Assembly: GCA_002784465.1 (NCBI GenBank)
Contig: PFLE01000011.1
Coordinates: 69,966-125,678 of the forward strand
Source of the DNA: Candidatus Shapirobacteria bacterium CG_4_10_14_0_8_um_filter_39_15
Lineage (GTDB): Bacteria; Patescibacteriota; Microgenomatia; UM-FILTER-39-15
Length of the DNA: 55,713 nucleotides
Reading direction: 5' to 3'
Positions 1-55,713 of the stretch are shown here, one piece after another. How positions within the stretch are numbered: the first letter of the stretch is position 1; every line of letters starts with the position of its first letter. Made by a program: the position numbers and the translations under genes. The notes beneath the pieces were generated by a model, which saw only the letters and a list, made by a program, of their open reading frames with translations, was not told the origin of the DNA and made no database searches.

Positions 1-498
1 TGGAATCACAATCAAAGCATCAACCCGGCTTTTTAAAGCTTCAATCCCTTCTTCCGCCACGACCATTCTTTTGGTTCCTTCAAACGCAAACGGTTTCGTC
101 ACGACGCCAACTGTCAGCGCCCCTTTTTCTCTGGCAATTTCGGCAATAACGGCCGAAGCACCGGTACAAGTTCCGCCGCCCATTCCTCCGGTAATAAAAG
201 CCATATCCGTATCCACTAATAATTGGGCAATTTTTTCTTTTGACTCTTCGGCTGCCTGCCGGCCTAATTCCGGATTACCGCCGACTCCCAAACCGCGGGT
301 TATATTATCACCCAGTTGAAGTTTATTCTGGGCTAAATTCGCCAAAAGCGCTTGAGCGTCGGTATTGATTGCCACAAAATCAACACCCTGAATTTGTCCA
401 TCGGAAATCATTGTATTAATGGCGTTTCCTCCACCACCCCCAACACCCAAAACTTTAATTTTAGCAAATCTGCCTACATCTGGTTTAACAAGTGCCAT
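1..498 (-). CDS. ftsZ: Cell division protein FtsZ (5' part, runs off window)
   Basis: Manual translation from ATG at 498: [30 protein letters not shown]...INTDAQAL...[10 protein letters not shown] (tubulin signature). Follows ftsA. Confidence 0.97.
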
Positions 499-522
499 AT
501 TTAGTTAACTTCTGTGGGGCAG

Positions 523-546
523 CCCTTCGACTTCTCTCAGGGTAAA
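523..546 (+). repeat. REP-like palindromic element family A (CCCTTCGAC-N-CAGGGYAAA) in the ftsZ leader
   Basis: CCCTTCGACTTCTCTCAGGGTAAA. Related copies in reverse orientation at 29686-29709 and 30922-30944, plus an internally deleted copy at 2809-2823. Confidence 0.75.
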
Positions 547-564
547 TTTAAGAAGTGTGAAAAA

Positions 565-573
565 ATTATATCA
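565..573 (-). promoter_or_regulatory. Extended -10 promoter (TGATATAAT) for ftsZ
   Basis: Perfect TGnTATAAT on the minus strand in the ftsA-ftsZ intergenic region, about 66 nt before the ftsZ ATG. Confidence 0.6.
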
Positions 574-584
574 TGGATTGCCAA

Positions 585-1880
585 TTAGGGCAAAAGGGAT
601 TTAATAAAATCAATCGCTTTATGAGCCAATCCCCCAATGGGAATTTTGTCAGTAATTCTTTCAAAGTTAATCAACGATACTTTAGTGGTTTCTGTTTTTT
701 GAATGCTTGATCGGTAAAGAATCAGGCCTAAAACAGTGGCAAAAACCGGCGATAAAACATCCTCCACTAAACCCGTTAATCCGGTCGGAATCCCGATACG
801 AACCGGCATTGAAAGCGTTCTTTTACAAGAATCAACCGCGCCTACAGTTAGCGCTCCCCCGCCGGTCAAAACGATTCCAGAAGGCGTCATTCCAGCAAAT
901 CCGCTTTTTTTAATTTCCAAACCGACCATGGTAAAAATTTCATTCAATCTCGGCTTAATAATCCCTTCGGTAATTGTTTTTCGCGAAACGGTTTTAGTAT
1001 CTTCGTTAATACCCAAAGAGGCTAAATCAAGTTCATCATTTGATTTTTCTTCTTTTTTTTCGCTTTGATCCGGTAAGGTTTTTTCGATTGATTTATCCGA
1101 GAGAGCAATTTTTAATTTTTCCGCGTTTTCCAGTGACAATCTTAAACCAATGGCTAAATCGTTGGTGACGTTTTTCGCCCCAATCGGCAAAACGCTGGTG
1201 TACGACGGCGCGCCTTCAATATAAATAACCAGACTCGTCGTGCCGCCGCCAACATCCACCAAAACCACACCCAATTCTTTTTCAGTCTCGGTTAAAACCG
1301 CTTGAGCCGAGGCAATACCGCTGAAAACCATACTATCAATATCCGCCCCAACTTCGGAAACGCAGCGCGATAAATTTTTAATTGAGGTAGAAGAACCGGA
1401 AATAATGTGGGTTTCCACTTCTAAACGAATGCCATTCATTCCCAAAGGATCCTTAACTCCGTCTTGTGAATCAACGGTAAAATATCGCGGCAAACAGTGA
1501 ATAATTTCTCGAGAAGAAGGCAGGGAAATCGCTCTGGCGGCTTCGATCACGCGGCGGACATCTTCCGGACCAATTTCCCCTTCCGGTTCGGCCACCGCAA
1601 CAACGCCTTTGGAATTTTGCGAGGCAATGTGCGCGCCGCCAACCGAAACCAATAGTTTGGAAACGCTGTAACCAGCCATTCTCTCCGCCGCCTCAACCGA
1701 AGAAATAATCGCTGTCGTCGCCTCTTCAATATTAACCACTTGGCCTTTACGAATTCCGGCTGATGGCGTACTGGAAACACCAATAATGCTTGTTTTTGCG
1801 TCTTCCAGATTAAATTGAGCAATAATTGTTCCGATTTTGGAACTGCCAATATCTAACCCAGCGATAATTTTTGAAGCCAT
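585..1880 (-). CDS. ftsA: Cell division protein FtsA
   Basis: GLDIGSSK, VDVGGGTT and VLTGGGA actin-like motifs. Directly upstream of ftsZ. Confidence 0.97.
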   Translation of the reverse strand: MASKIIAGLDIGSSKIGTIIAQFNLEDAKTSIIGVSSTPSAGIRKGQVVNIEEATTAIISSVEAAERMAGYSVSKLLVSVGGAHIASQNSKGVVAVAEPEGEIGPEDVRRVIEAARAISLPSSREIIHCLPRYFTVDSQDGVKDPLGMNGIRLEVETHIISGSSTSIKNLSRCVSEVGADIDSMVFSGIASAQAVLTETEKELGVVLVDVGGGTTSLVIYIEGAPSYTSVLPIGAKNVTNDLAIGLRLSLENAEKLKIALSDKSIEKTLPDQSEKKEEKSNDELDLASLGINEDTKTVSRKTITEGIIKPRLNEIFTMVGLEIKKSGFAGMTPSGIVLTGGGALTVGAVDSCKRTLSMPVRIGIPTGLTGLVEDVLSPVFATVLGLILYRSSIQKTETTKVSLINFERITDKIPIGGLAHKAIDFIKSLLP

Positions 1881-1885
1881 ATTAA

Positions 1886-2281
1886 TTAATATACCACTAC
1901 TGGTTTATCGAATCTTAGATCAATACTTTTAGGCACTTTCCCTTCTATTTTAGATCGAGAAATAATAAATTGTAAAGAGGCAACCGAATATTTTAAGTCG
2001 GACGAGGCGGCTAACCGGACGGTTAAAGGACCAGGCAATGTTACGGTAATGGTATCTTTGTAATCCAAATTCTCCGGCGTGATTCCATATTCACCCAATA
2101 TTTTTTTAAATTCAGTTTCTTTTGAAGGATTTACTGCTGGATTTAGCTGACGACCCGGCCAATTAGGAAAAGAAATATCCTCTAGTTTTATGATTGTCAA
2201 AAGAATGATCGGGCTAAAGACAAACAGCAAAAGACTAAAGACTCTTTTTTTATTATTAGATTTATTTCTTGGCAATCTCAT
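1886..2281 (-). CDS. Short FtsQ/DivIB-like membrane protein
   Basis: N-terminal TM helix and C-terminal IDLRFDKPVV motif typical of FtsQ. Lies between murG and ftsA. Too short to hold a full POTRA domain. Confidence 0.6.
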   Translation of the reverse strand: MRLPRNKSNNKKRVFSLLLFVFSPIILLTIIKLEDISFPNWPGRQLNPAVNPSKETEFKKILGEYGITPENLDYKDTITVTLPGPLTVRLAASSDLKYSVASLQFIISRSKIEGKVPKSIDLRFDKPVVVY

Positions 2282-3362
2282 TTAGGTTATTAACTAAAAT
2301 TTCGGCCGCATTCAATTTAATTAGCTTCTTGGCTTGACTGCCGTTTTGATGATATTGATCAATCTTTTCCATCATTTTGTTAATTTTTTCCAGCAAAGTT
2401 GATGAGGTTAAATCTTTTTGATAAAGAATCTCGGCAATTCCGATTTTTTTTAGCATCAAGGCGTTTTTTGTCTGTTCGTCCTGATAAGTCCAAGGGATTG
2501 GAATAAAAAGTGTCGGTTTACCCAAGGCTGCCACTTCGCAAACCGTATTAGCCCCAGCCCTGGAAACAATTAGATTCGCGTGATTCATTACCCAACCGAT
2601 TTGTTGTGAATTAATATAAGGAAATAATAAATAATTGGGTCCAAAATCTTTATTGAGTTTTTCGTAATCCAGCTCTCCGCACTGGTGAATAACGGCGTAC
2701 TTCTTTAGTAACTCAGGCAAACAACCAAGTACTGCATTATTAATCAGTCTTGATCCCTGATTTCCTCCCGTGATATAAATTATTGGCAATTTCGAATTTC
2801 GGATTTCGTTTACCCTGTAAGGGAATTTCGAATTTCGAATAAATATCTCCTGACGGATTGGATTACCAGTTAACACTACCTTATCTGCGGGGAAATGTTT
2901 CACTGAATCCGAAAATGAAACGGCTATTTTATTAACAAACAGGGAATTAATTTTTGACGATAAGCCAAAAGTGATCGTTTGTTCGTGAGTTAAAATCGGG
3001 ATGCGCAGAATCCAAGCAGAAAAAACGACTGGCACTGAAACGTATCCGCCAAAAGAACAAACAACATTTGGTTTGATTTTCCAAAGCCAGTAAAATGATT
3101 GAATCAGCCCCAAGGGAATCCGCAGCAAAGAAGGGATGGTGTAGCGGCTGAATTGTCTTTGCAACCGGCCAGTGGTTATGGAAATAAATGTCGCACCAAG
3201 TTCAGGAATCACTTTCGATTCAACCGAAGCGGTTTTATCACCTTCTAGGCTGTGTTTCCTACCAAAATAATAAATCTCCCAACCGCCCCCTTTTTTTAAC
3301 TCGGAAATAACCGCTTGAGCGGGTGTTAAATGTCCGCCGGTAATCACGATTTTTTTCATCAT
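2262..3362 (-). CDS. murG: MurG, undecaprenyl-PP-MurNAc-pentapeptide GlcNAc transferase (start may be second ATG at 3359)
   Basis: TGGH, GGYVS, HEQ, TGNPIR, GGNQG, SRAGANT and QTKNA motifs. Confidence 0.96.
   Translation of the reverse strand: MMKKIVITGGHLTPAQAVISELKKGGGWEIYYFGRKHSLEGDKTASVESKVIPELGATFISITTGRLQRQFSRYTIPSLLRIPLGLIQSFYWLWKIKPNVVCSFGGYVSVPVVFSAWILRIPILTHEQTITFGLSSKINSLFVNKIAVSFSDSVKHFPADKVVLTGNPIRQEIFIRNSKFPYRVNEIRNSKLPIIYITGGNQGSRLINNAVLGCLPELLKKYAVIHQCGELDYEKLNKDFGPNYLLFPYINSQQIGWVMNHANLIVSRAGANTVCEVAALGKPTLFIPIPWTYQDEQTKNALMLKKIGIAEILYQKDLTSSTLLEKINKMMEKIDQYHQNGSQAKKLIKLNAAEILVNNLNEIAKK
2788..2840. repeat. In-frame heptamer array (AATTTCG) with a nested truncated family-A REP in the MurG interdomain linker
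   Basis: AATTTCG AATTTCG GATTTCG [TTTACCCTGTAAGGG] AATTTCG AATTTCG AAT. Encodes IRNSKFPYRVNEIRNSK. Confidence 0.8.
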
Positions 3363-3372
3363 CTAAATTATA

Positions 3373-4461
3373 TCATTTAACAACTCTTTGCCGGGAAATA
3401 TTAAGAAGAATACCAATCCCCGCTAAATTAATCACCAGAGATGATCCGCCGTAAGAGACGAATGGCAGAGGAACACCGGTTAAAGGAATTAAGGAAACCA
3501 TGGCAGCTAAATTCACGACCATTTGAATTCCGATCCACGAAGTAATGCCAACCGCCAGCAGCTGGCCAAATCGGTCGGGTGTTTCCACGGCAATTTTAAA
3601 CCCTCGCCAGATAATAATCAAAAACAAACCAATTAAAACAAGCGCCCCGATAAAACCAAGCTCTTCCGCAATGACCGCAAAAATCGAGTCGGTGGTTGCT
3701 TCCGGCAGATATGCGTATTTTTGCCGGGAGGCACCGATTCCCACTCCGAATAATCCACCCGAACCTAAAGCCAATAAAATCTGGTGAAGGTGATAGGATG
3801 ATCCAAGAGGATCGCGATTCGGATCAAAAAAAGTCAATAATCTCGCCCGCCGATAAGAAGAACTGATAATCAAAATAATTCCTCCGATTAAACTGCTGGT
3901 AATAAAACCGATTAACGACAAAAGCGGGGCGCCGGAAACAAAATAAAGAATAAAACCGGTAATTGAAATAATTACGGCTGTTCCCAAGTCCGGCTCTAAG
4001 AGAATTAATAAATTAAGAAGGCCTAAAACAAATATTAACGGCAGGAATCTTGACTTGGAAGTAAAGACAGAGGACAAATATATTACCAAAGAAAGTTTTA
4101 CCAACTCGGCCGGTTGAAACCCGAAAAAGCCCAAATTAATCCACCGTCTGGCACCTAATAATTTTATCCCGATTCCCGGAACTAAAACTAAAATTAGAAA
4201 CCCAATGGTTGCTAAAATCAGGATCGGGGAAATTTTTCTCAAAACCTGATAATTGATTTTTGAAAAAATCGCTAGAGAAATAAAACCTATAATAATCCAA
4301 ATAATCTGCTGGCGAATATAATAATACTTATCACCAAAGTCCTGAAAAGCCGTTACCGAAGAAGCTTCGAAAATCATTAAGACCCCAAAAATTGACAAGG
4401 CAACGGTTAAATAAAAAAGGAGAATATCAATTCGTCTGATCTGGGGTTTGAGTTGAGCCAT
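3373..4461 (-). CDS. ftsW: FtsW, SEDS-family peptidoglycan polymerase (likely start 4461)
   Basis: GARRWI, FQPAELVK, EPDLGT, TDSIFAVIAEELG and LPFVSYGGSS motifs. The ATG overlaps the mraY stop (TAATG). Confidence 0.95.
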   Translation of the reverse strand: MAQLKPQIRRIDILLFYLTVALSIFGVLMIFEASSVTAFQDFGDKYYYIRQQIIWIIIGFISLAIFSKINYQVLRKISPILILATIGFLILVLVPGIGIKLLGARRWINLGFFGFQPAELVKLSLVIYLSSVFTSKSRFLPLIFVLGLLNLLILLEPDLGTAVIISITGFILYFVSGAPLLSLIGFITSSLIGGIILIISSSYRRARLLTFFDPNRDPLGSSYHLHQILLALGSGGLFGVGIGASRQKYAYLPEATTDSIFAVIAEELGFIGALVLIGLFLIIIWRGFKIAVETPDRFGQLLAVGITSWIGIQMVVNLAAMVSLIPLTGVPLPFVSYGGSSLVINLAGIGILLNISRQRVVK

Positions 4462-5495
4462 TAGATCACGGCTAACCATAGACCGAAAACGGCCAAGATT
4501 ATACCGACAAGCCAAGCACGCATAACGATTTTTGGTTCTTCCCAACCAATCGCTTGAAATAACAAATGAAGGGGCGCGATTCGAAAGATCCTTCGATGAA
4601 AAATCCGAATGGCAATTATTTGTCCAAAACTGGAAGCAACCTCAACAATAAACAAGCCGCCGATTACGACAACCGCCATAATTTTTCCAATCAGCAAACC
4701 AACCACGGCTAAAGTCGCGCCAAAAGATAGCGCCCCAACATCTCCCAGCCAAATTCTGGCCGGATAAACATTAAAATACAAAAAGGCCATTAACGCACCG
4801 ATCCAAAGGGGTAAAAAGATTGACAACACGGTATCAAGAACTGTTTTTGACAAAATCCAAAAAGCAAAAAGATAAATCAACAGCAAACCGCACGATAGTC
4901 CATCCAAACCATCGGTAATATTAAAGGCATTGGCAAAGGCAACAATTACGAAAGCGGCAAAAGGAATATAAACAATACCCAGAGGAATAACATTAAAAAG
5001 GGGAATGTGAACAAAATCAATTTTAAGATTGTTATACAAAAGAACAGCAATAATTACCCCCAACGTGCATTGAATTAGAAATTTGTGACGGGTTTTAAGA
5101 CCAAAAATACCCTGTCGTGCCAACCCGAAAGACTTCATTAAATCGTCATACAAACCCAATAAACCGAAGGAAATAAAAGTGAAAAAGATAATATTGATTT
5201 CTTCTTTAATCGGATAGGAAGAAGAAATATAAATCCCTAAATAGGAAATTAAAGGGAATAAAATCGCGAAAAGCAGGCAAACCACCGCAATAATTAAAAA
5301 ACCGCCGCCAACCGGAGTGCCGATTTTTCCGGCATGAAGTTTGTAAAAAAGCTTCTCACCGACTTTAAGTTTTTCCGCTGATTTAGTTTGGTCTAAACGC
5401 TGAAATTTGAGTTTGTATAAAAAGTTAATAAACGGAACAACTAACAGGCTAGTCAAAAGGAAGGAAAACATTAATAGTCCTAACGATAATGCCAT
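4461..5495 (-). CDS. mraY: Phospho-N-acetylmuramoyl-pentapeptide transferase MraY
   Basis: KIGTPVGGG, GLYDD, NAFNITDGLDGL, FNVYPARIWLGDVGA and APLH motifs. Confidence 0.95.
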   Translation of the reverse strand: MALSLGLLMFSFLLTSLLVVPFINFLYKLKFQRLDQTKSAEKLKVGEKLFYKLHAGKIGTPVGGGFLIIAVVCLLFAILFPLISYLGIYISSSYPIKEEINIIFFTFISFGLLGLYDDLMKSFGLARQGIFGLKTRHKFLIQCTLGVIIAVLLYNNLKIDFVHIPLFNVIPLGIVYIPFAAFVIVAFANAFNITDGLDGLSCGLLLIYLFAFWILSKTVLDTVLSIFLPLWIGALMAFLYFNVYPARIWLGDVGALSFGATLAVVGLLIGKIMAVVVIGGLFIVEVASSFGQIIAIRIFHRRIFRIAPLHLLFQAIGWEEPKIVMRAWLVGIILAVFGLWLAVI

Positions 5496-5516
5496 ATTGT
5501 AATTATATTTTACTCT

Positions 5517-7220
5517 TTAGCTTGGTAAAATACCACGAATTTTAAAAATTTCTTTAGCAATATCAAACCATAAAGGGGCGGCCGTCTCCGAACCCCAAGG
5601 AGAAGAAGTCGGTTCGGTTAACGATACCAGCATTACGAATTTTGGATTATCCGCTGGCGCAAAACCGACAAACGAAGCGATCGTTTTTTGACTATCATAA
5701 TGTCCGGCAATCGGTATTTGGGCGGTGCCGGTTTTCCCCGCGATCCGGTACCCTTTCGGCGCGGCCCATTTTGCCTCTCCGTATTGAGTCGCGCTAACCA
5801 TTAATTCCGTCATTACTTTAGCGGTAGTTTCCGTGATTGGCTGGCGAATTATTTTTGGTCTAATCTCCATTGTCTTTTCCGAATCGGTAATTTTATTGAC
5901 TGCGTGAGGCTCAAGAAGTTTTCCTCCGTTGGCAATTGCCCCGACCGCGCTTACCATCTCAATCGGGGTAACGGCCACTCCCTGCCCAAAGGAAATAGTT
6001 GCTAAATCAATATCTGCCCATTTTTCCGGGGATCTTAAGGGAATATTGATTTCCCCTGTAAGATCGACATTTGTTAATTGCCCGATTCCAAAATTATTCA
6101 AATCACGATATAATTTTTGCCGTCCGAGTTTTTCGGCCACGTAAACCATGCCGATATTATCCGAATGCTGTAATATTTCCGTCATTGTTGAGTTGGGATG
6201 ATATTTATCATCCCAAGTTCTAACCGTATATTCTCCAATCACCCGCGGACCGAAACATTGACTACATTGTTCATCAACTTTGATTACTCCTTCATTTAAG
6301 GCTGAAGCCATAACTAAAACCTTAAAAACTGATCCTGGTTCGAATGTTTGAGAAACCACCGGATCCGGAAAAAGCATCCGGTCGGTCGAACTATAATTTC
6401 CGGGGTCGTAATTAGGAAAAGAGGCGCTGGAAATCAAACCGCCGGTTTTTGGATCTATAATTACGACCAAACCGGCCTTGGCGCCATATTTAGTTAATGC
6501 CAACTTAAGTTTTTCTTCAACCATAAATTGAATACCCCGATCCAAATACAGATAAAGATCACGTCCGACAATTGCCTGATTTTCAACAGTCTTTCCAATC
6601 GGAATCGAAATTCCAAAAGCATCTTTTTCCATCTCAATCGTTCCTGAACGGCTTCTTAGTTCCCGATCGTAATAACCTTCCAGCCCAAAATATCCTTGAT
6701 TGCTGCCAATTGAATTCTTCCCTACAAATCCCAACAGATGGGCGCTCATTGACGCTTCGGGATAGTCTCTTTTTTCTTCGGATTCAAAATCAAGTCCTTT
6801 GATTTTCAGATTTTCAATTGATTGTTTTTGTTCTTTAACAATTGATTTTGCCAGATATGACCAAGCTAAATCCCTATTTTCGAACTTATTTTTTATCTCA
6901 ATTTTCATTTTTTCTTTTAGGGTTTCATCCGGTTCTAATATCGCAACCAGACGATCTAGATTTTCGCCGGATAAAGAATAATCTCTTTGCTGATTGATAA
7001 AGAGATTGTAAATTTCCCGGTTGTTGATGATCGGAAAGTTATCGCTCGTATGAATTAGTCCTCTTGAGCCGGGTATTACTCGCAAAGATTGGTATTGTGA
7101 TTCGGCTTGGGCAGAGAGCTTTTCACCGCTAATAATTTGCCAATAAAAAAGTTTGACGGAAATTATAAACGATAAGAGGAAAAAGTTGATTATAAGAATT
7201 TTAATTCGTGAAGACGACAT
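5517..7220 (-). CDS. ftsI: Class B penicillin-binding protein (FtsI/PBP3-like)
   Basis: N-terminal TM helix, PGSVFK (SxxK), SDN (SxN) and KTGTAQ. dcw context. Confidence 0.9.
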   Translation of the reverse strand: MSSSRIKILIINFFLLSFIISVKLFYWQIISGEKLSAQAESQYQSLRVIPGSRGLIHTSDNFPIINNREIYNLFINQQRDYSLSGENLDRLVAILEPDETLKEKMKIEIKNKFENRDLAWSYLAKSIVKEQKQSIENLKIKGLDFESEEKRDYPEASMSAHLLGFVGKNSIGSNQGYFGLEGYYDRELRSRSGTIEMEKDAFGISIPIGKTVENQAIVGRDLYLYLDRGIQFMVEEKLKLALTKYGAKAGLVVIIDPKTGGLISSASFPNYDPGNYSSTDRMLFPDPVVSQTFEPGSVFKVLVMASALNEGVIKVDEQCSQCFGPRVIGEYTVRTWDDKYHPNSTMTEILQHSDNIGMVYVAEKLGRQKLYRDLNNFGIGQLTNVDLTGEINIPLRSPEKWADIDLATISFGQGVAVTPIEMVSAVGAIANGGKLLEPHAVNKITDSEKTMEIRPKIIRQPITETTAKVMTELMVSATQYGEAKWAAPKGYRIAGKTGTAQIPIAGHYDSQKTIASFVGFAPADNPKFVMLVSLTEPTSSPWGSETAAPLWFDIAKEIFKIRGILPS

Positions 7221-7229
7221 TTGACTTTT

Positions 7230-7511
7230 TTAACGCAAGGCCAGCGGAGCCGCCTGAGAAAGACTAACAACCGGACTATTATTAGTAAAACCCAATTTCA
7301 TTGCCTCATCGACAACTCTTCTGATAGATGACAATCGGGAAATTTCCTCACTTAGGGATTTGTTTTCCTGTTTGATTGAATTCGTTTGTTTTTCCAGTTG
7401 ATTGATTTCTATTCCGTTCGTGGCGACCAAGCTAACCACAACCATTTTGGCAACCGAAAACATAATTACTAAACCAATAATTCCTTTTAACAAATTTTTC
7501 GATTTGTTCAT
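7230..7511 (-). CDS. ftsL: FtsL-like small membrane/coiled-coil protein
   Basis: One TM helix plus coiled coil ending in AMKLGF. Canonical position upstream of ftsI. Confidence 0.65.
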   Translation of the reverse strand: MNKSKNLLKGIIGLVIMFSVAKMVVVSLVATNGIEINQLEKQTNSIKQENKSLSEEISRLSSIRRVVDEAMKLGFTNNSPVVSLSQAAPLALR

Positions 7512-7518
7512 TTTGTTT

Positions 7519-7583
7519 GGGTATGGGCGGGTAATTTTTCTGGAGGGCAGGCAGATAACCAGAAATTTTCCCGCCCATAACCC
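7519..7583. repeat. Long imperfect hairpin between mraZ and ftsL
   Basis: TATGGGCGGG...TTTCTGG / CCAGAAA...CCCGCCCATA arms. Confidence 0.75.
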
Positions 7584-7984
7584 TAATTTATTTGATTTTC
7601 AATTTTCTTACGATATACTTCCCACGTTTTAGTATTCCAAATTTCAAAATGATCACCGGCCCCGATTAAAGTTAAATCTTCATTTACTCCGGAATAATCA
7701 ACCATCGCTTCCGGAATGACAAAACGACCGGCCGAGTCCAAATCAATCATTTCCGCGTTCATACATAAACGTCGTCGCAGATCGCGGCCTTCGGCATCGG
7801 AAATCGGTCTGGCTAAATCAATCGCGGTCACCGCTTCCCATTTTTTTTCTTCAAAACCGAAAATGCATTTTTCCAAACCAATTGACAAAACGACTTTATT
7901 GCCGAGGATCTCTTTTCGCAGTTTCATCGGTAAAGCCAAACGGTTTTTTCCGATCATGGTGGGTTGGTAAGTTCCTAATAACAT
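7583..7984 (-). CDS. mraZ: Transcriptional regulator MraZ
   Basis: MLLGTY..KNRLALP..LR, LDSAGRFVIP and IGAGDHFEIW. Head of the dcw cluster. Confidence 0.95.
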   Translation of the reverse strand: MLLGTYQPTMIGKNRLALPMKLRKEILGNKVVLSIGLEKCIFGFEEKKWEAVTAIDLARPISDAEGRDLRRRLCMNAEMIDLDSAGRFVIPEAMVDYSGVNEDLTLIGAGDHFEIWNTKTWEVYRKKIENQIN

Positions 7985-7988
7985 TTTT

Positions 7989-8013
7989 CTCCTTTTTGCT
8001 ACTATTTACTACT
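7989..8013 (-). promoter_or_regulatory. Putative MraZ operator: three pentamers at 10-bp period (AGTAG, AGTAG, AGGAG)
   Basis: AGTAG-N5-AGTAG-N5-AGGAG directly before the mraZ ATG and downstream of TATTAT (8021-8016). Resembles GTGG-type MraZ boxes. Confidence 0.55.
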
Positions 8014-8051
8014 CTATAATACATATTGAGACAGTTTAATATATATGTCAA

Positions 8052-8179
8052 GGGGCGAAATAAATTGCGAGGCAATTTAAACGCCCCGCCGACCCCGTCA
8101 AAAAAGGCGAACGGCAAGATTCTACGGGGTCAGGGAATTGTGTGTCATTGCGAGGGAGTTTCCGCGACCGTGGCAATCT
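8052..8179. repeat. Cluster of three palindromic elements upstream of mraZ
   Basis: GGGGCG..TAAATTGC-GAG-GCAATTTA..CGCCCC (8052-8087); GACCCCGT...ACGGGGTC (8091-8131); TGTCATTGCGAG...GTGGCAATCT (8143-8179). Confidence 0.7.
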
Positions 8180-8180
8180 T

Positions 8181-8936
8181 TTACTTTACCAGAATGAAGA
8201 CGTTCAATCCCTCTGTAGCTGATTTACCAACCTCTTGCCAAGAAGATTGATTGGGATTCCAGCCCAAAAGATTCACGGTATCAGATCCAGAATAAGTTAT
8301 TTTTGCGATTCCTTTCGGAATCCCATTGTCACTGGAGAAAATTCCATAAGGTCCGCTAACGATTTCTTTTCCGGGGTCTTTGGGCACACCCACGGTATTC
8401 ATGGTTAAAAACATGACATTCTTCGGTAAGGTTCCGGTGAAAACAAAATTCTTATTATCAACGTTCAATTCGTTTTTGGCCGTTGGCATTTTCTGTAAAT
8501 GAAAAGCCGTCTCATATTTACTAACGCTTCCATTCCCACGAAATCTTAAAGTCAGGGACCCTTCGGTCACGCCCTCGTCATATTTGCAAACATTTTTGGA
8601 GCACGAACCCAAAAGCATATCTTTCTGGATTGCAGAATTGCCATTCGTTTCGATTGAGCCGATAACCCCTCTTTGCTGGTCGCCCACTAAATAAACCAAT
8701 TCATATTCTACCGTCTTAATATTTTGCAAATTGATCGCTTTTAGAGTGATTTGGTGAGCCTGTGAATCCGGAGTCAAGGTTACAAACGGTCTTTGATTAA
8801 TTAGCGCTTGGGCGACCTCAACCTCTGGAGTTTGGGTATTTATGTTGTTCTGCTTCTGCCGACTTCTAATTACCAGATAACCAGACAACAAGATAACCAG
8901 TAAACCAACTACAACAAAAGGTAGGTATTTCTTCAT
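8181..8936 (-). CDS. Hypothetical membrane-anchored extracytoplasmic protein
   Basis: 251-aa ORF with an N-terminal hydrophobic anchor and an LLGSCSKNVCKYDEG Cys pair. Abuts glyQS. Confidence 0.75.
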   Translation of the reverse strand: MKKYLPFVVVGLLVILLSGYLVIRSRQKQNNINTQTPEVEVAQALINQRPFVTLTPDSQAHQITLKAINLQNIKTVEYELVYLVGDQQRGVIGSIETNGNSAIQKDMLLGSCSKNVCKYDEGVTEGSLTLRFRGNGSVSKYETAFHLQKMPTAKNELNVDNKNFVFTGTLPKNVMFLTMNTVGVPKDPGKEIVSGPYGIFSSDNGIPKGIAKITYSGSDTVNLLGWNPNQSSWQEVGKSATEGLNVFILVK

Positions 8937-8938
8937 TA

Positions 8939-10249
8939 TTAATATTGTAACTTACCGGAAAACCATTTTGCAAGTTCGTCAACTTTAACCCTTATCTGCT
9001 TAGTCGTATCCCTGTCTCTAATTGTTACGGTTTCGTCATTCAAGGTTTGAAAATCAACGGTAACGCACCAAGGTGTCCCTATTTCGTCTTGCGCTAGATA
9101 ACGCTTGCCAATATTCCCCCGATCATCCCAAGCAACCATGAAATCATTTCTCAATGATTCGTAAATCTTTTTTGCTTGAAGGACTAAATCAGATTTATTC
9201 GCCAGCAAAGGAAAAATTGCCACTTTATATGGAGCCAACAATGGATGCAGTTTTAAAACAATTCTTTTTTCTTCCTCGTTATAAGCATCAATTAAGAAAA
9301 ACAGTAAAGATCGATCTACTCCGGCCGATGTTTCGATATCCCAAGGAGAATATTCTTCGCTCGTTTCCGGATCATGATATTTCAAATTTTTACCAGAGAA
9401 CTCTTCGTGCCGCCTCTGATCCCAATCGCCGCGGTGATGAATTCCCATCAGTTCATCCCAACCCCAAGGAGTTTCGTATTCAATATCGGTTGCCATTTTT
9501 GCGTAGTGGGCTCTTTTTTCCGGTTCATGATCGCGGAATCGCAGTTTTTCTTTTTTAATTCCTAATTTCAAATACCAATCCATTCGGTTCTGTTTCCAAT
9601 ATTCAAACCATTTTTTTCCTTCTTCTTCATCGGGTTTAATAAAATACTGCACTTCCATCTGCTCAAATTCCCGAGATCTGAAGATAAAATTACCAGGGGT
9701 GATTTCATTCCGAAAAGCTTTTCCCATCTGGGCAATGCCAAAAGGAATTTTTACTCGGGTTGAGTCAACCACATTTTTAAAATTGACCTGAACGCCATTG
9801 GTAATTTCCCCGCGCAGAAATATTTCCAGTTGTTTTCCTTCAACTACCCCAAGATACGCTTTAACCAGAAGGTTAAATTGTTGAGGTTCAGTCCATTCGA
9901 CCTTTTGATCCTTGTGAATTTTCTCATGTTCTGCCATTTCATCAGATTTATCAGCTCTCACCCGTTGATGACAAAGTTTACATTCAACCAAGGGATCGGT
10001 AAAAGCTTGGGTATGGCCAGAGGCTTCCCAGGCTTTGGGATTCATCATAATGGCGGCATCCAGACCGACTACATCGTCTCTCAATTGCACTGTTTCTTTC
10101 CACCACAAATCTTTAAGATTCTTCTTGAGCAAGGACCCAGAAGGTCCATAATCCCAGGTCCCAGCCAATCCCCCATAAATTTCCGATCCGGGGAAAATAA
10201 ATCCCCGCCTTTTACACAAACTAGTAACTTTTTCCAATAAATCAGACAT
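8939..10249 (-). CDS. glyQS: Glycine--tRNA ligase, alpha2 type
   Basis: CKRRGFIFPGSEIYGG, GKAFRNEITPGNFIFRSREFEQME, and anticodon domain NIGKRY..QDEIGTPWC. Confidence 0.97.
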   Translation of the reverse strand: MSDLLEKVTSLCKRRGFIFPGSEIYGGLAGTWDYGPSGSLLKKNLKDLWWKETVQLRDDVVGLDAAIMMNPKAWEASGHTQAFTDPLVECKLCHQRVRADKSDEMAEHEKIHKDQKVEWTEPQQFNLLVKAYLGVVEGKQLEIFLRGEITNGVQVNFKNVVDSTRVKIPFGIAQMGKAFRNEITPGNFIFRSREFEQMEVQYFIKPDEEEGKKWFEYWKQNRMDWYLKLGIKKEKLRFRDHEPEKRAHYAKMATDIEYETPWGWDELMGIHHRGDWDQRRHEEFSGKNLKYHDPETSEEYSPWDIETSAGVDRSLLFFLIDAYNEEEKRIVLKLHPLLAPYKVAIFPLLANKSDLVLQAKKIYESLRNDFMVAWDDRGNIGKRYLAQDEIGTPWCVTVDFQTLNDETVTIRDRDTTKQIRVKVDELAKWFSGKLQY

Positions 10250-10255
10250 AATCTA

Positions 10256-10284
10256 ACTATACCTGAAAGCTTATTCCCCGTCAA
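10256..10284 (-). promoter_or_regulatory. Sigma70-type promoter for glyQS (TTGACG-N17-TATAGT), leaderless spacing
   Basis: -35 at 10284-10279, -10 at 10261-10256, then 6 nt to the ATG at 10249. Confidence 0.7.
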
Positions 10285-10299
10285 CAAACCTTTTGGTAA

Positions 10300-10333
10300 A
10301 TCCCACCCTCCAGGTGGTCTAGCTTGGCACCTG
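10300..10333 (+). repeat. REP-like family B unit (hairpin + TAGCTTGG + repeated arm)
   Basis: ATCCCACC-CTCCA-GGTGGTCTAGCTTGGCACCTG. Identical to 16958-16991 except for the 5-nt loop. Confidence 0.85.
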
Positions 10334-10352
10334 GCAAATTTCGTACACATTA

Positions 10353-10395
10353 GTATTTTCGGACATTCCGGGAATGGATTAGCTTGGCATTCCGG
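10353..10395 (+). repeat. 43-bp direct repeat, left copy (family B unit)
   Basis: GTATTTTCGGACATTCCGGGAATGGATTAGCTTGGCATTCCGG, identical at 11510-11552. Confidence 0.92.
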
Positions 10396-10430
10396 GAAAT
10401 ATAAAGTTTCTCTAATCAAGTTTTAATTTC

Positions 10431-10439
10431 TGATATAAT
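10431..10439 (+). promoter_or_regulatory. Extended -10 promoter (TGATATAAT) for the DHH gene, leaderless spacing
   Basis: Perfect TGnTATAAT ending 6 nt before the GTG at 10446. Confidence 0.65.
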
Positions 10440-10445
10440 ATATTT

Positions 10446-11471
10446 GTGCTCAAAAAATACCAACATTTATTTAGTAAAGATCAATCTTTTTTGATTCTCT
10501 GCTCAAAACCGCTTGATTCTGATTCTCTCGGAAGCGGACTAATTTTGAAAAAATATCTAGAGTCCCTTGGCAAAAAATGTAAATTGGTATTTCCACGAGA
10601 AATTACCGAAGAAGAAAAAGCAATGAATTCCTACTTACCCTATTTTGATGAAATTGAAACAAAAGATACCAGAGAATTATTTACTAAAAAGGCTTTTGAT
10701 GTTTTGATATTCCTTGACGGAACCAATTCGGTACAATACTACGATACTGATAAAACCCCAGATAATTCCCCCAACTTTCAATTGTATACGGATCGTATCC
10801 GAATTGATCACCATCACGGCAATCCAGAAAAAATCGGCACTATCAATATTCATTTTCCAAAATTATCTTCAACAGCAGAGGTATTACTGACTAAAATTAT
10901 TCCCGATTCCTTTATTGATCAAGAAATTGCTACTTTGGGATATGCAGCATTGGTTGGAGATACTGGTAACTTTCAATGGAATTTTTCTGCCTCAACGTTA
11001 AGAATCGCTGGCAAATTAATTTCTAAAAGAGCTGACTGGGAATTGGTTCTTGATAAAATTTTCTTCTCAAAATCAAAAAGTTATTTCGATATGCTTGCGT
11101 ATGTTATTCAAAATTCAGAATATTATGATGATCTCGGAACCTGTTTTGTTTTCCTACCTTATAAAAAACTTCAAAAAGACCAACTCGATGAAGATAAATT
11201 AAAAGATTTAAAACAATCGTTTCAAGATGCTTTCGCCAGAAGAGTAATCGGCTATCCAAGAGGAATTATTGTTTATGAAAAAGAGCCTGGGAGAGTTTAT
11301 GTTTCAGTCAGAGGAAATAACCTTACAAATAATATTAATTTCCCAAAAATTTTAATGGAAATTGGAGGCAACGGCGGAGGTCATTTTAATGCTACCGGTT
11401 TTGATGTCAAGCAGGACTTCAAAACAGTCAAGAATTCTTTAATCCAATTAATCACAAAATACACTCGATAA
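10446..11471 (+). CDS. DHH/DHHA1 phosphoesterase (NrnA-like)
   Basis: DSDSLGS, FLDG, IDHH, GDTGNF and GGGH motifs. Only convincing plus-strand gene in the window. Confidence 0.88.
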   Translation: MLKKYQHLFSKDQSFLILCSKPLDSDSLGSGLILKKYLESLGKKCKLVFPREITEEEKAMNSYLPYFDEIETKDTRELFTKKAFDVLIFLDGTNSVQYYDTDKTPDNSPNFQLYTDRIRIDHHHGNPEKIGTINIHFPKLSSTAEVLLTKIIPDSFIDQEIATLGYAALVGDTGNFQWNFSASTLRIAGKLISKRADWELVLDKIFFSKSKSYFDMLAYVIQNSEYYDDLGTCFVFLPYKKLQKDQLDEDKLKDLKQSFQDAFARRVIGYPRGIIVYEKEPGRVYVSVRGNNLTNNINFPKILMEIGGNGGGHFNATGFDVKQDFKTVKNSLIQLITKYTR

Positions 11472-11552
11472 TTTCGTACACACCGGGTGTGTCTTAGCTT
11501 TCCACACTGGTATTTTCGGACATTCCGGGAATGGATTAGCTTGGCATTCCGG
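11470..11552 (+). repeat. Two tandem family B units, including the right copy of the 43-bp direct repeat (11510-11552)
   Basis: CACACCGGGTGTG-TCTTAGCTTTC-CACACTGG followed by the 43-bp repeat. AATTTCGTACACA (11470-11482) also matches 10337-10349. Confidence 0.88.
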
Positions 11553-11557
11553 TAAAA

Positions 11558-12100
11558 TTACCATATTTCTCTAATAATTTTTGGGCTGGTGATTTTTTTC
11601 TCGGTAATTTGCTCAATGTAATCTTTTAGACTTTTTTGACTGTCTTTCAAATTTTCCGGTACGCCAAACCCTAATTCAGTGATCAATTCCTTTTCAAAAT
11701 TAACCACCAATTCGGTATAATTTCTTTCACTCAATCTCGACAATGAATTTACTAAAAGTTTAAACACTTGATAATGTTCTTGGCCTTCGGCCGTAAGTTT
11801 GTCAACCAGTTCGCAAAGATAATAGGCTACCCCAACCGATTTTATGTCTTTTCTCCAATTTGAAAAAGAATTAATTACTTCGACTTCTGACAAACTATCA
11901 AGATTTTTTCCGCAATTCAAATAAACATTAACATCGTTAAAAAGTTCCAAATTCCCTCCCCGCCGGCTGGTAATTCTTCGAACACCTTTGGCAATCACCC
12001 GTAGTTTCCCGTGGTTTTTGGTAAAAATAGTCAGAAGACGATCGGCTTCACCGTAATTGGAGCGTTTGAGGATAATTCCTTCGGTCTTGTAAGCTCTCAC
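11558..12100 (-). CDS. recO: DNA repair protein RecO (short form, no Zn finger)
   Basis: YKTEGIILKRSNYGEADRLLTIFT..HGKLRVIAKGVR N-terminus. Confidence 0.93.
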   Translation of the reverse strand: MRAYKTEGIILKRSNYGEADRLLTIFTKNHGKLRVIAKGVRRITSRRGGNLELFNDVNVYLNCGKNLDSLSEVEVINSFSNWRKDIKSVGVAYYLCELVDKLTAEGQEHYQVFKLLVNSLSRLSERNYTELVVNFEKELITELGFGVPENLKDSQKSLKDYIEQITEKKITSPKIIREIW

Positions 12101-12101
12101 C

Positions 12102-14042
12102 TTAAATTTTTATATTCAGTTCTTTGTCGGTTACCAGTTCAAAAGTTTCATTATGTTTATTCAAAGAAATCGTGTATTGATTGCCCTCGGTCCCGGGCTG
12201 CTTTTGTATCAGTATTTGATAATTATTCTTACCCGCCTTAAAAGGCAATTTATACTTAAAAGAAGTTTTTGTAATTCCTTCCGGCCTCAACGCTGTGGTG
12301 TATCCATCAAAAACGGTTTTTCCCAACTCGTCATAAGTCTTAATATCGACTTCGGATCCGGAAGAACTGATTAACGTTGATCCTTGGGGAACATATAATC
12401 TAAACCAATCTTTATATTGGGAGTTCAAACACAGGCCGCCGGTTTCTAAATTACAATTTGATTGGGGGGCTGGGTCTTTATAAGTAACAGTAACTGTTTT
12501 GGTAATTGTGCCGTCGCTGCCGATTTCAATCTTTTGTTCGACTTCGTTTTTAATAAAAATATTGGACTTGGCTCCGGAAAAACTGGTATCCACCAGTAAA
12601 AAATAATCATGACTGTAATCTTTCACTCTGCCGGCGAGATTAAAAGCTTCCATTGCCGACTGAATCTTCTGATCAGGAAAATAAAAAAGAACATGCTTTT
12701 CGATTATTGAAGAAAAACCGGCTTCAAACAAATTCGGAATTTTTTCTTTTGGCGAACCTAAAGCATTGGCTAAAACCGAATGCATTAACGGTCCAATAAC
12801 CGCCTTTCTTTGGGTTTTAAGAGTATTAACCGGTTTGTCGGCTGATAATTCTAACTGGTAAACAACATTAGGACAATCAAAACATTTTGGTTCGGGATCG
12901 GCGGAAAAATTTCCCCAGCCAGGTACACCGATCCTGCCAATAACGCTTAGCAACCGCACCAATAATTGGGTATCAACCGCCACCACCCCGTCGAATTTCT
13001 GACTTGAAGCCCTTTTGAAATTTTCCACAAATTTTTCCATGGAAACCTTAAAATCAGGGGAAGAATTCATATCTCTTAAACGCCAGTGGGAATCTTTTGC
13101 GTATGGCAAGGATAAATAATCAATAAAGGCTTGGGGCGCTTTTTCTTTTGAAGGAAAACGGGCATCCAGATCATAGATGTCTTCTGATAAAACCGGCGTA
13201 ATTTTTCCCTTGTCAACCGAAAGTAATGCATAAGCCGTTATAAATCCTCCGGTCGGCCGCAATTCTGCATCGTTTTGGAAAAGAATCAAATATTGGCGCG
13301 GGGAATCAATTCCCAACAACCAAGGAGCGACTTTAATCACTGGCTTGGCGTCATTCGTCAAAGTTGCCCCTTGATCAACTAAAGATATTGCCTGGGTCAG
13401 CATTTCCCGAACTTTATAGTTTTTGAATTGAACCGGATAGCGGTTCGGATCAACATCGTCCAATTCTTTTTTGACAATTTCCAACTTGGCCCCGATGTTA
13501 TCAATATCCGGACCAATTTTGTCTAAAGTTGTCACAATAAAATTAATTCTGTCTTTGGCAGTTTTTTCACCCCCGCCAACTTGGCCGCCGAATAATCCTA
13601 ATAAATCCGAGTATGGTTCAACCGCCTTCACCACTAATTCGGCGGCGTCAAATCCGGCTTCACCGGCATTGACCATATGGGTGGCGTCCGATTGGTAAAC
13701 ACCGACAAACGGAATAATTCTCAAGGGAGTCAGAAGATTAAGCGCTTGTTTTAGAGAATCCAAATCCGCCCTGGTGGTTTTAATTTCTTGAGAGATCTTT
13801 TGCAGGTCTTTGGTTTTTACGGAATCTTTCAAAACCATTCCTTGCGCATAAACAACTTTGGCCTTATTGACAACGTTTAGCAAAGGCAAACCAACCAAAA
13901 CCCCAATACCAATCACAACAACTAAAATAATCGGAAGAATTCTAAAAAGAATTTTCTTTTTACCCGCTTCTTTTGACACCAACCCTACGGGTTGTTCCTG
14001 TGTATCGGTATCTTGAATTTCAATTTTTGGTATTTCTTCCAT
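12102..14042 (-). CDS. DUF4012 domain membrane-anchored protein
   Basis: LFQNDAELRPTGGFI, LRDMNSSPDF, FDGVVAVD and QKQPG motifs. Head of a glycan locus. Confidence 0.85.
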   Translation of the reverse strand: MEEIPKIEIQDTDTQEQPVGLVSKEAGKKKILFRILPIILVVVIGIGVLVGLPLLNVVNKAKVVYAQGMVLKDSVKTKDLQKISQEIKTTRADLDSLKQALNLLTPLRIIPFVGVYQSDATHMVNAGEAGFDAAELVVKAVEPYSDLLGLFGGQVGGGEKTAKDRINFIVTTLDKIGPDIDNIGAKLEIVKKELDDVDPNRYPVQFKNYKVREMLTQAISLVDQGATLTNDAKPVIKVAPWLLGIDSPRQYLILFQNDAELRPTGGFITAYALLSVDKGKITPVLSEDIYDLDARFPSKEKAPQAFIDYLSLPYAKDSHWRLRDMNSSPDFKVSMEKFVENFKRASSQKFDGVVAVDTQLLVRLLSVIGRIGVPGWGNFSADPEPKCFDCPNVVYQLELSADKPVNTLKTQRKAVIGPLMHSVLANALGSPKEKIPNLFEAGFSSIIEKHVLFYFPDQKIQSAMEAFNLAGRVKDYSHDYFLLVDTSFSGAKSNIFIKNEVEQKIEIGSDGTITKTVTVTYKDPAPQSNCNLETGGLCLNSQYKDWFRLYVPQGSTLISSSGSEVDIKTYDELGKTVFDGYTTALRPEGITKTSFKYKLPFKAGKNNYQILIQKQPGTEGNQYTISLNKHNETFELVTDKELNIKI

Positions 14043-14045
14043 ATA

Positions 14046-14684
14046 TTATACCGCCCCTTTACCGGAAATCATTGCCCAGGGAGATTTTAATATAATAATC
14101 ATATCATAGATAATTGATTTTCGTCTGGCATAGCTGGCATCCATAGAAATTCTTTTATCAAAGTTAATTTCCGACCGACCGGAAACTTGCCACTCGCCGG
14201 TAATCCCTGGATTTACCGATAAAACTTCATCCACTAATTTTTTTGTTTCCGGATATTTTTTTTGCTGTTCTTCTAATTCATCTGGATAATAAGGCCGCGG
14301 ACCAACCAAACTCATTTCGCCCCTTAATACATTAATCAGTTGCGGAATTTCATCAATTGAATATTTTCTAATAAATTTCCCAACCTTTGTCCACCGCGGA
14401 TCATTATGAATTTTATAACTGGATTTTTTGTATTCTTCATATAATTTTTTGTATTTAGGATCGGTTTGCATCAAATAATGGGCATTCGTAATCATTGACC
14501 TAAATTTATAAAGACGAAATTTTTTTCCGTTTCTTCCTACCCTAAGCGGGATATCGGCAAAAACAGGCCCAGAAGATTCCCATTGAATCGCCAGGGCGGT
14601 GATTAAACTTATTGGTAAAAAGATAATCCCGAGGACAATAGCCGAACTGATATCTATTAATCTTTTTAGCTCTTCATAATCCAT
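14046..14684 (-). CDS. Priming polyprenyl-phosphate glycosyl-1-phosphate transferase (bacterial sugar transferase)
   Basis: KRLIDI, FRLYKFRSM, DPR.TKVGKFIRKYSIDEIPQ..NVLRGEMSLVGPRP and PGITG.WQVSGR motifs. Confidence 0.95.
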   Translation of the reverse strand: MDYEELKRLIDISSAIVLGIIFLPISLITALAIQWESSGPVFADIPLRVGRNGKKFRLYKFRSMITNAHYLMQTDPKYKKLYEEYKKSSYKIHNDPRWTKVGKFIRKYSIDEIPQLINVLRGEMSLVGPRPYYPDELEEQQKKYPETKKLVDEVLSVNPGITGEWQVSGRSEINFDKRISMDASYARRKSIIYDMIIILKSPWAMISGKGAV

Positions 14685-14738
14685 ATTTTAGGCCAAAAAA
14701 AGGCACCTGCCTACTAGCATAGAATATTAGCAAACTTG

Positions 14739-15848
14739 TTAAAGATACTCAAGTTTACCTTCGTCCTGCAACTTGTTTACTAAAGTTTTAACTTCTTGAG
14801 AACGGTCTTTTTTCATAATCAACAACGCATCTTTCGTATCCACAATCACCAAATTTTCTACCCCAATCGCGGCAATTAACTGATCGGAAAAATGGATTAA
14901 ACAATTTTTGGAATCAATGGAAATAAATTCTCCATCGCCTTTTTCGTGTATCACCACGTTCCCGTCTTTATCTTTCGGCGAAACATCATAAGCGACTTTC
15001 CAATCTCCCACATCGCTCCATTCAAAATCACCCGGAACTAAAATAAGATTGTGAGCTTTTTCGGAAATCGCGTAATCAAACATAATATCTTTTGCCTGTT
15101 CGTAAACTTCCCTCACCACCCCCATCTCCCCCACTTTCCCCAATGATTCCCTTATTTTATCTAGTCCTAAACTTAATTCCGGATCTAATTCTTTAATTGC
15201 CTTTAAAACCGAAGAAACTTTATAAGTATAAAGATTAACATTCCAATAGTATCCACCCTGTTTTAAAAACTTTTCCGCCATCTCTATTTCCGGCTTTTCA
15301 ATATGTTTTTCCACTTTATAAGTGTAAAGATCGTTAATTAATTTAAACCTTTCTCCGGCCTTAATATATCCCAATCCGCCATGTGGAAAAGTCGGTTTTA
15401 AGCCAATCGTTATCAGATAATCTCCCAATTGTGCTGTTTCAACGGCGATTCTAATTGTTTTTTCAAATTTTGAAATATCAGCAATGTGGTGATCGGAAGG
15501 AAAATTTACAATGATTCCTTCTGGATCTTGCTGCTGAACGAATATTGCGCCCATTCCCATCGCCATGGCCGTATTTTTCCCCTCCGGTTCTGGAAAAATA
15601 TTTTTACTAAGAATTTCGGGGGCTTGATCATAAATTTCATCAAGATAGTCTGAATTCGTAATTAAATAAATTCTTTCTAGGGGGACAAAAAGCTTCGCCC
15701 GTTCAATTGTTTGCTGAAAAATAGTTTTATCGCCAAATAATTTGATAAATTGTTTTGGCGCTTTCATCCGAGAGCGTGGCCATAATCTCTTTCCGGACCC
15801 GCCGCATAAAATTACGAGGTAGAGATGTTCGTTTTGTATTTTTTCCAT
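14739..15848 (-). CDS. manC: Mannose-1-phosphate guanylyltransferase
   Basis: ILCGGSGKRLWPRSR..PKQF, EPEGKNTA, PSDH, EKP and WSDVGDW motifs. Confidence 0.92.
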   Translation of the reverse strand: MEKIQNEHLYLVILCGGSGKRLWPRSRMKAPKQFIKLFGDKTIFQQTIERAKLFVPLERIYLITNSDYLDEIYDQAPEILSKNIFPEPEGKNTAMAMGMGAIFVQQQDPEGIIVNFPSDHHIADISKFEKTIRIAVETAQLGDYLITIGLKPTFPHGGLGYIKAGERFKLINDLYTYKVEKHIEKPEIEMAEKFLKQGGYYWNVNLYTYKVSSVLKAIKELDPELSLGLDKIRESLGKVGEMGVVREVYEQAKDIMFDYAISEKAHNLILVPGDFEWSDVGDWKVAYDVSPKDKDGNVVIHEKGDGEFISIDSKNCLIHFSDQLIAAIGVENLVIVDTKDALLIMKKDRSQEVKTLVNKLQDEGKLEYL

Positions 15849-16954
15849 TCTTCTTCGATTTTTTGCTTAAATTTCTTTTTAAATATTTCTTGGCTGAATT
15901 TTTCCGCTTGTTTCCGGCAATCTTCCGGTCTAAACCCCTTCTCCCCTTTATCCTGTAAGGACGTCTTTCCCATCTCCCCCAACGCTTCCAATAAGGACTC
16001 GGCCGTTTGTTCCTTAAAAAATATCCCTGTTTTCCCTTCAATAATCGTTTCTAAAGCGCCACCACCTCGATAAGCAATTACCGGTTTACCGCAAGCTTGC
16101 GCTTCAAGCGGAACCAGACCAAAATCTTCCTCTTGCGGAAAAATAACCGCCTGGCATTTTTTATAGTAACCTAAAAGTTCCTTGTCTGTCAATTGTCCTA
16201 AAAACTCAATATTCGGTTTTGCCATTGCTCTTAATTTATTCATTTCCCTCCCTACTCCCACTATTTTTAAAGGCCAATCCAATTTATTAAACGCTTCAAT
16301 GGCAAGATCTATTTGTTTGTATGAAACAAGTCTGGATACCACCAAATAGAAGTTGGAAGTTGGACGTGAGAAGCTAGAGTATCTTTCGGATTTCGGATTT
16401 CGAATTACGAATTTCGTAGTGTCAACAGGAGGAAATATGACTTCAGACTTCCTTCGATAGTATTTCCATATCCTTTGTTTTACTGTCTCAGAGATAGCAA
16501 AGTAATAATCCGGTCTTTGAGATGCGATCTGGTCCCAAATACGCAATTTGGTCATCATGGATCGGACAATCATTGGCACATGATAATCTTGGTAACCGTT
16601 CCAAAGATATCTTGTTGGCGTCAGGCAATAACAAATATGTAAAGTCCCAGGCTTGGTGATTATTCCTTTTGCTTCGGCGCTGGTAATAGAAATCACGATA
16701 TCAAAGCCTGTGAAATCAAAGGTTTCAAAAGCTAGTGGAGTTAGCCAGGGATATAATTCATGGTGAGTTTTGGCAAAGGGAAATTTCTGCAGAAAGGAAG
16801 GAATGATTTTAAAATCTTTTGCCCAAAGTGCGGTTTCGGGATTGTATACTGCAGTATACAAAGGCGCATCCGGCCAGATTTCGTGAAGAGCCACCAAAAC
16901 TCTCTCCGCCCCGCCAATCTTATTTACGCGATCATATACAAAGGCTATTTTCAT
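15812..16954 (-). CDS. GT4 glycosyltransferase (likely start MKIAFVYD at 16954)
   Basis: GGAERVL and EEDFGLVPLEAQACGKPVI. The upstream extension in the ORF track is a translated REP. Confidence 0.93.
   Translation of the reverse strand: MKIAFVYDRVNKIGGAERVLVALHEIWPDAPLYTAVYNPETALWAKDFKIIPSFLQKFPFAKTHHELYPWLTPLAFETFDFTGFDIVISITSAEAKGIITKPGTLHICYCLTPTRYLWNGYQDYHVPMIVRSMMTKLRIWDQIASQRPDYYFAISETVKQRIWKYYRRKSEVIFPPVDTTKFVIRNPKSERYSSFSRPTSNFYLVVSRLVSYKQIDLAIEAFNKLDWPLKIVGVGREMNKLRAMAKPNIEFLGQLTDKELLGYYKKCQAVIFPQEEDFGLVPLEAQACGKPVIAYRGGGALETIIEGKTGIFFKEQTAESLLEALGEMGKTSLQDKGEKGFRPEDCRKQAEKFSQEIFKKKFKQKIEEEWKKYKTNISTS
16349..16418. repeat. Two adjacent in-frame heptamer arrays in the GT4 linker
   Basis: GAAGTTG GAAGTTG GACGTGA GAAGCTA (16349-16376) and TTTCGGA TTTCGGA TTTCGAA TTACGAA TTTCGTA (16384-16418). 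Confidence 0.75.
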
Positions 16955-16957
16955 AAT

Positions 16958-16991
16958 ATCCCACCTGGAGGGTGGTCTAGCTTGGCACCTG
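16958..16991 (+). repeat. REP-like family B unit
   Basis: ATCCCACC-TGGAG-GGTGGTCTAGCTTGGCACCTG. Fills the gap between the radical SAM and GT4 genes. Confidence 0.85.
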
Positions 16992-16994
16992 CCA

Positions 16995-17825
16995 TTATTT
17001 CCTGTTACTAAACGGAAATTCAAGGCTAAAATCAGGATTAAAACATTTAACCGATTTACCGAATTCCTGCGTCCAGCCGTTTTTAAATTCTAAATCCTTA
17101 ATCAGCTTCCTTACGACTTCGTCTTCTTTTTTATTTAAAGTCCGATTAATTTCGGGATAATCCTTGGCTTTATATAGCGGACCGTATTGGGTCATCAAAC
17201 TTAAGTGAATATTATCAGAAATTAAACGGATAAACTCTAAACATTTTTTTGTGTTTTCTAAATGACTCGGTAAAACTAAATGTCTAACAATCATCCCCCG
17301 ATTTCCCCTATTTCCCTTATCAACCCTTAAGTCTCCTACCTGTCTATACATTTCCTTAATTGCTAGTTGGGCAACTTCTGAATAATTTGAAATTCCAGAG
17401 TATTTTTTCGCCAAATAATCATCCGTATATTTATAATCAGGAAGATAAACATCTACCAAACCCTCTAGTCTTTTTAATATTTCTACTTTCTCATAAGCAT
17501 TGCTATTCCAAACAACTGGTATTTTTAAACCTTTCTGTTTTGCTTTTTTTAATACTTCAATCAATTGAACTGACCAAATTGTCGGCGTTACCAGATTAAT
17601 GTTATTTAATCCTTGTTCTTGTAATTCAAGAATGATTTTAATTAGTTCTTCGTCGTTAACTTTTTTACATCTGATATGTTGCTGGGATATTTGCCAATTC
17701 TGGCAATAGACGCAATGAAGATTACAACCGCAGAAAAAGATTGTTCCGGATCCTTTAGTTCCCGAAATCGGCGGTTCTTCGCCAGAGTGAGAACCATACC
17801 AGGATATTTCAAATGAAGTATTCAT
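16995..17825 (-). CDS. Radical SAM protein, PflX-like
   Basis: GEEPPISGTKGSGTIFF, CNLHCVYCQN, NINLVTPT, DVYLPDYKY and VRHLVLP motifs. Confidence 0.88.
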   Translation of the reverse strand: MNTSFEISWYGSHSGEEPPISGTKGSGTIFFCGCNLHCVYCQNWQISQQHIRCKKVNDEELIKIILELQEQGLNNINLVTPTIWSVQLIEVLKKAKQKGLKIPVVWNSNAYEKVEILKRLEGLVDVYLPDYKYTDDYLAKKYSGISNYSEVAQLAIKEMYRQVGDLRVDKGNRGNRGMIVRHLVLPSHLENTKKCLEFIRLISDNIHLSLMTQYGPLYKAKDYPEINRTLNKKEDEVVRKLIKDLEFKNGWTQEFGKSVKCFNPDFSLEFPFSNRK

Positions 17826-18915
17826 GAATCGTTTCTTTGGCCATTTTTTTCCAACTATATTTTTTTACTTGATCCAAACCAAGTCGTTTCATTTTTTCTT
17901 TATTTTCTTTTTCACCAAAACAAAAATCAGAAATTGACTTGGTCATATTATTAATGTCGTACGGATCAAAATAAACTGCAGCATTCCCATATATTTCTTT
18001 AAGAACCGGTAAATTTGAACAAATTACCGGACAGCCGGAAGCCATTGCTTCCAAACCGGGTAAACCAAATCCTTCCGAAAGAGTTGGGAAAACAAATGCT
18101 CTGGCCTGAGTATAAAGCAATCTTAGTTCTTGGTCAGGAACAAAACCGAGCAAGCGAACCCGATTTTCAACCTTGTTAGTCTTAATTTTTTCGTTTAACC
18201 TATCCCAGAATATATTTCTGGAACAAGAAATAACTAAATCCAGAGGTTTTTCTATCAGTTTAATTGATTGAATCAATCTATCAATGTTTTTATGGGGGTA
18301 AACGCTTCCGGTATAAATAATAAAAGGTTTTCGAATTTCGTATTTTTCTAAAATCCCGCTTCTTTCTTCTTTCTTAAAATTATTATCTACTCCTTCATAA
18401 GTAACTAAGATTTTGTTATCAAATAAATGGTAATTTGCAACTAATTCCTTCTTAACCTGCTGGCTTGGAACGAATATTGTATCTGCTCTTTTTACCGCCT
18501 GACTAAAAACAATTTTATAACCTAGATATTTAAACCAATATAACCATGAATTGTGTGTTGTCGTTTCGATTCCACGGGATGAATGCTTTATAAGATCATG
18601 GATTGTCACTACAAATTTTCCGAAATAGAATAAGGTAACATTGAAATGAGGAAAATGGACTAAGTCCGGTTTTAGTTTAAATAATTGAATCGGTAAAAAT
18701 ATTTGTTCTTTAAGCGAATAATGAGGATAATCGGCCAAAATTTTATGAAACTTCGGATTACTAAAAGTTAGCTCGGAATAATATTTTCGCCTAAATAGCA
18801 GGTAATAGTCATTCTTTTTATCAAGCTTTTCAATCTGATCAACTAAATTAATTATATAGCGACCAATTCCTGCGTTTTCCAATCCATACATCCGGCAATC
18901 AATAATAATTCTCAT
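17809..18915 (-). CDS. GT4 glycosyltransferase
   Basis: GIGRY, TIHDL and SEGFGLPGLEAMASGCPV motifs. Confidence 0.93.
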   Translation of the reverse strand: MRIIIDCRMYGLENAGIGRYIINLVDQIEKLDKKNDYYLLFRRKYYSELTFSNPKFHKILADYPHYSLKEQIFLPIQLFKLKPDLVHFPHFNVTLFYFGKFVVTIHDLIKHSSRGIETTTHNSWLYWFKYLGYKIVFSQAVKRADTIFVPSQQVKKELVANYHLFDNKILVTYEGVDNNFKKEERSGILEKYEIRKPFIIYTGSVYPHKNIDRLIQSIKLIEKPLDLVISCSRNIFWDRLNEKIKTNKVENRVRLLGFVPDQELRLLYTQARAFVFPTLSEGFGLPGLEAMASGCPVICSNLPVLKEIYGNAAVYFDPYDINNMTKSISDFCFGEKENKEKMKRLGLDQVKKYSWKKMAKETIHEYFI

Positions 18916-19814
18916 ATTTTTGTTAATCTTCTTTTTTCTAAGTAATTAATTCCGAATAAAACAAATCCGGTTATTATAGATGGATACTTTTTCAAATAAT
19001 GTTTTTGATAGAACAACCGCATTGCTTGGGTTGACGCCATAACCGCTTTTTTTCTTGTCTCCAGAGAAGCATTGGAAATATTTTTACTTTCCTGGCGTAT
19101 TCCCGAAGAGGCTCCTTTCCAATGAAGTATTTTGATTATAGGCACATACATTATTTTCCAGCCTTTTTGTTTTACCCGATAACAGAAATCCAAATCCTCT
19201 CCATACCAAAAATAGTCCTCATCCAGCCAGTTTATGGAATCTCCTATTTCCTTTCTTACTAACAAAAAAGCGCCAGCGCAGGAATCAATCTCATGAATTT
19301 TATCTAGGTTTTGGTATCCAAGATGATAACCGTTTAAAAAACATGAATTCGGAAACAATTGGCTAATTCCGGAAAAATGACAAAAAGCATTCCAGGGAGT
19401 TGGAAATCCGCGGTGACAAGCATCATCCAGTTTTCCGTTTTTTAGTTCAACCCGGCAAGTCGCTGCCCCAACTTTTGGATTACTCTTCAAATAATCTATC
19501 ATTATCTTAAAAGTGTTGATTTCTATCTCGGTATCAGGGTTTAAAAGTAACACGTATTCCCCAACTGCCATTTTAATACCTAAATTATTACCGGCGGCGA
19601 ATCCTAAATTCTTTTTACTTGAAATTAAATTAACATTAGGAAATTTCTTCTTGATCATTTCTGCTGATTGATCAGAAGAAGCGTTATCTACCACAATTAC
19701 CTCAAATTGATAACTTTCTTTTTCTGAATTATTTATTGATTCCAAACATCTCTGCAATAATTCTTTGGTATTAAAATTTACAATTAATACTGATAAATCA
19801 ATTTTTAGATTCAT
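18912..19814 (-). CDS. GT2 glycosyltransferase (likely start MNLKIDLS at 19814)
   Basis: VVDNASSD, NLGFAAGNN, LLNPDT and YGEDLDFC motifs. Confidence 0.92.
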   Translation of the reverse strand: MNLKIDLSVLIVNFNTKELLQRCLESINNSEKESYQFEVIVVDNASSDQSAEMIKKKFPNVNLISSKKNLGFAAGNNLGIKMAVGEYVLLLNPDTEIEINTFKIMIDYLKSNPKVGAATCRVELKNGKLDDACHRGFPTPWNAFCHFSGISQLFPNSCFLNGYHLGYQNLDKIHEIDSCAGAFLLVRKEIGDSINWLDEDYFWYGEDLDFCYRVKQKGWKIMYVPIIKILHWKGASSGIRQESKNISNASLETRKKAVMASTQAMRLFYQKHYLKKYPSIITGFVLFGINYLEKRRLTKI

Positions 19815-21003
19815 TTTCAACCTCTTGATATACTTTATCCAATAATAAAGCGCATTTCTTCCAGTCATAATCATCACTAACCAAATCCCTTGCTTGTTGG
19901 CCAATATTTTTCGCTAATTTTTTATCCTCCAAAACAGAAATTGCTTTGGCAATCATTTGATTTCGATCGTTGGCAATCATAATTTGTTGACTATCATTTA
20001 CTCTTATTCCTTCAATACCCATGCTTGTAGTAACAATGGGTAATCCAGATGCCATTGCTTCAAAAAACTTGGTTCGGCTGCCGCCACGACTACGCAATGG
20101 AGCAACCAAAACCCAAGACCTTTGGTATGCTTCACGACTATCATTAATTTCCTGAATCACGATATCTTTTTGTCCTACATAAACAGATAGGGCTTGTGGA
20201 GCGATTTTACCAACAATCCATAATTTCGCGTTGGCAACATGTTTCTTAATTTCTGGCCAAATTTCTTCGATCAAAACTTTGGCTCCCTCTTTATTTTCCA
20301 TCCAATGAAAATCAGCTGCACCAAAAAGAACCGTCGGCTGGGAATTTTTTGGATATTGAGGTTTAGAATAATATTCAAAATCTACCCCATTGGGAACAAT
20401 ATAAACTCTTTTGTTGGGTACTTGCTTTTTGATCTGGAAGTTGTCCTCTTCGGAAACATCAACTAAAAGATTGGCTTTCTTCCAGTAATATGTTTCCCAG
20501 TATTTTAATTTTAAAACATCAATCATAAGAGCCGGTTTAAGCCAAAATAAATACCAAGACAAAGACTCAACAAACCTTTTGTAAACCGCGTAAAAAATCG
20601 TTTGTTCGGTTAAAAGGATCGGTACGGTTGTATTGGGAATATGGGGCATGGCATAAAAATTTTCCGCATGGATTAAATCAAATTTTTCCTTTGTTAATTC
20701 TTCAGCCACTGCTGTTTTTTCTTCATCGCTTAAATTTCGAATTACCAAAAATGGATACAAGCCGAAACCGGTCCGAAGAATATTTTTTAATGTCCATGGT
20801 TTTTCCGGTCTTTTAAAGATTCTTACCTTTTTGCAATATTTCTCCAATTCCGAAACGTATTTCTTTTCGTTGTCGGTTTTTATTAGAGAAAAAAGAGTAA
20901 TTTCGTGCTTTTTGGATAAATTTTTAATCAGATTATACGATCGAACTTGACCCCCGGAAGACGGCGGATAAGGAAGATACGGAGTAAGCATTAATATTTT
21001 CAT
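19798..21003 (-). CDS. GT4 glycosyltransferase
   Basis: PYPPSSGG, VPNGVD and KFFEAMASGLPIVTT motifs. Confidence 0.92.
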   Translation of the reverse strand: MKILMLTPYLPYPPSSGGQVRSYNLIKNLSKKHEITLFSLIKTDNEKKYVSELEKYCKKVRIFKRPEKPWTLKNILRTGFGLYPFLVIRNLSDEEKTAVAEELTKEKFDLIHAENFYAMPHIPNTTVPILLTEQTIFYAVYKRFVESLSWYLFWLKPALMIDVLKLKYWETYYWKKANLLVDVSEEDNFQIKKQVPNKRVYIVPNGVDFEYYSKPQYPKNSQPTVLFGAADFHWMENKEGAKVLIEEIWPEIKKHVANAKLWIVGKIAPQALSVYVGQKDIVIQEINDSREAYQRSWVLVAPLRSRGGSRTKFFEAMASGLPIVTTSMGIEGIRVNDSQQIMIANDRNQMIAKAISVLEDKKLAKNIGQQARDLVSDDYDWKKCALLLDKVYQEVENESKN

Positions 21004-22466
21004 TTTTTTATTAAATTAAAAATAATATATTGGTCGGTCTGCTTTATTACCGAATAGTTAGCTGTCATATACTTGCCAAAATCCGTTTGAGCAAGACTAT
21101 TCCATTGAGTCGTCACATAAACCGTTCCCCCCATTTGCCTAATTTTTTCTATTGAGCCAGAAATATTAGGAAAATATGAAGCATAGCCGCCGGTCCAACC
21201 ATGACGGTTAGTATTATAAAGAAGAGTCGCGTCATTAGTATCGCCGGTCAATATTAAAGCATCTTTTTGTGTCAGTTGGTCTACCGCCTGTCCAGCCAAA
21301 TCAACACCGCCCTGAATATTATAATAATCTCTCACTTGATACCAAGAAAAAGCTAAAGTAAAAAGGATGCAAACCGTTAATAACCCCTTACTTAACCAAT
21401 GATGAATTAAAAGATTATTTTTGTCTAGCAGAAAGGTTACTCCTTTAGCCAAGAAAATAGAAAAAATCGGAATAAGAGGAATTTGATAATAATCATGGGT
21501 GACATTACCGGCCGCGAATACCGTAATGTATAAAATATTTGACAACAACCATAAATAGAAAAACCAACCTTCTTTTTTATTAGGTTTTATAACCAAACCT
21601 ATTCCTAAAGGAATTAACCCCCAAAATCCCAAAATTAATTCTCCGATTCTTTTAGCAAATATCCACCAAAAAAACGCTCCCTTAAAACGAATGTCGCCTT
21701 GATTCAGAAGCCATTCATTTGGAGGAATTCCTTCGGGAAAATGATTAATCCAAAGTCGCCATAAAATTATCGGGATTACGATTAGAATTGCGATAACCCA
21801 AACTTGCTTTTGTTTTAATAATGAAAAAGAAAATTTTCGAAACAATAAATAAAACAACGGAAGACTTAAAAAGAATGGATATACCTTTTGGGTTAAAGCC
21901 AAAGCCCCGAAAATTATTAGCAAAATTAAATTAAAAAATGAGTTTTTATCAAGCCATTTTATAAAGTAAAAAACAAAAGCCAAACAGCAAAAAATCATAA
22001 ACGGCTCCGGAAGAATCACGCGCGAGTAATACACGCTGTAAGGAAGAACCGAGAAAAAGAAAGCCGTCCAAAGAGCGGTTTTTTCTTCTATAAATTCTTT
22101 TACAATTAAATAAAGAAAAATAATTGAACCTAAAGAAAAGACAATAGAAACTAATCTCGCCAACGGTTCCTTTATCCCAAAAATCTTATAAAATATAGCT
22201 ATTATTGTTTGATAAATAGGGGGTTCTACCATAAAAAGCCGTTGAGGATTCGGAGTCGAAGCGTCACTTAAATTTGTCATATTGTCAATTGTCGGCTTAA
22301 GAAAATTCCAATCCTCTTTAATGAAATTTCTGGCAACCGCTGCCGTATCAGCTTGCCGCCAGGAATGATGATCAGCCAAAGGAATATCAATCTTATAAAG
22401 TCTTGGTATAATTGCCAAAACCAGCAATAAAGATAGCAGAAGATACTCTACAATATTTTTCTTCAT
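21000..22466 (-). CDS. GT-C membrane glycosyltransferase (PMT/ArnT-like)
   Basis: WRQADT in the first loop, EPPIY, multiple TM helices and HDYY. Confidence 0.82.
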   Translation of the reverse strand: MKKNIVEYLLLSLLLVLAIIPRLYKIDIPLADHHSWRQADTAAVARNFIKEDWNFLKPTIDNMTNLSDASTPNPQRLFMVEPPIYQTIIAIFYKIFGIKEPLARLVSIVFSLGSIIFLYLIVKEFIEEKTALWTAFFFSVLPYSVYYSRVILPEPFMIFCCLAFVFYFIKWLDKNSFFNLILLIIFGALALTQKVYPFFLSLPLFYLLFRKFSFSLLKQKQVWVIAILIVIPIILWRLWINHFPEGIPPNEWLLNQGDIRFKGAFFWWIFAKRIGELILGFWGLIPLGIGLVIKPNKKEGWFFYLWLLSNILYITVFAAGNVTHDYYQIPLIPIFSIFLAKGVTFLLDKNNLLIHHWLSKGLLTVCILFTLAFSWYQVRDYYNIQGGVDLAGQAVDQLTQKDALILTGDTNDATLLYNTNRHGWTGGYASYFPNISGSIEKIRQMGGTVYVTTQWNSLAQTDFGKYMTANYSVIKQTDQYIIFNLIKK

Positions 22467-23965
22467 GATAATTTATCTGCTTTTGTGGGATTTAACTTCA
22501 TTAATCCAACTAATAAGCCAACGATAATCCAAAAAACATAGGCGACTTTTGACGATTCAAAGACATCGATAAAGGAAGCGTTAATTAAGAAGCCTAAAAT
22601 CGCTCCGGAGAAACCGATAACCAGCATTTTTTCCGGTGGAGAAACATTTTTGGCAAGATATTTAATGACCTCAATAATAATCTGTAAAAAGATGAGGAAT
22701 ATCGCCACAAAACCCAACAAACCGGTTTCCCCAAGAACTCGAAGGTAATCATTATCCGTCGCAAGAGTAATGGATGAATAGCCCGTGCCCAATAGTGGAT
22801 TTTTCAAAAAGGCTCTAATTGCCCGAGGCCATTCAACATTCAAACGAATTGTTGTCGAACGGTATGCGGTAAGGGCTGTAATATCAGCTGAAGATGTTGA
22901 TTCATATGTCATATATCTTTTCGGTCCGCTGGGAATAATAATCTCTGTTGGTGTAGACAGAGGAGTAACGATTTTCTTTGTCGGTTTGATCGCCACTACA
23001 GGAACAGGAGCAGGAGTCGGAGTCGGAGTTAGTGTAGGAATAGGGGTTGGAACATATAGCCTACTTAACCAAGCTAAGCGGCTTTTATCAAAAGCTTCAA
23101 CGGCCAAATCACGATTGATCCTGATCGTCGCGGCATAGCGGTCGGTCAAATCGCGGGAGGCAAAAGTTCCAAGAATGGACAATAACAGAACCGGAAGAAT
23201 CCATCTGAATTTTCTCGAAATTACCAAAATAAAAACAATGCTGACCAAATAAGCCATAAAGGCAATCTGCGAAGACGTCAAAATTAATAAATAAAAAGAA
23301 AAAACGCCAACAATAACGATAAATATTTTTTGCAATCGTCGTTTATAGCTAAAGATTGCTCCGAAAAGGAATGCGAGAAACAATACCAGATAAGCCGCTA
23401 GATCATAATGTCCGGCAAAGGTTGAGTTAATCCTCGCCCATTCAGTCAGCGTCAAAAGAATCCCCTTAGAGAATTCTTCATTCATTGTCGATACCACCGG
23501 GAAACCTAAGAATTTTTGACCTAATCCATATAAAATAACCCCGATGGTAGCGAGAACCAAAACGCTAAAAGAATCCTTAATATTTTGAACCTTTTTAACA
23601 GAGTAAACACTGATAAAAAACAAAGACATGTATTCGATATGCCGCATCCAATGCAGCACGACTAAATGCGGAATAACGTTTTTTGTGATGAAAATTGCGG
23701 ATAAGGTCGAAAGTCCGCCAACGAAAAAATAGACTAAAAATAAACGGTTCAGGCGATTTTGGAAGAATTGAGTTTTCTGTCGGATAATTTTAATCAGAAA
23801 AATTCCAACCATAAAAGCGACGAGGAAATCCTCAAACCTAATGGCAACATAGGTTTTAGGAATATTAAATAACGGAAATTTGGGATATAAAGGAATGAAA
23901 ACCAGCAGGATAATAATCCCTAAAAAAAATATCCTTTGATCAAACCAATTTAAGAGCTTTTTCAT
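22463..23965 (-). CDS. O-antigen ligase/polymerase-like membrane protein with a Pro/Thr-rich loop
   Basis: RINSTFAG, NPLLGTGYS and DNDYLRVLGETGLLG motifs. Many TM helices. Confidence 0.78.
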   Translation of the reverse strand: MKKLLNWFDQRIFFLGIIILLVFIPLYPKFPLFNIPKTYVAIRFEDFLVAFMVGIFLIKIIRQKTQFFQNRLNRLFLVYFFVGGLSTLSAIFITKNVIPHLVVLHWMRHIEYMSLFFISVYSVKKVQNIKDSFSVLVLATIGVILYGLGQKFLGFPVVSTMNEEFSKGILLTLTEWARINSTFAGHYDLAAYLVLFLAFLFGAIFSYKRRLQKIFIVIVGVFSFYLLILTSSQIAFMAYLVSIVFILVISRKFRWILPVLLLSILGTFASRDLTDRYAATIRINRDLAVEAFDKSRLAWLSRLYVPTPIPTLTPTPTPAPVPVVAIKPTKKIVTPLSTPTEIIIPSGPKRYMTYESTSSADITALTAYRSTTIRLNVEWPRAIRAFLKNPLLGTGYSSITLATDNDYLRVLGETGLLGFVAIFLIFLQIIIEVIKYLAKNVSPPEKMLVIGFSGAILGFLINASFIDVFESSKVAYVFWIIVGLLVGLMKLNPTKADKLS

Positions 23966-24806
23966 AAGTCTCCTTTAAATAAGAATTATTTGTTAATAGA
24001 CCAATTAGAATCGCCAACCCGGCCTTAAGTTTCAACAAGAATATCAATAAGACTTGTTCAATGACTGATTTATGTTTTCTGTAAAAGTAAACAAGGCTTT
24101 TGTAATTAGCCAGTATTGGCGCTTCCCGACCGCTTTGAGAACTTTTTTGCCACAAATGAACGATTTTCGGTTTGGGATAATAATAAACCTTAAACCCGGC
24201 TTTTTTAATCCGATAGCACCACTCGACTTCGTCATAGTACATAAAAATATTTTCGTCGAGTAGGCCGGTTTTCTCCAAAATATTTTTCCGTATCATTAAA
24301 GCCGCTCCCATCACCCAATCGGCTTCAGTTAATTTATCGAATGATGTCCTGACAAATCGGTTTTGCTGCCAATGCTCAAAAAACAGCATTATAAATACCG
24401 ATAATAGGTCCGGAAATCGTCCGACCGAAGCTTGTTTAGAATGATCTGTATTTAATAATTGAGGTCCAACGACCCCAATTTCCTTATGCGATTCCATAAA
24501 ATTAACTAAATCTTTTAATGAATCTTTTTCTACGAGTGTATCCGAATTAAGAAGTAAAATGTATTTACCTTTGGCAATTTTAATTCCTTGGTTGTTAGCT
24601 TTCGAAAATCCTTCGTTACTGTCATTTTCAATTAATATAATGTTTGGATAATTCTTACTGATAAATTCCGGGCTGCCATCGGTTGAATGGTTGTCAATAA
24701 CAATAATTTCCATGTCAATCTCTTTGGAATTCTTAAGAATTGATTTAAGACAATTATCTAAAATATCTTTTGTATTAAAGCTTAGAATAATAATTGATAA
24801 ATTCAT
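23940..24806 (-). CDS. GT2 glycosyltransferase
   Basis: IDNHSTD, GFSKANN, LLNSDT and MYYDEVEWC motifs. Confidence 0.92.
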   Translation of the reverse strand: MNLSIIILSFNTKDILDNCLKSILKNSKEIDMEIIVIDNHSTDGSPEFISKNYPNIILIENDSNEGFSKANNQGIKIAKGKYILLLNSDTLVEKDSLKDLVNFMESHKEIGVVGPQLLNTDHSKQASVGRFPDLLSVFIMLFFEHWQQNRFVRTSFDKLTEADWVMGAALMIRKNILEKTGLLDENIFMYYDEVEWCYRIKKAGFKVYYYPKPKIVHLWQKSSQSGREAPILANYKSLVYFYRKHKSVIEQVLLIFLLKLKAGLAILIGLLTNNSYLKETYEKALKLV

Positions 24807-24811
24807 TTCTT

Positions 24812-25372
24812 TTATTTCCGAAGCATATCCTTAGCTTCCTTAATTAACCACCAACTCAAACAGACAATCCCGCCGGTCACGATTAAACGAATTATCGGGT
24901 TTGAATTTCTTTCAATCAATGTAACTTTTGTTTTGTATTCCCGACCGTTGATAATTAGTTTATTTTTGACCCTTTTTTCCGGACTGGTAAATGGATCGTT
25001 TCCCCATTCGAAACCACTCACAAATAAAGATTCTCTTAACGGATGAATAATTTCTTCGAAATAAGTTACTTGTTGTGTCGCACGAATTAATTCCCGGAAA
25101 TATTCGGGCGGATGGTTGAGACGATAAGTAATTAAAGGAAGATTAAACAAACTCGAACGGGAATAATGACTTTGGTAAAAATTAATAACCTCCTGACGGG
25201 ATAAATTAGTATAATACGCAGAAATACCAAGAATTTGCACCGTGTCGCCGGGTTCCGTTGATTTTAAACTTTGCGGAAGAGGCGGCAATTCTACCGGTGC
25301 CGGAAGAACAAGATAAAACACCCAAAGAATTAAAATTCCGACCAATAAAGGTTTGATTATTTTTTTTCCCAT
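24812..25372 (-). CDS. Hypothetical membrane protein (likely start MGKKIIK at 25372)
   Basis: N- and C-terminal TM segments. Fills the gap in the operon. Confidence 0.7.
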   Translation of the reverse strand: MGKKIIKPLLVGILILWVFYLVLPAPVELPPLPQSLKSTEPGDTVQILGISAYYTNLSRQEVINFYQSHYSRSSLFNLPLITYRLNHPPEYFRELIRATQQVTYFEEIIHPLRESLFVSGFEWGNDPFTSPEKRVKNKLIINGREYKTKVTLIERNSNPIIRLIVTGGIVCLSWWLIKEAKDMLRK

Positions 25373-25382
25373 TAGTAAATAA

Positions 25383-25985
25383 TTATTGGAAAAGTCTGGC
25401 TCGACCCAAACGATAATGGTACTCTTTAATTCTTCTCTCACCGATTTCCCTCGCCGGAACTCCCCCAACAATCTTTCCCGGCACAACATCGTGAGTTACC
25501 ACGGCTGCCGCGGCGATAACCGCCCCTTTACCGATTTTTATTCCCGGCAAAACAATCGCCCTTGGTCCGATAAAGACATAATCGTCAATAAAAACTGAAT
25601 CTTCAATCGCAATCATTTCTTCATGGTGAACATCATGTTCAGAGTTATAAATCATCACTTCGGAAGCAATATCTACATGATTTCCAATAACTAAATTTGC
25701 CCGGCCATCTAAAAAAGCATGATTGCCAATAATCGTATCTTCTCCGATCTGAATATTTTTGGGATTAAAAAAGTTTGCCCACATATGAATCGCTGAACCT
25801 TGACCAATTTTCATCCCGGCCAAACGGTAAACCGTATTTCTGATTGTATGTAAAGGAATGTACCCTACCCACCGAAGAAGCATTAATTCAAAATCCAATC
25901 CAACGTTCGAAAATCTGTTAAATATTTTTGGCCAAGCTTGATTTAAAGTGAGATCTCGGCCGTTCTTGTCTTTAAAAATCTTCAT
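25383..25985 (-). CDS. Hexapeptide-repeat (LbH) O-acetyltransferase
   Basis: IGEDTIIG, IGNHVDI and VFIGPRAIVLPGIKIGKGAVI..VGGVPA motifs. Confidence 0.92.
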   Translation of the reverse strand: MKIFKDKNGRDLTLNQAWPKIFNRFSNVGLDFELMLLRWVGYIPLHTIRNTVYRLAGMKIGQGSAIHMWANFFNPKNIQIGEDTIIGNHAFLDGRANLVIGNHVDIASEVMIYNSEHDVHHEEMIAIEDSVFIDDYVFIGPRAIVLPGIKIGKGAVIAAAAVVTHDVVPGKIVGGVPAREIGERRIKEYHYRLGRARLFQ

Positions 25986-27616
25986 TGATTAATTATATCA
26001 TTTTTTGGTATATCTTCCTTTTTGCTGATTTTATAAATCACGATATTCTTGCCGGTTGTCCATTGGTCAATAATCTGACCCGGATTAAAATCCGATATTT
26101 CCATGATCTTTGAACTTAAGGGGTCGCTTTGACCTGATTCATCTACTACAAATAAAATTTCAGCATTTTGATAATCTTGCGGGTACCAGTCTAAGGCTCT
26201 CTTGCCGCCAAAAGTCTCCGTAAAATATCGGTAATCAACCGCATTTCGGTCCCAGCGATCAGCGTCTTTTTGAATCGTTGCGATATTAAAAGTTCCATTT
26301 TCGGGAGCATTCAAAGCGATAATCTTACCAACTTCTTTTAAATCATTAATATCTCTCCAGGTTTTTTCGTGAATGGTGGTGTATTTTAGATGAAAAATGA
26401 TTAGCAAAGCAAACGCTAATGAGAGAATCGTTTTTATTAATATCTTTTTTGAATCAAAGACAATTTTTCCTAATAAACCAAACAGTAAAATCGGCGCCGG
26501 AAAAAGAAAAAGGTAATAAAAAAAGAAAAAGCTGCCGCCGTACATCCTCGATATCAAAACTCCCCAAATAATCCAAATCCATAGCAACACTAAAGGCAGT
26601 TTATACTTATTCGGTTTGAATAAACTGAAAAAGATTATTAAAGCAAGGATTCCTAATCCCCACCATTGGAAAGAAATTGAAAAAGGTTTTTGGGCAACCA
26701 CGGAGATTGGTTTGTTTAAATAAAAGATATCCGAAAGCCTACCGGTAAATTCAAGAGGGGCGCCATATCCGACCATGATTTTCCCGGAAATTAAAATGGT
26801 GAATAAGGCAATTAAGGAGGTGGAAAATGATTCAAGAAGATTCACTCCGGTTTTCGGACCTAAATGACTGCCATCAAAAAAAAATATTTTTGCCTGTTGA
26901 GTGAGAAAAAAATTATGCCTTATCTCGAAGATAAAAAGCGGGCTGACAAAGAAAAATAAGATTCCGATTGCGCCCAATAATCCCAATATTCCCAATTTAT
27001 CTTTTATCAGGGCGAAAAACCAGATAAAAATAAAAAGCGGTATTAATATCCAGGCGCCAAAATGTAAACTTAAGCAGTATCCATAAAAACCAAATGCCAG
27101 TAAAAAATACTTCAGCTTCTTTTCTTTAAAATACATGTAGATAAAATAAAAAGTAATTAAGATAAAAAAAGGAAGAGTGTTCGGATTCCAAGCTCTCCTT
27201 GTTAATTCAACAATTAACGGGGATACGGCAAATAGTCCGCTGCTAAAAATACCCGCTGGTCTGCCAAAAATTTTATTGGCAATAAAATAAATTGCGGGAA
27301 TCGTTAATACTCCGATAAAAGCCGAATAAATATCAATACTCACTGGATTTAATTTCGAAAGCCATAATATCGGAGCAATCGTATAATAATAAAATGGGGG
27401 CAAATACATTCCCGGTAAAGATGTTTGAGTTCCCAATAGCCGCCATTGATGATCAATAATCATTCTTTTTACGAACAAGGCGTCTCTCGATTGATCAAAG
27501 GTAAAAAAATTCAAGGACGTAATATTGGTGAAACGCAAAACAACAGCTATTAAAATAAAGACCAAAAGCAAACTTAATTCCCAATTTCTAGTTAAGAACT
27601 TTTTAATTCTGTTCAT
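25982..27616 (-). CDS. GT-C membrane glycosyltransferase (PMT/ArnT-like)
   Basis: FTFDQSRD, PPFYYY and AWNPN motifs. Polytopic. Paralog of 27613-29151. Confidence 0.82.
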   Translation of the reverse strand: MNRIKKFLTRNWELSLLLVFILIAVVLRFTNITSLNFFTFDQSRDALFVKRMIIDHQWRLLGTQTSLPGMYLPPFYYYTIAPILWLSKLNPVSIDIYSAFIGVLTIPAIYFIANKIFGRPAGIFSSGLFAVSPLIVELTRRAWNPNTLPFFILITFYFIYMYFKEKKLKYFLLAFGFYGYCLSLHFGAWILIPLFIFIWFFALIKDKLGILGLLGAIGILFFFVSPLFIFEIRHNFFLTQQAKIFFFDGSHLGPKTGVNLLESFSTSLIALFTILISGKIMVGYGAPLEFTGRLSDIFYLNKPISVVAQKPFSISFQWWGLGILALIIFFSLFKPNKYKLPLVLLWIWIIWGVLISRMYGGSFFFFYYLFLFPAPILLFGLLGKIVFDSKKILIKTILSLAFALLIIFHLKYTTIHEKTWRDINDLKEVGKIIALNAPENGTFNIATIQKDADRWDRNAVDYRYFTETFGGKRALDWYPQDYQNAEILFVVDESGQSDPLSSKIMEISDFNPGQIIDQWTTGKNIVIYKISKKEDIPKNDIINQ

Positions 27617-29151
27617 CTTGTCATTTTATAGATTTTCTGGCCGGACTCTGCTTGCCAGATTTTTTGAATTGTTTTCGGAGCAAAAGATTCCATTTCCATT
27701 CCTCCCAATTTCAAAGGTTCTTTTATATCCCCTTCATCAATTAAATATAATGTTTTAGCCTGTTGATAATCATTAATATCCCAATTGCTGATTGGCAACC
27801 TGTAATAAGCCTCCAAAAAATAACGGTATTCCAAACCATTATGATCCCAACGTTGAGGATCATTATTGTTCGCCGCGATGACATAACTGCCAGGCTTACT
27901 GTTAAAAAAATCATCGGCGATAATTTTTGCCGCCGAGAGAAAAAAGGCATCACTTCTTAAGCTATTAGGCATTTTAAAGAAATTAAGAATGCTGAAAACA
28001 AACATTGGAAAAAATAATAAAAGAGACAAAAATAAACCCCAATTCTTTTTCCTTAAAAGGTAAAATAGATTAACCAAAAGAAGAAAAACCGCCGGGAACA
28101 AAAAATTATATTGATAAAAATAAAATGTTTTTGACGGCAACAGGAACCTCAAACCAATGCCGAAAAGAAACCAGAATAAAATCAAAAAGAAACCTTTCTT
28201 TTCCGTATTGTCTTTTATCCTGATGATCAAACCTATAAATATGAACAAAATAAGCAAAAAACTCCAGCTTTGATAAAAGATGGGTATTTTGTCCATAAGA
28301 ATAATTGAAGAAGGATTAATTGATTCCACTCCCTTAATTAGATGACCATTAAAAAGTAACCATGGAAGCTTGAAAAGATCTTTCATAAAAATTTCCAGAC
28401 GAAAAAAAATAGAGTCTGAGCCGTTCCCGTTCCCGATTACAAAGTTGACAATATTTGAGGTTATCGAAAAATGATGACGAACCTCAAAAAATAATAGAGG
28501 TGAAACGAAAATCAAAAAGGAGAAAAAACCAATGATTACGTTTTTCAACGAAGCTTTGTTCTTTCTCCGACCAAAAAGAAAAACAAAAAAAATCACTGGC
28601 GCCATCACTAAAAGACTGAAATGAAAGCTTAAACTTAAACCAAAAAAAGTGCAGGCAATATAAAACCAGAGCCATTTTTCTTTGATCAAAAATCGGTAAA
28701 GACAAAAAATTATCGCCAGAGAAAAAAAATCGCTGGTATTAGGATTCCAGGCATGCCGGGAAAAGGAAATTACAACCGGGCAAACAGCAAAAAGTAAGGA
28801 TCCCAAAGCCGCCGGTAATTTACCAAAAATCTCCCGGGCGAATAGATAAAAAAGGAAAACAGCACTTATCCCTAAAATTGCCGTAAAAAAATCCGCTCCC
28901 TGCGGCTGAAAGCGAAAAATCATCAAAAAAGGAGCCAGGAGGTAATAATAAAAAGGCGGCAAAAAAACACCGGGAATAAGAACAGTGGGCCCAAGTAAAG
29001 TTAACTTATGATCAAGCAGCATTCTTTTAATTATTAAAAAATCTCTGGCCTGATCATAAGTGATAAACTGGGTGATTTCTAAATGCCAAAAACGGAAAAA
29101 GGCCGCTATGAGCAAAATTAATAAAAGAACCAGAATTTCATTTCTTTTCAT
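27613..29151 (-). CDS. GT-C membrane glycosyltransferase (PMT/ArnT-like)
   Basis: ITYDQARD, PPFYYY and AWNPN motifs. Polytopic. Confidence 0.82.
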   Translation of the reverse strand: MKRNEILVLLLILLIAAFFRFWHLEITQFITYDQARDFLIIKRMLLDHKLTLLGPTVLIPGVFLPPFYYYLLAPFLMIFRFQPQGADFFTAILGISAVFLFYLFAREIFGKLPAALGSLLFAVCPVVISFSRHAWNPNTSDFFSLAIIFCLYRFLIKEKWLWFYIACTFFGLSLSFHFSLLVMAPVIFFVFLFGRRKNKASLKNVIIGFFSFLIFVSPLLFFEVRHHFSITSNIVNFVIGNGNGSDSIFFRLEIFMKDLFKLPWLLFNGHLIKGVESINPSSIILMDKIPIFYQSWSFLLILFIFIGLIIRIKDNTEKKGFFLILFWFLFGIGLRFLLPSKTFYFYQYNFLFPAVFLLLVNLFYLLRKKNWGLFLSLLLFFPMFVFSILNFFKMPNSLRSDAFFLSAAKIIADDFFNSKPGSYVIAANNNDPQRWDHNGLEYRYFLEAYYRLPISNWDINDYQQAKTLYLIDEGDIKEPLKLGGMEMESFAPKTIQKIWQAESGQKIYKMTR

Positions 29152-30260
29152 TTCCTGAAAACCTCGTCATAAATCTTTAGTGTTTCCCGTGCAGTTTTTT
29201 CCCAGGAAAATTCCTTAGCTCTTATTAAACCTTTTTTTGTCATTTCTTCTTTATTTTTTATGGCTTTCTCAATTCCCTGTACAATCTCTTCAACGTTCTC
29301 TGGATTAACCAGTATCGCTGCCTTTCCGGCAATTTCTGCCAAACTGGAAACATTGGAGGTTACCACGGGACAACCACTGGCCATCGCTTCAAGAACCGGT
29401 AGACCAAATCCTTCATACAAAGGTGGATAAACAAAACATTCCGCTCCGGAGTATAACAACGCTAAATCTTCCTTTAGCACGAAACCGAGAATTTTTAATT
29501 TTTTATCTTTAATATTTGATTTTTCACTACCCCATCCATATTTCCCTGCTATCACTAAAGTGACAAGGTTAGACCTTGTCAATCGAGAATGAGCCTCGAT
29601 TACCCTAGCAAGATTCTTTCTCGGTTCTCTTGTTCCTACTGCCAATATATATTTTCCCTCAATTCCATACTTCTTCTTTATTTTGTTTACCTTGAGCGGA
29701 GTCGAAGGGTTGTAAATCTCATCCGCCGCTTCATATATGACTTTAATTCTACTTTCAGGAATCCCTAGTAATTCGACAATATCTTTTTTAGTGTTTTCCG
29801 AAACCGCAATAATTATTTTTGATTCTTTTTTAACTAAATCCAGTTTTCTTTTTTGATTGGCAACAATATCGTGACCTCCTCGAGGAACAAAGGTCTCCGG
29901 ATATTTTAAAACCGTTAAATCGTGAATTGTTGTCACTTTGGGACATTTTGCCGGCGGCTCCAGCCAATCGGAAGTGTGAAATAGATCTAACTTTCCAGTA
30001 AAAGTTTCTATAGGTAAAATATGGAATTTATTCCATATCAATTCCAAAAATATTGGCGGGAATCGGAAATTTTTGATATTTGATCTGTGTTTTATATTTT
30101 CTATCTTTAATCTTTTATTTTCTATTCTTAGCGATGAATAAAATAAAACATATTCATTTTCCTTGTCAATGTTTAGCAGGTTATTAACCAGGTTTTCCGT
30201 ATATGTGGCTACCCCGGTTCCAGGGTATGCCAATTGCGAGATGTCAATTCCAATCTTCAT
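29148..30260 (-). CDS. GT4 glycosyltransferase carrying four in-frame repeat insertions
   Basis: TIHDL, EPRKN and YEGFGLPVLEAMASGCPVV motifs. Confidence 0.93.
   Translation of the reverse strand: MKIGIDISQLAYPGTGVATYTENLVNNLLNIDKENEYVLFYSSLRIENKRLKIENIKHRSNIKNFRFPPIFLELIWNKFHILPIETFTGKLDLFHTSDWLEPPAKCPKVTTIHDLTVLKYPETFVPRGGHDIVANQKRKLDLVKKESKIIIAVSENTKKDIVELLGIPESRIKVIYEAADEIYNPSTPLKVNKIKKKYGIEGKYILAVGTREPRKNLARVIEAHSRLTRSNLVTLVIAGKYGWGSEKSNIKDKKLKILGFVLKEDLALLYSGAECFVYPPLYEGFGLPVLEAMASGCPVVTSNVSSLAEIAGKAAILVNPENVEEIVQGIEKAIKNKEEMTKKGLIRAKEFSWEKTARETLKIYDEVFRK
29561..29581. repeat. Perfect 9-bp hairpin (AAGGTTAGACCTT type) inside the GT4 gene
   Basis: TGACAAGGT-TAG-ACCTTGTCA. Encodes LTRSNLVT. 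Confidence 0.65.
29686..29709 (-). repeat. Family A REP-like element, in-frame in the GT4 linker
   Basis: CCCTTCGACTCCGCTCAAGGTAAA. Encodes PSTPLKVN. Confidence 0.78.
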
Positions 30261-30266
30261 AATAAT

Positions 30267-30306
30267 ATTAACGGATTAACGGATTAAAAAATTAACGGAT
30301 TAACAC
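30267..30306 (+). repeat. Octamer array (ATTAACGG x5), left arm of four-helix-bundle cassette 1
   Basis: ATTAACGG ATTAACGG ATTAAAAA ATTAACGG ATTAACAC. Confidence 0.92.
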
Positions 30307-30315
30307 ATAAGCGCA

Positions 30316-30705
30316 TTAATTATTCGTAAAATTTCCTTCCTTCTTTTGTTTTTTCAAATATGAAATAAAACTCCCGATCTGTTTTCCCAAAGAATCAAAT
30401 TTATTATTCAGATCGTCAAAGGTTTGTTTATTTATATATCCTAATGCCAAAGCAAAATACAGTTGACTTCGAACTTCTCCGGTAGATCCTTTTGCGATTA
30501 ATAAAAATCTTACAAATTCATTATTGTTTGATCTTTCGAATCCTTCTGCGATATTTGAGCTTATTGAAATTACCGCTCTTCTAATTTGATCCTTAAAAGA
30601 ATAATCTTTCTCAAACTTACCAGTACTGGATAATAAATAAACCTCTTTCCCGAGTTCGATTGACTCTTTCCAAATCGGCAATTCCTCGAATATTTTATAT
30701 TTCAT
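30316..30705 (-). CDS. Four helix bundle protein (23S rRNA IVP / Avd-like family)
   Basis: FEELPIWK, DQIRRAVISISSNIAEGFER and FLLIAKGSTGEVRSQL motifs. Confidence 0.93.
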   Translation of the reverse strand: MKYKIFEELPIWKESIELGKEVYLLSSTGKFEKDYSFKDQIRRAVISISSNIAEGFERSNNNEFVRFLLIAKGSTGEVRSQLYFALALGYINKQTFDDLNNKFDSLGKQIGSFISYLKKQKKEGNFTNN

Positions 30706-30712
30706 TTTTTTA

Positions 30713-30770
30713 AATTTCGTAAATTCGTAATCCGTTAATATTTTAATTCTTTAATCCGCAATCCGTTAAT
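30713..30770 (-). repeat. Octamer array, right (inverted) arm of cassette 1
   Basis: Minus strand reads ATTAACGG ATTGCGG ATTAAAGA ATTAAAAT ATTAACGG ATTACGA ATTTACGA. Confidence 0.9.
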
Positions 30771-32160
30771 TTTTCCTATATTCCCAAACAGGTATTTGAT
30801 TAAAACTTATTTCTTTGGTTTTATTATAACCATTTTTAGTTAGCCAGAATATAATCTTTTCTTCAGGGTCAAACAAGGGTTGTAAATATCGAATATAATA
30901 TATTGTTAAATTGATAAATTGCTTGCCCTGCGCTTGTCGAAGGGTTAGGTTATCAAAATCTTTGGAATCAACCATCCTGGCCCCCGGAGAAATTCCAATC
31001 AGCCTAACCTTGCCTGACGAATAATATTGCCAGGGCCAATTCGACGTCGATGATGGCAAAACTGCCACCGCATTTTTTTGTTGTTCAATAAAATATATTG
31101 TTCCCCGCCAGTCTTCCCGCCAGAAATAGGGATTGGAATAATACTGGTATAAAGAAAATACAGAAACCAGAATAATAAAACCAGCAAACATTTTAACGAT
31201 TCTATCACTTTTAATTGACATTAAACCCAAAACCAATAATAAATAAAAGGCCGGCAAGACAAAAAGTAGACGGAAGGGCTGAAAGTTGGGAAGACCAACT
31301 GACAACAGCAACGCAAGTGCAGTTGGGACGATTAACCATAAATTGATTAACAGGTCTTTTCTGAAAAGCCCTTTTAACAAAAGAAATCCGTAAACTAGAA
31401 ACAAGCATATTGCCGATAATTCATAAAGCGTTTTATCAAAGATCGTGATTCTCCCAATTATGAATTTTATAAATGTTAATGGCAAGGCCTTGATAAAGGA
31501 AGCGTTTACCAATATCCCCCATTGCGGCAGAATTGATACTGCTTCTTTACCAAAGGATATTTGTTTTATGAACATCGGCAACCAAGGAATAAACATTAAA
31601 AGGGAAACTGCCTGATATCTCAAGACATGATTATTTCTGTTCCGCCAAGAAATGATGCCTTGAACCAATAAAATAAAAATAGCAAAGTAGCTGGAGTAAA
31701 GAGCTAAAACAGTGGCAACTACGTAAAAAGTCCACTTCTTTTTTAGAAAAAAATACATTGACAAAGAAACCAACAAAGTAACCAAAGCATAAGGTCTAGC
31801 CTCTTGGGAATAATAAATATGAAACGGCGCTGTCGCCATCAACAACGCTACTATCTGTGCAATCCGCAATCCGTTAATCCGTAATCCGTAATCCGCAATT
31901 TTATAAACAACATAAATTGTGGCGGTTCCAAAGATAACTGATGGCAGGCGTAATATTATTTCGCTTGATCCAAGAAGGTGAACCCAACGCCACATAAATA
32001 TATGATATAAAGGAGGGTGAAAATCGCCTAACAGTTCGGAAAAAATATTAAAGAAACTACCTTGTGACGTTATCGCCTGAACTGCCTCATCAAGCCAAAG
32101 ACTTTGATTAAGATTTATCAATCTCAAGACTAATCCCAGTAACAATATTAAGATAATCAT
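30766..32160 (-). CDS. GT-C membrane glycosyltransferase (PMT-like)
   Basis: SLWLDEA, DFHPPLY, YYSQEARPY and REDWR motifs. Confidence 0.85.
   Translation of the reverse strand: MIILILLLGLVLRLINLNQSLWLDEAVQAITSQGSFFNIFSELLGDFHPPLYHIFMWRWVHLLGSSEIILRLPSVIFGTATIYVVYKIADYGLRINGLRIAQIVALLMATAPFHIYYSQEARPYALVTLLVSLSMYFFLKKKWTFYVVATVLALYSSYFAIFILLVQGIISWRNRNNHVLRYQAVSLLMFIPWLPMFIKQISFGKEAVSILPQWGILVNASFIKALPLTFIKFIIGRITIFDKTLYELSAICLFLVYGFLLLKGLFRKDLLINLWLIVPTALALLLSVGLPNFQPFRLLFVLPAFYLLLVLGLMSIKSDRIVKMFAGFIILVSVFSLYQYYSNPYFWREDWRGTIYFIEQQKNAVAVLPSSTSNWPWQYYSSGKVRLIGISPGARMVDSKDFDNLTLRQAQGKQFINLTIYYIRYLQPLFDPEEKIIFWLTKNGYNKTKEISFNQIPVWEYRKN
30922..30944 (-). repeat. Family A REP-like element, in-frame and nested in a degenerate octamer run
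   Basis: CCCTTCGACAAGCGCAGGGCAAG encodes LRQAQGK. Followed by TTATCAAT TTAACAAT. Confidence 0.75.
31861..31899 (-). repeat. In-frame 7/8-mer array related to the cassette 1 unit
   Basis: Plus strand AATCCGC AATCCGTT AATCCGT AATCCGT AATCCGC AAT. Encodes IADYGLRINGLRI. Confidence 0.88.
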
Positions 32161-33050
32161 TGATTAATAAGCTGTTTTAACAATCCGAGTTTTAATCCTA
32201 GTAGTAAATTAAAAAATATCGCCCATTTAATTAATTGAGCTTTGGTTTTTGAATAATTCTTCTCGCAAAATAAAAATAACGAATTAAAATTAAGAAACAA
32301 AAATTTATCAAGACCTTCTTTTTTTATTACCGGCTCAATGCTTTTTCGACCAAGATGAATAATTCTGGCGTCTGGAACAACAAACAATTTATAACCGGCT
32401 TTGTTTATTTGAAAACTCAAATCAACATCTTCGAAATAGATAGGAAATTTTTCGTCAAATCCGTCGATTTGTTTAAAGAGATTTTTTCTTATCATTAACG
32501 CTGCGCCAGGTATTTGCTCAACTTGTGAAACATTTGTATAGTCACTGACTGAAAATAAATAATTCGGAAATATTTTAGTAAATAATGTTCTTAAATATTT
32601 ATTATAATAAACCAACGCTCTTAGAGGGCTTGGAAATCTTAAAAAACACGGATCGATTTGATAAGAACCGTCTTCGTTCAAAAGCAATGGTGAAACAGCT
32701 CCCACCTCTTGATTGTGATCAAGAAAATCTATAAGTTTTTCCAAAGCCGATTCTTTAACAATCGTATCCGAGTTTAGAAAAAATAAATATTCTCCTTTTG
32801 CTATTTTAGCAGCCTGATTATTAGCTTTACTAAATCCCAGATTATTTTTATTAATAATCAGGTTAACGGCAGGAAATTCCTTCTTCACCATTTCCGCTGA
32901 TTTGTCTTGCGATCCATTATCCACCACAATTATTTCAAATTTTAAATTAAAAATTTCAAATTCCAAACTTTTAAGACAGTCCCTCAAAAGTTTGGCTGTG
33001 TTCCAGGAAAGAATAATAATCGAAACTCTTATTTTTTGAGTATTTTCCAT
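32157..33050 (-). CDS. GT2 glycosyltransferase
   Basis: VVDNGSQD, NLGFSKANN, FLNSDT and YFEDVDL motifs. Contains a TTTCAAA-type array at 32933-32967. Confidence 0.92.
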   Translation of the reverse strand: MENTQKIRVSIIILSWNTAKLLRDCLKSLEFEIFNLKFEIIVVDNGSQDKSAEMVKKEFPAVNLIINKNNLGFSKANNQAAKIAKGEYLFFLNSDTIVKESALEKLIDFLDHNQEVGAVSPLLLNEDGSYQIDPCFLRFPSPLRALVYYNKYLRTLFTKIFPNYLFSVSDYTNVSQVEQIPGAALMIRKNLFKQIDGFDEKFPIYFEDVDLSFQINKAGYKLFVVPDARIIHLGRKSIEPVIKKEGLDKFLFLNFNSLFLFCEKNYSKTKAQLIKWAIFFNLLLGLKLGLLKQLINQ

Positions 33051-34255
33051 ACGAAAAGATTATTAATTATTAATCCGGCAAATTCGCCCCCCACAACGGC
33101 CCAAGCTGCACCAATAATTGAAAACCGGGGGATTAAAAATAAACATAAAATTAGCGTAATCAAAAAATTAACCAAAGCCCAAGGTAAAAATCTCTTAAAT
33201 TGAGGTGAATTTTGAATAATGTTACCGGGCAAAACATTAACAAAAAAGAGAATTAAGGAGACACTTAAAATAGCTAAAACCGGTGCAGCCGCCATATAAC
33301 TTTGGCCATAAGTCAAACCGATAATCAGCTTTGAACCAATGATCAAAAACAAAGCAAACGGTAAAGAAAAAAGCAGTAAAATTCCCAGACCCTTTCGGTA
33401 GACCCTCTTTAATTTTTCTTTATCTTCTAAAAATAAACGAGCAGATAAAGGGAACAACGCCAAAGCTAAAGATTGAGGAACTAGAATAATTGCTTCAATA
33501 AACTTAAAAGCGCTCCCATAAAGTCCGGTATAATAATCCCCTTTTAATAAACCAACCAAAATTAGGGAAATCCGTAGATAAATTACAGCCAAAATCAGTA
33601 AAAAGGCAAAAGCCCAGGATTGGGAAAGGGATTTGCTAATAAACTTTTTGTCAATAATCCAACCCAATGGCAACCCCCAAGAACCGGCCTTAAAAAGAAA
33701 AACCAAGGTGACCACCGATTGTCCCAAAAAGCCGGTAAGAAAAATCACCGAAAGCGGCAACTTAAGTAAAACAAAAATTACGCCGAGAATAAAAATTAAT
33801 AACTGACCAGCGATAACAGCAAAAGACATATATTCCATCTTTTCCCGAGCGTTTAAAAAACTGCTTAATAGATAGGTAAAACTGTAAGGAAAAATAAAAA
33901 GTCCGAAGATACCCAAATAAAAGATTTGCTGGAGCGACTGTCCAAGAAAGATACCCAACAACAAAGCCCCAAAATAAGCGATCAGGGATAACAAAAATCT
34001 TAATGGTAGTAAACGAGCTAGATAAAAGGAAATTTTTTCCGGTTCCCGAGAGATGTCGCGTAAAACCAATCTTTCCAAACCAAAATCCGCAACCGGAATA
34101 AAATTATAAATAAAAGCGAGGGTAAAATTATAAATACCAAAAGTCGCTACTCCAAGATACCGGGCTAAAAAGATAAAATAGATAAACCCCAGAAGGCGGG
34201 CGCTGATTTGAGAAAAAGAAAGAAACAAGGTGTTGGCGGCAATTTTAGCAATCAT
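33029..34255 (-). CDS. Wzx-type flippase (MOP superfamily)
   Basis: KIAANT, ARYLG...FGIY, DFGL, GLYGSA and IPRFSIIGAAWA motifs. About 12 TM helices. Confidence 0.9.
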   Translation of the reverse strand: MIAKIAANTLFLSFSQISARLLGFIYFIFLARYLGVATFGIYNFTLAFIYNFIPVADFGLERLVLRDISREPEKISFYLARLLPLRFLLSLIAYFGALLLGIFLGQSLQQIFYLGIFGLFIFPYSFTYLLSSFLNAREKMEYMSFAVIAGQLLIFILGVIFVLLKLPLSVIFLTGFLGQSVVTLVFLFKAGSWGLPLGWIIDKKFISKSLSQSWAFAFLLILAVIYLRISLILVGLLKGDYYTGLYGSAFKFIEAIILVPQSLALALFPLSARLFLEDKEKLKRVYRKGLGILLLFSLPFALFLIIGSKLIIGLTYGQSYMAAAPVLAILSVSLILFFVNVLPGNIIQNSPQFKRFLPWALVNFLITLILCLFLIPRFSIIGAAWAVVGGEFAGLIINNLFVWKILKK

Positions 34256-34259
34256 TGAT

Positions 34260-35888
34260 CTATTTTACCCTAAATATACCAAAAGCGGGAGAGGTGTCCG
34301 GATAATTGATGGTTTTTTCAGGAGTGTTTTGGAAAATTTGGTAATCCTGAAATTTTGTTTTAAGATCTTCCGGCAAAGCTAAATGGCTTATTCCGTTTTG
34401 ATTTAAAAAGGAGGTTAAATCTAATTCCCCGCGTGGAATTGAGAAATACAGATTATTAAAAGCTTTGGTAAAAGTACTATTGCCGATCGTGATTGATGAT
34501 ATTTTATTACCTAGATATTTTTCATAATCGGTTCTTTGCCAAAACCTAAAATACGCCTGTGGATAATAACCATCCCAGATGATCAGCATTGACTGATCAT
34601 TTTTTTCTTTTTGAAAATCGGCTAGTTCTTTAAAACCATATTCAAAACTTCTTGCGGATTTAGCCGGATAAACCTGAAAATAGTTAAAAAGAAAACTGTA
34701 CGTGGAAAAAGCAAAAATTATTAACAACAAAACCGACAAAATAATTTTTAACTTCTTCTCAAATAGATGTAGAAATTCCATTATACCCAAAGCCGATAGG
34801 TAAGTTAAAAGCGGCAACATATAGGTCACCCGTAAAAGATAACCGGAACCGTCCTTAGTCAGAGCGGCCGGAATAGGAGTCACCAAAAACCAAAATAAAA
34901 ACATTTCTTTAGTCTTTTTTTCACCTCTGGTAAAAAGTATAAAAGCTCCATAAACTAAAAAGGGCAACAAAAAGGGATAAAGAACACCGAAACGGCCGGT
35001 GGAATGCCGCAAAATCGGATCACCTTTAAGAAATAGGAAATCCGGAGAAAAGAAAGAAAGATAGGTTCTGGTAAAAGAATTAATCACCGCTATCGGACGG
35101 TTATAAAATAACCGGCTAACCAATTCCGGATTAGAATTTAAAGAAAAAATTGTTGGACTTGAAAGGCGGGCTAAACCGCGGTCAACGTTTTCATTAGCGG
35201 TAACATTAACGTCTTTCCAAATCGCTAAATCGAAACCCCGATTACCCATTTTAAAAAGCATCAAACCAAAAAAAGTGATTAGAATTATCCCAATAATTAA
35301 AGCCGTCTTTTTAACTTTAACCGAAGTCGTCAGTTGCCAAATTTTAATGAAAACTAGAATCAAGACGAAAGGACCTATCAAAATCATTGATGCATAACAA
35401 TAGGCCGCTAAAAATAGAGGCATTAAAGACCATATGTAAGCTCTAATGGTTGTGGCTTTTAAATAAATCAACCAATGAATTCCAACCGCCAATAAAGACA
35501 AAATCACTCCGGTGTGTCCGATCCGGCTTATATGAATCCCCCAAGGTAAAAATGCGGCTAAAATTAGAGTTATTAAGGGAATTAATTGCCAATCTTTTTT
35601 CTTTTCAAAATTGATTTCTTTAGCCAACCAAAAAATAAGAAATAAAAGCAGGGTACCAAATAACACCGACGGTAATCTTACCCCTAAGGGTGTTAAATCC
35701 AAAAACCAAGTAAATCTCAATAATCTTAAAAAAAGAAGAGACGGTTCGAATAAATTACCGGAATCAAAAATACCGTTCGCTTCATCAACATAAAGAGACG
35801 GTATATTTAAATCTAGACGGTAAAATCTGATAAAAAAACCTGCTAAAATGATCAAAAATATAATAATCAATGTTAATTTTTTGTTCAT
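34260..35888 (-). CDS. GT-C membrane glycosyltransferase
   Basis: LYVDEA, VRLPSV and FFSPDFLFLKGD..LRH motifs. Polytopic. Confidence 0.8.
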   Translation of the reverse strand: MNKKLTLIIIFLIILAGFFIRFYRLDLNIPSLYVDEANGIFDSGNLFEPSLLFLRLLRFTWFLDLTPLGVRLPSVLFGTLLLFLIFWLAKEINFEKKKDWQLIPLITLILAAFLPWGIHISRIGHTGVILSLLAVGIHWLIYLKATTIRAYIWSLMPLFLAAYCYASMILIGPFVLILVFIKIWQLTTSVKVKKTALIIGIILITFFGLMLFKMGNRGFDLAIWKDVNVTANENVDRGLARLSSPTIFSLNSNPELVSRLFYNRPIAVINSFTRTYLSFFSPDFLFLKGDPILRHSTGRFGVLYPFLLPFLVYGAFILFTRGEKKTKEMFLFWFLVTPIPAALTKDGSGYLLRVTYMLPLLTYLSALGIMEFLHLFEKKLKIILSVLLLIIFAFSTYSFLFNYFQVYPAKSARSFEYGFKELADFQKEKNDQSMLIIWDGYYPQAYFRFWQRTDYEKYLGNKISSITIGNSTFTKAFNNLYFSIPRGELDLTSFLNQNGISHLALPEDLKTKFQDYQIFQNTPEKTINYPDTSPAFGIFRVK

Positions 35889-37294
35889 GGTAAAAAGATA
35901 GATGAGTTTATACTAATAGGTTGTTTATTTTTTGGCTTTTCTTCCGGTAAATCTTGATAAAAAGCTTGTATTCCTTTCTTATGATACAAAACCTGAAAGA
36001 AATTATCACCACCGACGGCAAAAGCCACCTGTTTTGATACTCCCCAAATTTTATTTTCAATATTCTGATCATTTATAAATTCAAAATAACGGTCTTGGGG
36101 ATATTGGGGATAGTTACTAGTAAAATACTGATAAACTTTTTGAGCAATCCGTGAACGGTTAACCGTATAGTGCGTTTGATAAGTCAAAAGATTCATTGAT
36201 AAATTAAGAATTACAAAAAGAACCACGAAAAGAGAGGTTAACCAAGAACGTTTAACCGAACAAATTTCCGTCAGAAAAAAACTAAAACCAATCATCGGCA
36301 AAGTCAATTCTAAAGTAAATTTATGCAATGGTAAAAAAAGTACTGGTGATAATGAAAAAAGAAATATTCCCAAAGAAAGCAAGATTTTCCTAGCTTCTAT
36401 TTTCCTAAAATTAGTTATAAGTAAAATCGTAAAAGATGTTAGAGTACAACCAGTTAAACTTAAAACAATTTTTGACCAAAAAGGAAAATCCGAGAAAAAC
36501 CGAGGTAGAATCTTAAAACCGCCGGAAACATAATCAACCAGTAATTCCGGTGCGCCAAAAGACCATAGACTATACCAGAAAAAAGTATTTAAAAATTTCT
36601 TTAGTGAAAAATCCCAAAGATAACTATCCCCGCCTGTCTGACCAAAATAAATAAAACGAAAATAAAGATAGGGTAAAAGAATTAGCAATAACGGAATCAG
36701 TCTTTTTGGGCGGAAATGACCGTTAAACCAGTCAAACAAAATCAAGATTAAAGGTAAAACGATGGCAGTTTCTTTACATAACAAGGCCAGGATAAAAAAT
36801 AACGCCGTTAATAAATCTATTTTCCAGGAAGGTTTTTTAAAATAAGTCAGAACCGCTAATAAAACAAAAACCGTCATTAAAATTTCCTGAAAGGCCGACA
36901 AAAAATAAAGACGGGTAAAATGAGTCACTGAAAAAGAGTAAAAAAGTAAAGCTAAAAGAGATTGCTTCTGGTTATTGAAAACATGTTGAGCCAAACGATA
37001 AACAAGGAAGAGACTAAGTCCAAAAACCAAAAAAACAAAAATATAATATGGTAAGGTGTTTAAGCCGAATAACTTTTGGAAAACAAAGAAAAAAACTTGA
37101 GTCGAAAGAGGACGATAAAAAGCGGCAGAATGGTCATTTGGGAAAAAAGAGAAAAAACTCAAAAAATCACCAAAATTATTAATTTGAGAAATCCGCAAAT
37201 GAAACCAATCATCGCTGGAGAAAAAATTAACAAGAGCCGGAGAAAAAATTAATAATGAAAAAAAAATGATTAATAATGGCCAATACTTTTTCAT
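35885..37294 (-). CDS. GT-C membrane glycosyltransferase-like protein (likely start MKKYWP at 37294)
   Basis: FFSSDDW, FYRPL and ALLCKETA motifs. TATAAT lies 6 nt before the ATG. Confidence 0.78.
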   Translation of the reverse strand: MKKYWPLLIIFFSLLIFSPALVNFFSSDDWFHLRISQINNFGDFLSFFSFFPNDHSAAFYRPLSTQVFFFVFQKLFGLNTLPYYIFVFLVFGLSLFLVYRLAQHVFNNQKQSLLALLFYSFSVTHFTRLYFLSAFQEILMTVFVLLAVLTYFKKPSWKIDLLTALFFILALLCKETAIVLPLILILFDWFNGHFRPKRLIPLLLILLPYLYFRFIYFGQTGGDSYLWDFSLKKFLNTFFWYSLWSFGAPELLVDYVSGGFKILPRFFSDFPFWSKIVLSLTGCTLTSFTILLITNFRKIEARKILLSLGIFLFSLSPVLFLPLHKFTLELTLPMIGFSFFLTEICSVKRSWLTSLFVVLFVILNLSMNLLTYQTHYTVNRSRIAQKVYQYFTSNYPQYPQDRYFEFINDQNIENKIWGVSKQVAFAVGGDNFFQVLYHKKGIQAFYQDLPEEKPKNKQPISINSSIFLP

Positions 37295-37301
37295 TATTAA
37301 A

Positions 37302-38828
37302 TTATAATATACCCCACGAATAAACACTAACCGGCCAATAACGGGGTTGCACTGAATATAATCTATCTACTTCCAGTTCCTTTTTTAAATTTTTATGGCT
37401 AAATTCCCTTATATCTTCCGGCACCTGATCATCCCAACTATCCAAAACTAATATACCCTTGGGATATCGTTTAATTATCCCATTAAGGCTCTCGAGATTA
37501 TTAACTATTTTAGCTCCCGAAAAAGTTTCGATTGTTTCGATATCAACTTTTCTTAAAATATAATCTAATTTCCCTTCTCCCAAATACCAAACAGGTAAAT
37601 CACTCCAGTTTGTAATCAGTACTGCTTTGGGGTTATCTTTCATTGTGTTTTCAACAAATCCATAAACCTTTTTCCAATCGACCTCCGGGATTTCCTGCAT
37701 ATCCGCGTTAAGCGAATATTCTTTTTGTGGCGAAAAAGAAATCTTATTAGACTTCCATAATGAAAAAACGACGACAAAAATCAGGATACCAGATACCAGA
37801 TACTGGATATTAGATGCTGGCCCCTGAACCCTTTTCCTAATATCAAATATCAAATATCCAATATCCATCATTCCATAGCTTGCCAACAAAATAATAAAAC
37901 CAAAAATAGGATAGAGATAGCGGGTGAACGGTTGAAAAAGAAAATAAGAAACAATCGGTGCTTGAATTAAGAAAATAAGCAAAAACATAGTAAGTTTTTG
38001 ATATTCTTTTTGCCAAAATAGGAATAATCCGCCAACAAAAGACAAAAAACAAAATGGTAAATAATTATGGGTCATAAAAACACGATAATAAAACAAATTA
38101 TTGGTTCTCCCGATTGAAGACAATATAGAAAAAATTTGAACTTTAAAAATTAAACCAAATAATACTAACAAAAATATCCCTAAAAACATCCATTTTTTTC
38201 CAAACCATGAAGCTTTAAAGATTAATAGATAGATAAAACCGGAGAAAAAAATGGTAAGACCTAAACCATGCATCAACGATGCGAAAACACTACACCCTAA
38301 AAAACCCAAAAAATAACGCCAATTGAATATTTTTTCTTTAGTCAACCTATAAATAAAATAAAACCCTAAAAGATAAAAAAATTGTAAAGCCTGATAGGGT
38401 CTTGCCTGACGGGAAAAGAGAATTTCGATATTCATAAAGGTTATAAAAAAGGTACTTAATAATCCCACCCTCCGGTTAAAAATTTCCTTTCCCAATAAAT
38501 AAATGACTAAAATCGTCAAAACACCAAAAAATACCGAAGGCAAGCGAATAGCAAATTCGTTTAAACCAAAAATACAAGCGGAGAGAGCACTTATCCAATA
38601 TTGCAACCATTGATAAACTCCGGTTGAATAACCATTGGTCAAAGCCGGTTGGCCTCTTTCTAAAATCGCTCGAACAAAAATAGCCACATGATTTTCATCG
38701 GTCCAGAATGAATAATTATTATCCAGTCCATAAATTCGATAATAGAAACCGAGAATTAAAAGAAAAAACAAAATGATATTGGATACTAGATATTTGATAT
38801 TGGATATTGAATCATGAATATTAGTCAT
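37302..38828 (-). CDS. GT-C membrane glycosyltransferase (PMT/AglB-like); N-terminus encoded by a repeat array
   Basis: SFWTDE, EFAIRLPSV and FSRQARPY motifs. Confidence 0.82.
   Translation of the reverse strand: MTNIHDSISNIKYLVSNIILFFLLILGFYYRIYGLDNNYSFWTDENHVAIFVRAILERGQPALTNGYSTGVYQWLQYWISALSACIFGLNEFAIRLPSVFFGVLTILVIYLLGKEIFNRRVGLLSTFFITFMNIEILFSRQARPYQALQFFYLLGFYFIYRLTKEKIFNWRYFLGFLGCSVFASLMHGLGLTIFFSGFIYLLIFKASWFGKKWMFLGIFLLVLFGLIFKVQIFSILSSIGRTNNLFYYRVFMTHNYLPFCFLSFVGGLFLFWQKEYQKLTMFLLIFLIQAPIVSYFLFQPFTRYLYPIFGFIILLASYGMMDIGYLIFDIRKRVQGPASNIQYLVSGILIFVVVFSLWKSNKISFSPQKEYSLNADMQEIPEVDWKKVYGFVENTMKDNPKAVLITNWSDLPVWYLGEGKLDYILRKVDIETIETFSGAKIVNNLESLNGIIKRYPKGILVLDSWDDQVPEDIREFSHKNLKKELEVDRLYSVQPRYWPVSVYSWGIL
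37785..37865. repeat. Cargo-less inverted heptamer arrays, in-frame inside the GT-C gene
   Basis: GATACCA GATACCA GATACTG GATATTA GATGCTG, 18-nt spacer, then TAATATC AAATATC AAATATC CAATATC. Confidence 0.88.
38775..38823 (+). repeat. Heptamer array (GATAYTR), left arm of four-helix-bundle cassette 2
   Basis: GATATTG GATACTA GATATTT GATATTG GATATTG plus two degenerate units. Confidence 0.92.
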
Positions 38829-39205
38829 TTAGATTCGAAACCCTTGGTTTGATAATTGGATTTAATAAAAGCATTCAGGGAGAAATTTAAATCTTCCAAA
38901 AGATTAGATATGGAACTATAATCTTTTTCCGTAATTAAATCGCGATTTTTAAGTAGTTCCAGCCAGTGCAGAGATTCCAAAAGAGAACCTCTGGCATTAT
39001 AGTAGAATTTAATGCGGTCAAGATAGTGAAATCTTCCATACCCTTCGGCAATGTTCGCCCCGATCGAATCAATCGCCCTTATAAATTGATCACCAATTGT
39101 TTTTTTAACCTGCCAAGTGAAATTTTTATATATCTCCCAAGATTTATTACTTATAATCAATGCTTTTTGATAAATTTTTAAATCTTTTAATAAAATATGA
39201 TCCAT
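38825..39205 (-). CDS. Four helix bundle protein (23S rRNA IVP / Avd-like family); likely start MDHILL at 39205
   Basis: DLKIYQKA and DQFIRAIDSIGANIAEGYGRFHY..IKFYYNARGSLLE motifs. Confidence 0.93.
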   Translation of the reverse strand: MDHILLKDLKIYQKALIISNKSWEIYKNFTWQVKKTIGDQFIRAIDSIGANIAEGYGRFHYLDRIKFYYNARGSLLESLHWLELLKNRDLITEKDYSSISNLLEDLNFSLNAFIKSNYQTKGFESK

Positions 39206-39208
39206 CTT

Positions 39209-39243
39209 TAATATCAAATATCTAGTATCTAGTATCTAATATC
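39209..39243 (-). repeat. Heptamer array, right (inverted) arm of cassette 2
   Basis: Minus strand reads GATATTA GATACTA GATACTA GATATTT GATATTA. 39210-39229 is a perfect 20-bp inverted repeat of 38782-38801. Confidence 0.92.
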
Positions 39244-39550
39244 TGTTTTCTTTTACATATTCAATAATCATTTGTATCACTCCAACTACCAAAAACATAT
39301 AGGCCCAGATAGCCGATTTTTCAGCGACCAAATCCTTTTTGAAAATCAGCAAAAAGGGGCACATCGTCAAAAATATTAATGCCCCAGCAATGGAAACTCT
39401 CCCTTTAAATTTGTAACGATAAGCCAATATAGTCCATAAACCAATAAGAAATAAAATCAGTAAATCGGAAGTAAATCTAAAAACAAAAATATCAAAAAAA
39501 ATACCAATTCCGGCGATAATTAATATCAAAAAATTTTTAATGTTTTCCAT
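39236..39550 (-). CDS. Small hypothetical membrane protein (about 4 TM)
   Basis: 104-aa hydrophobic ORF in operon orientation. Confidence 0.75.
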   Translation of the reverse strand: MENIKNFLILIIAGIGIFFDIFVFRFTSDLLILFLIGLWTILAYRYKFKGRVSIAGALIFLTMCPFLLIFKKDLVAEKSAIWAYMFLVVGVIQMIIEYVKENRY

Positions 39551-39659
39551 TTTTGATTACTATCTTTCTCTTTATAAAACTATATTCTAAATATCCCAAA
39601 CATCCTAAAAAGGTAAACAAGGTAATTCCTAAACCAAGATAAAACAACCGCTGGGGCCA
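39537..39659 (-). pseudogene. Orphan duplicate 3' end of the 39975-41966 gene
   Basis: Translates WPQRLFYLGLGITLFTFLGCLGYLEYSFIKRKIVIKNGKH*, versus WPQRLFYLGLFISGLTLFSCLGYLGYDYIKRRKVARNS* in the intact gene. No in-frame start. Confidence 0.85.
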
Positions 39660-39700
39660 TCCCAAGAATTTTTTTCAAAAATTCAGGGATGAATAGCCCC
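39653..39700. repeat. Hairpin immediately downstream of the GIY-YIG gene
   Basis: Minus strand GGGGC-TATT-CATCCC-TGAATTTTT-GAA-AAAAATTC-TT-GGGATG-GCCCC. Confidence 0.8.
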
Positions 39701-39705
39701 CAAAT

Positions 39706-39966
39706 TCATAAATTTTGGTAAAAATTTTCCAATCTTTTGTTAATAAATTTGTATCCCCATTGTCCCTTAAGATACTTCTCACGTCTTTTAGCGTCTTTCT
39801 TATCCAAACAAGCTTCGTAGTAAATCAACTTCAAGGGTATTCTGTGCCTTGTGGAAACGACTAATTTTCCACTATGCTCTTCTATCCTTCTCCTTAAATT
39901 ATCTGTATAGCCGATATATCTTTTGTTATCTTTCTCGCTCAATAAAATATAAACGTAATAAAACAT
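39706..39966 (-). CDS. Small stand-alone GIY-YIG nuclease
   Basis: YYVYIL..DNKRYIGYT.NLRRRIEEH and LIYYEA...A.RREKYLK motifs. Confidence 0.93.
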   Translation of the reverse strand: MFYYVYILLSEKDNKRYIGYTDNLRRRIEEHSGKLVVSTRHRIPLKLIYYEACLDKKDAKRREKYLKGQWGYKFINKRLENFYQNL

Positions 39967-39974
39967 CTTAAAAT

Positions 39975-41966
39975 TTATGAATTTCTTGCGACTTTTCTTC
40001 TCTTAATGTAATCATAACCTAAATACCCTAAACAGGAAAATAACGTCAAGCCACTAATAAATAAACCTAAATAGAAAAGTCGCTGGGGCCAAAATTCAAT
40101 GATAATCTCGTAATCTCTCTTACCACCAGCATCTTCGGGAGTAATATACCAAGAATTCGCGTATCCATTAACCAATAGGTGTCGATCTTCGGAAATTGCC
40201 TTCTTTCCCCAAGTTTCAAAGGTTGCTTTTTCTATAAATATATTTCGGTGAGTCCCTTCTTTAACTTCTCCATCAAAATAGCTCGCCACCGTCTCTCCAT
40301 AATTCTTTAATTCGTCATTTTTTAATCCGTTAATTTCGGAATCTGTTAATCCGTTAATATACAACTTCCATCCTTGATGAAAACTTTCGGAAAATACTAA
40401 GGTATAAGGGTCAACTGCACCCTCTATCTTAACCCGATATTTCGTCGGATTAATTCTAACAAATGTAATTTTTGGTACTACCTTGTCATAATTCGTTAAT
40501 CCGTTAATCTCTTTAATTTCTTTAATAGATTTGAGTATAATCTCCAGTTGATAAATTCTTTCAATCTTTAAGTTTTTAAATTCTACCTTACCGGAATTAT
40601 TGGAATTGGCAGGGGTATAAAAATAAATTTCTGCACCTAAAGTATTTTTGTCGGCTCTTAATATAACGTTAAACGTTTGCCATTCATCGTTTTTACCGTT
40701 TATCAATATTCTACTCAACACTTTCTCTTTTTTGATTACATCGTTTTCTTCTTTACGTTCGATCTTACTCTCCATGATTCCCACGCCTAAATGACTCTCT
40801 TTTACGGTATAGTCAAAACTCAAAGAATAAAGATTATTTGATTGCCAATTATTTATTTCTTGAAAAACAAGATTTTTGACATCTGGGAAAGGGTTCTGGG
40901 TAAATTCCACTCCTCCTTCTTTAACTTTTGTTTCCTCAAATTTCCGCCAATTTGTACCCACCAAATTATCCGATTCCGGCAAATTCAAAACTAATTGATC
41001 ATTACCTTCTTTAAATTCCCTTTCTCCCAGCTTTATCCAACCCCCATTTGTTTCAATTTTATCTCTGTTAATTTCTAGAGTATTTCCATTCATTCCTAAA
41101 TTCATTAACCCATCAATATTGCCAATAAACATTGAATAAGTCCCTTTCTTTGGTATTTTAAAACTATACTCTAAATTCCTTAAATCAAACGGTTCCAGTG
41201 CCTTGATTTCCCCATCCAATACCTCAAAAACTCTTTCCCAATCATTCTCGCTGGGTACGCCTTCAAATTTATCTTGATATATCTCTTCAATTTTTTCTTT
41301 ATGCCTCTCCCAATAAGCTCTTAATTTTATGGTCGACAAATCTCTCAACGCTTTAACCTTTGGCTTATCCAAATCCGTTAATTTCTCAATTTCTTTTACT
41401 GTTTCTTCCATCTTCTTTTGATAAATATCCAATATCCAATATTTAATATCTTTTTCTTTTCCCCATTTTTCGTATTCCGTTATTCTTTTTGAAGCAAAGT
41501 AAAGTTTTTTATCAATCAATTTTCCCGGATCTTTTCTTACCTTCCATTCCTCATATTTCTCTTTCAATCCCGCTAGTTTCCACCAAAAACTTCCCTGACT
41601 ATGCTTAACGTAAGGAAAAAACACGCTGTTTTTTAAGCTTTCCCTTTTCTCAATATCCAATATCAAATATCCAATATCCTTTTTTTCTCCTTTAATAAAA
41701 AATTCATCCGCCCTGTCTTTTAATCCATTAATTCTTGAATCTGTTAATCCGTTAATCGTGTCTAAATATATCCCCGATCTAATTTTGTAATCTTCAAACC
41801 CCAAAATATCAAGCAAATTTTTAGTATCTAAATTTGTATTAATTATGTTTTGAGGAATATAAAATAGAGGCAAGAAATAATCAGTAATCGCCTGCGCTCG
41901 TGAGTTAAAGAAAAAAAATGTAAAGAAAAAGAAGAAGATTATTGCAATTCTAAATATATTTCTCAT
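39975..41966 (-). CDS. Large secreted/membrane-anchored hypothetical protein (YfhO-like C-terminal region), rich in repeat insertions
   Basis: Signal-like N-terminus, INPTKYRV..LVFSESFH.GW, VNGYANSW and a C-terminal TM helix. Confidence 0.75.
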   Translation of the reverse strand: MRNIFRIAIIFFFFFTFFFFNSRAQAITDYFLPLFYIPQNIINTNLDTKNLLDILGFEDYKIRSGIYLDTINGLTDSRINGLKDRADEFFIKGEKKDIGYLILDIEKRESLKNSVFFPYVKHSQGSFWWKLAGLKEKYEEWKVRKDPGKLIDKKLYFASKRITEYEKWGKEKDIKYWILDIYQKKMEETVKEIEKLTDLDKPKVKALRDLSTIKLRAYWERHKEKIEEIYQDKFEGVPSENDWERVFEVLDGEIKALEPFDLRNLEYSFKIPKKGTYSMFIGNIDGLMNLGMNGNTLEINRDKIETNGGWIKLGEREFKEGNDQLVLNLPESDNLVGTNWRKFEETKVKEGGVEFTQNPFPDVKNLVFQEINNWQSNNLYSLSFDYTVKESHLGVGIMESKIERKEENDVIKKEKVLSRILINGKNDEWQTFNVILRADKNTLGAEIYFYTPANSNNSGKVEFKNLKIERIYQLEIILKSIKEIKEINGLTNYDKVVPKITFVRINPTKYRVKIEGAVDPYTLVFSESFHQGWKLYINGLTDSEINGLKNDELKNYGETVASYFDGEVKEGTHRNIFIEKATFETWGKKAISEDRHLLVNGYANSWYITPEDAGGKRDYEIIIEFWPQRLFYLGLFISGLTLFSCLGYLGYDYIKRRKVARNS

Positions 41967-43177
41967 TTAGACGATTTCTTTAGAAATTGCTCGGTAATTT
42001 TTACCAAATAATCAATATGCTCATCAGTAATGTCCTGATGCACACCAATATGCAAACCATTATAGCCAATATATTCCGCATTTGAGAATTGACCTAGACG
42101 ATATCCTAAATATTTAAAACCCGGACATTGAGTGGGCATCGCCCAAAACAAATTTCTGGTTTCAATTCCGTTTTCTTCTAGATAATGAACAAATTGATCG
42201 CGGGAAAAGGGTGTCTTTTCTTTTAAAATAATAGGGAACGCATGCGGACCGATTTTTTCATTTTTTTCCTCTTTAATGGTATAAAAATAATCATCAAACT
42301 TTTCAAATCTTTTTATCATTGTTAAAAGATTTTTTCTTCTTTTAGCTAATATTTGTTCATAAATGCCTAAATTCCCCAACCCAACTGCCGCTTCTAATTC
42401 ATTCATTTTACTGGAATATCCAATCCTCTCGAACACAAATCTTATGTCTACGTTTTTACCATACTGAAATCTTTTAGTGCAATATCCGGAAGTGGTATTT
42501 AAAATACATAATTCACACTTACACCCGCGTCCGTGACACCGCAATGACCGCATTATATCGGCAAATTCCAAATTATTTGTTACCACTATCCCCCCCTCTA
42601 CTGTCGAAATAATATGAGCTAAGTAAAGACTGTAAGCACCCATATCACCAAGCGTTCCTACTTTTTTGCCCTTATATTCCGCCCCATGAGCCTCCGCCGC
42701 ATCTTCTATAACATATAATTTATGTTTCTTGGCAATCGCGTTTATCGCGTCCATATCCGCTGGCTTTCCCATCAAATGAACCGGCATAATCGCTCTCGTC
42801 TTCTTTGTAATTACTCGCTCTATTTTTGTAGAATCAATATTTAAAGTATTTCTATCGATATCTACAAATACCGGTTTAAAACCGGCGTGAATAACCGCGT
42901 TTCCCGTAGCCACAAACGACAATGCCGGTACGATAATTTCATCACCTCTCTTTGCCCCAAAATCATATAAAACCGCCATCGCGATAATATCTGCATCCGT
43001 ACCGCTACTGACTGCAACCGCCTTTTTGGCTCCTGCTAAATTGGCAAATTGTCTCTCAAATTCCCTTACCATTTTACCTTGAGAAACTCTTCCTGAATCG
43101 AGAGCTTCATTTACCAGTTTTTTCGCGTTTTGAGTAATAGATATCGTTCCAAAGGGAATTTTTAATTTATCTATCAT
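41963..43177 (-). CDS. DegT/DnrJ-fold PLP/PMP enzyme, E1 (RfbH/DdhC)/ColD-like 3-dehydratase type
   Basis: SSGT and EDAAEAHG motifs. SLYLAHIISTVEGG has His at the usual Lys position. Cys-rich HGRGCKCELC..C.KRF segment. Confidence 0.8.
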   Translation of the reverse strand: MIDKLKIPFGTISITQNAKKLVNEALDSGRVSQGKMVREFERQFANLAGAKKAVAVSSGTDADIIAMAVLYDFGAKRGDEIIVPALSFVATGNAVIHAGFKPVFVDIDRNTLNIDSTKIERVITKKTRAIMPVHLMGKPADMDAINAIAKKHKLYVIEDAAEAHGAEYKGKKVGTLGDMGAYSLYLAHIISTVEGGIVVTNNLEFADIMRSLRCHGRGCKCELCILNTTSGYCTKRFQYGKNVDIRFVFERIGYSSKMNELEAAVGLGNLGIYEQILAKRRKNLLTMIKRFEKFDDYFYTIKEEKNEKIGPHAFPIILKEKTPFSRDQFVHYLEENGIETRNLFWAMPTQCPGFKYLGYRLGQFSNAEYIGYNGLHIGVHQDITDEHIDYLVKITEQFLKKSSK

Positions 43178-43196
43178 ATTATTTCTCCTTATTTTA

Positions 43197-44483
43197 CTAT
43201 TTATTATAATTTAATACGAATTTAATTGCCGAAGGTAAGTCTTTAAAAACAAAATCAGCATACTGATTCTTTTCCATTTTCGGATTTAAATAAACCGTTC
43301 TACAACCGGCATTCTTTCCGGCAATAAGATCTCTTTCGTCATCACCAATCTTCCATGATTCTTTTAAGTCAATATTAAAATCTCTCGCCGCCTGCAAAAA
43401 CATTCCGATTTTCGGTTTCCGACAATCGCACTCAATTTTTAGTTCCTTAATTTCTCCTTTAAAACCGCCTTGAGGATGATGAGGACAATAGTAGACTCCG
43501 TCCAAATAAGATTGATTTTTACCTAACAAGGTATCCATTTTCTTATGAATTTCCCGCAATTCTTTTTCCGACAAAAAACCTTTCGCAATCATCGGCTGAT
43601 TAGTAATAACGATAGATAAATATTCACTTTTATTTATCTTGTTAATTGCTTCAGAACAACCATCCGTCAGCTTAAAATCATCAATTTTACTAAGATTATC
43701 AACATACTTGTTAATTACGCCGTCTCTGTCCAGAAAAATTGCTCTTCTTTTATTTTTCTTGTTTAATCTGGCTACCTTTCCAGACACGTAATCTTTCTTT
43801 ACTCTTCTAAGCCTATCCGGAGTACCCATATCTCTTATGTATTCCGAACTTCTATACCCCGCTACAAACTCACCCTTACTCAAAAGCATAGGTAAGATGT
43901 TTTTTTCAAAAGTACTGAACTGTCCCGAAGGAATATATTTGAATATTTGCCCGGATAAAATATAAATTGAAGCTATCGCCAGGTTGCTATAATAAAATCC
44001 CTCCGGGTGAGGTTTTGGATGAAAGGCGATAATCCTTTGGTCAGAATCCATTTCAACCAGATCGCTGTCATATGGATGATTGTTTGGATGAACAACCAGT
44101 GTCGCTATCGACTTCTTTTTTTGGTCTTCCTCAATAATCTTTCCTAAATCAACATTAAGGATAACATCACCTGAAAATACCATAAATCTTTCTTCCTGAC
44201 CGATAAGATTTTTTACTAATCTCAAACAGCCACCAGTCCCCATCGGGTATGGTTCAATCAGGTGAGTAATCTTTACTCCAAATTTTTCTCCGTCGCCAAA
44301 ATAATCATAAATTACATTTGCAAGATAACCGGTTAACAAAAATATCTCTGTAATGCCGTACCTTCTGACTAAATCAATCTGATGTTCTAAAATCGGCTTC
44401 CCCCCAATCTTAACCATCGGTTTTGGAATTGTTGAGAGATTTAGTCTGATTCCTTTTCCACCCGCGAGTATAATTAATTTCAT
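43197..44483 (-). CDS. Fused heptose-1-phosphate nucleotidyltransferase (HddC-like) and HAD-IIIA heptose bisphosphate phosphatase (GmhB-like)
   Basis: LAGGKG.RL..PKPM and DMGTP in the N-domain. FLDRDGVIN, TNQP, YYCPHHP, CDCRKP and IGD in the C-domain. Confidence 0.9.
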   Translation of the reverse strand: MKLIILAGGKGIRLNLSTIPKPMVKIGGKPILEHQIDLVRRYGITEIFLLTGYLANVIYDYFGDGEKFGVKITHLIEPYPMGTGGCLRLVKNLIGQEERFMVFSGDVILNVDLGKIIEEDQKKKSIATLVVHPNNHPYDSDLVEMDSDQRIIAFHPKPHPEGFYYSNLAIASIYILSGQIFKYIPSGQFSTFEKNILPMLLSKGEFVAGYRSSEYIRDMGTPDRLRRVKKDYVSGKVARLNKKNKRRAIFLDRDGVINKYVDNLSKIDDFKLTDGCSEAINKINKSEYLSIVITNQPMIAKGFLSEKELREIHKKMDTLLGKNQSYLDGVYYCPHHPQGGFKGEIKELKIECDCRKPKIGMFLQAARDFNIDLKESWKIGDDERDLIAGKNAGCRTVYLNPKMEKNQYADFVFKDLPSAIKFVLNYNK

Positions 44484-44496
44484 CTTATTAATTAAT

Positions 44497-45525
44497 TTAT
44501 GTTATTTGCTCTAAGACAGGTCCCCTTCCAATCTTAACAGAAGATGAACTATTAAAAATAATTGTGCTTCCGGAATTCTCAAATTTAAAGGGGACATGCA
44601 ATAGCTTTTTCAATTTTTCTTTTATATTCGGCTGGTCTTCAGGTTTAGCAAAAAAGAGAACAAAACCCCCACCACCGGCACCTAAAATTTTTCCTCCTAA
44701 TGCTCCCTCTCGACAAGCAGTCTCGTATATATTGTCAATCTCGGGAGTCGAAATCTTTTCCGAAAGGCTGCGTTTTAATTTCCACGCTTCGTCCAATAAA
44801 GTACCAAACTCTTCAATATTTTTACCTTCAATAAGTATTTTCACTCCTTCATCAACCATATTTTTCATCTCACATAATTCCCCTCTTTTTTTAGGGGTAT
44901 TCTCTACCTGCTTTTTGGCAATATTTGATGCGGTTCTGGAAATTCCGGTGAAAAATAATAATAAATGACTTTGCAGCATCTCCAATCTTTCTGGCTGTAA
45001 AATAACCGGTTGAATTTTGATTTCGTCATCTCCATTAAAGCTTATTTTGTTAAAACCGCCAAAAGAAGCCAAAACTTGGTCTTGAGATCCCACGTTTTCC
45101 TTGAGAATATCCCGTTCGATATGGATCGCATCCGTCGCTAAATTAAGTTTTGCCAATGAAATTCCTTTCAGGGCATAAAGGGCGTTTAGTAAACCAACTG
45201 TAAAAGAAGAACTGGTACCCAATCCGGATCGGGCAGGAAGATCACCATCGTGGTGGATTTCCAGGCCTTCAGTTATTTTTAAATATTCAAGGGTTGCCCT
45301 AACCGCCGGATGTTCGATTTCAGAAATTTCTTTAACACTCTCCACCTTTGACCAAACAATCCTGTGTTTATGCTCAAAAAATGGCGGTAGATATCGACAT
45401 GTCAGGTAGCAATATTTATCAATCGTCGTTGCCAAAACCGCCCCACCATTTTCCCGATACCAAACCGGGTAATCCGTTCCGCCGCCAAAAAATGAAATAC
45501 GATAAGGTGTTCTGCTAATAATCAT
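44497..45525 (-). CDS. hddA: GHMP sugar kinase, D-glycero-D-manno-heptose-7-phosphate kinase type
   Basis: SRTPYRISFFGGGTD, DLPARSGLGTSS, GSQDQ and GKILGAGGGG motifs. Confidence 0.88.
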   Translation of the reverse strand: MIISRTPYRISFFGGGTDYPVWYRENGGAVLATTIDKYCYLTCRYLPPFFEHKHRIVWSKVESVKEISEIEHPAVRATLEYLKITEGLEIHHDGDLPARSGLGTSSSFTVGLLNALYALKGISLAKLNLATDAIHIERDILKENVGSQDQVLASFGGFNKISFNGDDEIKIQPVILQPERLEMLQSHLLLFFTGISRTASNIAKKQVENTPKKRGELCEMKNMVDEGVKILIEGKNIEEFGTLLDEAWKLKRSLSEKISTPEIDNIYETACREGALGGKILGAGGGGFVLFFAKPEDQPNIKEKLKKLLHVPFKFENSGSTIIFNSSSSVKIGRGPVLEQIT

Positions 45526-45534
45526 AAAGATCTT

Positions 45535-47028
45535 TTAATCACCAAGTAATTTCCTTTTCAATTTTGTTTTGGTCATTTCTTCAATATGCTTTCTTGTTTT
45601 TTTACCAAATTTTTTCTCAATCATCTTTAGATATCGAGGATTTTCAAAGTACTTATTAAAAGCCTTATCTCGAAATCGAAGTATTTCTTCAGCTGAAAGA
45701 TATTTTGAAGGTAAGGGTAAAGTTTCATAGGAATGTTGAGAATAAGCATGCCATTCTTTGGGCAAATCCCATTTGTTTTTTAACGCAGTTTCATATAGTT
45801 TTGAGCCGGGATAAGCCATCGTGCAATAAAAATTTGCCCATTCGGTATTTAGTTCCAACGCTAAATTTAGAGTTTCCTGCATCGTTTCCATATTGTCATC
45901 GGGCAAACCAAAAATATAATTTCCCATTACATAAATCCCCGCTTCTTGAATCTTACGAACAACCTTAATAATGTCTTTTCGTCTGATTTGTTTATTAACA
46001 CCGTCTCTCACAATCTCGCTACCCGACTCAATCCCTAAACTAAGCCAATGAATGCCAGCCTTTTTCATTTTTGGTAAATTATTAAAATTAACAGAATCTA
46101 CCCGTGCGTAAGCCCAAAAATTTAAAGGATATCCTTTGTTAATCAAGCGTTTTATTAACAAATCAACTATAGTCATATAATGTTTTTCATCTAAAACAAA
46201 AAGTTCATCTATAATTTTAATATTTTTTATATGATATTTTTTGACCAAAAATTCGATTTCCGACACCACTAATTCTGGACTTCTATAACGAATTCCAGGC
46301 CGTCCAAAGGGGGTATTAATACAACAAAAAGCACAGGAATACGGACAACCCAAACTTGTGTACACGGCTGCGTAAGGAGAACGGTGATCAATATCATCCA
46401 TACTATGCCAATTATGAGCCCTGTATTTTTTCATTGGTAATAAATCCCATGCCGCGATAGGCAGCATTTCATCCAAATTCTTTACAAGAGGTGCACGAGG
46501 ATTGTTTTTTATTTTATTATTTTCCCGATACCATAAACCGGGGACTTCTGAATAATCTTGATTACCTTCTTTTAATTTCTCTAAAAGCTTGGTTAAAGTA
46601 AATGGTCCTTCGCCTTCAATCACAAAATCAACGGCTTCTTCAATCAAGGTTCTTTTTGGTAAGGCAGTTGGGTGCAATCCTCCAATCGCAATTTTAATAT
46701 TCGTTCCTGTTTTTAAAGCACTACAGATCTTTCCGGAAATTGACATATTTTGTGTAGAAGCAGAAGGTTGTGCTCCATACACTATTATCGCCGCTAAAAG
46801 AGGATTGTATTTTTGTACCTTCTTTGTAGTTTCCTCCGGCGTTAAATTATCCGCGTTAGAATCAACAATCGCCACTCTAAAACCTTTATTGCGTAAAAAA
46901 GCCGCCATAACGGCTATCCAATACGGCGGCTCAATACCGACAACATTTTTTCCTAATCCTTGAAATATTTGTCTCCTATCCCCGGGATTAATAAAAACAA
47001 TGTCTATCTTGTTTAGTTTTGTCTTCAT
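45535..47028 (-). CDS. Cobalamin-binding-domain radical SAM enzyme
   Basis: N-terminal B12-binding-type domain (GGLHPT, GEG), GCPYSCAFC, LGIESG and YIFGLP motifs. Confidence 0.9.
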   Translation of the reverse strand: MKTKLNKIDIVFINPGDRRQIFQGLGKNVVGIEPPYWIAVMAAFLRNKGFRVAIVDSNADNLTPEETTKKVQKYNPLLAAIIVYGAQPSASTQNMSISGKICSALKTGTNIKIAIGGLHPTALPKRTLIEEAVDFVIEGEGPFTLTKLLEKLKEGNQDYSEVPGLWYRENNKIKNNPRAPLVKNLDEMLPIAAWDLLPMKKYRAHNWHSMDDIDHRSPYAAVYTSLGCPYSCAFCCINTPFGRPGIRYRSPELVVSEIEFLVKKYHIKNIKIIDELFVLDEKHYMTIVDLLIKRLINKGYPLNFWAYARVDSVNFNNLPKMKKAGIHWLSLGIESGSEIVRDGVNKQIRRKDIIKVVRKIQEAGIYVMGNYIFGLPDDNMETMQETLNLALELNTEWANFYCTMAYPGSKLYETALKNKWDLPKEWHAYSQHSYETLPLPSKYLSAEEILRFRDKAFNKYFENPRYLKMIEKKFGKKTRKHIEEMTKTKLKRKLLGD

Positions 47029-48002
47029 TATATTTTACTTAACAGTTTTTTAATTTTTTTGGCGATAAATATTCCATCAAGATTATTGATTTTATGGAGA
47101 TATTCCCTATTACCAATATTAAAAGTATAGGAATCTCCGATTCCCATTTTATTCAAAACTATTGAGGATTTATTTTTTGTTAAAATATCGGATATCAAGC
47201 TATCTAATCCACCTTTACCTAAAAAGGCTTCTTCGATTGTTATTATATATTTATATTGTTTTAACCGTTCGTAAAGTAATTTTTCATTAAGCGGTTTAAG
47301 CAAAAAAACATCAATCACTCCGACTTTTATATTTTCACTCGCTAGCGTATCTCTCACCTCAAGAGCTCGGTGAGTCATGTATCCGTTAGAGACGATGCAG
47401 ATCTTTTCACCTCGAAATAATTGATTGAATCCTTTCGTAAAATCTATTTTTTGTTTTTCATCATATATCTGCACTACCGGCTTACCTTCAAACCGTATAT
47501 ATTTAGGACCTTTATTATTAATTGTATAATTTGCAAATTGTTCTGCTAACACCCAATCGCTTGGAGAAAACAATAAAATATTTGGCAATGTCCTTATAAT
47601 ACTAAGGTCTTCCAAACAATGATGGGTTGGACCGGAAACAACGTAGCTCATTCCTCCCCCTACACCAATTAAGTTTACATTAACTTGTCTTATTTGAGAG
47701 AGCATCGCCAAATTGATCCGAATTTGCTCAAAAGCTCTCATCGTTAAAAAGGAGGCAATTCCATATGCATAAACCGTAAATCCCTCCAAGGCTAAACCGG
47801 TAGAAACATTTATCAAATTCTGCTCGGCTATTCCTACATTGATAAATCTGTCCGGATAATCCTTTCTGATAGAATCAAGGGTAGGTGCACCAAAATCAGC
47901 AGACAAAAAGAATATCTTTTTGTTTCTCTTCATTATCCGATAAATCTGTTCGAGAAAAACATCCCGCATCGTTTTCGTCTGACTTCCTATCATTTTATTC
48001 AC
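47028..48002 (-). CDS. Transketolase-like, C-terminal (pyrimidine-binding) subunit
   Basis: RFINVGIAEQN, GPTHH..ED, YIR and TIEE motifs. Confidence 0.9.
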   Translation of the reverse strand: MNKMIGSQTKTMRDVFLEQIYRIMKRNKKIFFLSADFGAPTLDSIRKDYPDRFINVGIAEQNLINVSTGLALEGFTVYAYGIASFLTMRAFEQIRINLAMLSQIRQVNVNLIGVGGGMSYVVSGPTHHCLEDLSIIRTLPNILLFSPSDWVLAEQFANYTINNKGPKYIRFEGKPVVQIYDEKQKIDFTKGFNQLFRGEKICIVSNGYMTHRALEVRDTLASENIKVGVIDVFLLKPLNEKLLYERLKQYKYIITIEEAFLGKGGLDSLISDILTKNKSSIVLNKMGIGDSYTFNIGNREYLHKINNLDGIFIAKKIKKLLSKI

Positions 48003-48810
48003 TCCCTTTCAATAATAATTCAACTTCATCTTTTTTTAATGTTTTTATGTGACTTAAGGGGTCATTTTCTAACCGTGGAACGCCTTTTCCTTTAATAGTA
48101 TCGGCGATTATCACTTTTGACTTATCATCGTGAGAATTCTTAACTTTTACAAAAAGCTTATATAGTTTTTGGCAATTATGTCCTTCTACTCTAAAGACTT
48201 CCCAATTGAAAACTTTAAATTTCTCTTCCAACGGCTCGAGGTTAATAATATTACGGCAAAAATCAAGCATAGAAGCTTTATTATTATCAATAATTAAAAT
48301 TAGATTGTCTAATTTGTGATGAGACGCAAACATTACTGCTTCCCAGATAGAACCCTCATTAAGTTCTCCATCCCCAACTAAAACAAATACCTTCGATGTT
48401 AATTTCTTTTGTTTTAAGGCTAAAGCAAGACCACAAGCAACCCCAAGTCCATTGCCCAAAGAACCGTTAATCGTTTCGTAACCGGGAATAATTGGATCAG
48501 GAATACCTCCTAAAAAAGAACCTTCTTTACCAATCTTTTGAAGTTCGTTCTTATCGAAAAAACCCAAATCCGCCAATATCGGGTACATCCCTATTGAACC
48601 ATGACCTTTACTGATTATAAACCTATCTCTATCCTCCGCGAATATATTTTTAGAATCAAACTTAACAATTTTTCCGTAATATAAAACAGTTAAGATCTCA
48701 ATACACGACAAAGAAGATGCTATGCGTGTCTCGGGGCACAATAAGTGTAATTTTAATGTTTCTTGTCTTATTCCATCAGCTTTTTGCTGTAATAATTTAA
48801 ACATTACCAT
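47995..48810 (-). CDS. Transketolase-like, N-terminal (TPP-binding) subunit
   Basis: RDRFIISKGH, GSLGNGL, GDGELNEGSIWEA and TIKGKG motifs. Confidence 0.9.
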   Translation of the reverse strand: MVMFKLLQQKADGIRQETLKLHLLCPETRIASSLSCIEILTVLYYGKIVKFDSKNIFAEDRDRFIISKGHGSIGMYPILADLGFFDKNELQKIGKEGSFLGGIPDPIIPGYETINGSLGNGLGVACGLALALKQKKLTSKVFVLVGDGELNEGSIWEAVMFASHHKLDNLILIIDNNKASMLDFCRNIINLEPLEEKFKVFNWEVFRVEGHNCQKLYKLFVKVKNSHDDKSKVIIADTIKGKGVPRLENDPLSHIKTLKKDEVELLLKGSE

Positions 48811-49750
48811 ATAAACAGTTGGCCATCATTTTATAACCTTTTATTAATTCTTCGATTCCCATTTCCAGCGAATAAATTGGTTTAAAACCGGTTTTTTCTA
48901 TCTTTTCATTGGAAACGATATAATCACGCTTATCCGGATCTTCACCAACCGATGCTTCTAAATAAATAAATCCCGGTGCTTGTTCTTTAATTTTGGCGCA
49001 CAATTCTAACTTCGATAAGTTAGCATCTGATAATCCAACATTGTAGGGTTCGTTTTTCATTTTATCAAAATTATCCATCGCATGAATAAACGCCCGCGCA
49101 ACATCACGAATATGAATATAATTTCGTTTAAAATGTCCTTCAAAAATTACGACAAATCTGTCTTTAACTGCCCGATAGGTAAAATCGTTTACCAATAAAT
49201 CTAATCTCATCCGCGGCGACATTCCAAAAACCGTTGCCAATCTAAAAGTTATCGCATTTCCTCTTTCTAAAACGATTTTTTCTGCTTCTGTTTTGGTTTT
49301 TCCATATAAAGAAATTGGGTTAAGCGGGGTTTTTTCAGTACAATAGGTGTCTTTTTGACCAATGCCATACCCACTGTTGGTCGTAGGAAAAATAATTTTT
49401 TGCTCCTTAGAAAGCAAACTAACTAAAGTCGCAATCGCGTCTCTATTGGTAGTAACAGCCGCTACTTTGTCTTTATTGCAAGCCGGAACCCCCACAATAG
49501 CCGCAAGTGGAATCACTAAATCCTTGTCTTTAAGTAAAGATTTTAAAATACTTTCATCTCTGGCATCCCCTTTTACGATTTCAAAATTTTCATAAGAACA
49601 ACAATCAAAAAGAGAATTTTGGTTGTATAGAAAATTGTCCAAAACAGTTACTTTATGTCCCAGTCTTAGAAGCTCTGGAACCAGGATTGAACCAATATAA
49701 CCGGCACCGCCAGTAACAAGGATTTTTTTCTTGGAATTTTTTGGCATCAT
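48797..49750 (-). CDS. NAD-dependent nucleotide-sugar epimerase/dehydratase
   Basis: TGGAGYIG, YGKTK and RLATVFGMSPRMR.DL.VN motifs. Confidence 0.92.
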   Translation of the reverse strand: MMPKNSKKKILVTGGAGYIGSILVPELLRLGHKVTVLDNFLYNQNSLFDCCSYENFEIVKGDARDESILKSLLKDKDLVIPLAAIVGVPACNKDKVAAVTTNRDAIATLVSLLSKEQKIIFPTTNSGYGIGQKDTYCTEKTPLNPISLYGKTKTEAEKIVLERGNAITFRLATVFGMSPRMRLDLLVNDFTYRAVKDRFVVIFEGHFKRNYIHIRDVARAFIHAMDNFDKMKNEPYNVGLSDANLSKLELCAKIKEQAPGFIYLEASVGEDPDKRDYIVSNEKIEKTGFKPIYSLEMGIEELIKGYKMMANCLYGNV

Positions 49751-49756
49751 TAGATT

Positions 49757-50371
49757 TTATTTTTTATTTTTCACTTTTAACTTACCAAAAAGTTCTGCTT
49801 CTAAAAATTCACAAATCATATGATAAATCAACATATGTCCTTCCTGGATCCTTGGCGTGGAAACTGAAGGAACACATAAACAATAGTCCGCCAATTGGCT
49901 AATTAAATTTTTCCTATTACTCCCCGTCATCCCAATTGTTAACATCCCCATATTTTTAGCTGTTTTAAGCGCCTCTATTACATTTTTGGAGTTGCCACTG
50001 GTAGAAATACCAATAAGGATATCTCCCGTTTTCCCTTTTGCTTCAACCTGTCTGGCAAAGATCTTCTCAAAATGATAATCATTACCTATGGCTGTCAAAG
50101 ACGAAGTATTGGTTGTCAGGGCTTCCGCATCAATCGCCTTCCGTTCAAGAAAAAATCTACCTACAAGTTCAGCAGCCATATGTTGAGAATCCGCCGCGCT
50201 TCCCCCGTTGCCGCATATCAATATCTTGCCGCCCCTGTTTAACGATTCAAATAAAATTTTTACGACATTTTCCAGTGATGATATAAAATTCTGGTCTTTC
50301 ACCAAAATTTCCACTACTTCCAAGTGTTCTTTTAGTCTTTCAAATATTATTTTCTTTTTGATACCATTCAT
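49757..50371 (-). CDS. gmhA: Phosphoheptose isomerase
   Basis: CGNGGSAADSQHMAAELVGRF, GNDY, STSGNS and RIQEGH motifs. Confidence 0.94.
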   Translation of the reverse strand: MNGIKKKIIFERLKEHLEVVEILVKDQNFISSLENVVKILFESLNRGGKILICGNGGSAADSQHMAAELVGRFFLERKAIDAEALTTNTSSLTAIGNDYHFEKIFARQVEAKGKTGDILIGISTSGNSKNVIEALKTAKNMGMLTIGMTGSNRKNLISQLADYCLCVPSVSTPRIQEGHMLIYHMICEFLEAELFGKLKVKNKK

Positions 50372-51272
50372 AAGTAAGTTTTAATCCTCTCTCTAAATCA
50401 AATTCTGGTTTCCAACCAATATCGTTTATTTTACTACTGTCTAAAATTTTCCGCAAGACCCCATCCGGTTTAGAAGTATTAAAAATTATTTTTCCCTTAA
50501 ATCCCACAATTTTTTTTACCAGATATGCTAATTTCTTAATGGAAATGTCATTACCGAAACCAACATTTATAAGATTAATATTAAAATCATTATTCATTAA
50601 AAAAACGGAAGCCCTGCATAAATCGTCAATGTAAATAAATTCTCTGCGCGGTTTTCCACTCCCCCAAACTTCTATTTCTTTTTTCTTTTCGATTTTTGCT
50701 TCGTGAAATCGTTTAATTAAAGAAGAAATTACGTGTCCGTTTTCTAAATTAAAATCGTCACCCGGTCCGTATATAGTCGCTGGTATCAAGGAAAAAAAAT
50801 CGGTTCCATATTGTTGACGAAAAGATCGGCACATTTCGATACCAGCAATTTTTGAAATCGCATATGGCTGACTGGTTTTTTCCAACGCACCTTCCAATAA
50901 ATATTCTTCTCTAATTGGTTGGGGACATTTTTTCGGATAAGCACAGGAACTCCCGTAAAAAAGAAGTTTTTTGACTTTATTTTTAAAAGCGGCTCGGATA
51001 ATATTATTTTGCGCTTCTAAATTCTCATAAATAAAATCAGCCGGATATTTCATATTTGCCGCTATCCCGCCGGCTTTTATATAACCTAAAAAAACATATT
51101 CCGGTTGTTCTTTAAGAAAAAAGGCGGTGACTGATTTTTGGGATAGTAAATCAAGGCCGGTATTGGTCTCACTAAAAACATTGGTAAGGCCTTGTTTTTG
51201 TAAGAATGCAATTAATCCTTTACCCGGAAGAATTTTGTCTCCAACGATTAAAATTTTAGCATTCTTATTCAT
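50340..51272 (-). CDS. GDP-L-fucose synthase-like epimerase/reductase (Fcl/WcaG/ColC family)
   Basis: GGIAAN..YPADF, GSSCAYPK..PQPI.E, YAISK, WGSGKPRREF and KPDG motifs. Divergent N-terminal Gly motif. Confidence 0.88.
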   Translation of the reverse strand: MNKNAKILIVGDKILPGKGLIAFLQKQGLTNVFSETNTGLDLLSQKSVTAFFLKEQPEYVFLGYIKAGGIAANMKYPADFIYENLEAQNNIIRAAFKNKVKKLLFYGSSCAYPKKCPQPIREEYLLEGALEKTSQPYAISKIAGIEMCRSFRQQYGTDFFSLIPATIYGPGDDFNLENGHVISSLIKRFHEAKIEKKKEIEVWGSGKPRREFIYIDDLCRASVFLMNNDFNINLINVGFGNDISIKKLAYLVKKIVGFKGKIIFNTSKPDGVLRKILDSSKINDIGWKPEFDLERGLKLTYEWYQKENNI

Positions 51273-52381
51273 ATATATTTAACAATGCTTTCTTCCTTTT
51301 CTAATGAATGAAGATATTTTATGATGTTATTCCGATATTGTACTTGATTTTTATAAACGTGCAATATGGCTCTACTGATATTTTCTTTTGTAGGGTCAAT
51401 TACCACTCCCAGCTTATTTATTTCGATTATTTTCGCCATCGGCCCAATATTTTTTGTTACCACTACGGGGATTAAATATTGTAAATAATCGCATATTTTC
51501 GCCGGAATGGTTTTGCTGGTATGGCTCTCTTTGCTCGTAACGAGATTAAGACCGCAAAAACAATCTTTTAGCGCTTCTTTAAATTTTTCTTTTTCTGTGA
51601 ATCCCATAAATTCTATATTTTTTTCAACTCCGTTACTTATCGCCAGTTTCTTTATAAAAAGTTCTTGATGACTTTTATTCCCTATCATTTTTAAGCTAAC
51701 AGGAACTGATTTTCTTATTTTAGGTAAAGATGAAACCACAAAATTTACTCCAGAATCGTCTCTTAATAATCCTAAAAAAACAATCTTGTTTTTTAAAACG
51801 TTACTCATATCCTGTTTAATTTTAAGCCGGTTGACAAAAAGCACATCTTTGTTGGAAGCCGATTTTCCCCAAAATTTATTTCTTTCTTCAATAATTTGTA
51901 AAGTACAATTCAAAGTTATATCGCTAAATTTACAAGCGACATAATCAAAAACAGGGAAAATAATATTATTTCCGAGATGACTCCATATCCCCATACGGAC
52001 AACATTGCCTGCCAACCAATCACCGGGAATATATAACATTTTTTTAACCAAACCAATCTTACGCAAAATTCCTACAATCGCAGCAGCAAAAGTGTTTTCC
52101 ACTATTATGGTATTTACCCGATATTTAAAACAAAAATACAAAAAAATTCCCAATACTTTCAAAAGATTCGCCACGAACATTAAGGGATAAACAAAATAGT
52201 CTATTTTGGGATTACTAAAATGAAAAGATGACAATCCTTCATTTTTAATATCGTAGTTTTTGGGTTTATATGCGACTCTTATTCCCTGTTTATTGAAAAT
52301 TAATATAATTGAATTTGGTCTATAAATAACAATGTCTTCAATAAAAACATCGTTATCAAAAGAATCCACTTTATAAGCCAA
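51269..52381 (-). CDS. GT4-like glycosyltransferase (start uncertain)
   Basis: C-terminal PAKICDYLQYLIPVVVT GT-B motif. Confidence 0.72.
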   Translation of the reverse strand: MAYKVDSFDNDVFIEDIVIYRPNSIILIFNKQGIRVAYKPKNYDIKNEGLSSFHFSNPKIDYFVYPLMFVANLLKVLGIFLYFCFKYRVNTIIVENTFAAAIVGILRKIGLVKKMLYIPGDWLAGNVVRMGIWSHLGNNIIFPVFDYVACKFSDITLNCTLQIIEERNKFWGKSASNKDVLFVNRLKIKQDMSNVLKNKIVFLGLLRDDSGVNFVVSSLPKIRKSVPVSLKMIGNKSHQELFIKKLAISNGVEKNIEFMGFTEKEKFKEALKDCFCGLNLVTSKESHTSKTIPAKICDYLQYLIPVVVTKNIGPMAKIIEINKLGVVIDPTKENISRAILHVYKNQVQYRNNIIKYLHSLEKEESIVKYI

Positions 52382-52398
52382 AACTGCTATTTCTTTTC

Positions 52399-53352
52399 TT
52401 ATTTGATATCTCCTTTACCAAACCCTACCAAACTTTTAATAATGTAATTAGGTCTATTCCTTGTTTGCCGGTAAATTGCACCGATATATAATCCCAAAAC
52501 GCCGATGGTTAAAAGTTGTATTCCTCCCAAAAAAAACATCGTAGCCATAATCGCCGACCATCCCGGCAAGTTTAAATTAAAAAGTTTCATTATAAAAATT
52601 ATTGCTAAATACAAAAACGCGCCCATAGAAACTAAAAAACCCAATAGTAATGAGATTTTTAAAGGTGCGTCGGAAAAAGAAATTAAAGCAGATTCTAAAA
52701 AGTTATCAATCACTTTACGGCTGTAAATCGGAAATTTTGTTTTGCCTCCCCAACGGGCATCGCGATGGTAGAAAACTTGCGCCTGTTTAAAACCCACCAA
52801 CGAAACCAAGCCCCTGATAAAAGGCTTTTCTTCCTCAAGTTTAATCAACTCATTAACCGCCTTTCTCGATAACAACTTAAAATCGCCCGCATTAGGCGTG
52901 ATCTTAATATCTGAAACCGATTTTAAAAGAAAGTAACCCACTTTTGTCAACCATAGCTTTATGGGGTGTTCACCGGCGCGGGTAATCCTCACGGTATTCA
53001 CAATTTCAGTATCTTGGCTTTCTTTCCAAGCTGTTATTAACTTCGGAATTAATTCGGGAGGATCCTGTAAGTCGGCATCCATATAAATGACTGCATCTCC
53101 GCAAGTGTGTTTCAATCCCGCCATTACGCAACCCCCCACCCCAAAATTGCGGGACATGTTAATTATTTTTATATCTTTATGTCCCCGAGCCGCTTTTTTT
53201 AATAATACCAAAGAGTTATCTATTGAATCGTCATTTACAAAAATTAACTCATAATTCTTTTTATATATTGCCAAGGAAGCACGCAACCGTTGAATTAATT
53301 CCGGAATCACTTTTTCTTCGTTATAAAATGATAAAACTACTGAAATAAACAT
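52399..53352 (-). CDS. GT2 polyprenol-phosphate glycosyltransferase (GtrB/ArnC-like)
   Basis: FYNEE, FVNDDS, SRNFG, MDADLQDPPE and GDFKL motifs, plus two C-terminal TM helices. Confidence 0.92.
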   Translation of the reverse strand: MFISVVLSFYNEEKVIPELIQRLRASLAIYKKNYELIFVNDDSIDNSLVLLKKAARGHKDIKIINMSRNFGVGGCVMAGLKHTCGDAVIYMDADLQDPPELIPKLITAWKESQDTEIVNTVRITRAGEHPIKLWLTKVGYFLLKSVSDIKITPNAGDFKLLSRKAVNELIKLEEEKPFIRGLVSLVGFKQAQVFYHRDARWGGKTKFPIYSRKVIDNFLESALISFSDAPLKISLLLGFLVSMGAFLYLAIIFIMKLFNLNLPGWSAIMATMFFLGGIQLLTIGVLGLYIGAIYRQTRNRPNYIIKSLVGFGKGDIK

Positions 53353-55550
53353 TAAAAACTAGGAGGCTCCTTTCTTTCTTTTCGCCAATAAGCCCGTAAC
53401 CAATGAAAAAAAACTATCATAATAATAAAATAAGAACCTACCAACGTATAAGGGATAAACGGAGGAGAAAATTGGAATTTAATATTGGACCGTCCTTCCG
53501 AAACCAATACTGCTTTAAAACCAAACAGATTAGAAAGGGCAACGTTTTTGCCGTTAATTGTGGCAGTCCAATATGGAAAAAACGCGTCACGCCAAAAGAA
53601 AAGAGATTCCTCCGGGGAAAAAATGTTCAATTCCAAAGTATTATAAGTTTGATGAACTATCCTTACCGATCCTTTCAAGCCTTGATCGCTTATCAACTTT
53701 TCAAAGATATCATTAAATTCCACCAATAGTTTTGGGTTATTCGAGTTACCACTTGTAAAAAATTTTGATAAAAGTGAGGAGTTTGCCTCGTAAAGAGCCA
53801 TTTGGGGAAGTGAAGCCAGGTCTTCTCCGTTTTGCTTCAAGTCCCGCAGTGACTTTAATTCTAAAATCGTTGAAGCTACAAAACTACCGGGGTTGGCACT
53901 TCCAAACCCGACGGAATAGGCTGGCGATTCGTTTTTGAATGAAGATCCTTTATTAAAAAGAAACGACCTAACATGCCAAAAGGCAATCGTAGAAATATCA
54001 ATAAAAACTAACAATAATAATAGCATAAAGATCCGAGATACTTGTTCACGACTATTAGCCATTCCTAACCAAATCAACACAATGCCGTAAAACAAGACCA
54101 TCGTTAACATAAAACCAAACATAAATGTTGACGATGCGGAATTTCCATAAACAATAGAAAAAAGCCCTATTGAAAAAATTGAAGTAACTGAAAAAATTAG
54201 AACCAGCATCCGTCTTTTAAATTTATTCGCCTCCAATAGCACCTCTGCTCCCAGTCCTATTCCAAAGATAATCAAAAGGAATAATCCCAGACGAAAAAAG
54301 GTATCACTATAATGATTAACGGCTCGAAGGGGCGTTTCCCAAAGCAAAACGGAACTAAATAGGGGACTATATCCGGATAAGACCACAACTGTTGAGCTTA
54401 TGACAATTAAGATAAATAGTCTGACTCGCCAAACAGATTTACTAAAGAAGAGACCAATGATAAGAAGCGGAAGCGCCAATAGTCCTAAATAGACATAAGC
54501 AACATGGTCTTTGCCAGATAAGGGAGCTTGCGGATAACTAAACAATTGCCAAGTGCCATTAGTCCACTCGAATCCGACAGCTGGTGTGGAAATAGCCAAA
54601 ATCTCCATCGGGTTCCCCGGACGAAGCTGATCATAAGTATATGTTCTTTGACCGATAGTCGATCTGACGATATTCGACCCCTGTAAGTAAGTAAAAAGGG
54701 CAGTTGACATGCAGACAAAAAATAAGATCGTGGCAATAATCCATGTTTTTCTAGAAACACTTCTAATGATTTGTCTTATTGATGTCGATGGCGGTAACGT
54801 TGCGAAGCAAACAATTATAAATAAAGGAATAAAGACAATATTCCAATATAAAAAAAGATGATTAAGGGAAACTGCTAATATTAAAGTCGAAAGGACCAAA
54901 GCCAAAAAATTAATTTTATTTTGCTTTTTAAGAAATTTTAAAAAAGCGGTTGCAAAGAAAAGACCATAGGCCGTTTGGACTAGTCCATCGTCGCTAAGAT
55001 TCAAAATTATGCCCGGCGAAAAACTAACCAATATCAGGACCAACGAAATAACGAGATTTTTAGTAAATATCTGCCTGGCCAGAAGTAGCGCTCCAACTGA
55101 AAAAAGCGCAGGAATTAAAAAACCGCAGTAGATAACGTAGAGAGTATGAAATGAAGAAATGTTTATTCGGAAAAGTCCCAAAAGCCAAAAAATAAAAGCC
55201 AATACGGCGAATAACGGGTGGGTAATATTGACCCCAAGAATTGAAAAATAATAGATTGGAAAACCGGTACCAAGATTGGGATTCCACCATGCAAATTCGT
55301 GAAAGTAATTGAGAGCGTTCAAATTATCACGGAAAAAGCTGAATAAACTGGATACGTCATGATACAGTGTTTTATTAACTAGAAAATTGCCCCAAAGAAC
55401 TACTCCCGAAAAAATATTTAAAACTAAAAGTAAAAGTAATTGCCAACCAAAAAAATTATTGTCTTTTAATAATTTTTTTAGTAACGATTTGGTAGGTAAT
55501 CGATTCCAAAAAGAAACTAAGATTTTTTTTAAATTAATTTTTATTTTCAT
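53352..55550 (-). CDS. YfhO-like polytopic membrane protein (putative GT-C; likely start 55550)
   Basis: WWNP..GTGFP, YLGLL, many TM helices and C-terminal FPYWTATING...FKAV. Confidence 0.72.
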   Translation of the reverse strand: MKIKINLKKILVSFWNRLPTKSLLKKLLKDNNFFGWQLLLLLVLNIFSGVVLWGNFLVNKTLYHDVSSLFSFFRDNLNALNYFHEFAWWNPNLGTGFPIYYFSILGVNITHPLFAVLAFIFWLLGLFRINISSFHTLYVIYCGFLIPALFSVGALLLARQIFTKNLVISLVLILVSFSPGIILNLSDDGLVQTAYGLFFATAFLKFLKKQNKINFLALVLSTLILAVSLNHLFLYWNIVFIPLFIIVCFATLPPSTSIRQIIRSVSRKTWIIATILFFVCMSTALFTYLQGSNIVRSTIGQRTYTYDQLRPGNPMEILAISTPAVGFEWTNGTWQLFSYPQAPLSGKDHVAYVYLGLLALPLLIIGLFFSKSVWRVRLFILIVISSTVVVLSGYSPLFSSVLLWETPLRAVNHYSDTFFRLGLFLLIIFGIGLGAEVLLEANKFKRRMLVLIFSVTSIFSIGLFSIVYGNSASSTFMFGFMLTMVLFYGIVLIWLGMANSREQVSRIFMLLLLLVFIDISTIAFWHVRSFLFNKGSSFKNESPAYSVGFGSANPGSFVASTILELKSLRDLKQNGEDLASLPQMALYEANSSLLSKFFTSGNSNNPKLLVEFNDIFEKLISDQGLKGSVRIVHQTYNTLELNIFSPEESLFFWRDAFFPYWTATINGKNVALSNLFGFKAVLVSEGRSNIKFQFSPPFIPYTLVGSYFIIMIVFFHWLRAYWRKERKEPPSF

Positions 55551-55713
55551 AAAGTGTAAGCGGGCCAAAGAAATTTGATACCATTGTCCGGTCAAGAATA
55601 ACTGTTAATTCATTGATATTTTCTTTGTGAACATATCCAAACCAAGGACAAGTATCTTGATTAAGTAAAACTTTCTTAATACTGTAAAACCCTAATAACT
55701 TTTGATAGCCTTC
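55534..55713 (-). CDS. 3' end of an upstream gene running off the window
   Basis: Open frame EGYQKLLGFYSIKKVLLNQD...FGPLTLYENKN*. Its stop overlaps the next gene's start region. Confidence 0.65.
   Translation of the reverse strand, partial: EGYQKLLGFYSIKKVLLNQDTCPWFGYVHKENINELTVILDRTMVSNFFGPLTLYENKN

Follow-up and report, generated by a model that had tools for sequence, protein, structure and literature searches.

The genome of a tiny groundwater bacterium is dotted with 7-9-base units in runs of up to five copies, and these arrays are linked to genes of the four-helix-bundle IVP family (PF05635). The link had been proposed in the original prediction; it is borne out both by inverted arrays that flank IVP genes and by a survey of array density against IVP number in 21 genomes. 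The explanation that we favour, and to which we give about an even chance of being right, is that the arrays are the arms, together with ORF-less or solo derivatives, of a family of mobile IVP cassettes that resemble intervening sequences (IVS).

IVP cassettes and their arms

The window, the 55,713-nt stretch of DNA analysed here, contains two IVP genes, each between inverted arrays (Table 1), and the arms scored 47 (cassette 1) and 48 (cassette 2) as inverted partners, against a control maximum of 25 in both cases. In cassette 1, the GT4 gene starts 7 nt downstream of the 3' arm, while the 5' arm and the GT-C stop overlap. In cassette 2, the 5' arm overlaps the stop of a 104-aa ORF, and the 3' arm is translated as residues ~7-18 of the PMT_2 protein. 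The syntenic L170 (neighbour proteins 59-75% identical) lacks both cassettes, arms included: there, GT-C and GT4 share an ATGA overlap and have neither cassette nor arrays between them, and the two genes neighbouring the second junction also overlap. The N-terminus of PMT_2 departs from L170 precisely at the 3' arm, and the N-terminal array of this gene is a cassette arm. These observations favour the earlier suggestion that the arrays are debris of a spreading element, which nevertheless fits only in part. One joint in public contigs skips cassette 2, resting on sides of only 31-40 nt.

The host genome has 14 IVP matches, most of them flanked by inverted arrays, and each cassette has a unit of its own. 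IVP genes of distant relatives likewise lie between inverted arrays. Among 63 cassettes from other families of the class, 29 arm pairs scored above the 99th percentile of mismatched flanks, and in one IVP subfamily found in many Patescibacteria lineages, period-7 arms abut the ORF in 53 of 76 cassettes. The unit core of this subfamily is conserved (G 0.91 and A 0.86 at fixed positions), the arms of one cassette resemble each other outside the core as well (0.66 vs 0.49), and a same-strand ORF ends at the 5' arm in 63 of 72 cassettes. Wobble scores of the arms showed no clear difference between sense and antisense (18 vs 12, p 0.06). Each of the two closest solved IVP structures (PDB 2GSC and 2RLD) is an entry of five chains, in agreement with the pentameric ring expected of the family.

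Units without a partner in the window had been taken to predict paralogs elsewhere. This was borne out for TTTCAAA-type units, which flank an IVP gene at C20:48022, and for GAAGTTG/TTTCTAG-type arms around the IVP gene at C5:20848. Neither GAAGTTG nor TTTCGAA, however, counts as an orphan: in the GT4 linker, a GAAGTTG arm G.U-pairs with the TTTCGGA/TTTCGAA arm of the same hairpin.

Arrays inside genes and across the genome

TRF returned 71 rows for the window and recovered the in-frame arrays of the original prediction, all of which fall within long open frames in an ORF scan. A Pfam search agreed with the gene names (murG, GT4, GT2 and PMT_2/GT-C, plus the two PF05635 genes). The idea that arrays occupy tolerant places holds for murG and for the GT4 array at 16349, in linkers between Pfam domains, and for the PMT_2, GT-C and 663-aa ORF arrays, in stretches variable among orthologs; those at 29490, 30090 and 32932 lie inside Pfam domain spans.

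Table 1. Cassettes and gene-borne arrays of the window (window positions; copy numbers after ×)
Feature	Position	Strand	Unit and copies	Remarks
murG interdomain linker array	2788..2840		AATTTCG	2788-2808 ×3.0; 2823-2840 ×2.6; 14-nt split
GT4 interdomain linker hairpin	16349..16416	+	GAAGTTG ×2.3; TTTCGAA ×4.7	16349-16364; 16384-16416
GT4 (29148-30260) heptamer array	29490..29524		AATTTTT-type ×5.0	
GT4 (29148-30260) heptamer array	30090..30126		degenerate ×5.3	weak (68% matches, score 30)
Cassette 1 arm, 3' of IVP gene	30267..30304	-	ATTAACGG ×4.8	
IVP gene 1	30316..30705	-		129 aa; PF05635, 120.7 bits
Cassette 1 arm, 5' of IVP gene	30728..30770	-	TAATCCGT ×5.5	
GT-C loop heptamer array	31859..31899		ATTACGG/ATTGCGG-type ×5.7	
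Heptamer array near GT2 5' end	32932..32967		ATTTCAA ×5.1	
ORF-less hairpin in PMT_2 gene (37302-38828)	37785..37865	-	two inverted heptamer arrays	TRF: 37785-37815 ×4.4; 37839-37865 ×3.9
Cassette 2 arm, 3' of IVP gene	38775..38809	-	GATATTG ×5.0	
IVP gene 2	38825..39217	-		130 aa; PF05635, 91.2 bits
Cassette 2 arm, 5' of IVP gene	39209..39244	-	TAATATC ×5.1	
663-aa ORF array	40322..40358		TTAATCCG ×4.6	sense peptide INGLTDSEINGLKN
663-aa ORF array	40489..40526		TTAATCCG/TTAATCTCT ×3.6 (40496-40526)	TRF
663-aa ORF array	41424..41450		AATATCC ×3.9	peptide DIKYWILDI
663-aa ORF array	41651..41679		CAATATC ×4.1	peptide DIGYLILDI
663-aa ORF array	41720..41757		TTAATCCG ×4.8	peptide INGLTDSRINGLKD

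Comparison of orthologs showed that in-CDS arrays hold their position and differ by whole units, and that they are mostly replacements with a small net gain rather than clean insertions (murG, +3 aa; the PMT_2 hairpin stretch, +7 aa against a diverged region of the L170 ortholog). In the closest murG ortholog (G018, 66% identity), the same linker holds a heptamer array of another unit. The GT4 ortholog of L170 has a TGGAAAA ×5.1 array ~45 nt off the position of the 29490 array in gene coordinates. The GT-C loop unit recurs in L170 at the matching place in 10 copies, and the L172 ortholog has a shorter loop and no array there. Predicted folds were more stable on one strand for the murG array (-19.7 kcal/mol on the + strand vs -11.7 on the - strand), the GT4 hairpin at 16349 (+, -22.8; -, -7.4; z -2.5) and the PMT_2 hairpin (sense, -33.9; other strand, -17.8; z -4.1).

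Within the 663-aa ORF, the first TTAATCCG array is also present in the ortholog of L170, differing by a 3-aa indel, and the last is kept and is 8 residues longer there, which equals three 8-nt units. The TTAATCCG/TTAATCTCT stretch is variable relative to L170, and the AATATCC and CAATATC arrays are absent from that ortholog. Contig depth at the CAATATC array was 157, compared with ~10. The two conserved TTAATCCG arrays are kept as ordinary coding sequence and showed no excess of synonymous conservation; they could be a source of an arm rather than its relic.

Arrays of at least three copies exceed chance ~20-35-fold genome-wide: compared with 10 Markov-4 shuffles of the whole genome, we observed 100 arrays of period 7 (2.8 expected, shuffle maximum 6), 52 of period 8 (2.7 expected) and 26 of period 9 (1.3 expected). 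In a wider set of period 7-9 and at least 2.8 copies (n=206), 117 arrays fall within crude ORFs, 27 lie at the edge of an ORF and 62 are located between ORFs, even though the intergenic share of the genome is only ~9%. An inverted partner lies within 700 nt of only ~47 of the 206, and most in-CDS arrays are therefore solo.

Unit number, array density and competing explanations

We counted units as exact 3-mer cores at period spacing. None of 303 arrays in the host genome exceeds five cores, so the ceiling at five is real; six or more occur in 4 of 286 arrays of relatives and in none of 112 arms of mixed cassettes. Pooled heptamers of G000 and relatives have four cores in 106 arrays, five in 51 and six in 3, and the 5' arms of the IVP subfamily peak at five (30 of 76, against 16 with four and 3 with six). 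The distribution of unit number is thus truncated and not geometric, as had been anticipated. The expected mode of 4-5 units describes the window arrays and cassette arms but not the dispersed arrays as a whole; the mode in the host genome is four for heptamers and three for 8-mers and 9-mers. Some cassette arms have 8-12 units. The share of five-core arrays declines from 18% at period 7 to 10% at period 8 and 3% at period 9, as a length limit predicts; a limit of five units and one of 35-40 nt explain the ceiling equally well and cannot be told apart.

Samples of 30-100 kb from each of 21 kin genomes showed that array density rises with IVP gene number (Spearman 0.83; partial 0.76 given Y1-transposase number). 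The median was 3.0 arrays per 100 kb in nine genomes without IVP and 16.3 in twelve with it, which goes largely against the possibility that IVP-less genomes carry the same arrays, with the exception of G023 (no IVP match, 11 arrays per 100 kb). G015 deviates in the other direction: it has 6 IVP genes, yet its array density is 3 per 100 kb.

The original prediction had IVP rings acting in trans, binding dispersed arrays on host transcripts, mainly those of envelope genes, with one unit per subunit. The five-unit ceiling together with the five-chain structures, the correlation of array abundance with IVP number and the retention of position and unit among orthologs are consistent with such regulation. 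Moreover, unit families of dispersed arrays resemble cassette arms of the host genome or its relatives, and many intergenic arrays lie 0-25 nt upstream of start codons, like the TAACTGA repeats described in PMC4679880. However, orientation relative to transcription is unbiased (9 sense and 7 antisense in the GAAGCGR family, 3/2 and 2/2 in two further families), and envelope genes are not singled out, as arrays occur in 93 crude ORFs across most contigs and the window has a density of 3.8 per 10 kb, compared with a genome-wide value of 2.5. Dispersed arrays also have mostly 3-4 units, and a conserved array showed no synonymous excess. We therefore consider regulation in trans unlikely.

It is likewise unlikely that the arrays are REP/REPIN-like repeats mobilised by host Y1 (IS200/RAYT-like) transposases, with IVP genes as passengers of hairpin loops. 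The 816-kb genome has 13 matches to Y1_Tnp, located in ORFs of 224-272 aa, and ~25 hairpins built of inverted arrays, intergenic or in-CDS, whose G.U/G.T asymmetry falls on either strand independently of gene direction, as expected if the elements were handled as single strands. Against this, Y1 genes lack flanking arrays (few of the 13 lie within 400 nt of an array), Y1 number shows little correlation with density once IVP number is accounted for (partial r 0.19), and in G029, which combines 18 Y1 matches with no IVP, the density is 4 per 100 kb.

Replication slippage alone, acting on 7-9-nt units in unconstrained sequence, unrelated to IVP and with the arms sharing a mutational habit, is in our view quite doubtful. 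Variable loops do host arrays and orthologs do differ by whole units, and polymerase slippage has been put forward for the heptamers over-represented in many bacteria (PMC4692102). Slippage is nonetheless at odds with the truncated heptamer distribution, with the recurrence of unit families at many loci and across genomes, with the near-shuffled background in same-class genomes without IVP and with the imperfection of the arrays (78-86% matches). Unit-number variants were not seen in public contigs of four runs, a weak test because contigs drop rare variants.

Equally doubtful is operon punctuation with IVP incidental, in which arrays would be promoters, terminators or start- or stop-proximal signals: the ATTGYTAN family (26 arrays), mostly directly upstream of start codons, reads like TTGCTA...TATAAT at promoter spacing and is a putative promoter, and the start and stop codons of IVP genes lie in the arms, which are somewhat enriched in stops in all three frames (22/53 vs 25% in shuffles; 16/53 vs 8%), but this enrichment is modest, and in-CDS arrays, the IVP correlation and the five-unit ceiling are left unexplained.

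Known systems and a model for the cassette family

Heptamer repeat arrays also include the STRR of heterocystous cyanobacteria. Two papers describe GGGAATC in Xanthomonas, many as convergent pairs, and GGGGAYT in Nostoc (PMC4692102), and TAACTGA in Beggiatoaceae, Cyanobacteria and Bacteroidetes, where each set in the Maribeggiatoa (BOGUAY) genome comprises 2-6 copies (PMC4679880). Like these, the host arrays consist of short tandem units, many shortly before start codons, with positions kept among relatives and whole-unit changes; unlike them, they comprise many unit families of periods 7, 8 and 9, lie within ORFs in over half of cases and are explicitly associated with IVP genes. We found no published report of this association: the available text of PMC4679880 has no occurrence of S23, four-helix or intervening sequence, and that of PMC4692102 none of S23, xcc0516 or four-helix.

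Other systems share single features with the arrays. REP/REPIN elements, with their RAYT transposases, and Rickettsia palindromic elements, which are inserted in frame within genes, are likewise dispersed hairpin repeats, some translated in permissive places; the host copies differ in sharing a unit motif and layout but no long consensus, in their small net insertions and, relative to REP/REPIN, in following IVP rather than Y1 number. TRAP, the trp RNA-binding attenuation protein, is a ring in which each subunit binds one short RNA repeat. As with TRAP, repeat number could equal subunit number and spacers between cores vary, but the IVP fold is unrelated, host arrays lie on either strand of genes and binding is only putative. 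Avd is a pentameric four-helix-bundle protein that works with nucleic acid, and IVP is of the same fold family and ring-type oligomer. Homology between PF05635 and Avd of diversity-generating retroelements is noted in PMC10053308. Unlike Avd systems, the host has no template/variable repeat pair, and no reverse transcriptase was found in its 97%-complete genome.

A close parallel to the favoured cassette family is the 23S rRNA IVS of Coxiella and Leptospira (PMC4990558). The two have in common an element length of ~430-500 nt, a loop that encodes an IVP-family protein, inverted repeats at the ends that form a stem of ~28 bp or more and a sporadic, transfer-like distribution. In Coxiella, the IVS measures 428 nt; its ends pair in a 28-bp stem, the loop contains the S23p ORF, and RNase III cleaves the element (PMC4990558). 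A gene for RNase III is present in the host. In contrast, host cassettes lie at protein-gene junctions, with ORF-less hairpins even in genes, their arms are tandem 7-8-nt units with a five-unit ceiling, and many paralogous cassettes share one small genome.

On this model, a cassette would be ~450-500 nt long and hold an IVP ORF tightly between two inverted arms, each a run of up to about five units of 7 or 8 nt with a conserved core; its layout would match that of the S23p-bearing 23S rRNA IVS, but at protein-gene junctions, and mostly in the orientation of the upstream gene. ORF-less hairpins and solo arrays would be derivatives or relics of the arms. Within genes, only stop-free arrays would survive, in loops, linkers and N-termini, where they would last long and change by whole units. 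Recombination of arms with look-alike hairpins is one possible route of cassette movement. We infer that each arm is probably bound, as single-stranded RNA or DNA, by the pentamer that its cassette encodes, with every subunit taking one unit. The IVP start codon forms the end of the 5' arm, so that a bound pentamer might stand in competition with the formation of the stem and with RNase III cleavage, and this competition may set IVP expression or cassette maintenance.

IVP cassettes and their insertion at gene junctions

The window lies on contig C7 of the source genome G000 (C7:69966-125678; 815,648 bp in 21 contigs, 97% complete), with nearly all of its genes on the minus strand. Public groundwater and aquifer metagenomes contain this stretch, and no RNA run is listed as doing so. 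Pfam assignments agreed with the earlier gene names (FtsA, MurG, FtsW, MraY-type, PBP, many GT4, GT2, and PMT_2 of the GT-C type) and placed two window genes in the four-helix-bundle family PF05635 (23S_rRNA_IVP or S23p; here IVP). A profile search returned 14 PF05635 matches in G000, 13 of them above the cut-off, and the relatives of the window IVP proteins came for the most part from Patescibacteria assemblies.

We found that inverted arrays of short tandem units flank most of these 14 matches, forming cassettes in which the IVP ORF sits between two arms. Each cassette has its own unit (ATTAACGG/TAATCCGT, GATATTG/TAATATC, TTCAAAA/TTTTGAA, TTCATTGC/CAATGAAA, GTAAAACA/TACTGTTT, and others), and the same layout was seen at IVP genes in other families of the class. 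A scan queried with a four-sequence IVP alignment yielded 80 loci (L175-L254; proteins 58-74% identical), which therefore cover one IVP subfamily only. Period-7 arms abut the IVP ORF in 53 of the 76 subfamily cassettes analysed, across many Patescibacteria lineages, and a same-strand ORF precedes the cassette in 63 of 72. The unit core of this subfamily is conserved, consisting of a G (0.91) and an A (0.86) spaced two positions apart, while the remaining positions vary freely; beyond the core, arm-to-arm likeness is 0.66 within one cassette versus 0.49 between different cassettes. The arms were also considered as universal stops in every reading frame, a role that was rejected because the enrichment of stops was modest. 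The identity among subfamily proteins holds across Levy-, Gottesman-, Moran-, Saccharibacteria and others, whereas MurG proteins within one class are 34-66% identical to the window MurG, a comparison of sequences that suggests horizontal spread of the cassette subfamily. A separate family of arms, 49-53 nt long with TCAAAAG / TTTTGAA units in two phase-shifted sub-arrays, forms intergenic hairpins, and the same arm type flanks a broken IVP gene with one internal TAA.

The cassettes are discrete insertions. In L170, a metagenome contig syntenic with window 29-43 kb (protein identity 75% for DegT, 67% for PMT_2, 65% for Wzx, 63% for GT4, and 59% for GT-C), the GT-C and GT4 genes share an ATGA overlap at the cassette 1 site, and a homolog of the 104-aa ORF overlaps the PMT_2 gene by about 20 nt at the cassette 2 site. 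Neither site has arms or an IVP gene, and both cassettes thus show filled and empty sites with sharp borders, as a mobile or insertable element does. The absence may instead reflect loss in L170, which is a single relative at 59-75% protein identity. Residues 1-18 of the window PMT_2 are encoded by the arm of cassette 2, in place of a different N-terminus in L170, and the N-terminal array noted earlier is therefore simply a cassette arm.

In L172, a contig of a third relative, the cassette 1 position is occupied by a 152-aa ORF that lacks both arrays and a Pfam match; different inserts seem able to enter this GT-C/GT4 junction. In two of four groundwater runs (X8 and X12), a joint from 38718 to 39253 skips just cassette 2, with sides of 31-40 nt that make it too weak to count; contigs of X4 and X12 join 37268 to 39524 via 20 other letters, a variant from which the PMT_2 gene, IVP gene 2, and the 104-aa ORF are missing. 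Just past a 663-aa ORF lies a GIY-YIG ORF, and after it a short ORF whose product duplicates the C terminus of the 663-aa protein (WPQRLFYLGL...). This arrangement resembles the insertion of a nuclease gene together with a substitute gene end; in L170, two different ORFs occupy the site.

Coordinates of features in the window, its genome, and a related contig (window positions unless a contig is named)
Feature	Location	Strand	Details
IVP gene 1	30316-30705		PF05635 (23S_rRNA_IVP), 120.7 bits vs cut-off 33.8
IVP gene 2	38825-39217		PF05635 (23S_rRNA_IVP), 91.2 bits vs cut-off 33.8
GIY-YIG ORF	39706-39966	minus	86 aa; PF01541, E 1.9e-15
Repeated gene end	39537-39665	minus	42-aa ORF
Apparent nuclease insert	39537-39966
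In-gene hairpin	37780-37870		-33.9 kcal/mol sense strand vs -17.8 other strand
In-gene hairpin	16340-16425		-22.8 kcal/mol plus strand vs -7.4
Depth peak	41376-41692		summed contig depth 157
Depth peak	39157-39473		summed contig depth 44
Depth peak	40108-40424		summed contig depth 38
Depth peak	32817-33133		summed contig depth 44
49-53-nt arm hairpin	C12:16691-16795
49-53-nt arm hairpin	C18:6299-6421
49-53-nt arm hairpin	C15:25660-25743
49-53-nt arm hairpin	C19:43765-43817
49-53-nt arm hairpin	C20:48336-48386
Broken IVP gene	C20:48022
ATTGYTAN array	C12:13950-13981
ATTGYTAN array	C18:12832-12868
ATTGYTAN array	C19:14170-14248
ATTGYTAN array	C19:39993-40078
Y1_Tnp match	C7:68580-69275		just upstream of the window
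Junction ORF	L172:4950-5408		152 aa

Array abundance follows IVP number

TRF detected every array of the original prediction, all within open frames. Across the whole of G000, arrays of at least three copies numbered 100, 52, and 26 for periods 7, 8, and 9, versus 2.8, 2.7, and 1.3 in 10 Markov-4 shuffles. In the genome array set (period 7-9, at least 2.8 copies, n=206), 117 arrays are internal to crude ORFs, 27 are at their edges, and 62 fall between them, although the intergenic share of G000 is only about 9%. The window holds 21 of the 206 (3.8 per 10 kb vs 2.5 genome-wide). Arrays occur in 93 crude ORFs, which do not belong to a single gene family, and the idea that array-rich ORFs form one paralogous family was rejected. 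The arrays therefore show no specificity for envelope genes, contrary to what had been proposed.

Single linkage by 6-mers chained 178 of the 206 arrays into one group, and 7-mers were used instead to define unit families. Arrays of the same family cluster below 1 kb (36 vs 18 expected) and are unclustered within 12 kb (71 vs 73). The commonest family, ATTGYTAN, comprises 26 mostly intergenic arrays 0-25 nt upstream of start codons. Its arrays are often followed by tCTGCGG, read TTGCTA ... TATAAT-like at promoter spacing, and recall the TAACTGA repeats of Beggiatoaceae.

Among 30 relatives of the same class, IVP matches range from 0 (nine genomes) to 17. Sampling 29-100 kb from each of 20 relatives, together with G000, we found higher array density at higher IVP number (Spearman 0.83, n=21), a correlation among kin whose p-values therefore overstate the case. 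The median density is 3.0 arrays per 100 kb (range 0-11) for genomes that lack IVP and 16.3 (range 3-37.8) for those that have it, the shuffled background being 0.3-3.3. Exceptions to the trend are G023, with no IVP and 11 arrays per 100 kb, and G015, with six IVP and 3 per 100 kb. The link to IVP genes that had been predicted is thus borne out both by the arrays flanking most G000 matches and by density.

Arrays could instead belong to a REP/REPIN-RAYT system, as G000 also carries 13 Y1_Tnp (IS200/RAYT-like) matches in ORFs of 224-272 aa. However, these genes are not flanked by arrays, with an array lying within 400 nt of only a few of the 13, and Y1 numbers in the relatives do not account for the arrays: with IVP controlled for, the partial correlation between arrays and Y1 is 0.19, versus 0.76 between arrays and IVP with Y1 controlled for. 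These results speak against this system. One relative, G029, has 18 Y1 matches and no IVP. The arrays do not fit phase-variable contingency repeats, in which perfect units vary in number within populations and shift the frame: their units are imperfect (78-86% matches within arrays), and contigs of the four groundwater runs showed no unit-number variants, a weak test.

Arrays within genes

Two stretches inside window genes fold into hairpins that are more stable on one strand. In one of them (16340-16425), a GAAGTTG arm pairs with a TTTCGGA arm via G.U. Therefore, two units taken for orphans are partners, GAAGTTG among those originally listed as lacking one. Hairpins were nevertheless ruled out as the general form of the arrays: an inverted partner within 700 nt was found for about 47 of 206 arrays in a wobble-aware search, and a strict Watson-Crick partner for 31 of 371. 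Hairpins are therefore a minority, and most in-CDS arrays are solo.

Comparison with orthologs placed several in-CDS arrays in variable stretches. The array in the murG interdomain linker adds a net 3 aa relative to a 66% ortholog and that in the PMT_2 loop a net 7 aa relative to L170, both in stretches that vary between orthologs, and a GT-C loop is short and array-free in L172. In-CDS arrays also persist. In the murG ortholog of a same-class relative (G018), the same linker contains a heptamer array with a different unit, and in the L170 ortholog of GT-C the window's unit recurs at the window's place, in 10 copies versus 5.7. Two TTAATCCG arrays in the 663-aa ORF are also present in L170, where one of them is longer by 8 residues, corresponding to three 8-nt units; we found no excess synonymous conservation at these arrays and no constraint specific to them.

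A strand bias relative to transcription had also been raised. The GAAGCGR family is oriented sense to its host gene in nine cases and antisense in seven, and this mixed orientation speaks against a role on host mRNA.

Contigs of the four groundwater runs break at arrays, where depth rises up to 15-fold. The same array sequences therefore occur at many places in the community, or in other organisms of it. Summed contig depth outside the listed peaks is about 10-14.

Unit number and relation to rRNA intervening sequences

We counted units as exact 3-mer cores at period spacing. The distribution is cut off at five and is not geometric, which agrees with the original prediction and disagrees with simple slippage.

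Unit number of arrays in G000 and its relatives (exact 3-mer cores)
Set	Period	n	2	3	4	5	6 or more
G000	7	148	24	43	54	27	0
G000	8	85	7	41	27	10	0
G000	9	70	9	41	16	4	0
Relatives	7	138	14	45	52	24	3
Relatives	8	68	6	34	22	5	1
Relatives	9	80	10	56	14	0	0

The subfamily cassettes gave a similar picture. In the 5' arm, core runs at 7-nt spacing peak at five (30 of 76), with 16 of four, three of six, and three of eight or more; in the 3' arm, runs of four are as frequent as runs of five (21 each), with four of six. The opposite strand gave core runs of one in 120 of 152 arms. None of the 112 arms of 56 mixed cassettes reaches six units. Dispersed arrays have their mode at 3-4 units, versus five in the subfamily 5' arm. 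An earlier estimate of a constant array length near 29 nt at all three periods rested on TRF copies and medians shaped by the detection threshold, and is superseded by the core counts. As the share of arrays reaching five cores falls with period (18%, 10%, and 3% for periods 7, 8, and 9), the ceiling is explained equally well by a maximum length of about 35-40 nt and by a maximum of five units. A ring protein that binds in the TRAP-like mode, one repeat per subunit, would predict equal numbers of repeats and subunits. The closest solved IVP structures, 2GSC and 2RLD, have five chains of one sequence per PDB entry.

We regard the element as related in type to the known 23S rRNA intervening sequence (IVS), but located outside rRNA and equipped with tandem-unit arms and in-frame derivatives. 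Like the cassettes, the IVS carries an S23p/IVP ORF enclosed by terminal inverted repeats that pair into a stem; it is inserted in helix 9, 25, or 45 of 23S rRNA, whereas the window cassettes sit between protein-coding genes. RNase III excises the IVS from the transcript, and an RNase III gene is present in G000. The available part of a Coxiella study describes an IVS with a 28-bp stem and an S23p ORF (PMC4990558). Identity of the IVP genes as Avd, the accessory protein of DGRs, was ruled out, since G000 (97% complete) has no match to the reverse transcriptase profile PF00078. The arms would be putative cis sites for the cassette's own IVP pentamer, and their stem a candidate RNase III substrate; ORF-less hairpins and solo arrays may be derivatives that survive where translation tolerates them. 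Binding of a putative IVP pentamer to the arrays is plausible. Overall, the IVP link of the original prediction stood and a ceiling at five units was confirmed, whereas the marking of envelope transcripts was not supported.

Heptamer arrays of 2-6 copies, which often occur in pairs or immediately precede start codons, are described for Xanthomonas and Nostoc in the accessible text of PMC4692102, and comparable arrays for Beggiatoaceae, Cyanobacteria, and Bacteroidetes in that of PMC4679880; neither text, in these portions, yielded a mention of IVP. Such arrays (STRR/GGGAATC/TAACTGA type) are over-represented, partly in convergent pairs, and kept in place, as are those of the window genome. IVP genes have been reported inside cas operons (PMC3936711) and in rRNA insertions of CPR bacteria (bioRxiv 10.1101/2024.02.27.582315), in neither case with repeats noted, and our literature searches, which covered main texts, returned no paper linking IVP with tandem arrays. 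We tentatively raise, as a rather unlikely generalization, that IVP/S23p proteins are putative pentameric readers of five-unit nucleic-acid arrays, with subfamily-specific units by which a cassette recognizes its own arms, and that this protein-repeat system also left its footprints in the unexplained heptamer arrays known from cyanobacteria (STRR, TAACTGA), Xanthomonas (GGGAATC), Beggiatoaceae, and Bacteroidetes.

For the annotation of Patescibacteria, cassette arms give neighboring genes new N-termini and stop codons, arrays make lineage-specific loops in MurG and glycosyltransferases, and assemblies break at these arrays. IVP and arrays are joined physically through the arms, statistically through density and IVP number, and numerically through five units and five chains. 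Two old loose ends may be one: IVP/S23p, which has structures and no function, and the heptamer-array excess of several phyla, which has no mechanism. If true, the generalization to pentameric readers would provide a function for IVP/S23p, a widespread family that has been without one since the 1990s.

Follow-up and report, generated by a model that had tools for sequence, protein, structure and literature searches.

How an inverted repeat came to be translated within a conserved glycosyltransferase gene, and whether it is related to the gene-bearing repeat cassettes close by, is the question that this locus raises. The window, by which we mean the whole 55,713-nt stretch of the Candidatus Shapirobacteria contig that was analysed, carries on its minus strand (37302..38828) a gene for a PMT_2/GT-C family glycosyltransferase of 508 aa (E 5.7e-16 against PF13231, PMT_2).

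An inverted heptamer array within the GT-C gene

The segment at 37785-37865, referred to below as the hairpin, consists of 81 nt of inverted arrays of a seven-base repeat and makes up exactly 27 codons (322-348) of the GT-C reading frame. The initial annotation had described it as a version of a neighbouring cassette (cassette 2) that lacks the cargo gene and is translated in frame; the arrays, their extent and their frame were confirmed. On the plus strand, five GATAYYN heptamers (37785-37819: GATACCA GATACCA GATACTG GATATTA GATGCTG) are followed by a spacer, which measures 19 nt (37820-37838) rather than the 18 nt proposed, and by four inverted heptamers (37839-37865: AATATCA AATATCA AATATCC AATATC, with the C at 37866 finishing the fourth unit). 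Read on the sense (minus) strand of the gene, the 5' arm (37839..37866; codons 322-330) is GGATATT GGATATT TGATATT TGATATT, the spacer forms the loop, and the 3' arm (37785..37819) comprises five units. Tandem Repeats Finder reports period-7 arrays at 37785-37815 and 37839-37865, the latter with 3.9 copies and 95% matches. With at most two mismatches, the pattern GATAYYNGATAYYNGATAYY has 16 matches in the window against 0.17 expected, a number reached in none of 100 shuffles. Two solo arrays of the same unit family lie on the minus strand at 41424..41450 and 41651..41679, the first of them translated, both within the open reading frame 39975-41966.

The sense RNA of the hairpin (101 nt) folds at -35.5 kcal/mol (z -4.24; 0 of 200 shuffles as low) and the antisense RNA at -17.8 kcal/mol (z -2.29); in the plus strand folded as DNA the hairpin was not found (z -0.62). 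The comparison with codon-shuffled controls that had been proposed initially bore out the structure: the native 81 nt fold at -29.4 against -14.7 +/- 3.6 in synonymous-codon controls, none of 500 being as low, and 52 of 74 positions match at period 7, against 34.0 +/- 3.5 (maximum 44) in such controls. Periodicity and fold also exceed dinucleotide controls. The hairpin is a feature of the DNA and no mere by-product of the peptide.

The encoded peptide, DIGYLIFDIRKRVQGPASNIQYLVSGI, is flanked by the hydrophobic stretches PIFGFIILLASYG and ILIFVVVFSLW. Since invariant columns continue downstream of the hairpin as far as W505, the reading frame is kept through it. The site is a length-variable linker between two hydrophobic helices. 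We know of no function of the hairpin for the host protein.

The neighbouring cassette and its junction

Cassette 2, also on the minus strand, consists of a four-helix-bundle (4HB) gene of the PF05635/TIGR02436 family (38825..39217; E 5.9e-26 against PF05635), the TGA stop of which overlaps the GT-C start codon (ATGA), and of two arms. The closest solved structure to the 4HB protein, 2RLD, contains 5 chains. Its 3' arm (38775..38809, sense CAATATC-type) codes for the N-terminal extension of the GT-C protein, with arm sequence in codons 7-18, and its 5' arm (39209..39244, sense AGATAYT-type) overlaps the end of a conserved small membrane-protein gene (39236..39550, minus strand). In most orthologous loci the latter gene abuts the GT-C gene directly, which we call the empty junction. 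As stated initially, the hairpin is a cargo-less structure with the unit family and polarity of the cassette 2 arms, 22-24 of 27-28 positions being identical. Short stretches common to the hairpin spacer and the cassette interior appear solely in a gap-free-extension alignment and are likely to be chance matches without significance.

The junction was compared in the 42 loci that have both marker motifs. In 35 of these the span between the small membrane-protein gene and the GT-C gene is 136-215 nt (154-160 in most) and free of 4HB genes, whereas in L048, L062, L074 and L110 it is 572-684 nt and holds one. The junction 4HB proteins of L074 and L110 share 60-62% identity with that of cassette 1 and 22-24% with that of cassette 2. 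Cassette 1 (30267..30770, minus strand), in which a 4HB gene (30373-30687) is bracketed by inverted ATTAACGG / TAATCCGT 8-mer arrays, thus represents a type that occupies the cassette 2 junction in other lineages, and one junction hosts different 4HB types in different lineages. Between the window and L043 the arms and the 4HB gene are 86-98% identical in nucleotides, and the flanking genes 49-78%, as measured in gap-free windows of 60 columns. Because identity jumps in this way within the bounds of the cassette, cassette 2 is taken to have arrived at this junction recently. Contigs of a relative of about 90% identity join 38741 to 39257 by 85 letters instead of 515, a cassette-free junction. 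These alignments show 4HB cassettes to be discrete units, gained and lost at fixed junctions and transferred between lineages. At the cassette 2 junction a single cargo-less structure was found, in L045/L078; it is degenerate, folds like its shuffles (z -1.4) and gives a weak hint at most.

The hairpin site in orthologous loci

The orthologue set comprises 55 loci with both anchors. GATATT-type inverted arrays occupy the hairpin site in 12 of them (extracted stretches of 102-219 nt), and others carry decayed remnants or related units, among them units that differ by one substitution in other clades (AATTTC-type in five loci, CAGTATT in L062). Absence of the segment, or unrelated sequence, in orthologues had been named initially as support, and this was found in many cases: L038, the closest relative in a quick IQ-TREE tree, has an unrelated 66-nt stretch at the site, and three species genomes, as well as about half of the metagenome loci, are free of the arrays. 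The both-arm state occurs in 10 of 51 tree rows and requires at least six changes. As the array-free orthologues are merely 21-39 nt shorter in the extracted stretch, the boundaries of the hairpin are not definable, and no clean empty site was seen. A peptide conserved in the absence of the 7-nt periodicity was not encountered among the orthologues, in which peptide similarity tracks the periodicity of the DNA. These comparisons show the hairpin to be old at its site and still changing, as units are gained and lost and nested insertions occur.

This age separates the hairpin from cassette 2. Because the former is widespread in the clade and the latter is recent, the hairpin is neither a scar of cassette 2 nor a recent MITE-like copy of it, contrary to what had been supposed. 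In L039, L041 and L100 the hairpin is present without an adjacent cassette, the junction being empty. The in-gene unit is that of the local cassette arms in the window, in L062 and in the L061 group, three lineages with three different units, whereas in L074 and L077 it is unlike the unit of the adjacent cassette.

An older excision scar would be left if a 4HB gene had once stood between these arms in the GT-C gene and had later been deleted, leaving arms and spacer behind. Precedents exist elsewhere in the genome, in empty copies with matches to the two arms of a cassette that has its gene (see below), and in the cassette-free junction of the 90% relative, to which the spacer matches, probably fortuitous, might be added. 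None of the 55 loci, however, has a stop codon or a cargo gene at the hairpin site, and the 4HB genes found in these loci, which at the site itself would have been support in the terms of the initial annotation, all lie upstream of the GT-C gene. Moreover, a 4HB gene at this position would break a conserved gene, the downstream half of which is conserved through W505. A scar of this kind is very improbable.

A different proposal is that the hairpin is a selected element of the GT-C gene, either as an mRNA hairpin, acting as an RNase III site or as a translational pause between membrane helices, or through a useful peptide. The mRNA stem, predicted at -29 to -35 kcal/mol, could be a site of RNase III cleavage or of ribosome pausing, and RNase III is encoded in the genome. 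The sense RNA folds far better than the antisense RNA; among the ten both-arm orthologues six likewise favour the sense-strand fold by more than 10 kcal/mol, three are equal and one is reversed, and the structure is retained in orthologues that are 50-67% identical. Against this, the closest relative and about half of the orthologues lack the hairpin or have it in decayed form, the site varies in length (48 to 219 nt) and in content, and conservation of the peptide does not go beyond what the repeats impose. In addition, the arms of 28 cassettes show no G.U wobble bias (32 versus 34 transitions), so that a sense-strand RNA stem lacks specific support. We consider selection for such a role quite unlikely.

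Arrays and empty copies elsewhere in the genome

The genome contains 160 arrays of period 7 or 8, compared with 6-8 in each of three Markov shuffles, and 77 of 139 genome arrays fall inside open frames that are 120 aa or longer. Three further GATATT arrays are found beyond the window, at C5:52339, C19:109848 and C12:36180. Of 14 PF05635 matches in the genome, nine have at least three inverted 8-mers common to both flanks, a level seen in 6.3% of 3000 random placements. Other contigs carry cargo-less copies of a 4HB cassette: C12:16705-16798 resembles the C20 cassette in both arms (32/35 and 46/50 matches), with 9 nt in place of 340, and C15 likewise carries an empty copy of this cassette, which belongs to the AAAATTC family. 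In that family the loss of the interior is accompanied by shared irregularities of the arms, whereas for the hairpin only the periodic units match.

The claim that the inverted-array unit behaves as an element stands. The hairpin had been regarded as the best evidence for it within the window; better evidence is provided by the filled and empty junctions, the swaps of cassette type, the identity jump confined to the cassette, and the dispersed empty copies.

A further possibility is that the hairpin arose locally and free of any element, in a linker that tolerates such changes, through replication slippage and template switching within one strand, its likeness to the cassette arms being due to later gene conversion or to chance. 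Arrays within open frames are frequent in the genome, the site is a hot spot of diverse short-repeat arrays and nested palindromes across clades, its units differ by single substitutions as concerted evolution in place would produce, and mobility of this copy was not seen. Yet the in-gene unit equals the local cassette unit in three lineages with three different units, and both hairpin arms have the polarity of cassettes. The dispersed empty copies are arm pairs copied to new places. Furthermore, empty junctions are free of arrays, which indicates that arrays arrive with the cassettes rather than arising everywhere. A purely local origin is unlikely.

Four-helix-bundle cassettes across phyla

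At least three shared inverted 8-mers flank 54 of 80 PF05635 loci drawn from many phyla, compared with 6.4% in mismatched controls. The tandem arrays around these loci mostly have period 7, and each locus has its own unit. On the sense strand the upstream arm has more G than C in 54 cassettes and shows the opposite in 12; in the hairpin, too, the G-rich arm comes first. Arm pairing was scored by counts of shared inverted 8-mers instead of by duplex energy. The duplex energy of the flanks was rejected as a measure: random placements average -36 kcal/mol, so that the result for sense versus antisense duplexes (14 of 21 favour sense) is uninformative. Only 5 of 24 pairs with 60-80% protein identity have any arm 7-mer in common. 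Since cassette arms turn over so fast, the long persistence of GATATT at the hairpin site is somewhat surprising; it could reflect coding constraint or repeated seeding.

The cassette, in which inverted tandem arrays of heptamers enclose a 4HB gene, is thus widespread and apparently undescribed. In a search of the main texts of papers, none was found that connects PF05635/S23p genes with tandem heptamer arms; the name TIGR02436 occurred in none, and PF05635 in one, a review of diversity-generating retroelements. A note by database curators may exist. To our knowledge the "four helix bundle / 23S rRNA intervening sequence protein" family is large and has been without an assigned function since the 1990s, and we know of no recombinase or nuclease activity of 4HB proteins.

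Comparison with known repeat systems

In the REPIN-RAYT system, doublets of repetitive extragenic palindromes are associated with a tyrosine transposase; the repeats are specific to each paralogue, and doublets without the gene are dispersed. The cassettes resemble this arrangement in that a small gene lies between inverted copies of its own repeat, in that the repeat family is paralogue-specific, and in that gene-less hairpins are dispersed. They differ in the gene, which encodes a four-helix bundle and not a HUH/Y1 transposase, and in their tandem heptamers, which replace single GC-rich palindromes. In addition, the genome has a separate RAYT-like system of ordinary appearance, in which each of 13 PF01797 genes is accompanied by a GC-rich palindrome of its own; these palindromes are different from the arrays of the cassettes, in which the flanked gene belongs to PF05635.

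The 23S rRNA intervening sequences are the closest parallel with respect to the gene. As described in sections of PMC4990558, they form a 28-bp stem within which RNase III cleaves, and the open reading frame is hypothesised to provide mobility. As in the cassettes, an S23p/PF05635 reading frame is bracketed by stem-forming terminal inverted repeats (Leptospira, Coxiella), and mobility and horizontal transfer are suspected in both. Unlike the intervening sequences, the cassettes are found between protein-coding genes or within them, their arms are tandem arrays of 7-8 nt, and their cargo-less forms are translated. The hairpin lies in a protein-coding gene and not in an rRNA helix.

According to sections of PMC10969869, Rickettsia palindromic elements (RPE) have entered unrelated genes in frame, where they are translated into additional peptide segments. 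The hairpin shares with RPE and intragenic MITEs the property of a short palindromic repeat that is translated in frame. Whereas RPE form a conserved many-copy family of about 150 bp, the hairpin has 81 nt, a unique spacer, arms of tandem units and a gene-bearing relative next to it, and is not a member of that family. Similarly, terminal inverted repeats, small size and the absence of a transposase are traits of MITEs, but the MITE-like derivative that had been proposed is not supported in the sense of a typical MITE. A conserved multi-copy interior is lacking: the spacer has no second copy in the 815,648-base genome at up to four substitutions, apart from one chance match with four mismatches. 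No convincing target-site duplication was found at the hairpin, a 4-nt ATCA near both ends being the sole candidate, and, as stated, no clean empty site was seen.

Heptamer tandem repeats are also known from cyanobacteria (STRR). In Beggiatoaceae the 7-nt sequence TAACTGA forms abundant direct repeats, mostly intergenic and some in open reading frames, with only one inverted set reported (sections of PMC4679880). In contrast to the inverted arrays of the hairpin, STRR and TAACTGA are described as direct repeats upstream of genes. The text of PMC4679880 contains none of the terms "intervening sequence", "S23" and "four helix". A diversity-generating retroelement, with its Avd-like 4HB protein, was rejected as a candidate because the genome (97% complete) has no match to reverse transcriptase (RVT_1).

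Origin and implications

With moderate confidence, we interpret the hairpin as a solo, cargo-less form of a repeat system of PF05635 4HB cassettes with inverted arrays of 7-8-nt units. It may go back to an ancient seeding event, with cassette arms of the GATATT/AATATC lineage as the source, possibly by trans-mobilisation, template switching or gene conversion. Its survival would be favoured by a unit that is stop-free in the frame used and by a linker that tolerates insertions. As a gene-bearing version would split the host gene, presumably only the empty form can persist within GT-C. Repeated sequence exchange or shared recognition could keep its units like those of the local cassette arms.

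More tentatively, 4HB genes with polar inverted heptamer arrays might constitute a pan-bacterial selfish or regulatory module, in which each 4HB protein, possibly as a pentamer, would recognise its own units on one strand and promote copying or exchange of arm pairs in a RAYT-like manner. The rRNA intervening sequences would then be a special case, and solo hairpins would be non-autonomous progeny, some taken up into proteins as linkers or N-terminal segments.

The locus provides a testable anatomy for the 4HB family: a gene with polar inverted heptamer arrays and lineage-specific arms, insertion or replacement at fixed junctions, transfer between lineages, and dispersed hairpins without a gene, even translated ones. 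The locus further indicates that very small genomes of uncultivated bacteria acquire new parts of proteins from repeat DNA, in this case a linker of 27 residues and an N-terminus of 18 residues together with its start codon.

Variation at the hairpin in sequencing data

Gain or loss of single heptamers would shift the reading frame, and the arrays could thus be a contingency (phase-variation) tract that toggles a surface glycosyltransferase. The heptamer tracts do sit in a cell-envelope gene, and five orthologue contigs (L071, L072, L076, L081 and L087) end at the hairpin site, as variable repeats would cause. On the other hand, the tracts are short, with 4-5 imperfect units, and their inverted symmetry plays no part in slippage switching. 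Variation was checked in consensus contigs from four runs. In X5, X7 and X9 the same-strain contigs that span the hairpin show no indels, and hence no sign of mobility, although such contigs drop rare variants; positions 37726-37796 are not covered in X10. Phase variation is extremely improbable as an explanation of the hairpin. The arrays themselves account for assembly breaks at such sites. A spike in depth at 37797-37867 is due to other contigs of the community that share the arrays.

The hairpin and its host gene

The genome that carries the window (815,648 bases in 21 contigs, 97% complete, about 39% G+C; the window lies on contig C7) is placed among the Patescibacteria/Microgenomates by the names on its protein hits. 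On the + strand, one arm of the hairpin (37785-37819; GATACCA, GATACCA, GATACTG, GATATTA, GATGCTG) is followed by a spacer of 19 nt (37820-37838) and by the opposite arm (37839-37865; AATATCA, AATATCA, AATATCC, AATATC), the last unit of which is completed by the C at 37866. The initial annotation had described the same layout of five and four heptamers, 81 nt or 27 codons in frame, with a spacer of 18 nt; only the spacer length needs correction. Both arrays are called by Tandem Repeats Finder, and a degenerate three-unit pattern has 16 matches in the window versus 0.17 expected, a number reached in none of 100 shuffles.

The 81 nt coincide exactly with codons 322-348 of ORF 37302-38828 (-), which encodes a 508-aa PMT_2/GT-C glycosyltransferase (PF13231, E 5.7e-16). 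Since the invariant GT-C residues extend to W505, the repeat is translated through in frame, as the peptide DIGYLIFDIRKRVQGPASNIQYLVSGI, flanked on either side by a hydrophobic stretch. The folding energy is -35.5 kcal/mol for the sense RNA (z -4.24; 0/200 shuffles as low) and -17.8 kcal/mol for the antisense RNA (z -2.29); folding of the + strand as DNA gave no hairpin. The comparison with codon-shuffled controls proposed at the outset was made: with the peptide fixed and the codons resampled according to the usage of the genome (n=500), the native fold was -29.4 versus -14.7 +/- 3.6 (0/500 as low), and the native period-7 matches were 52/74 versus 34.0 +/- 3.5. Both values exceed the fixed-peptide controls, and the periodicity and symmetry of the hairpin are therefore properties of the DNA.

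Summed over contigs, the depth at the AATATC arm (bins 37797-37867) is 14-64x that of neighbouring bins in four aquifer/groundwater sequencing runs; in one of these, X5, it reaches 539 versus ~8. Arrays of the AATATC unit are carried by many other community genomes.

The hairpin site in orthologous genes

Our search gave 185 relatives of the GT-C protein, with top identities of 65-67%. Of 79 metagenome loci that were fetched, 55 have the two anchor motifs bracketing the site, the 24 without anchors being mostly contig ends; five orthologue contigs (L071, L072, L076, L081, L087) end exactly at the hairpin site. The linker is hypervariable, with an extracted stretch of 48-219 nt. Inverted arrays of the GATATT type occupy the same place in 12 loci (L035, L036, L039, L040, L041, L042, L055, L074, L077, L100, L101, L103), in which the unit number varies and extra hairpins are nested, and decayed remnants are found in L037, L043, L044, L046, L049, L050 and L073. 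Five loci (L059, L060, L061, L099, L104) carry AATTTC-type arrays with GC-rich mini-palindromes, and L062 carries CAGTATT arrays.

Arrays are absent from the site in about half of the 55 anchored loci, including L038, the sister of the window, which agrees with the initial expectation that the segment would be absent or unrelated in orthologues; none was found in three species-representative genomes either. A conserved peptide lacking the DNA periodicity, named beforehand as contrary evidence, was not seen among the orthologues. The further expectation that some orthologues would carry a four-helix-bundle (4HB; PF05635/TIGR02436) ORF at the site was not borne out: no stop codon occurs there (0/55), and the nine 4HB ORFs in these loci are all located upstream of GT-C. 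In a quick maximum-likelihood tree of 51 rows, calculated with the site masked, both arms are present in 7 rows of the 11-row clade surrounding the window and L038, and over the whole tree a minimum of 6 changes is required to explain the both-arm state. On the simplest reading the site was occupied in ancient times and its arrays continue to expand, decay and be lost; a possible alternative reading of the same changes is that arrays were seeded repeatedly at a hot spot.

Cassette 2 and its junction

Cassette 2 (38775-39244, -) adjoins the GT-C gene and consists of an upstream arm (39209-39244), a 4HB gene (38825-39217, -) and a downstream arm (38775-38809) that encodes GT-C residues 7-18; in the sequence ATGA the stop codon of the 4HB gene overlaps the start codon of GT-C. 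The first 18 residues of the GT-C protein and its start codon come from the downstream arm (38775-38828), and orthologues without a cassette have different starts. Two genes upstream of the cassette, a stand-alone GIY-YIG protein of 86 aa is encoded (39706-39966, -; PF01541, E 1.9e-15), a possible nuclease.

Both marker motifs are present in 42 loci. In 35 of them the junction between the small-membrane-protein gene and GT-C measures 136-215 nt (mostly 154-160) and contains no 4HB gene; 33 of these 35 also lack arrays. Degenerate inverted GATATT-like units are found in L045 and L078 (202-nt junction). Junctions with a 4HB gene span 572-684 nt in L048, L062, L074 and L110 and exceed 1,200 nt in L060, L061 and L104; a 4HB gene is also present at this junction in L043, L077 and L093. 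The arm units vary by lineage, tracking the 4HB lineage. In L043 the arms are of GATAYTA units and the 4HB is 93% identical to that of cassette 2; the corresponding identity is 61% in L062 (AATACTG/CAATATT) and 50% in L048, L077 and L093 (ATAGAAAT). L074 and L110 have ATTAACGR 8-mers and a 4HB 60-62% identical to that of cassette 1 (30267-30770, -) and 22-24% to that of cassette 2. Upstream of the GT-C orthologue in L061 (1601-1880) lies a tandemly duplicated 8-mer array block of ~150 nt, with TATAGCGT-type and GATAAGA-type units.

Compared with L043, the window shows 86-98% nucleotide identity over arms and 4HB gene (gap-free 60-column windows) versus 49-78% in the flanking genes on both sides; the two 4HB genes agree at 355/381 nt, and their codon differences are synonymous in 15 cases and non-synonymous in 8. 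An identity so far above that of the flanks indicates a recent cassette exchange between lineages with much more diverged flanks. In X5 contigs of a ~90%-identical relative, 38741 is joined to 39257, 85 letters replacing 515, and a similar joint (38718 to 39253) occurs in 3 runs. The cassettes behave as units, and it is their junction, rather than the hairpin as first proposed, that provides the stronger evidence for this.

Relation of the hairpin to the cassettes

The hairpin arms match those of cassette 2 at 22-24 of 27-28 positions, through the periodic units only, and the spacer is unique in the genome. In three lineages the in-gene unit is that of the local cassette arm, each time a different one (GATATT/AATATC in the window, CAGTATT in L062, AATTTCC in the L061 group); this correspondence points to an exchange of sequence or to a common recognition. 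In L074 and L077 a GATATT in-gene unit stands beside a cassette of another type, and in L039, L041 and L100 the hairpin is present next to an empty junction. Because the hairpin is old and cassette 2 a recent arrival, the former is not a scar or offspring of this particular cassette copy, but at most a relative within the same cassette lineage. The observation in the initial annotation is confirmed and its interpretation partly supported: the hairpin has the unit and polarity of the cassette arms (G>C arm upstream on the GT-C sense strand), but its greater age contradicts a derivation from cassette 2.

Arrays and empty cassettes elsewhere in the genome

The genome contains 160 arrays of period 7/8, versus 6-8 in each of three Markov shuffles. 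After merging, 77 of 139 fall inside open frames that are 120 aa or longer (55% versus 83% for random placements); the arrays are thus depleted in ORFs, yet often translated. ORF 39975-41966 (-; 663 aa, no Pfam/NCBIfam match) harbours in-frame solo arrays of both cassette unit families, all of one polarity: TAATCCGT-type at 40302-40358, 40489-40526 and 41720-41757 (peptides INGLTDS...), and AATATC-type at 41424-41450 and 41651-41679 (peptides DIGYLILDI and DIKYWILDI).

PF05635 ('23S rRNA intervening sequence protein'; TIGR02436, 'four helix bundle protein') has 14 matches, flanked by inverted arrays of 7-8-nt units, with a unit of its own for each gene; at least 3 inverted 8-mers are common to both flanks in 9/14 genes versus 6.3% of 3000 random placements. 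The genome's clearest example of a dispersed family of empty cassettes is that of C20:47961-48385, a cassette whose 4HB gene has an internal TAA. Its cargo-less counterparts are C12:16705-16798 (arms 32/35 and 46/50; 9 nt in place of 340) and C15:25657-25742 (17/18 and 44/50), and C18:6373-6424 is a lone arm (46/52); arm identity across the family is 88-94%. As the empty copies share the non-periodic irregularities of the C20 cassette, they are copies and not convergent arrays.

Known systems and a possible mechanism

In REPIN-RAYT systems a gene is flanked by its own repeat and gene-less hairpins are dispersed. The cassettes share this logic, although the 4HB protein is unrelated to the REPIN-RAYT transposase; its nearest solved relative is the five-chain entry 2RLD (E 1.3e-6). 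The genome also has 13 RAYT-like PF01797 (Y1_Tnp) genes (open frames of 224-272 aa), for example C15:19021-19287, C3:5337-5609, C7:7421-7660, C7:61742-61966 and C7:68793-69035, all outside the window, the last ending about 930 nt before its start. Most have their own GC-rich palindrome on both sides and so resemble a REP/RAYT-like system. The mini-palindromes nested in the heptamer arrays of some GT-C orthologues resemble these palindromes and are explained by this RAYT-like system; no association of the PF01797 genes of this genome with heptamer arrays was found.

For 23S rRNA intervening sequences, parts of one account describe a 28-bp stem, cleavage by RNase III and a mobile-element hypothesis (PMC4990558). 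Like the cassettes, they hold an ORF of the same cargo family between inverted repeats; the cassettes differ in location, in their tandem-unit arms and in having a translated cargo-less form. RNase III is encoded in the genome, in which no reverse transcriptase was found. Palindromic repeats translated in frame have a parallel in the Rickettsia palindromic elements, as described in sections of PMC10969869.

The anatomy of the units, their age, their translation in frame, the turnover of the cassettes and the dispersal of empty copies are shown by the data; how the units move is inferred. The hairpin would be a non-autonomous arm pair of the 4HB-cassette system, retained because it is read in an open frame and lies in a linker permissive enough to accommodate it, and its units would be kept similar to the cassette arms by DNA-level exchange. 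We consider this three-part model moderately probable.

Cassettes in other bacteria

PF05635 was found in 45/61 genomes of the class, this one counted (0-17 per genome). Among 12 fetched loci, 9 have at least 3 shared inverted 8-mers, and arrays are visible by eye in 11, each with its own unit. In a wider set of 80 loci (Bacteroidota, Verrucomicrobiota, Clostridia, Chloroflexota, Planctomycetota, Gammaproteobacteria, Acidobacteriota and one archaeon) at least 3 such 8-mers are shared in 54, versus 6.4% with mismatched flanks, and one or both flanks bear a tandem array in 57, with a period of 7 in nearly every case. On the sense strand of the gene the upstream arm is G>C in 54 and C>G in 12 of 69 cassettes (p 1.7e-7). 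Arm mismatches show no G.U bias (32 versus 34), so that they do not specifically favour pairing in the sense RNA. Arm 7-mers are common to 4/6 pairs of 4HB proteins at >=80% identity, to 5/24 at 60-80% and to about 2% below; turnover is faster in the arms than in the proteins.

A literature search, with supplements and database curators' comments outside its scope, gave no description of heptamer-array arms around PF05635 genes. The hairpin is a single visible part of a wider regularity that is apparently undescribed. Lineage-specific inverted heptamer arrays with the G-rich arm upstream are seen in many phyla among loci L127-L206 (e.g. L146, L151, L194, L204, L205). In Grimontia hollisae (L150), more than 20 GGACCCA units are located downstream of the PF05635 gene.

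Follow-up and report, generated by a model that had tools for sequence, protein, structure and literature searches.

Free-standing homing endonucleases of the GIY-YIG type are known from T4-like phages, whose Seg and Mob proteins carry out 'intronless homing', sometimes in tRNA regions. These phage enzymes are of around 200 residues or more and, as in known GIY-YIG homing enzymes, DNA-binding domains are present. To our knowledge, they leave neither a duplicated gene end nor a hairpin boundary. Small stand-alone GIY-YIG proteins are very common, and annotations generally link them to repair or leave their function as unknown. In fungal mitochondria, mobile endonuclease ORFs (mORFs) with a foreign C-terminus are reported for atp6 of Allomyces macrogynus and for atp6, atp9, cox2 and nad3 of Glomus; in the layout given there, an in-frame inserted C-terminal segment is followed by an endonuclease ORF (GIY-YIG in Glomus atp9), with the native C-terminus downstream (PMC3630166). 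The Ssn family comprises small GIY-YIG single-strand site-specific nucleases with hairpin repeats that cluster near membrane-protein genes, and its authors liken the layout of gene and hairpin to an insertion sequence (PMC11893778). The minimal GIY-YIG proteins of the UPF0213 and prokaryotic Slx1-like groups are treated as repair-related or of unknown function in the account of PMC1564403. We found no description in the literature of a bacterial counterpart of a tail-replacing nuclease cassette; the supplementary repeat and insertion lists of PMC11893778 and PMC11270868 may hold related cases.

The locus described here lies in a window of 55,713 nt, by which we mean the whole stretch of DNA analysed. 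Like the genes for Seg and Mob, whose spread is thought to proceed via break repair with co-conversion of the flanks, its nuclease gene sits between or beside host genes; unlike them it encodes only 86 residues, with no DNA-binding domain, and is accompanied by a duplicated gene end and a hairpin boundary. Its layout matches that of the mORFs and, as in the cases described for them, native and inserted ends are unlike and the distribution among relatives is patchy (PMC3630166). It departs from mORFs, as they are portrayed there, in being found in bacterial chromosomes (Patescibacteria/CPR) and not organelles, in the nuclease of 85-92 aa consisting of the catalytic domain only, in a conserved boundary hairpin that pairs with the target and in the occurrence of the same nuclease family in a mirror-image arrangement at tRNA genes. 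With Ssn it shares a single-domain protein (approximately 90-100 aa in Ssn) and a hairpin-forming element beside the gene (PMC11893778) but, compared with the Ssn systems of that account, the hairpin has only one copy, a replacement gene segment is carried along by the gene and the nearest solved relative is a UPF0213 protein. That relative, 1ZG2, resembles the nuclease in sequence, and the nuclease likewise lacks auxiliary domains; the mobile cassette, however, has no equivalent among the UPF0213 proteins as described in PMC1564403.

All window genes of the arrangement are on the minus strand (Table 1). A sequence-only reading had proposed the order 663-aa gene, GIY-YIG gene, hairpin and orphan tail, and every feature it described is present. 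The intact site was correctly placed but extends from 40098, one base beyond the 40097-40081 first given. The interruption of the second copy, after a TGAATTT whose TGA is the nuclease stop, was found to be exactly as proposed, as was the pairing of the inserted bases with the GCCCC of the site; in this outer stem, GGGGC/GCCCC, inserted bases are matched with those that open the second copy of the site. In the window the orphan copy of the site is interrupted by the 42-nt hairpin and the functional copy is intact, differing only further downstream. The second TGAATTT may have arisen by chance or may be what is left of a duplicated target. All junctions are covered in three other sequencing runs, whose contigs (X4 over 1249 nt and X12 over 913 nt, with 1 difference each; X10 over 943 nt, with 14 differences) span the whole arrangement, which is therefore not the assembly artefact considered as an alternative at the outset. 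One contig of the X4 run matches the window only down to 40097, contig 31 of X4 hints at a second background, and no contig skipping the cassette, as an empty allele would, was seen in the four sequencing runs compared.

Table 1. Coordinates, in window numbering, of the features of the occupied locus.
Feature	Position	Strand	Remarks
663-aa host gene	41966..39975	-	C-terminus reads ...EFWPQRLFYLGLFISGLTLFSCLGYLGYDYIKRRKVARNS, then stop
Intact insertion site, TGAATTT/TGGCCCCAGCG	40081..40098	-	Codons ..I-E-F/W-P-Q-R; cassette left boundary
Replacement (functional) C-terminal tail	39975..40091	-	38 codons and stop; transmembrane helix, then basic residues
Spacer, ATTTTAAG	39967..39974	-	8 nt, from tail stop to nuclease start
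86-aa GIY-YIG nuclease gene	39706..39966	-	Pfam PF01541, E 1.9e-15
Second TGAATTT copy	39702..39708	-	The 7 nt that precede the site; contains nuclease stop TGA
Disrupted site, in order	39708-39702, 39701-39660, 39659-39649	-	TGAATTT, exactly 42 nt, TGGCCCCAGCG
Conserved hairpin, cassette right end	39653..39700	-	About 48 nt; 42-nt insert is 39660-39701
Orphan native tail, WPQRLFYLGLGITLFTFLGCLGYLEYSFIKRKIVIKNGKH, then stop	39537..39659	-	TGGCCCCAGCG, 37 further codons and stop
104-aa small membrane protein gene	39236..39550	-	Start overlaps host native tail in empty-site genomes

The 86-aa ORF is a minimal single-domain GIY-YIG gene, and we consider it probable that it belongs to a selfish, homing-like cassette of around 440 bp. 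The cassette comprises a replacement host C-terminal tail, a short spacer, the nuclease gene and the conserved hairpin of about 48 nt, and occupies one precise place, GAATTT/TGGCCCCAGCG, within the 3' end of the gene for a large membrane protein. The host frame runs on into the cassette-borne tail and stays whole; the native tail lies beyond the hairpin as an orphan, its overlap with the next gene preserved.

The host protein has a C-terminal membrane anchor, and its gene belongs to a cluster of the glycosylation type; neither Pfam nor, above cut-off, NCBIfam has a family that the protein matches. At 663 aa it is short compared with most of its homologues, whose open frames span some 630-1290 aa and mostly 1100-1290 aa, and a single query, from genome G018, did not find the missing N-terminal half in the window's genome. 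The two tails in the window are 60.5% identical over 38 aa (tblastn within the locus, E 4e-12). The orphan, which also appears in the ORF list as a 42-aa ORF with a TTG start at 39665, overlaps the start of the 104-aa ORF by 14 nt; the product of the latter reached no NCBIfam family above cut-off. Below, G000 denotes the window's own genome and other G and L labels the compared genomes and loci, L103 being a metagenome locus. The best tail matches of the window orphan, tied at 23/33, are the orphan of L040 and the native tail of L082.

The 86-aa protein matches PF01541 with 57.3 bits (cut-off 22.6), its catalytic domain covering residues 3-69. Eight residues (Y4, Y6, Y17, G19, R27, H31, E51 and E63) are invariant in six aligned nuclease copies; we take these to be the Tyr-Tyr motifs and the Arg, His and Glu catalytic-type residues. 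The closest solved structure is 1ZG2 (E 2.6e-6 over residues 2-67), no NCBIfam family scores above cut-off, and a separate DNA-binding domain of the I-TevI type is absent. A derivation of the nuclease C-terminus from host sequence before the site was considered and dropped: alignments with other family members reach the query's end. Copies of the family are present in 220 of 401 genomes of the class, with up to nine per genome and some bearing internal stops. Such wide spread, multiplicity and decay fit a nuclease family that behaves like a selfish gene. The 86-aa protein presumably cuts DNA and drives movement of the cassette, and its target, too, is a prediction.

Two further genomes, G038 and G768, the latter from a different class of the phylum, have the identical order of tail, GIY-YIG gene, hairpin and orphan tail, and the three cassettes align end to end. 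The mORF layout, with in-frame inserted C-terminus, endonuclease ORF and native C-terminus downstream, is thus found in G000, G038 and G768. The nuclease of G000 is 72% identical to that of G768, which itself matches PF01541 with E 2.9e-17, and 64% identical to that of G038. In G768 a TGAATTT is present inside the cassette, whereas its own site reads GAGTTTTTC. A fourth case, L103, has a truncated nuclease remnant with stops, preceded by a tail of the G038 type. These three intact cassettes and one remnant are the only occupied sites among 49 distinct homologous loci, 44 of which have a single tail. Within the class, the host domain is found in 33 of 401 genomes, with only G000 and G038 occupied. 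The empty sites of G022, G018 and G778 have one tail each, and in G022, L042, L078, L082, L098, L099, L100 and G778 the single tail overlaps the start of a 104-aa homologue. The nuclease-free relatives (e.g. G022, L082 and G778) thereby bear out the earlier suggestion that the orphan is the original, operon-coupled end. Two tail copies occur in just five of the 49 loci, three with the GIY-YIG cassette and two with a methyltransferase insertion; the notion that the orphan is left over from a tandem paralogue, present regardless of the nuclease, therefore fails.

The metagenome locus L103 also records where the sequence was exchanged: its similarity switches partner exactly at the CCCCAGCG site. 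L097 is one of the two loci nearest to it on the host tree; identity between them is 80-93% up to GAATTTTGGCCCCAGC and around 50% thereafter, while identity of L103 to G038 rises after GAATTTTGGCCCCAGC to 76-86%, from the tail through its stop and the spacer to the end of the nuclease gene's 5' half. The inserted C-terminus is thus clearly foreign to the host-gene body in L103, and clearly so in G038, where the tail matches that of L103 at 27/33 and the bodies lie apart on the tree. In the window itself the case for a foreign C-terminus is weak because no close relative is available among the compared sequences.

Such an exchange might also have carried the nuclease along passively. On this account the nuclease gene sat downstream of a donor gene in a surface and glycosylation locus where lineages swap 3' segments, for instance after taking up DNA, through recombination that is homologous on the left side and illegitimate on the right. 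Other genes occur at the locus as well. L040, L090 and L113 have a 213-aa SAM methyltransferase gene and an orphan of about 100 aa, with no nuclease, at the same locus; since in L040 and L113 the methyltransferase gene comes with a longer orphan, tail duplication here can arise without the nuclease. Between the host gene and the 104-aa homologue lie PDDEXK_3 genes in L081, L083, L101 and L106, and genes resembling 23S rRNA IVPs in L077, L083 and L105. The host gene is, moreover, found in only one of eight genomes of the order of G038, which implies that the locus is itself mobile. Nevertheless, both boundaries and the hairpin are common to the three intact copies and L103 breaks at the same site, which counts against a passenger because illegitimate joints would vary from one event to the next. 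The methyltransferase event does not share these boundaries, and the same signature accompanies the same nuclease family at tRNA loci (see below). We regard carriage as a passenger as unlikely.

The distribution of the cassette is out of step with the host phylogeny, its presence and absence at the same site being patchy in the manner of a homing endonuclease gene. On the host-gene tree the four occupied rows need four changes, and strongly supported branches alone force at least three: G768 is sister to the empty G778 (support 96, starred) and L103 falls within a starred clade of empty loci. A single ancient insertion, inherited with the locus and lost in most lineages through recombination between the tail copies, would offer another route to this pattern, with the orphan kept by selection, for instance as a small membrane peptide or for translational coupling to the next gene. 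The direct repeats would permit precise deletion, so that repeated precise loss from one old insertion could be the source of the pattern. Deep nodes in the host tree have weak support, and all three orphans are still open frames. Comparison of the three cassettes segment by segment gave no sign of recent transfer; they are 63-78% identical in every segment, flanks included, and so have diverged as much as the flanks. Against such antiquity stand the three or more changes demanded by the tree, the breakpoint of L103 relative to its near relative L097, which points to gain after their split, and the fact that the 104-aa gene does not follow the orphan of G768. The replacement tails and the gene bodies also pair discordantly. 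Among tails the pairs are G038-L103 (27/33) and G000-G768 (21/33), with 14-19 of 31-33 for cross pairs; the bodies pair the opposite way, G000 with G038 (65/94) and G768 with L103 (57/89). Replacement tails thus appear to track the nuclease lineage and not the host-gene body, the signal for G000-G768 being modest. Taken together, these observations make one ancient insertion distinctly improbable.

One observation does not follow from the simplest model of the cassette. The replacement tail of G000 finds its best match in the orphan of G038 (26/32), which that model does not predict, and gene conversion between the two copies is therefore needed. In G038 the first 35 nt of both tail copies are identical.

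Folded as DNA, a tight 56-nt window around the hairpin gives -15.6 kcal/mol (z -3.83; 0 of 200 shuffles as good), while a looser 91-nt window folded as RNA gives z -1.46, with 20 of 200 shuffles folding equally well. Across G000, G038 and G768, 19 pairs are kept, five of them with compensatory double changes, and some pairs join cassette bases to each genome's own site codon, TGG or CAA. Rfam has no family for the region. Among 151 genomes, a covariance model of the hairpin matched strongly in G000 and G038 only; the next match, of 35 bits in G098, falls within an unrelated 255-aa ORF and was attributed to chance. Over 65 sequence sources the model returned the three cassettes only, with no hairpin-only footprints, and a regular-expression scan of 77 loci, allowing up to five errors, found the same three. 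We infer a role for the hairpin in the cassette, of which it forms the right-hand end.

The hairpin adjoins the nuclease gene, which could alternatively recall a domesticated host factor of the Ssn type. Such a nuclease would bind the adjacent hairpin when the DNA is single-stranded and would modulate how incoming DNA recombines at a surface-protein locus, the tail duplication being a by-product; single-domain GIY-YIG proteins of Neisseria with hairpin repeats are described as modulating transformation (PMC11893778). The window hairpin, however, occurs once in its 816-kb genome, on one side of the nuclease gene only, compared with hundreds of copies in such a system, and the best solved relative of the nuclease is UPF0213. 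The decayed copy in L103 and the internal stops in other family copies are better suited to a selfish gene. We therefore hold a domesticated factor of this kind to be very improbable indeed.

The selfish cassette inferred in the sequence-only reading is, by comparison, well supported by the anatomy of the locus, its recurrence in G038 and G768, the decayed L103, the breakpoint, the hairpin covariation, the linkage of tail to nuclease and the patchy distribution. As homing endonuclease genes do in their life cycle, the cassette would be gained, would decay and would be lost independently of its host gene, and the degenerate copies, both in L103 and elsewhere in the family, are what a cycle of invasion, decay and loss leaves behind. 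In the mechanism we envisage, the nuclease would break an unoccupied copy at or near the site, or cut single-stranded DNA beside the hairpin. Repair of the break would then copy from an occupied copy, conserved host sequence to the left of the site and tail sequence to the right serving as homology arms. Simple double-strand homing at the 18-nt site is not straightforward: the functional copy keeps this same site, so that a simple double-strand cut there would hit occupied genomes too.

The survey of small GIY-YIG genes suggested at the outset returned the CATCCC/GGGATG hairpin nowhere else in the family, but did reveal partial duplication with a hairpin at tRNA genes. Of 28 other loci of the nuclease family, at least 12 have the nuclease gene flanked downstream by an intact tRNA and upstream by an orphan piece of a tRNA gene's 5' part, itself interrupted by a hairpin; the window's own genome has one locus of this type. 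It is tempting, though tentative, to suppose that the minimal 80-95-aa GIY-YIG nucleases of Patescibacteria make up a widespread class of bacterial mobile elements not described before. Such an element would combine the nuclease gene with a hairpin specific to its lineage and a substitute piece of the target gene, which keeps the target functional; an orphan fragment would remain, into which the hairpin is set 5-11 nt from the nuclease side. Targets would be highly conserved sequences such as tRNA D-loop regions, tmRNA-adjacent sites or conserved surface-protein codons, and the hairpin would be the recognition structure of the nuclease, as in single-strand-specific Ssn or IS200/IS605-type systems.

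The locus and its three relatives provide a concrete, testable case in which at least one lineage of small GIY-YIG proteins probably behaves as a selfish cassette. A spare gene end keeps the host gene intact, a trick so far described for fungal mitochondrial mORFs, and a candidate target is now defined in GAATTT/TGGCCCCAGCG, along with a covarying hairpin of 48 nt. If the parallel at tRNA genes proves general, it could account for many unexplained tRNA fragments and hairpins in reduced genomes, and it would bear on how genes move between ultra-small bacteria.

The window's host gene, a membrane-protein ORF with a complete, functional tail, is followed by a small GIY-YIG gene, a hairpin and a second copy of the tail, here called the orphan, as the table shows. 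Over 38 aa the functional tail and the orphan share 60.5% identity. Contigs from three other sequencing runs span every junction, so the arrangement described in the sequence-only reading is real and not an assembly artefact. No family match was found for the host protein. Its homologs, present in 14 of 61 related genomes and in 33 of the 401 genomes examined from the class, have open frames that range from about 630 to 1290 aa and mostly measure 1100-1290 aa. The start of the host gene (41900-41966, minus strand) is signal-peptide-like and overlaps a DegT-type aminotransferase gene. Compared with this 663-aa gene, the homolog in genome G018 has an extra N-terminal part with many hydrophobic stretches; with G018 as query, the missing N-terminal half was not found elsewhere in the window's genome. 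Two short repeat families are found far more often than expected (ATTAACGGATTAA 9 times, expectation 0.46; TTGGATATTKGATATT 12 times, expectation 0.53), and three aligned homologs lack at least the INGLT-type segments of the host gene's C-terminal domain.

Features of the GIY-YIG locus and of the repeat families in the window
Feature	Position	Strand	Remarks
Host gene, 663-aa ORF	41966..39975	minus	C-terminus a hydrophobic tail, then basic residues
Unbroken site TGAATTTTGGCCCCAGCG	40098-40081	minus	start of functional tail
Spacer, 8 nt	between host-gene ORF and 86-aa ORF	minus	
86-aa GIY-YIG ORF	39966..39706	minus	catalytic-domain match, E 1.9e-15
TGAATTT	after GIY-YIG ORF	minus	opened by the ORF's stop codon; then exactly 42 nt, then TGGCCCCAGCG
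Second tail copy (orphan)	from TGGCCCCAGCG, 40 codons	minus	stop 14 nt inside next gene
104-aa membrane protein gene	next gene after orphan	minus	start overlapped by orphan end
ATTAACGGATTAA repeats	40322-40358, 40496-40508, 41720-41756, 30267-30303		in frame in coding regions, read INGLT..
TTGGATATTKGATATT repeats	37839-37868, 38779-38808, 39210-39225, 41424-41446, 41652-41681		in frame in coding regions, read ..LILDI..

Loci were collected from species genomes (n = 9), metagenomes (n = 38) and a sample of the class, leaving 49 distinct loci with a recognisable tail once duplicates were removed. The tail is single in 44 of them. It had been predicted that relatives without the nuclease would end in a tail joined to the 104-aa gene, and exactly this is seen in eight genomes or single loci (G022, L042, L078, L082, L098, L099, L100 and G778), where the single tail overlaps the start of a homolog of that gene. 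A tandem paralog standing there regardless of the nuclease is therefore excluded. Other small genes of multi-copy type lie next to the 104-aa gene in the window and to its homologs in relatives. In the window, the gene after it encodes a 23S rRNA intervening-sequence protein (38825-39217, minus strand); at loci L077, L081, L083, L101, L105 and L106 the 104-aa homolog is separated from the host gene by PDDEXK_3 (GxxExxY-type) or IVP-like genes.

The same order recurs in genome G038: the host gene has a complete tail, the GIY-YIG gene behind it encodes 92 aa, and past the hairpin the orphan overlaps a 114-aa gene. The two tail copies of G038 begin with 35 identical nt. A phylum-wide search added G768, a genome from another class, whose nuclease is 72% identical to the window's and a closer relative of it than that of G038. 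Its layout is the window's, but a different gene follows the orphan. The three cassettes can be aligned from the first site copy through the orphan. At the metagenome locus L103, whose close relatives include loci with empty sites, a tail of G038 type is followed by what is left of a nuclease gene, truncated and containing stops. A tblastn search of 77 loci with both nucleases gave no occupied locus beyond those already named. Against its close relative L097, L103 is 80-93% identical up to GAATTTTGGCCCCAGC and about 50% directly past it, whereas past this string its identity with G038 goes up to 76-86% and remains at that level as far as the middle of the nuclease gene, with tail, stop and spacer included. 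On its left side the cassette is thus bounded by the string that opens the orphan on the right in the window's genome, G038 and G768. A single 476-nt contig of sequencing run X4 matches the window only at 39957-40097 (replacement tail and first nuclease-gene bases, 14 differences), departs from it exactly at the site boundary and may represent a related cassette in a second gene background.

The hairpin is formed by the 42 nt together with the bases that open the second site copy. Folded as DNA it reaches -15.6 kcal/mol (z = -3.83), equalled by none of 200 shuffles; folding in a looser surrounding stretch is unremarkable. The consensus of the three genomes has 19 pairs, 5 retained through two-sided changes and two each broken in one sequence, partly through a one-base alignment shift. 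In the outer stem, bases of the cassette pair with the site of the genome concerned, GGGGC/GCCCC where the site codon is TGG and GGGTT/AACCC where it is CAA, bearing out the proposal that the inserted bases pair with the GCCCC of the site. There is a single copy of the hairpin in the window's 816-kb genome, and a covariance model of it found no other convincing match in 151 genomes or in 65 further sources.

Of 401 genomes of the class, 220 have members of the nuclease family, with up to nine copies each; some copies have internal stops. A survey for duplicated neighbouring 3' ends with a hairpin, as the sequence-only reading had suggested, came back empty: none of the 28 next-best loci has a window-type hairpin or a duplicated protein end. 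Many of them adjoin tRNA genes. In the pattern seen at such genes, the tRNA gene is intact, the nuclease ORF ends at or within its 5' end, and its first 10-21 nt are present again as an orphan copy 47-93 nt upstream of the ORF. This copy runs directly into a stable, GC-rich hairpin of -19 to -28 kcal/mol, past which tRNA sequence continues for 5-11 nt. An automatic criterion found this pattern in seven of the 28 (L054, L056, L061, L063, L068, L070, L075) and inspection by eye in five more (L051, L064, L065, L069, L071). It is the mirror image of TGAATTT, hairpin and TGGCCCCAGCG. Empty counterparts of the tRNA loci were not found, so this part of the case is one of anatomy. Contig C20 of the window's genome holds two more family copies (L002 1400-1795, L003 913-1760). 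One, at the contig end, has a split tRNA-Asn 5' fragment and hairpin upstream and the tRNA downstream; the other lies between a tmRNA gene and a comF-like gene, and the same comF-like gene comes immediately after the nuclease gene in L049, L055, L057 and L072. At L071 a group I intron (102-336, minus strand, 79 bits) interrupts the tRNA gene following the GIY-YIG gene. Loci L041, L044 and L045, typical of Patescibacteria, are labelled Bathyarchaeia archaeon or uncultured Gammaproteobacteria, labels that may stem from mistakes in binning or naming.

The closest known case is found in fungal mitochondria, whose mobile endonuclease ORFs can bring in a foreign C-terminus, with the native one left downstream, as in Allomyces atp6 and Glomus atp6, atp9, cox2 and nad3 (PMC3630166). 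Literature searches found no bacterial nuclease cassette with a replacement gene end. The Ssn single-strand nucleases are small single-domain GIY-YIG proteins with neighbouring hairpins (PMC11893778); in contrast, the window protein's nearest solved relative is UPF0213 and its hairpin is single-copy. In a study of CPR rRNA-gene insertions, GIY-YIG was judged not to spread by homing (PMC11270868).

Several observations count against a mobile cassette. Cassette identity is 63-78% in all segments, not above that of the flanks, so the sampled copies include no recent transfer. For the replacement tail of the window, the best match is the G038 orphan (26/32), which requires that the two tail copies exchanged sequence in an ancestor; the 35 identical nt that open both copies in G038 fit such an exchange. 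The functional tail copy retains the 18-nt site, and the 86-aa protein is without a DNA-binding domain. Furthermore, at loci L040 (3190-4190), L090 and L113 the complete tail of the host gene is followed by a gene for a 213-aa SAM-dependent methyltransferase and then by an orphan, the latter comprising about 100 aa of the host gene, longer than the cassette orphan, with an internal deletion, and overlapping a 118-aa homolog of the 104-aa gene. Nuclease-free recombination thus occurs at the locus too, as L040 and L113 show, but with boundaries unlike the cassette's.

Mobility is nonetheless indicated by a host-domain tree built without the tail, on which the four occupied loci need four changes, at least three forced by strongly supported branches; G768 is sister to the empty G778, L103 falls within a clade of empty loci, and deep nodes are weak. 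Replacement tails track nuclease lineages (G038-L103 27/33; the window's genome and G768 21/33, with a common ...RNS* end; cross pairs 14-19 of 31-33), and the host-gene bodies pair the opposite way. Both the observation and the homing-like interpretation of the sequence-only reading are upheld, and the GIY-YIG locus is probably a mobile cassette. The mixture of intact copies, one decayed copy and numerous empty sites is as expected from the life cycle of homing endonuclease genes.
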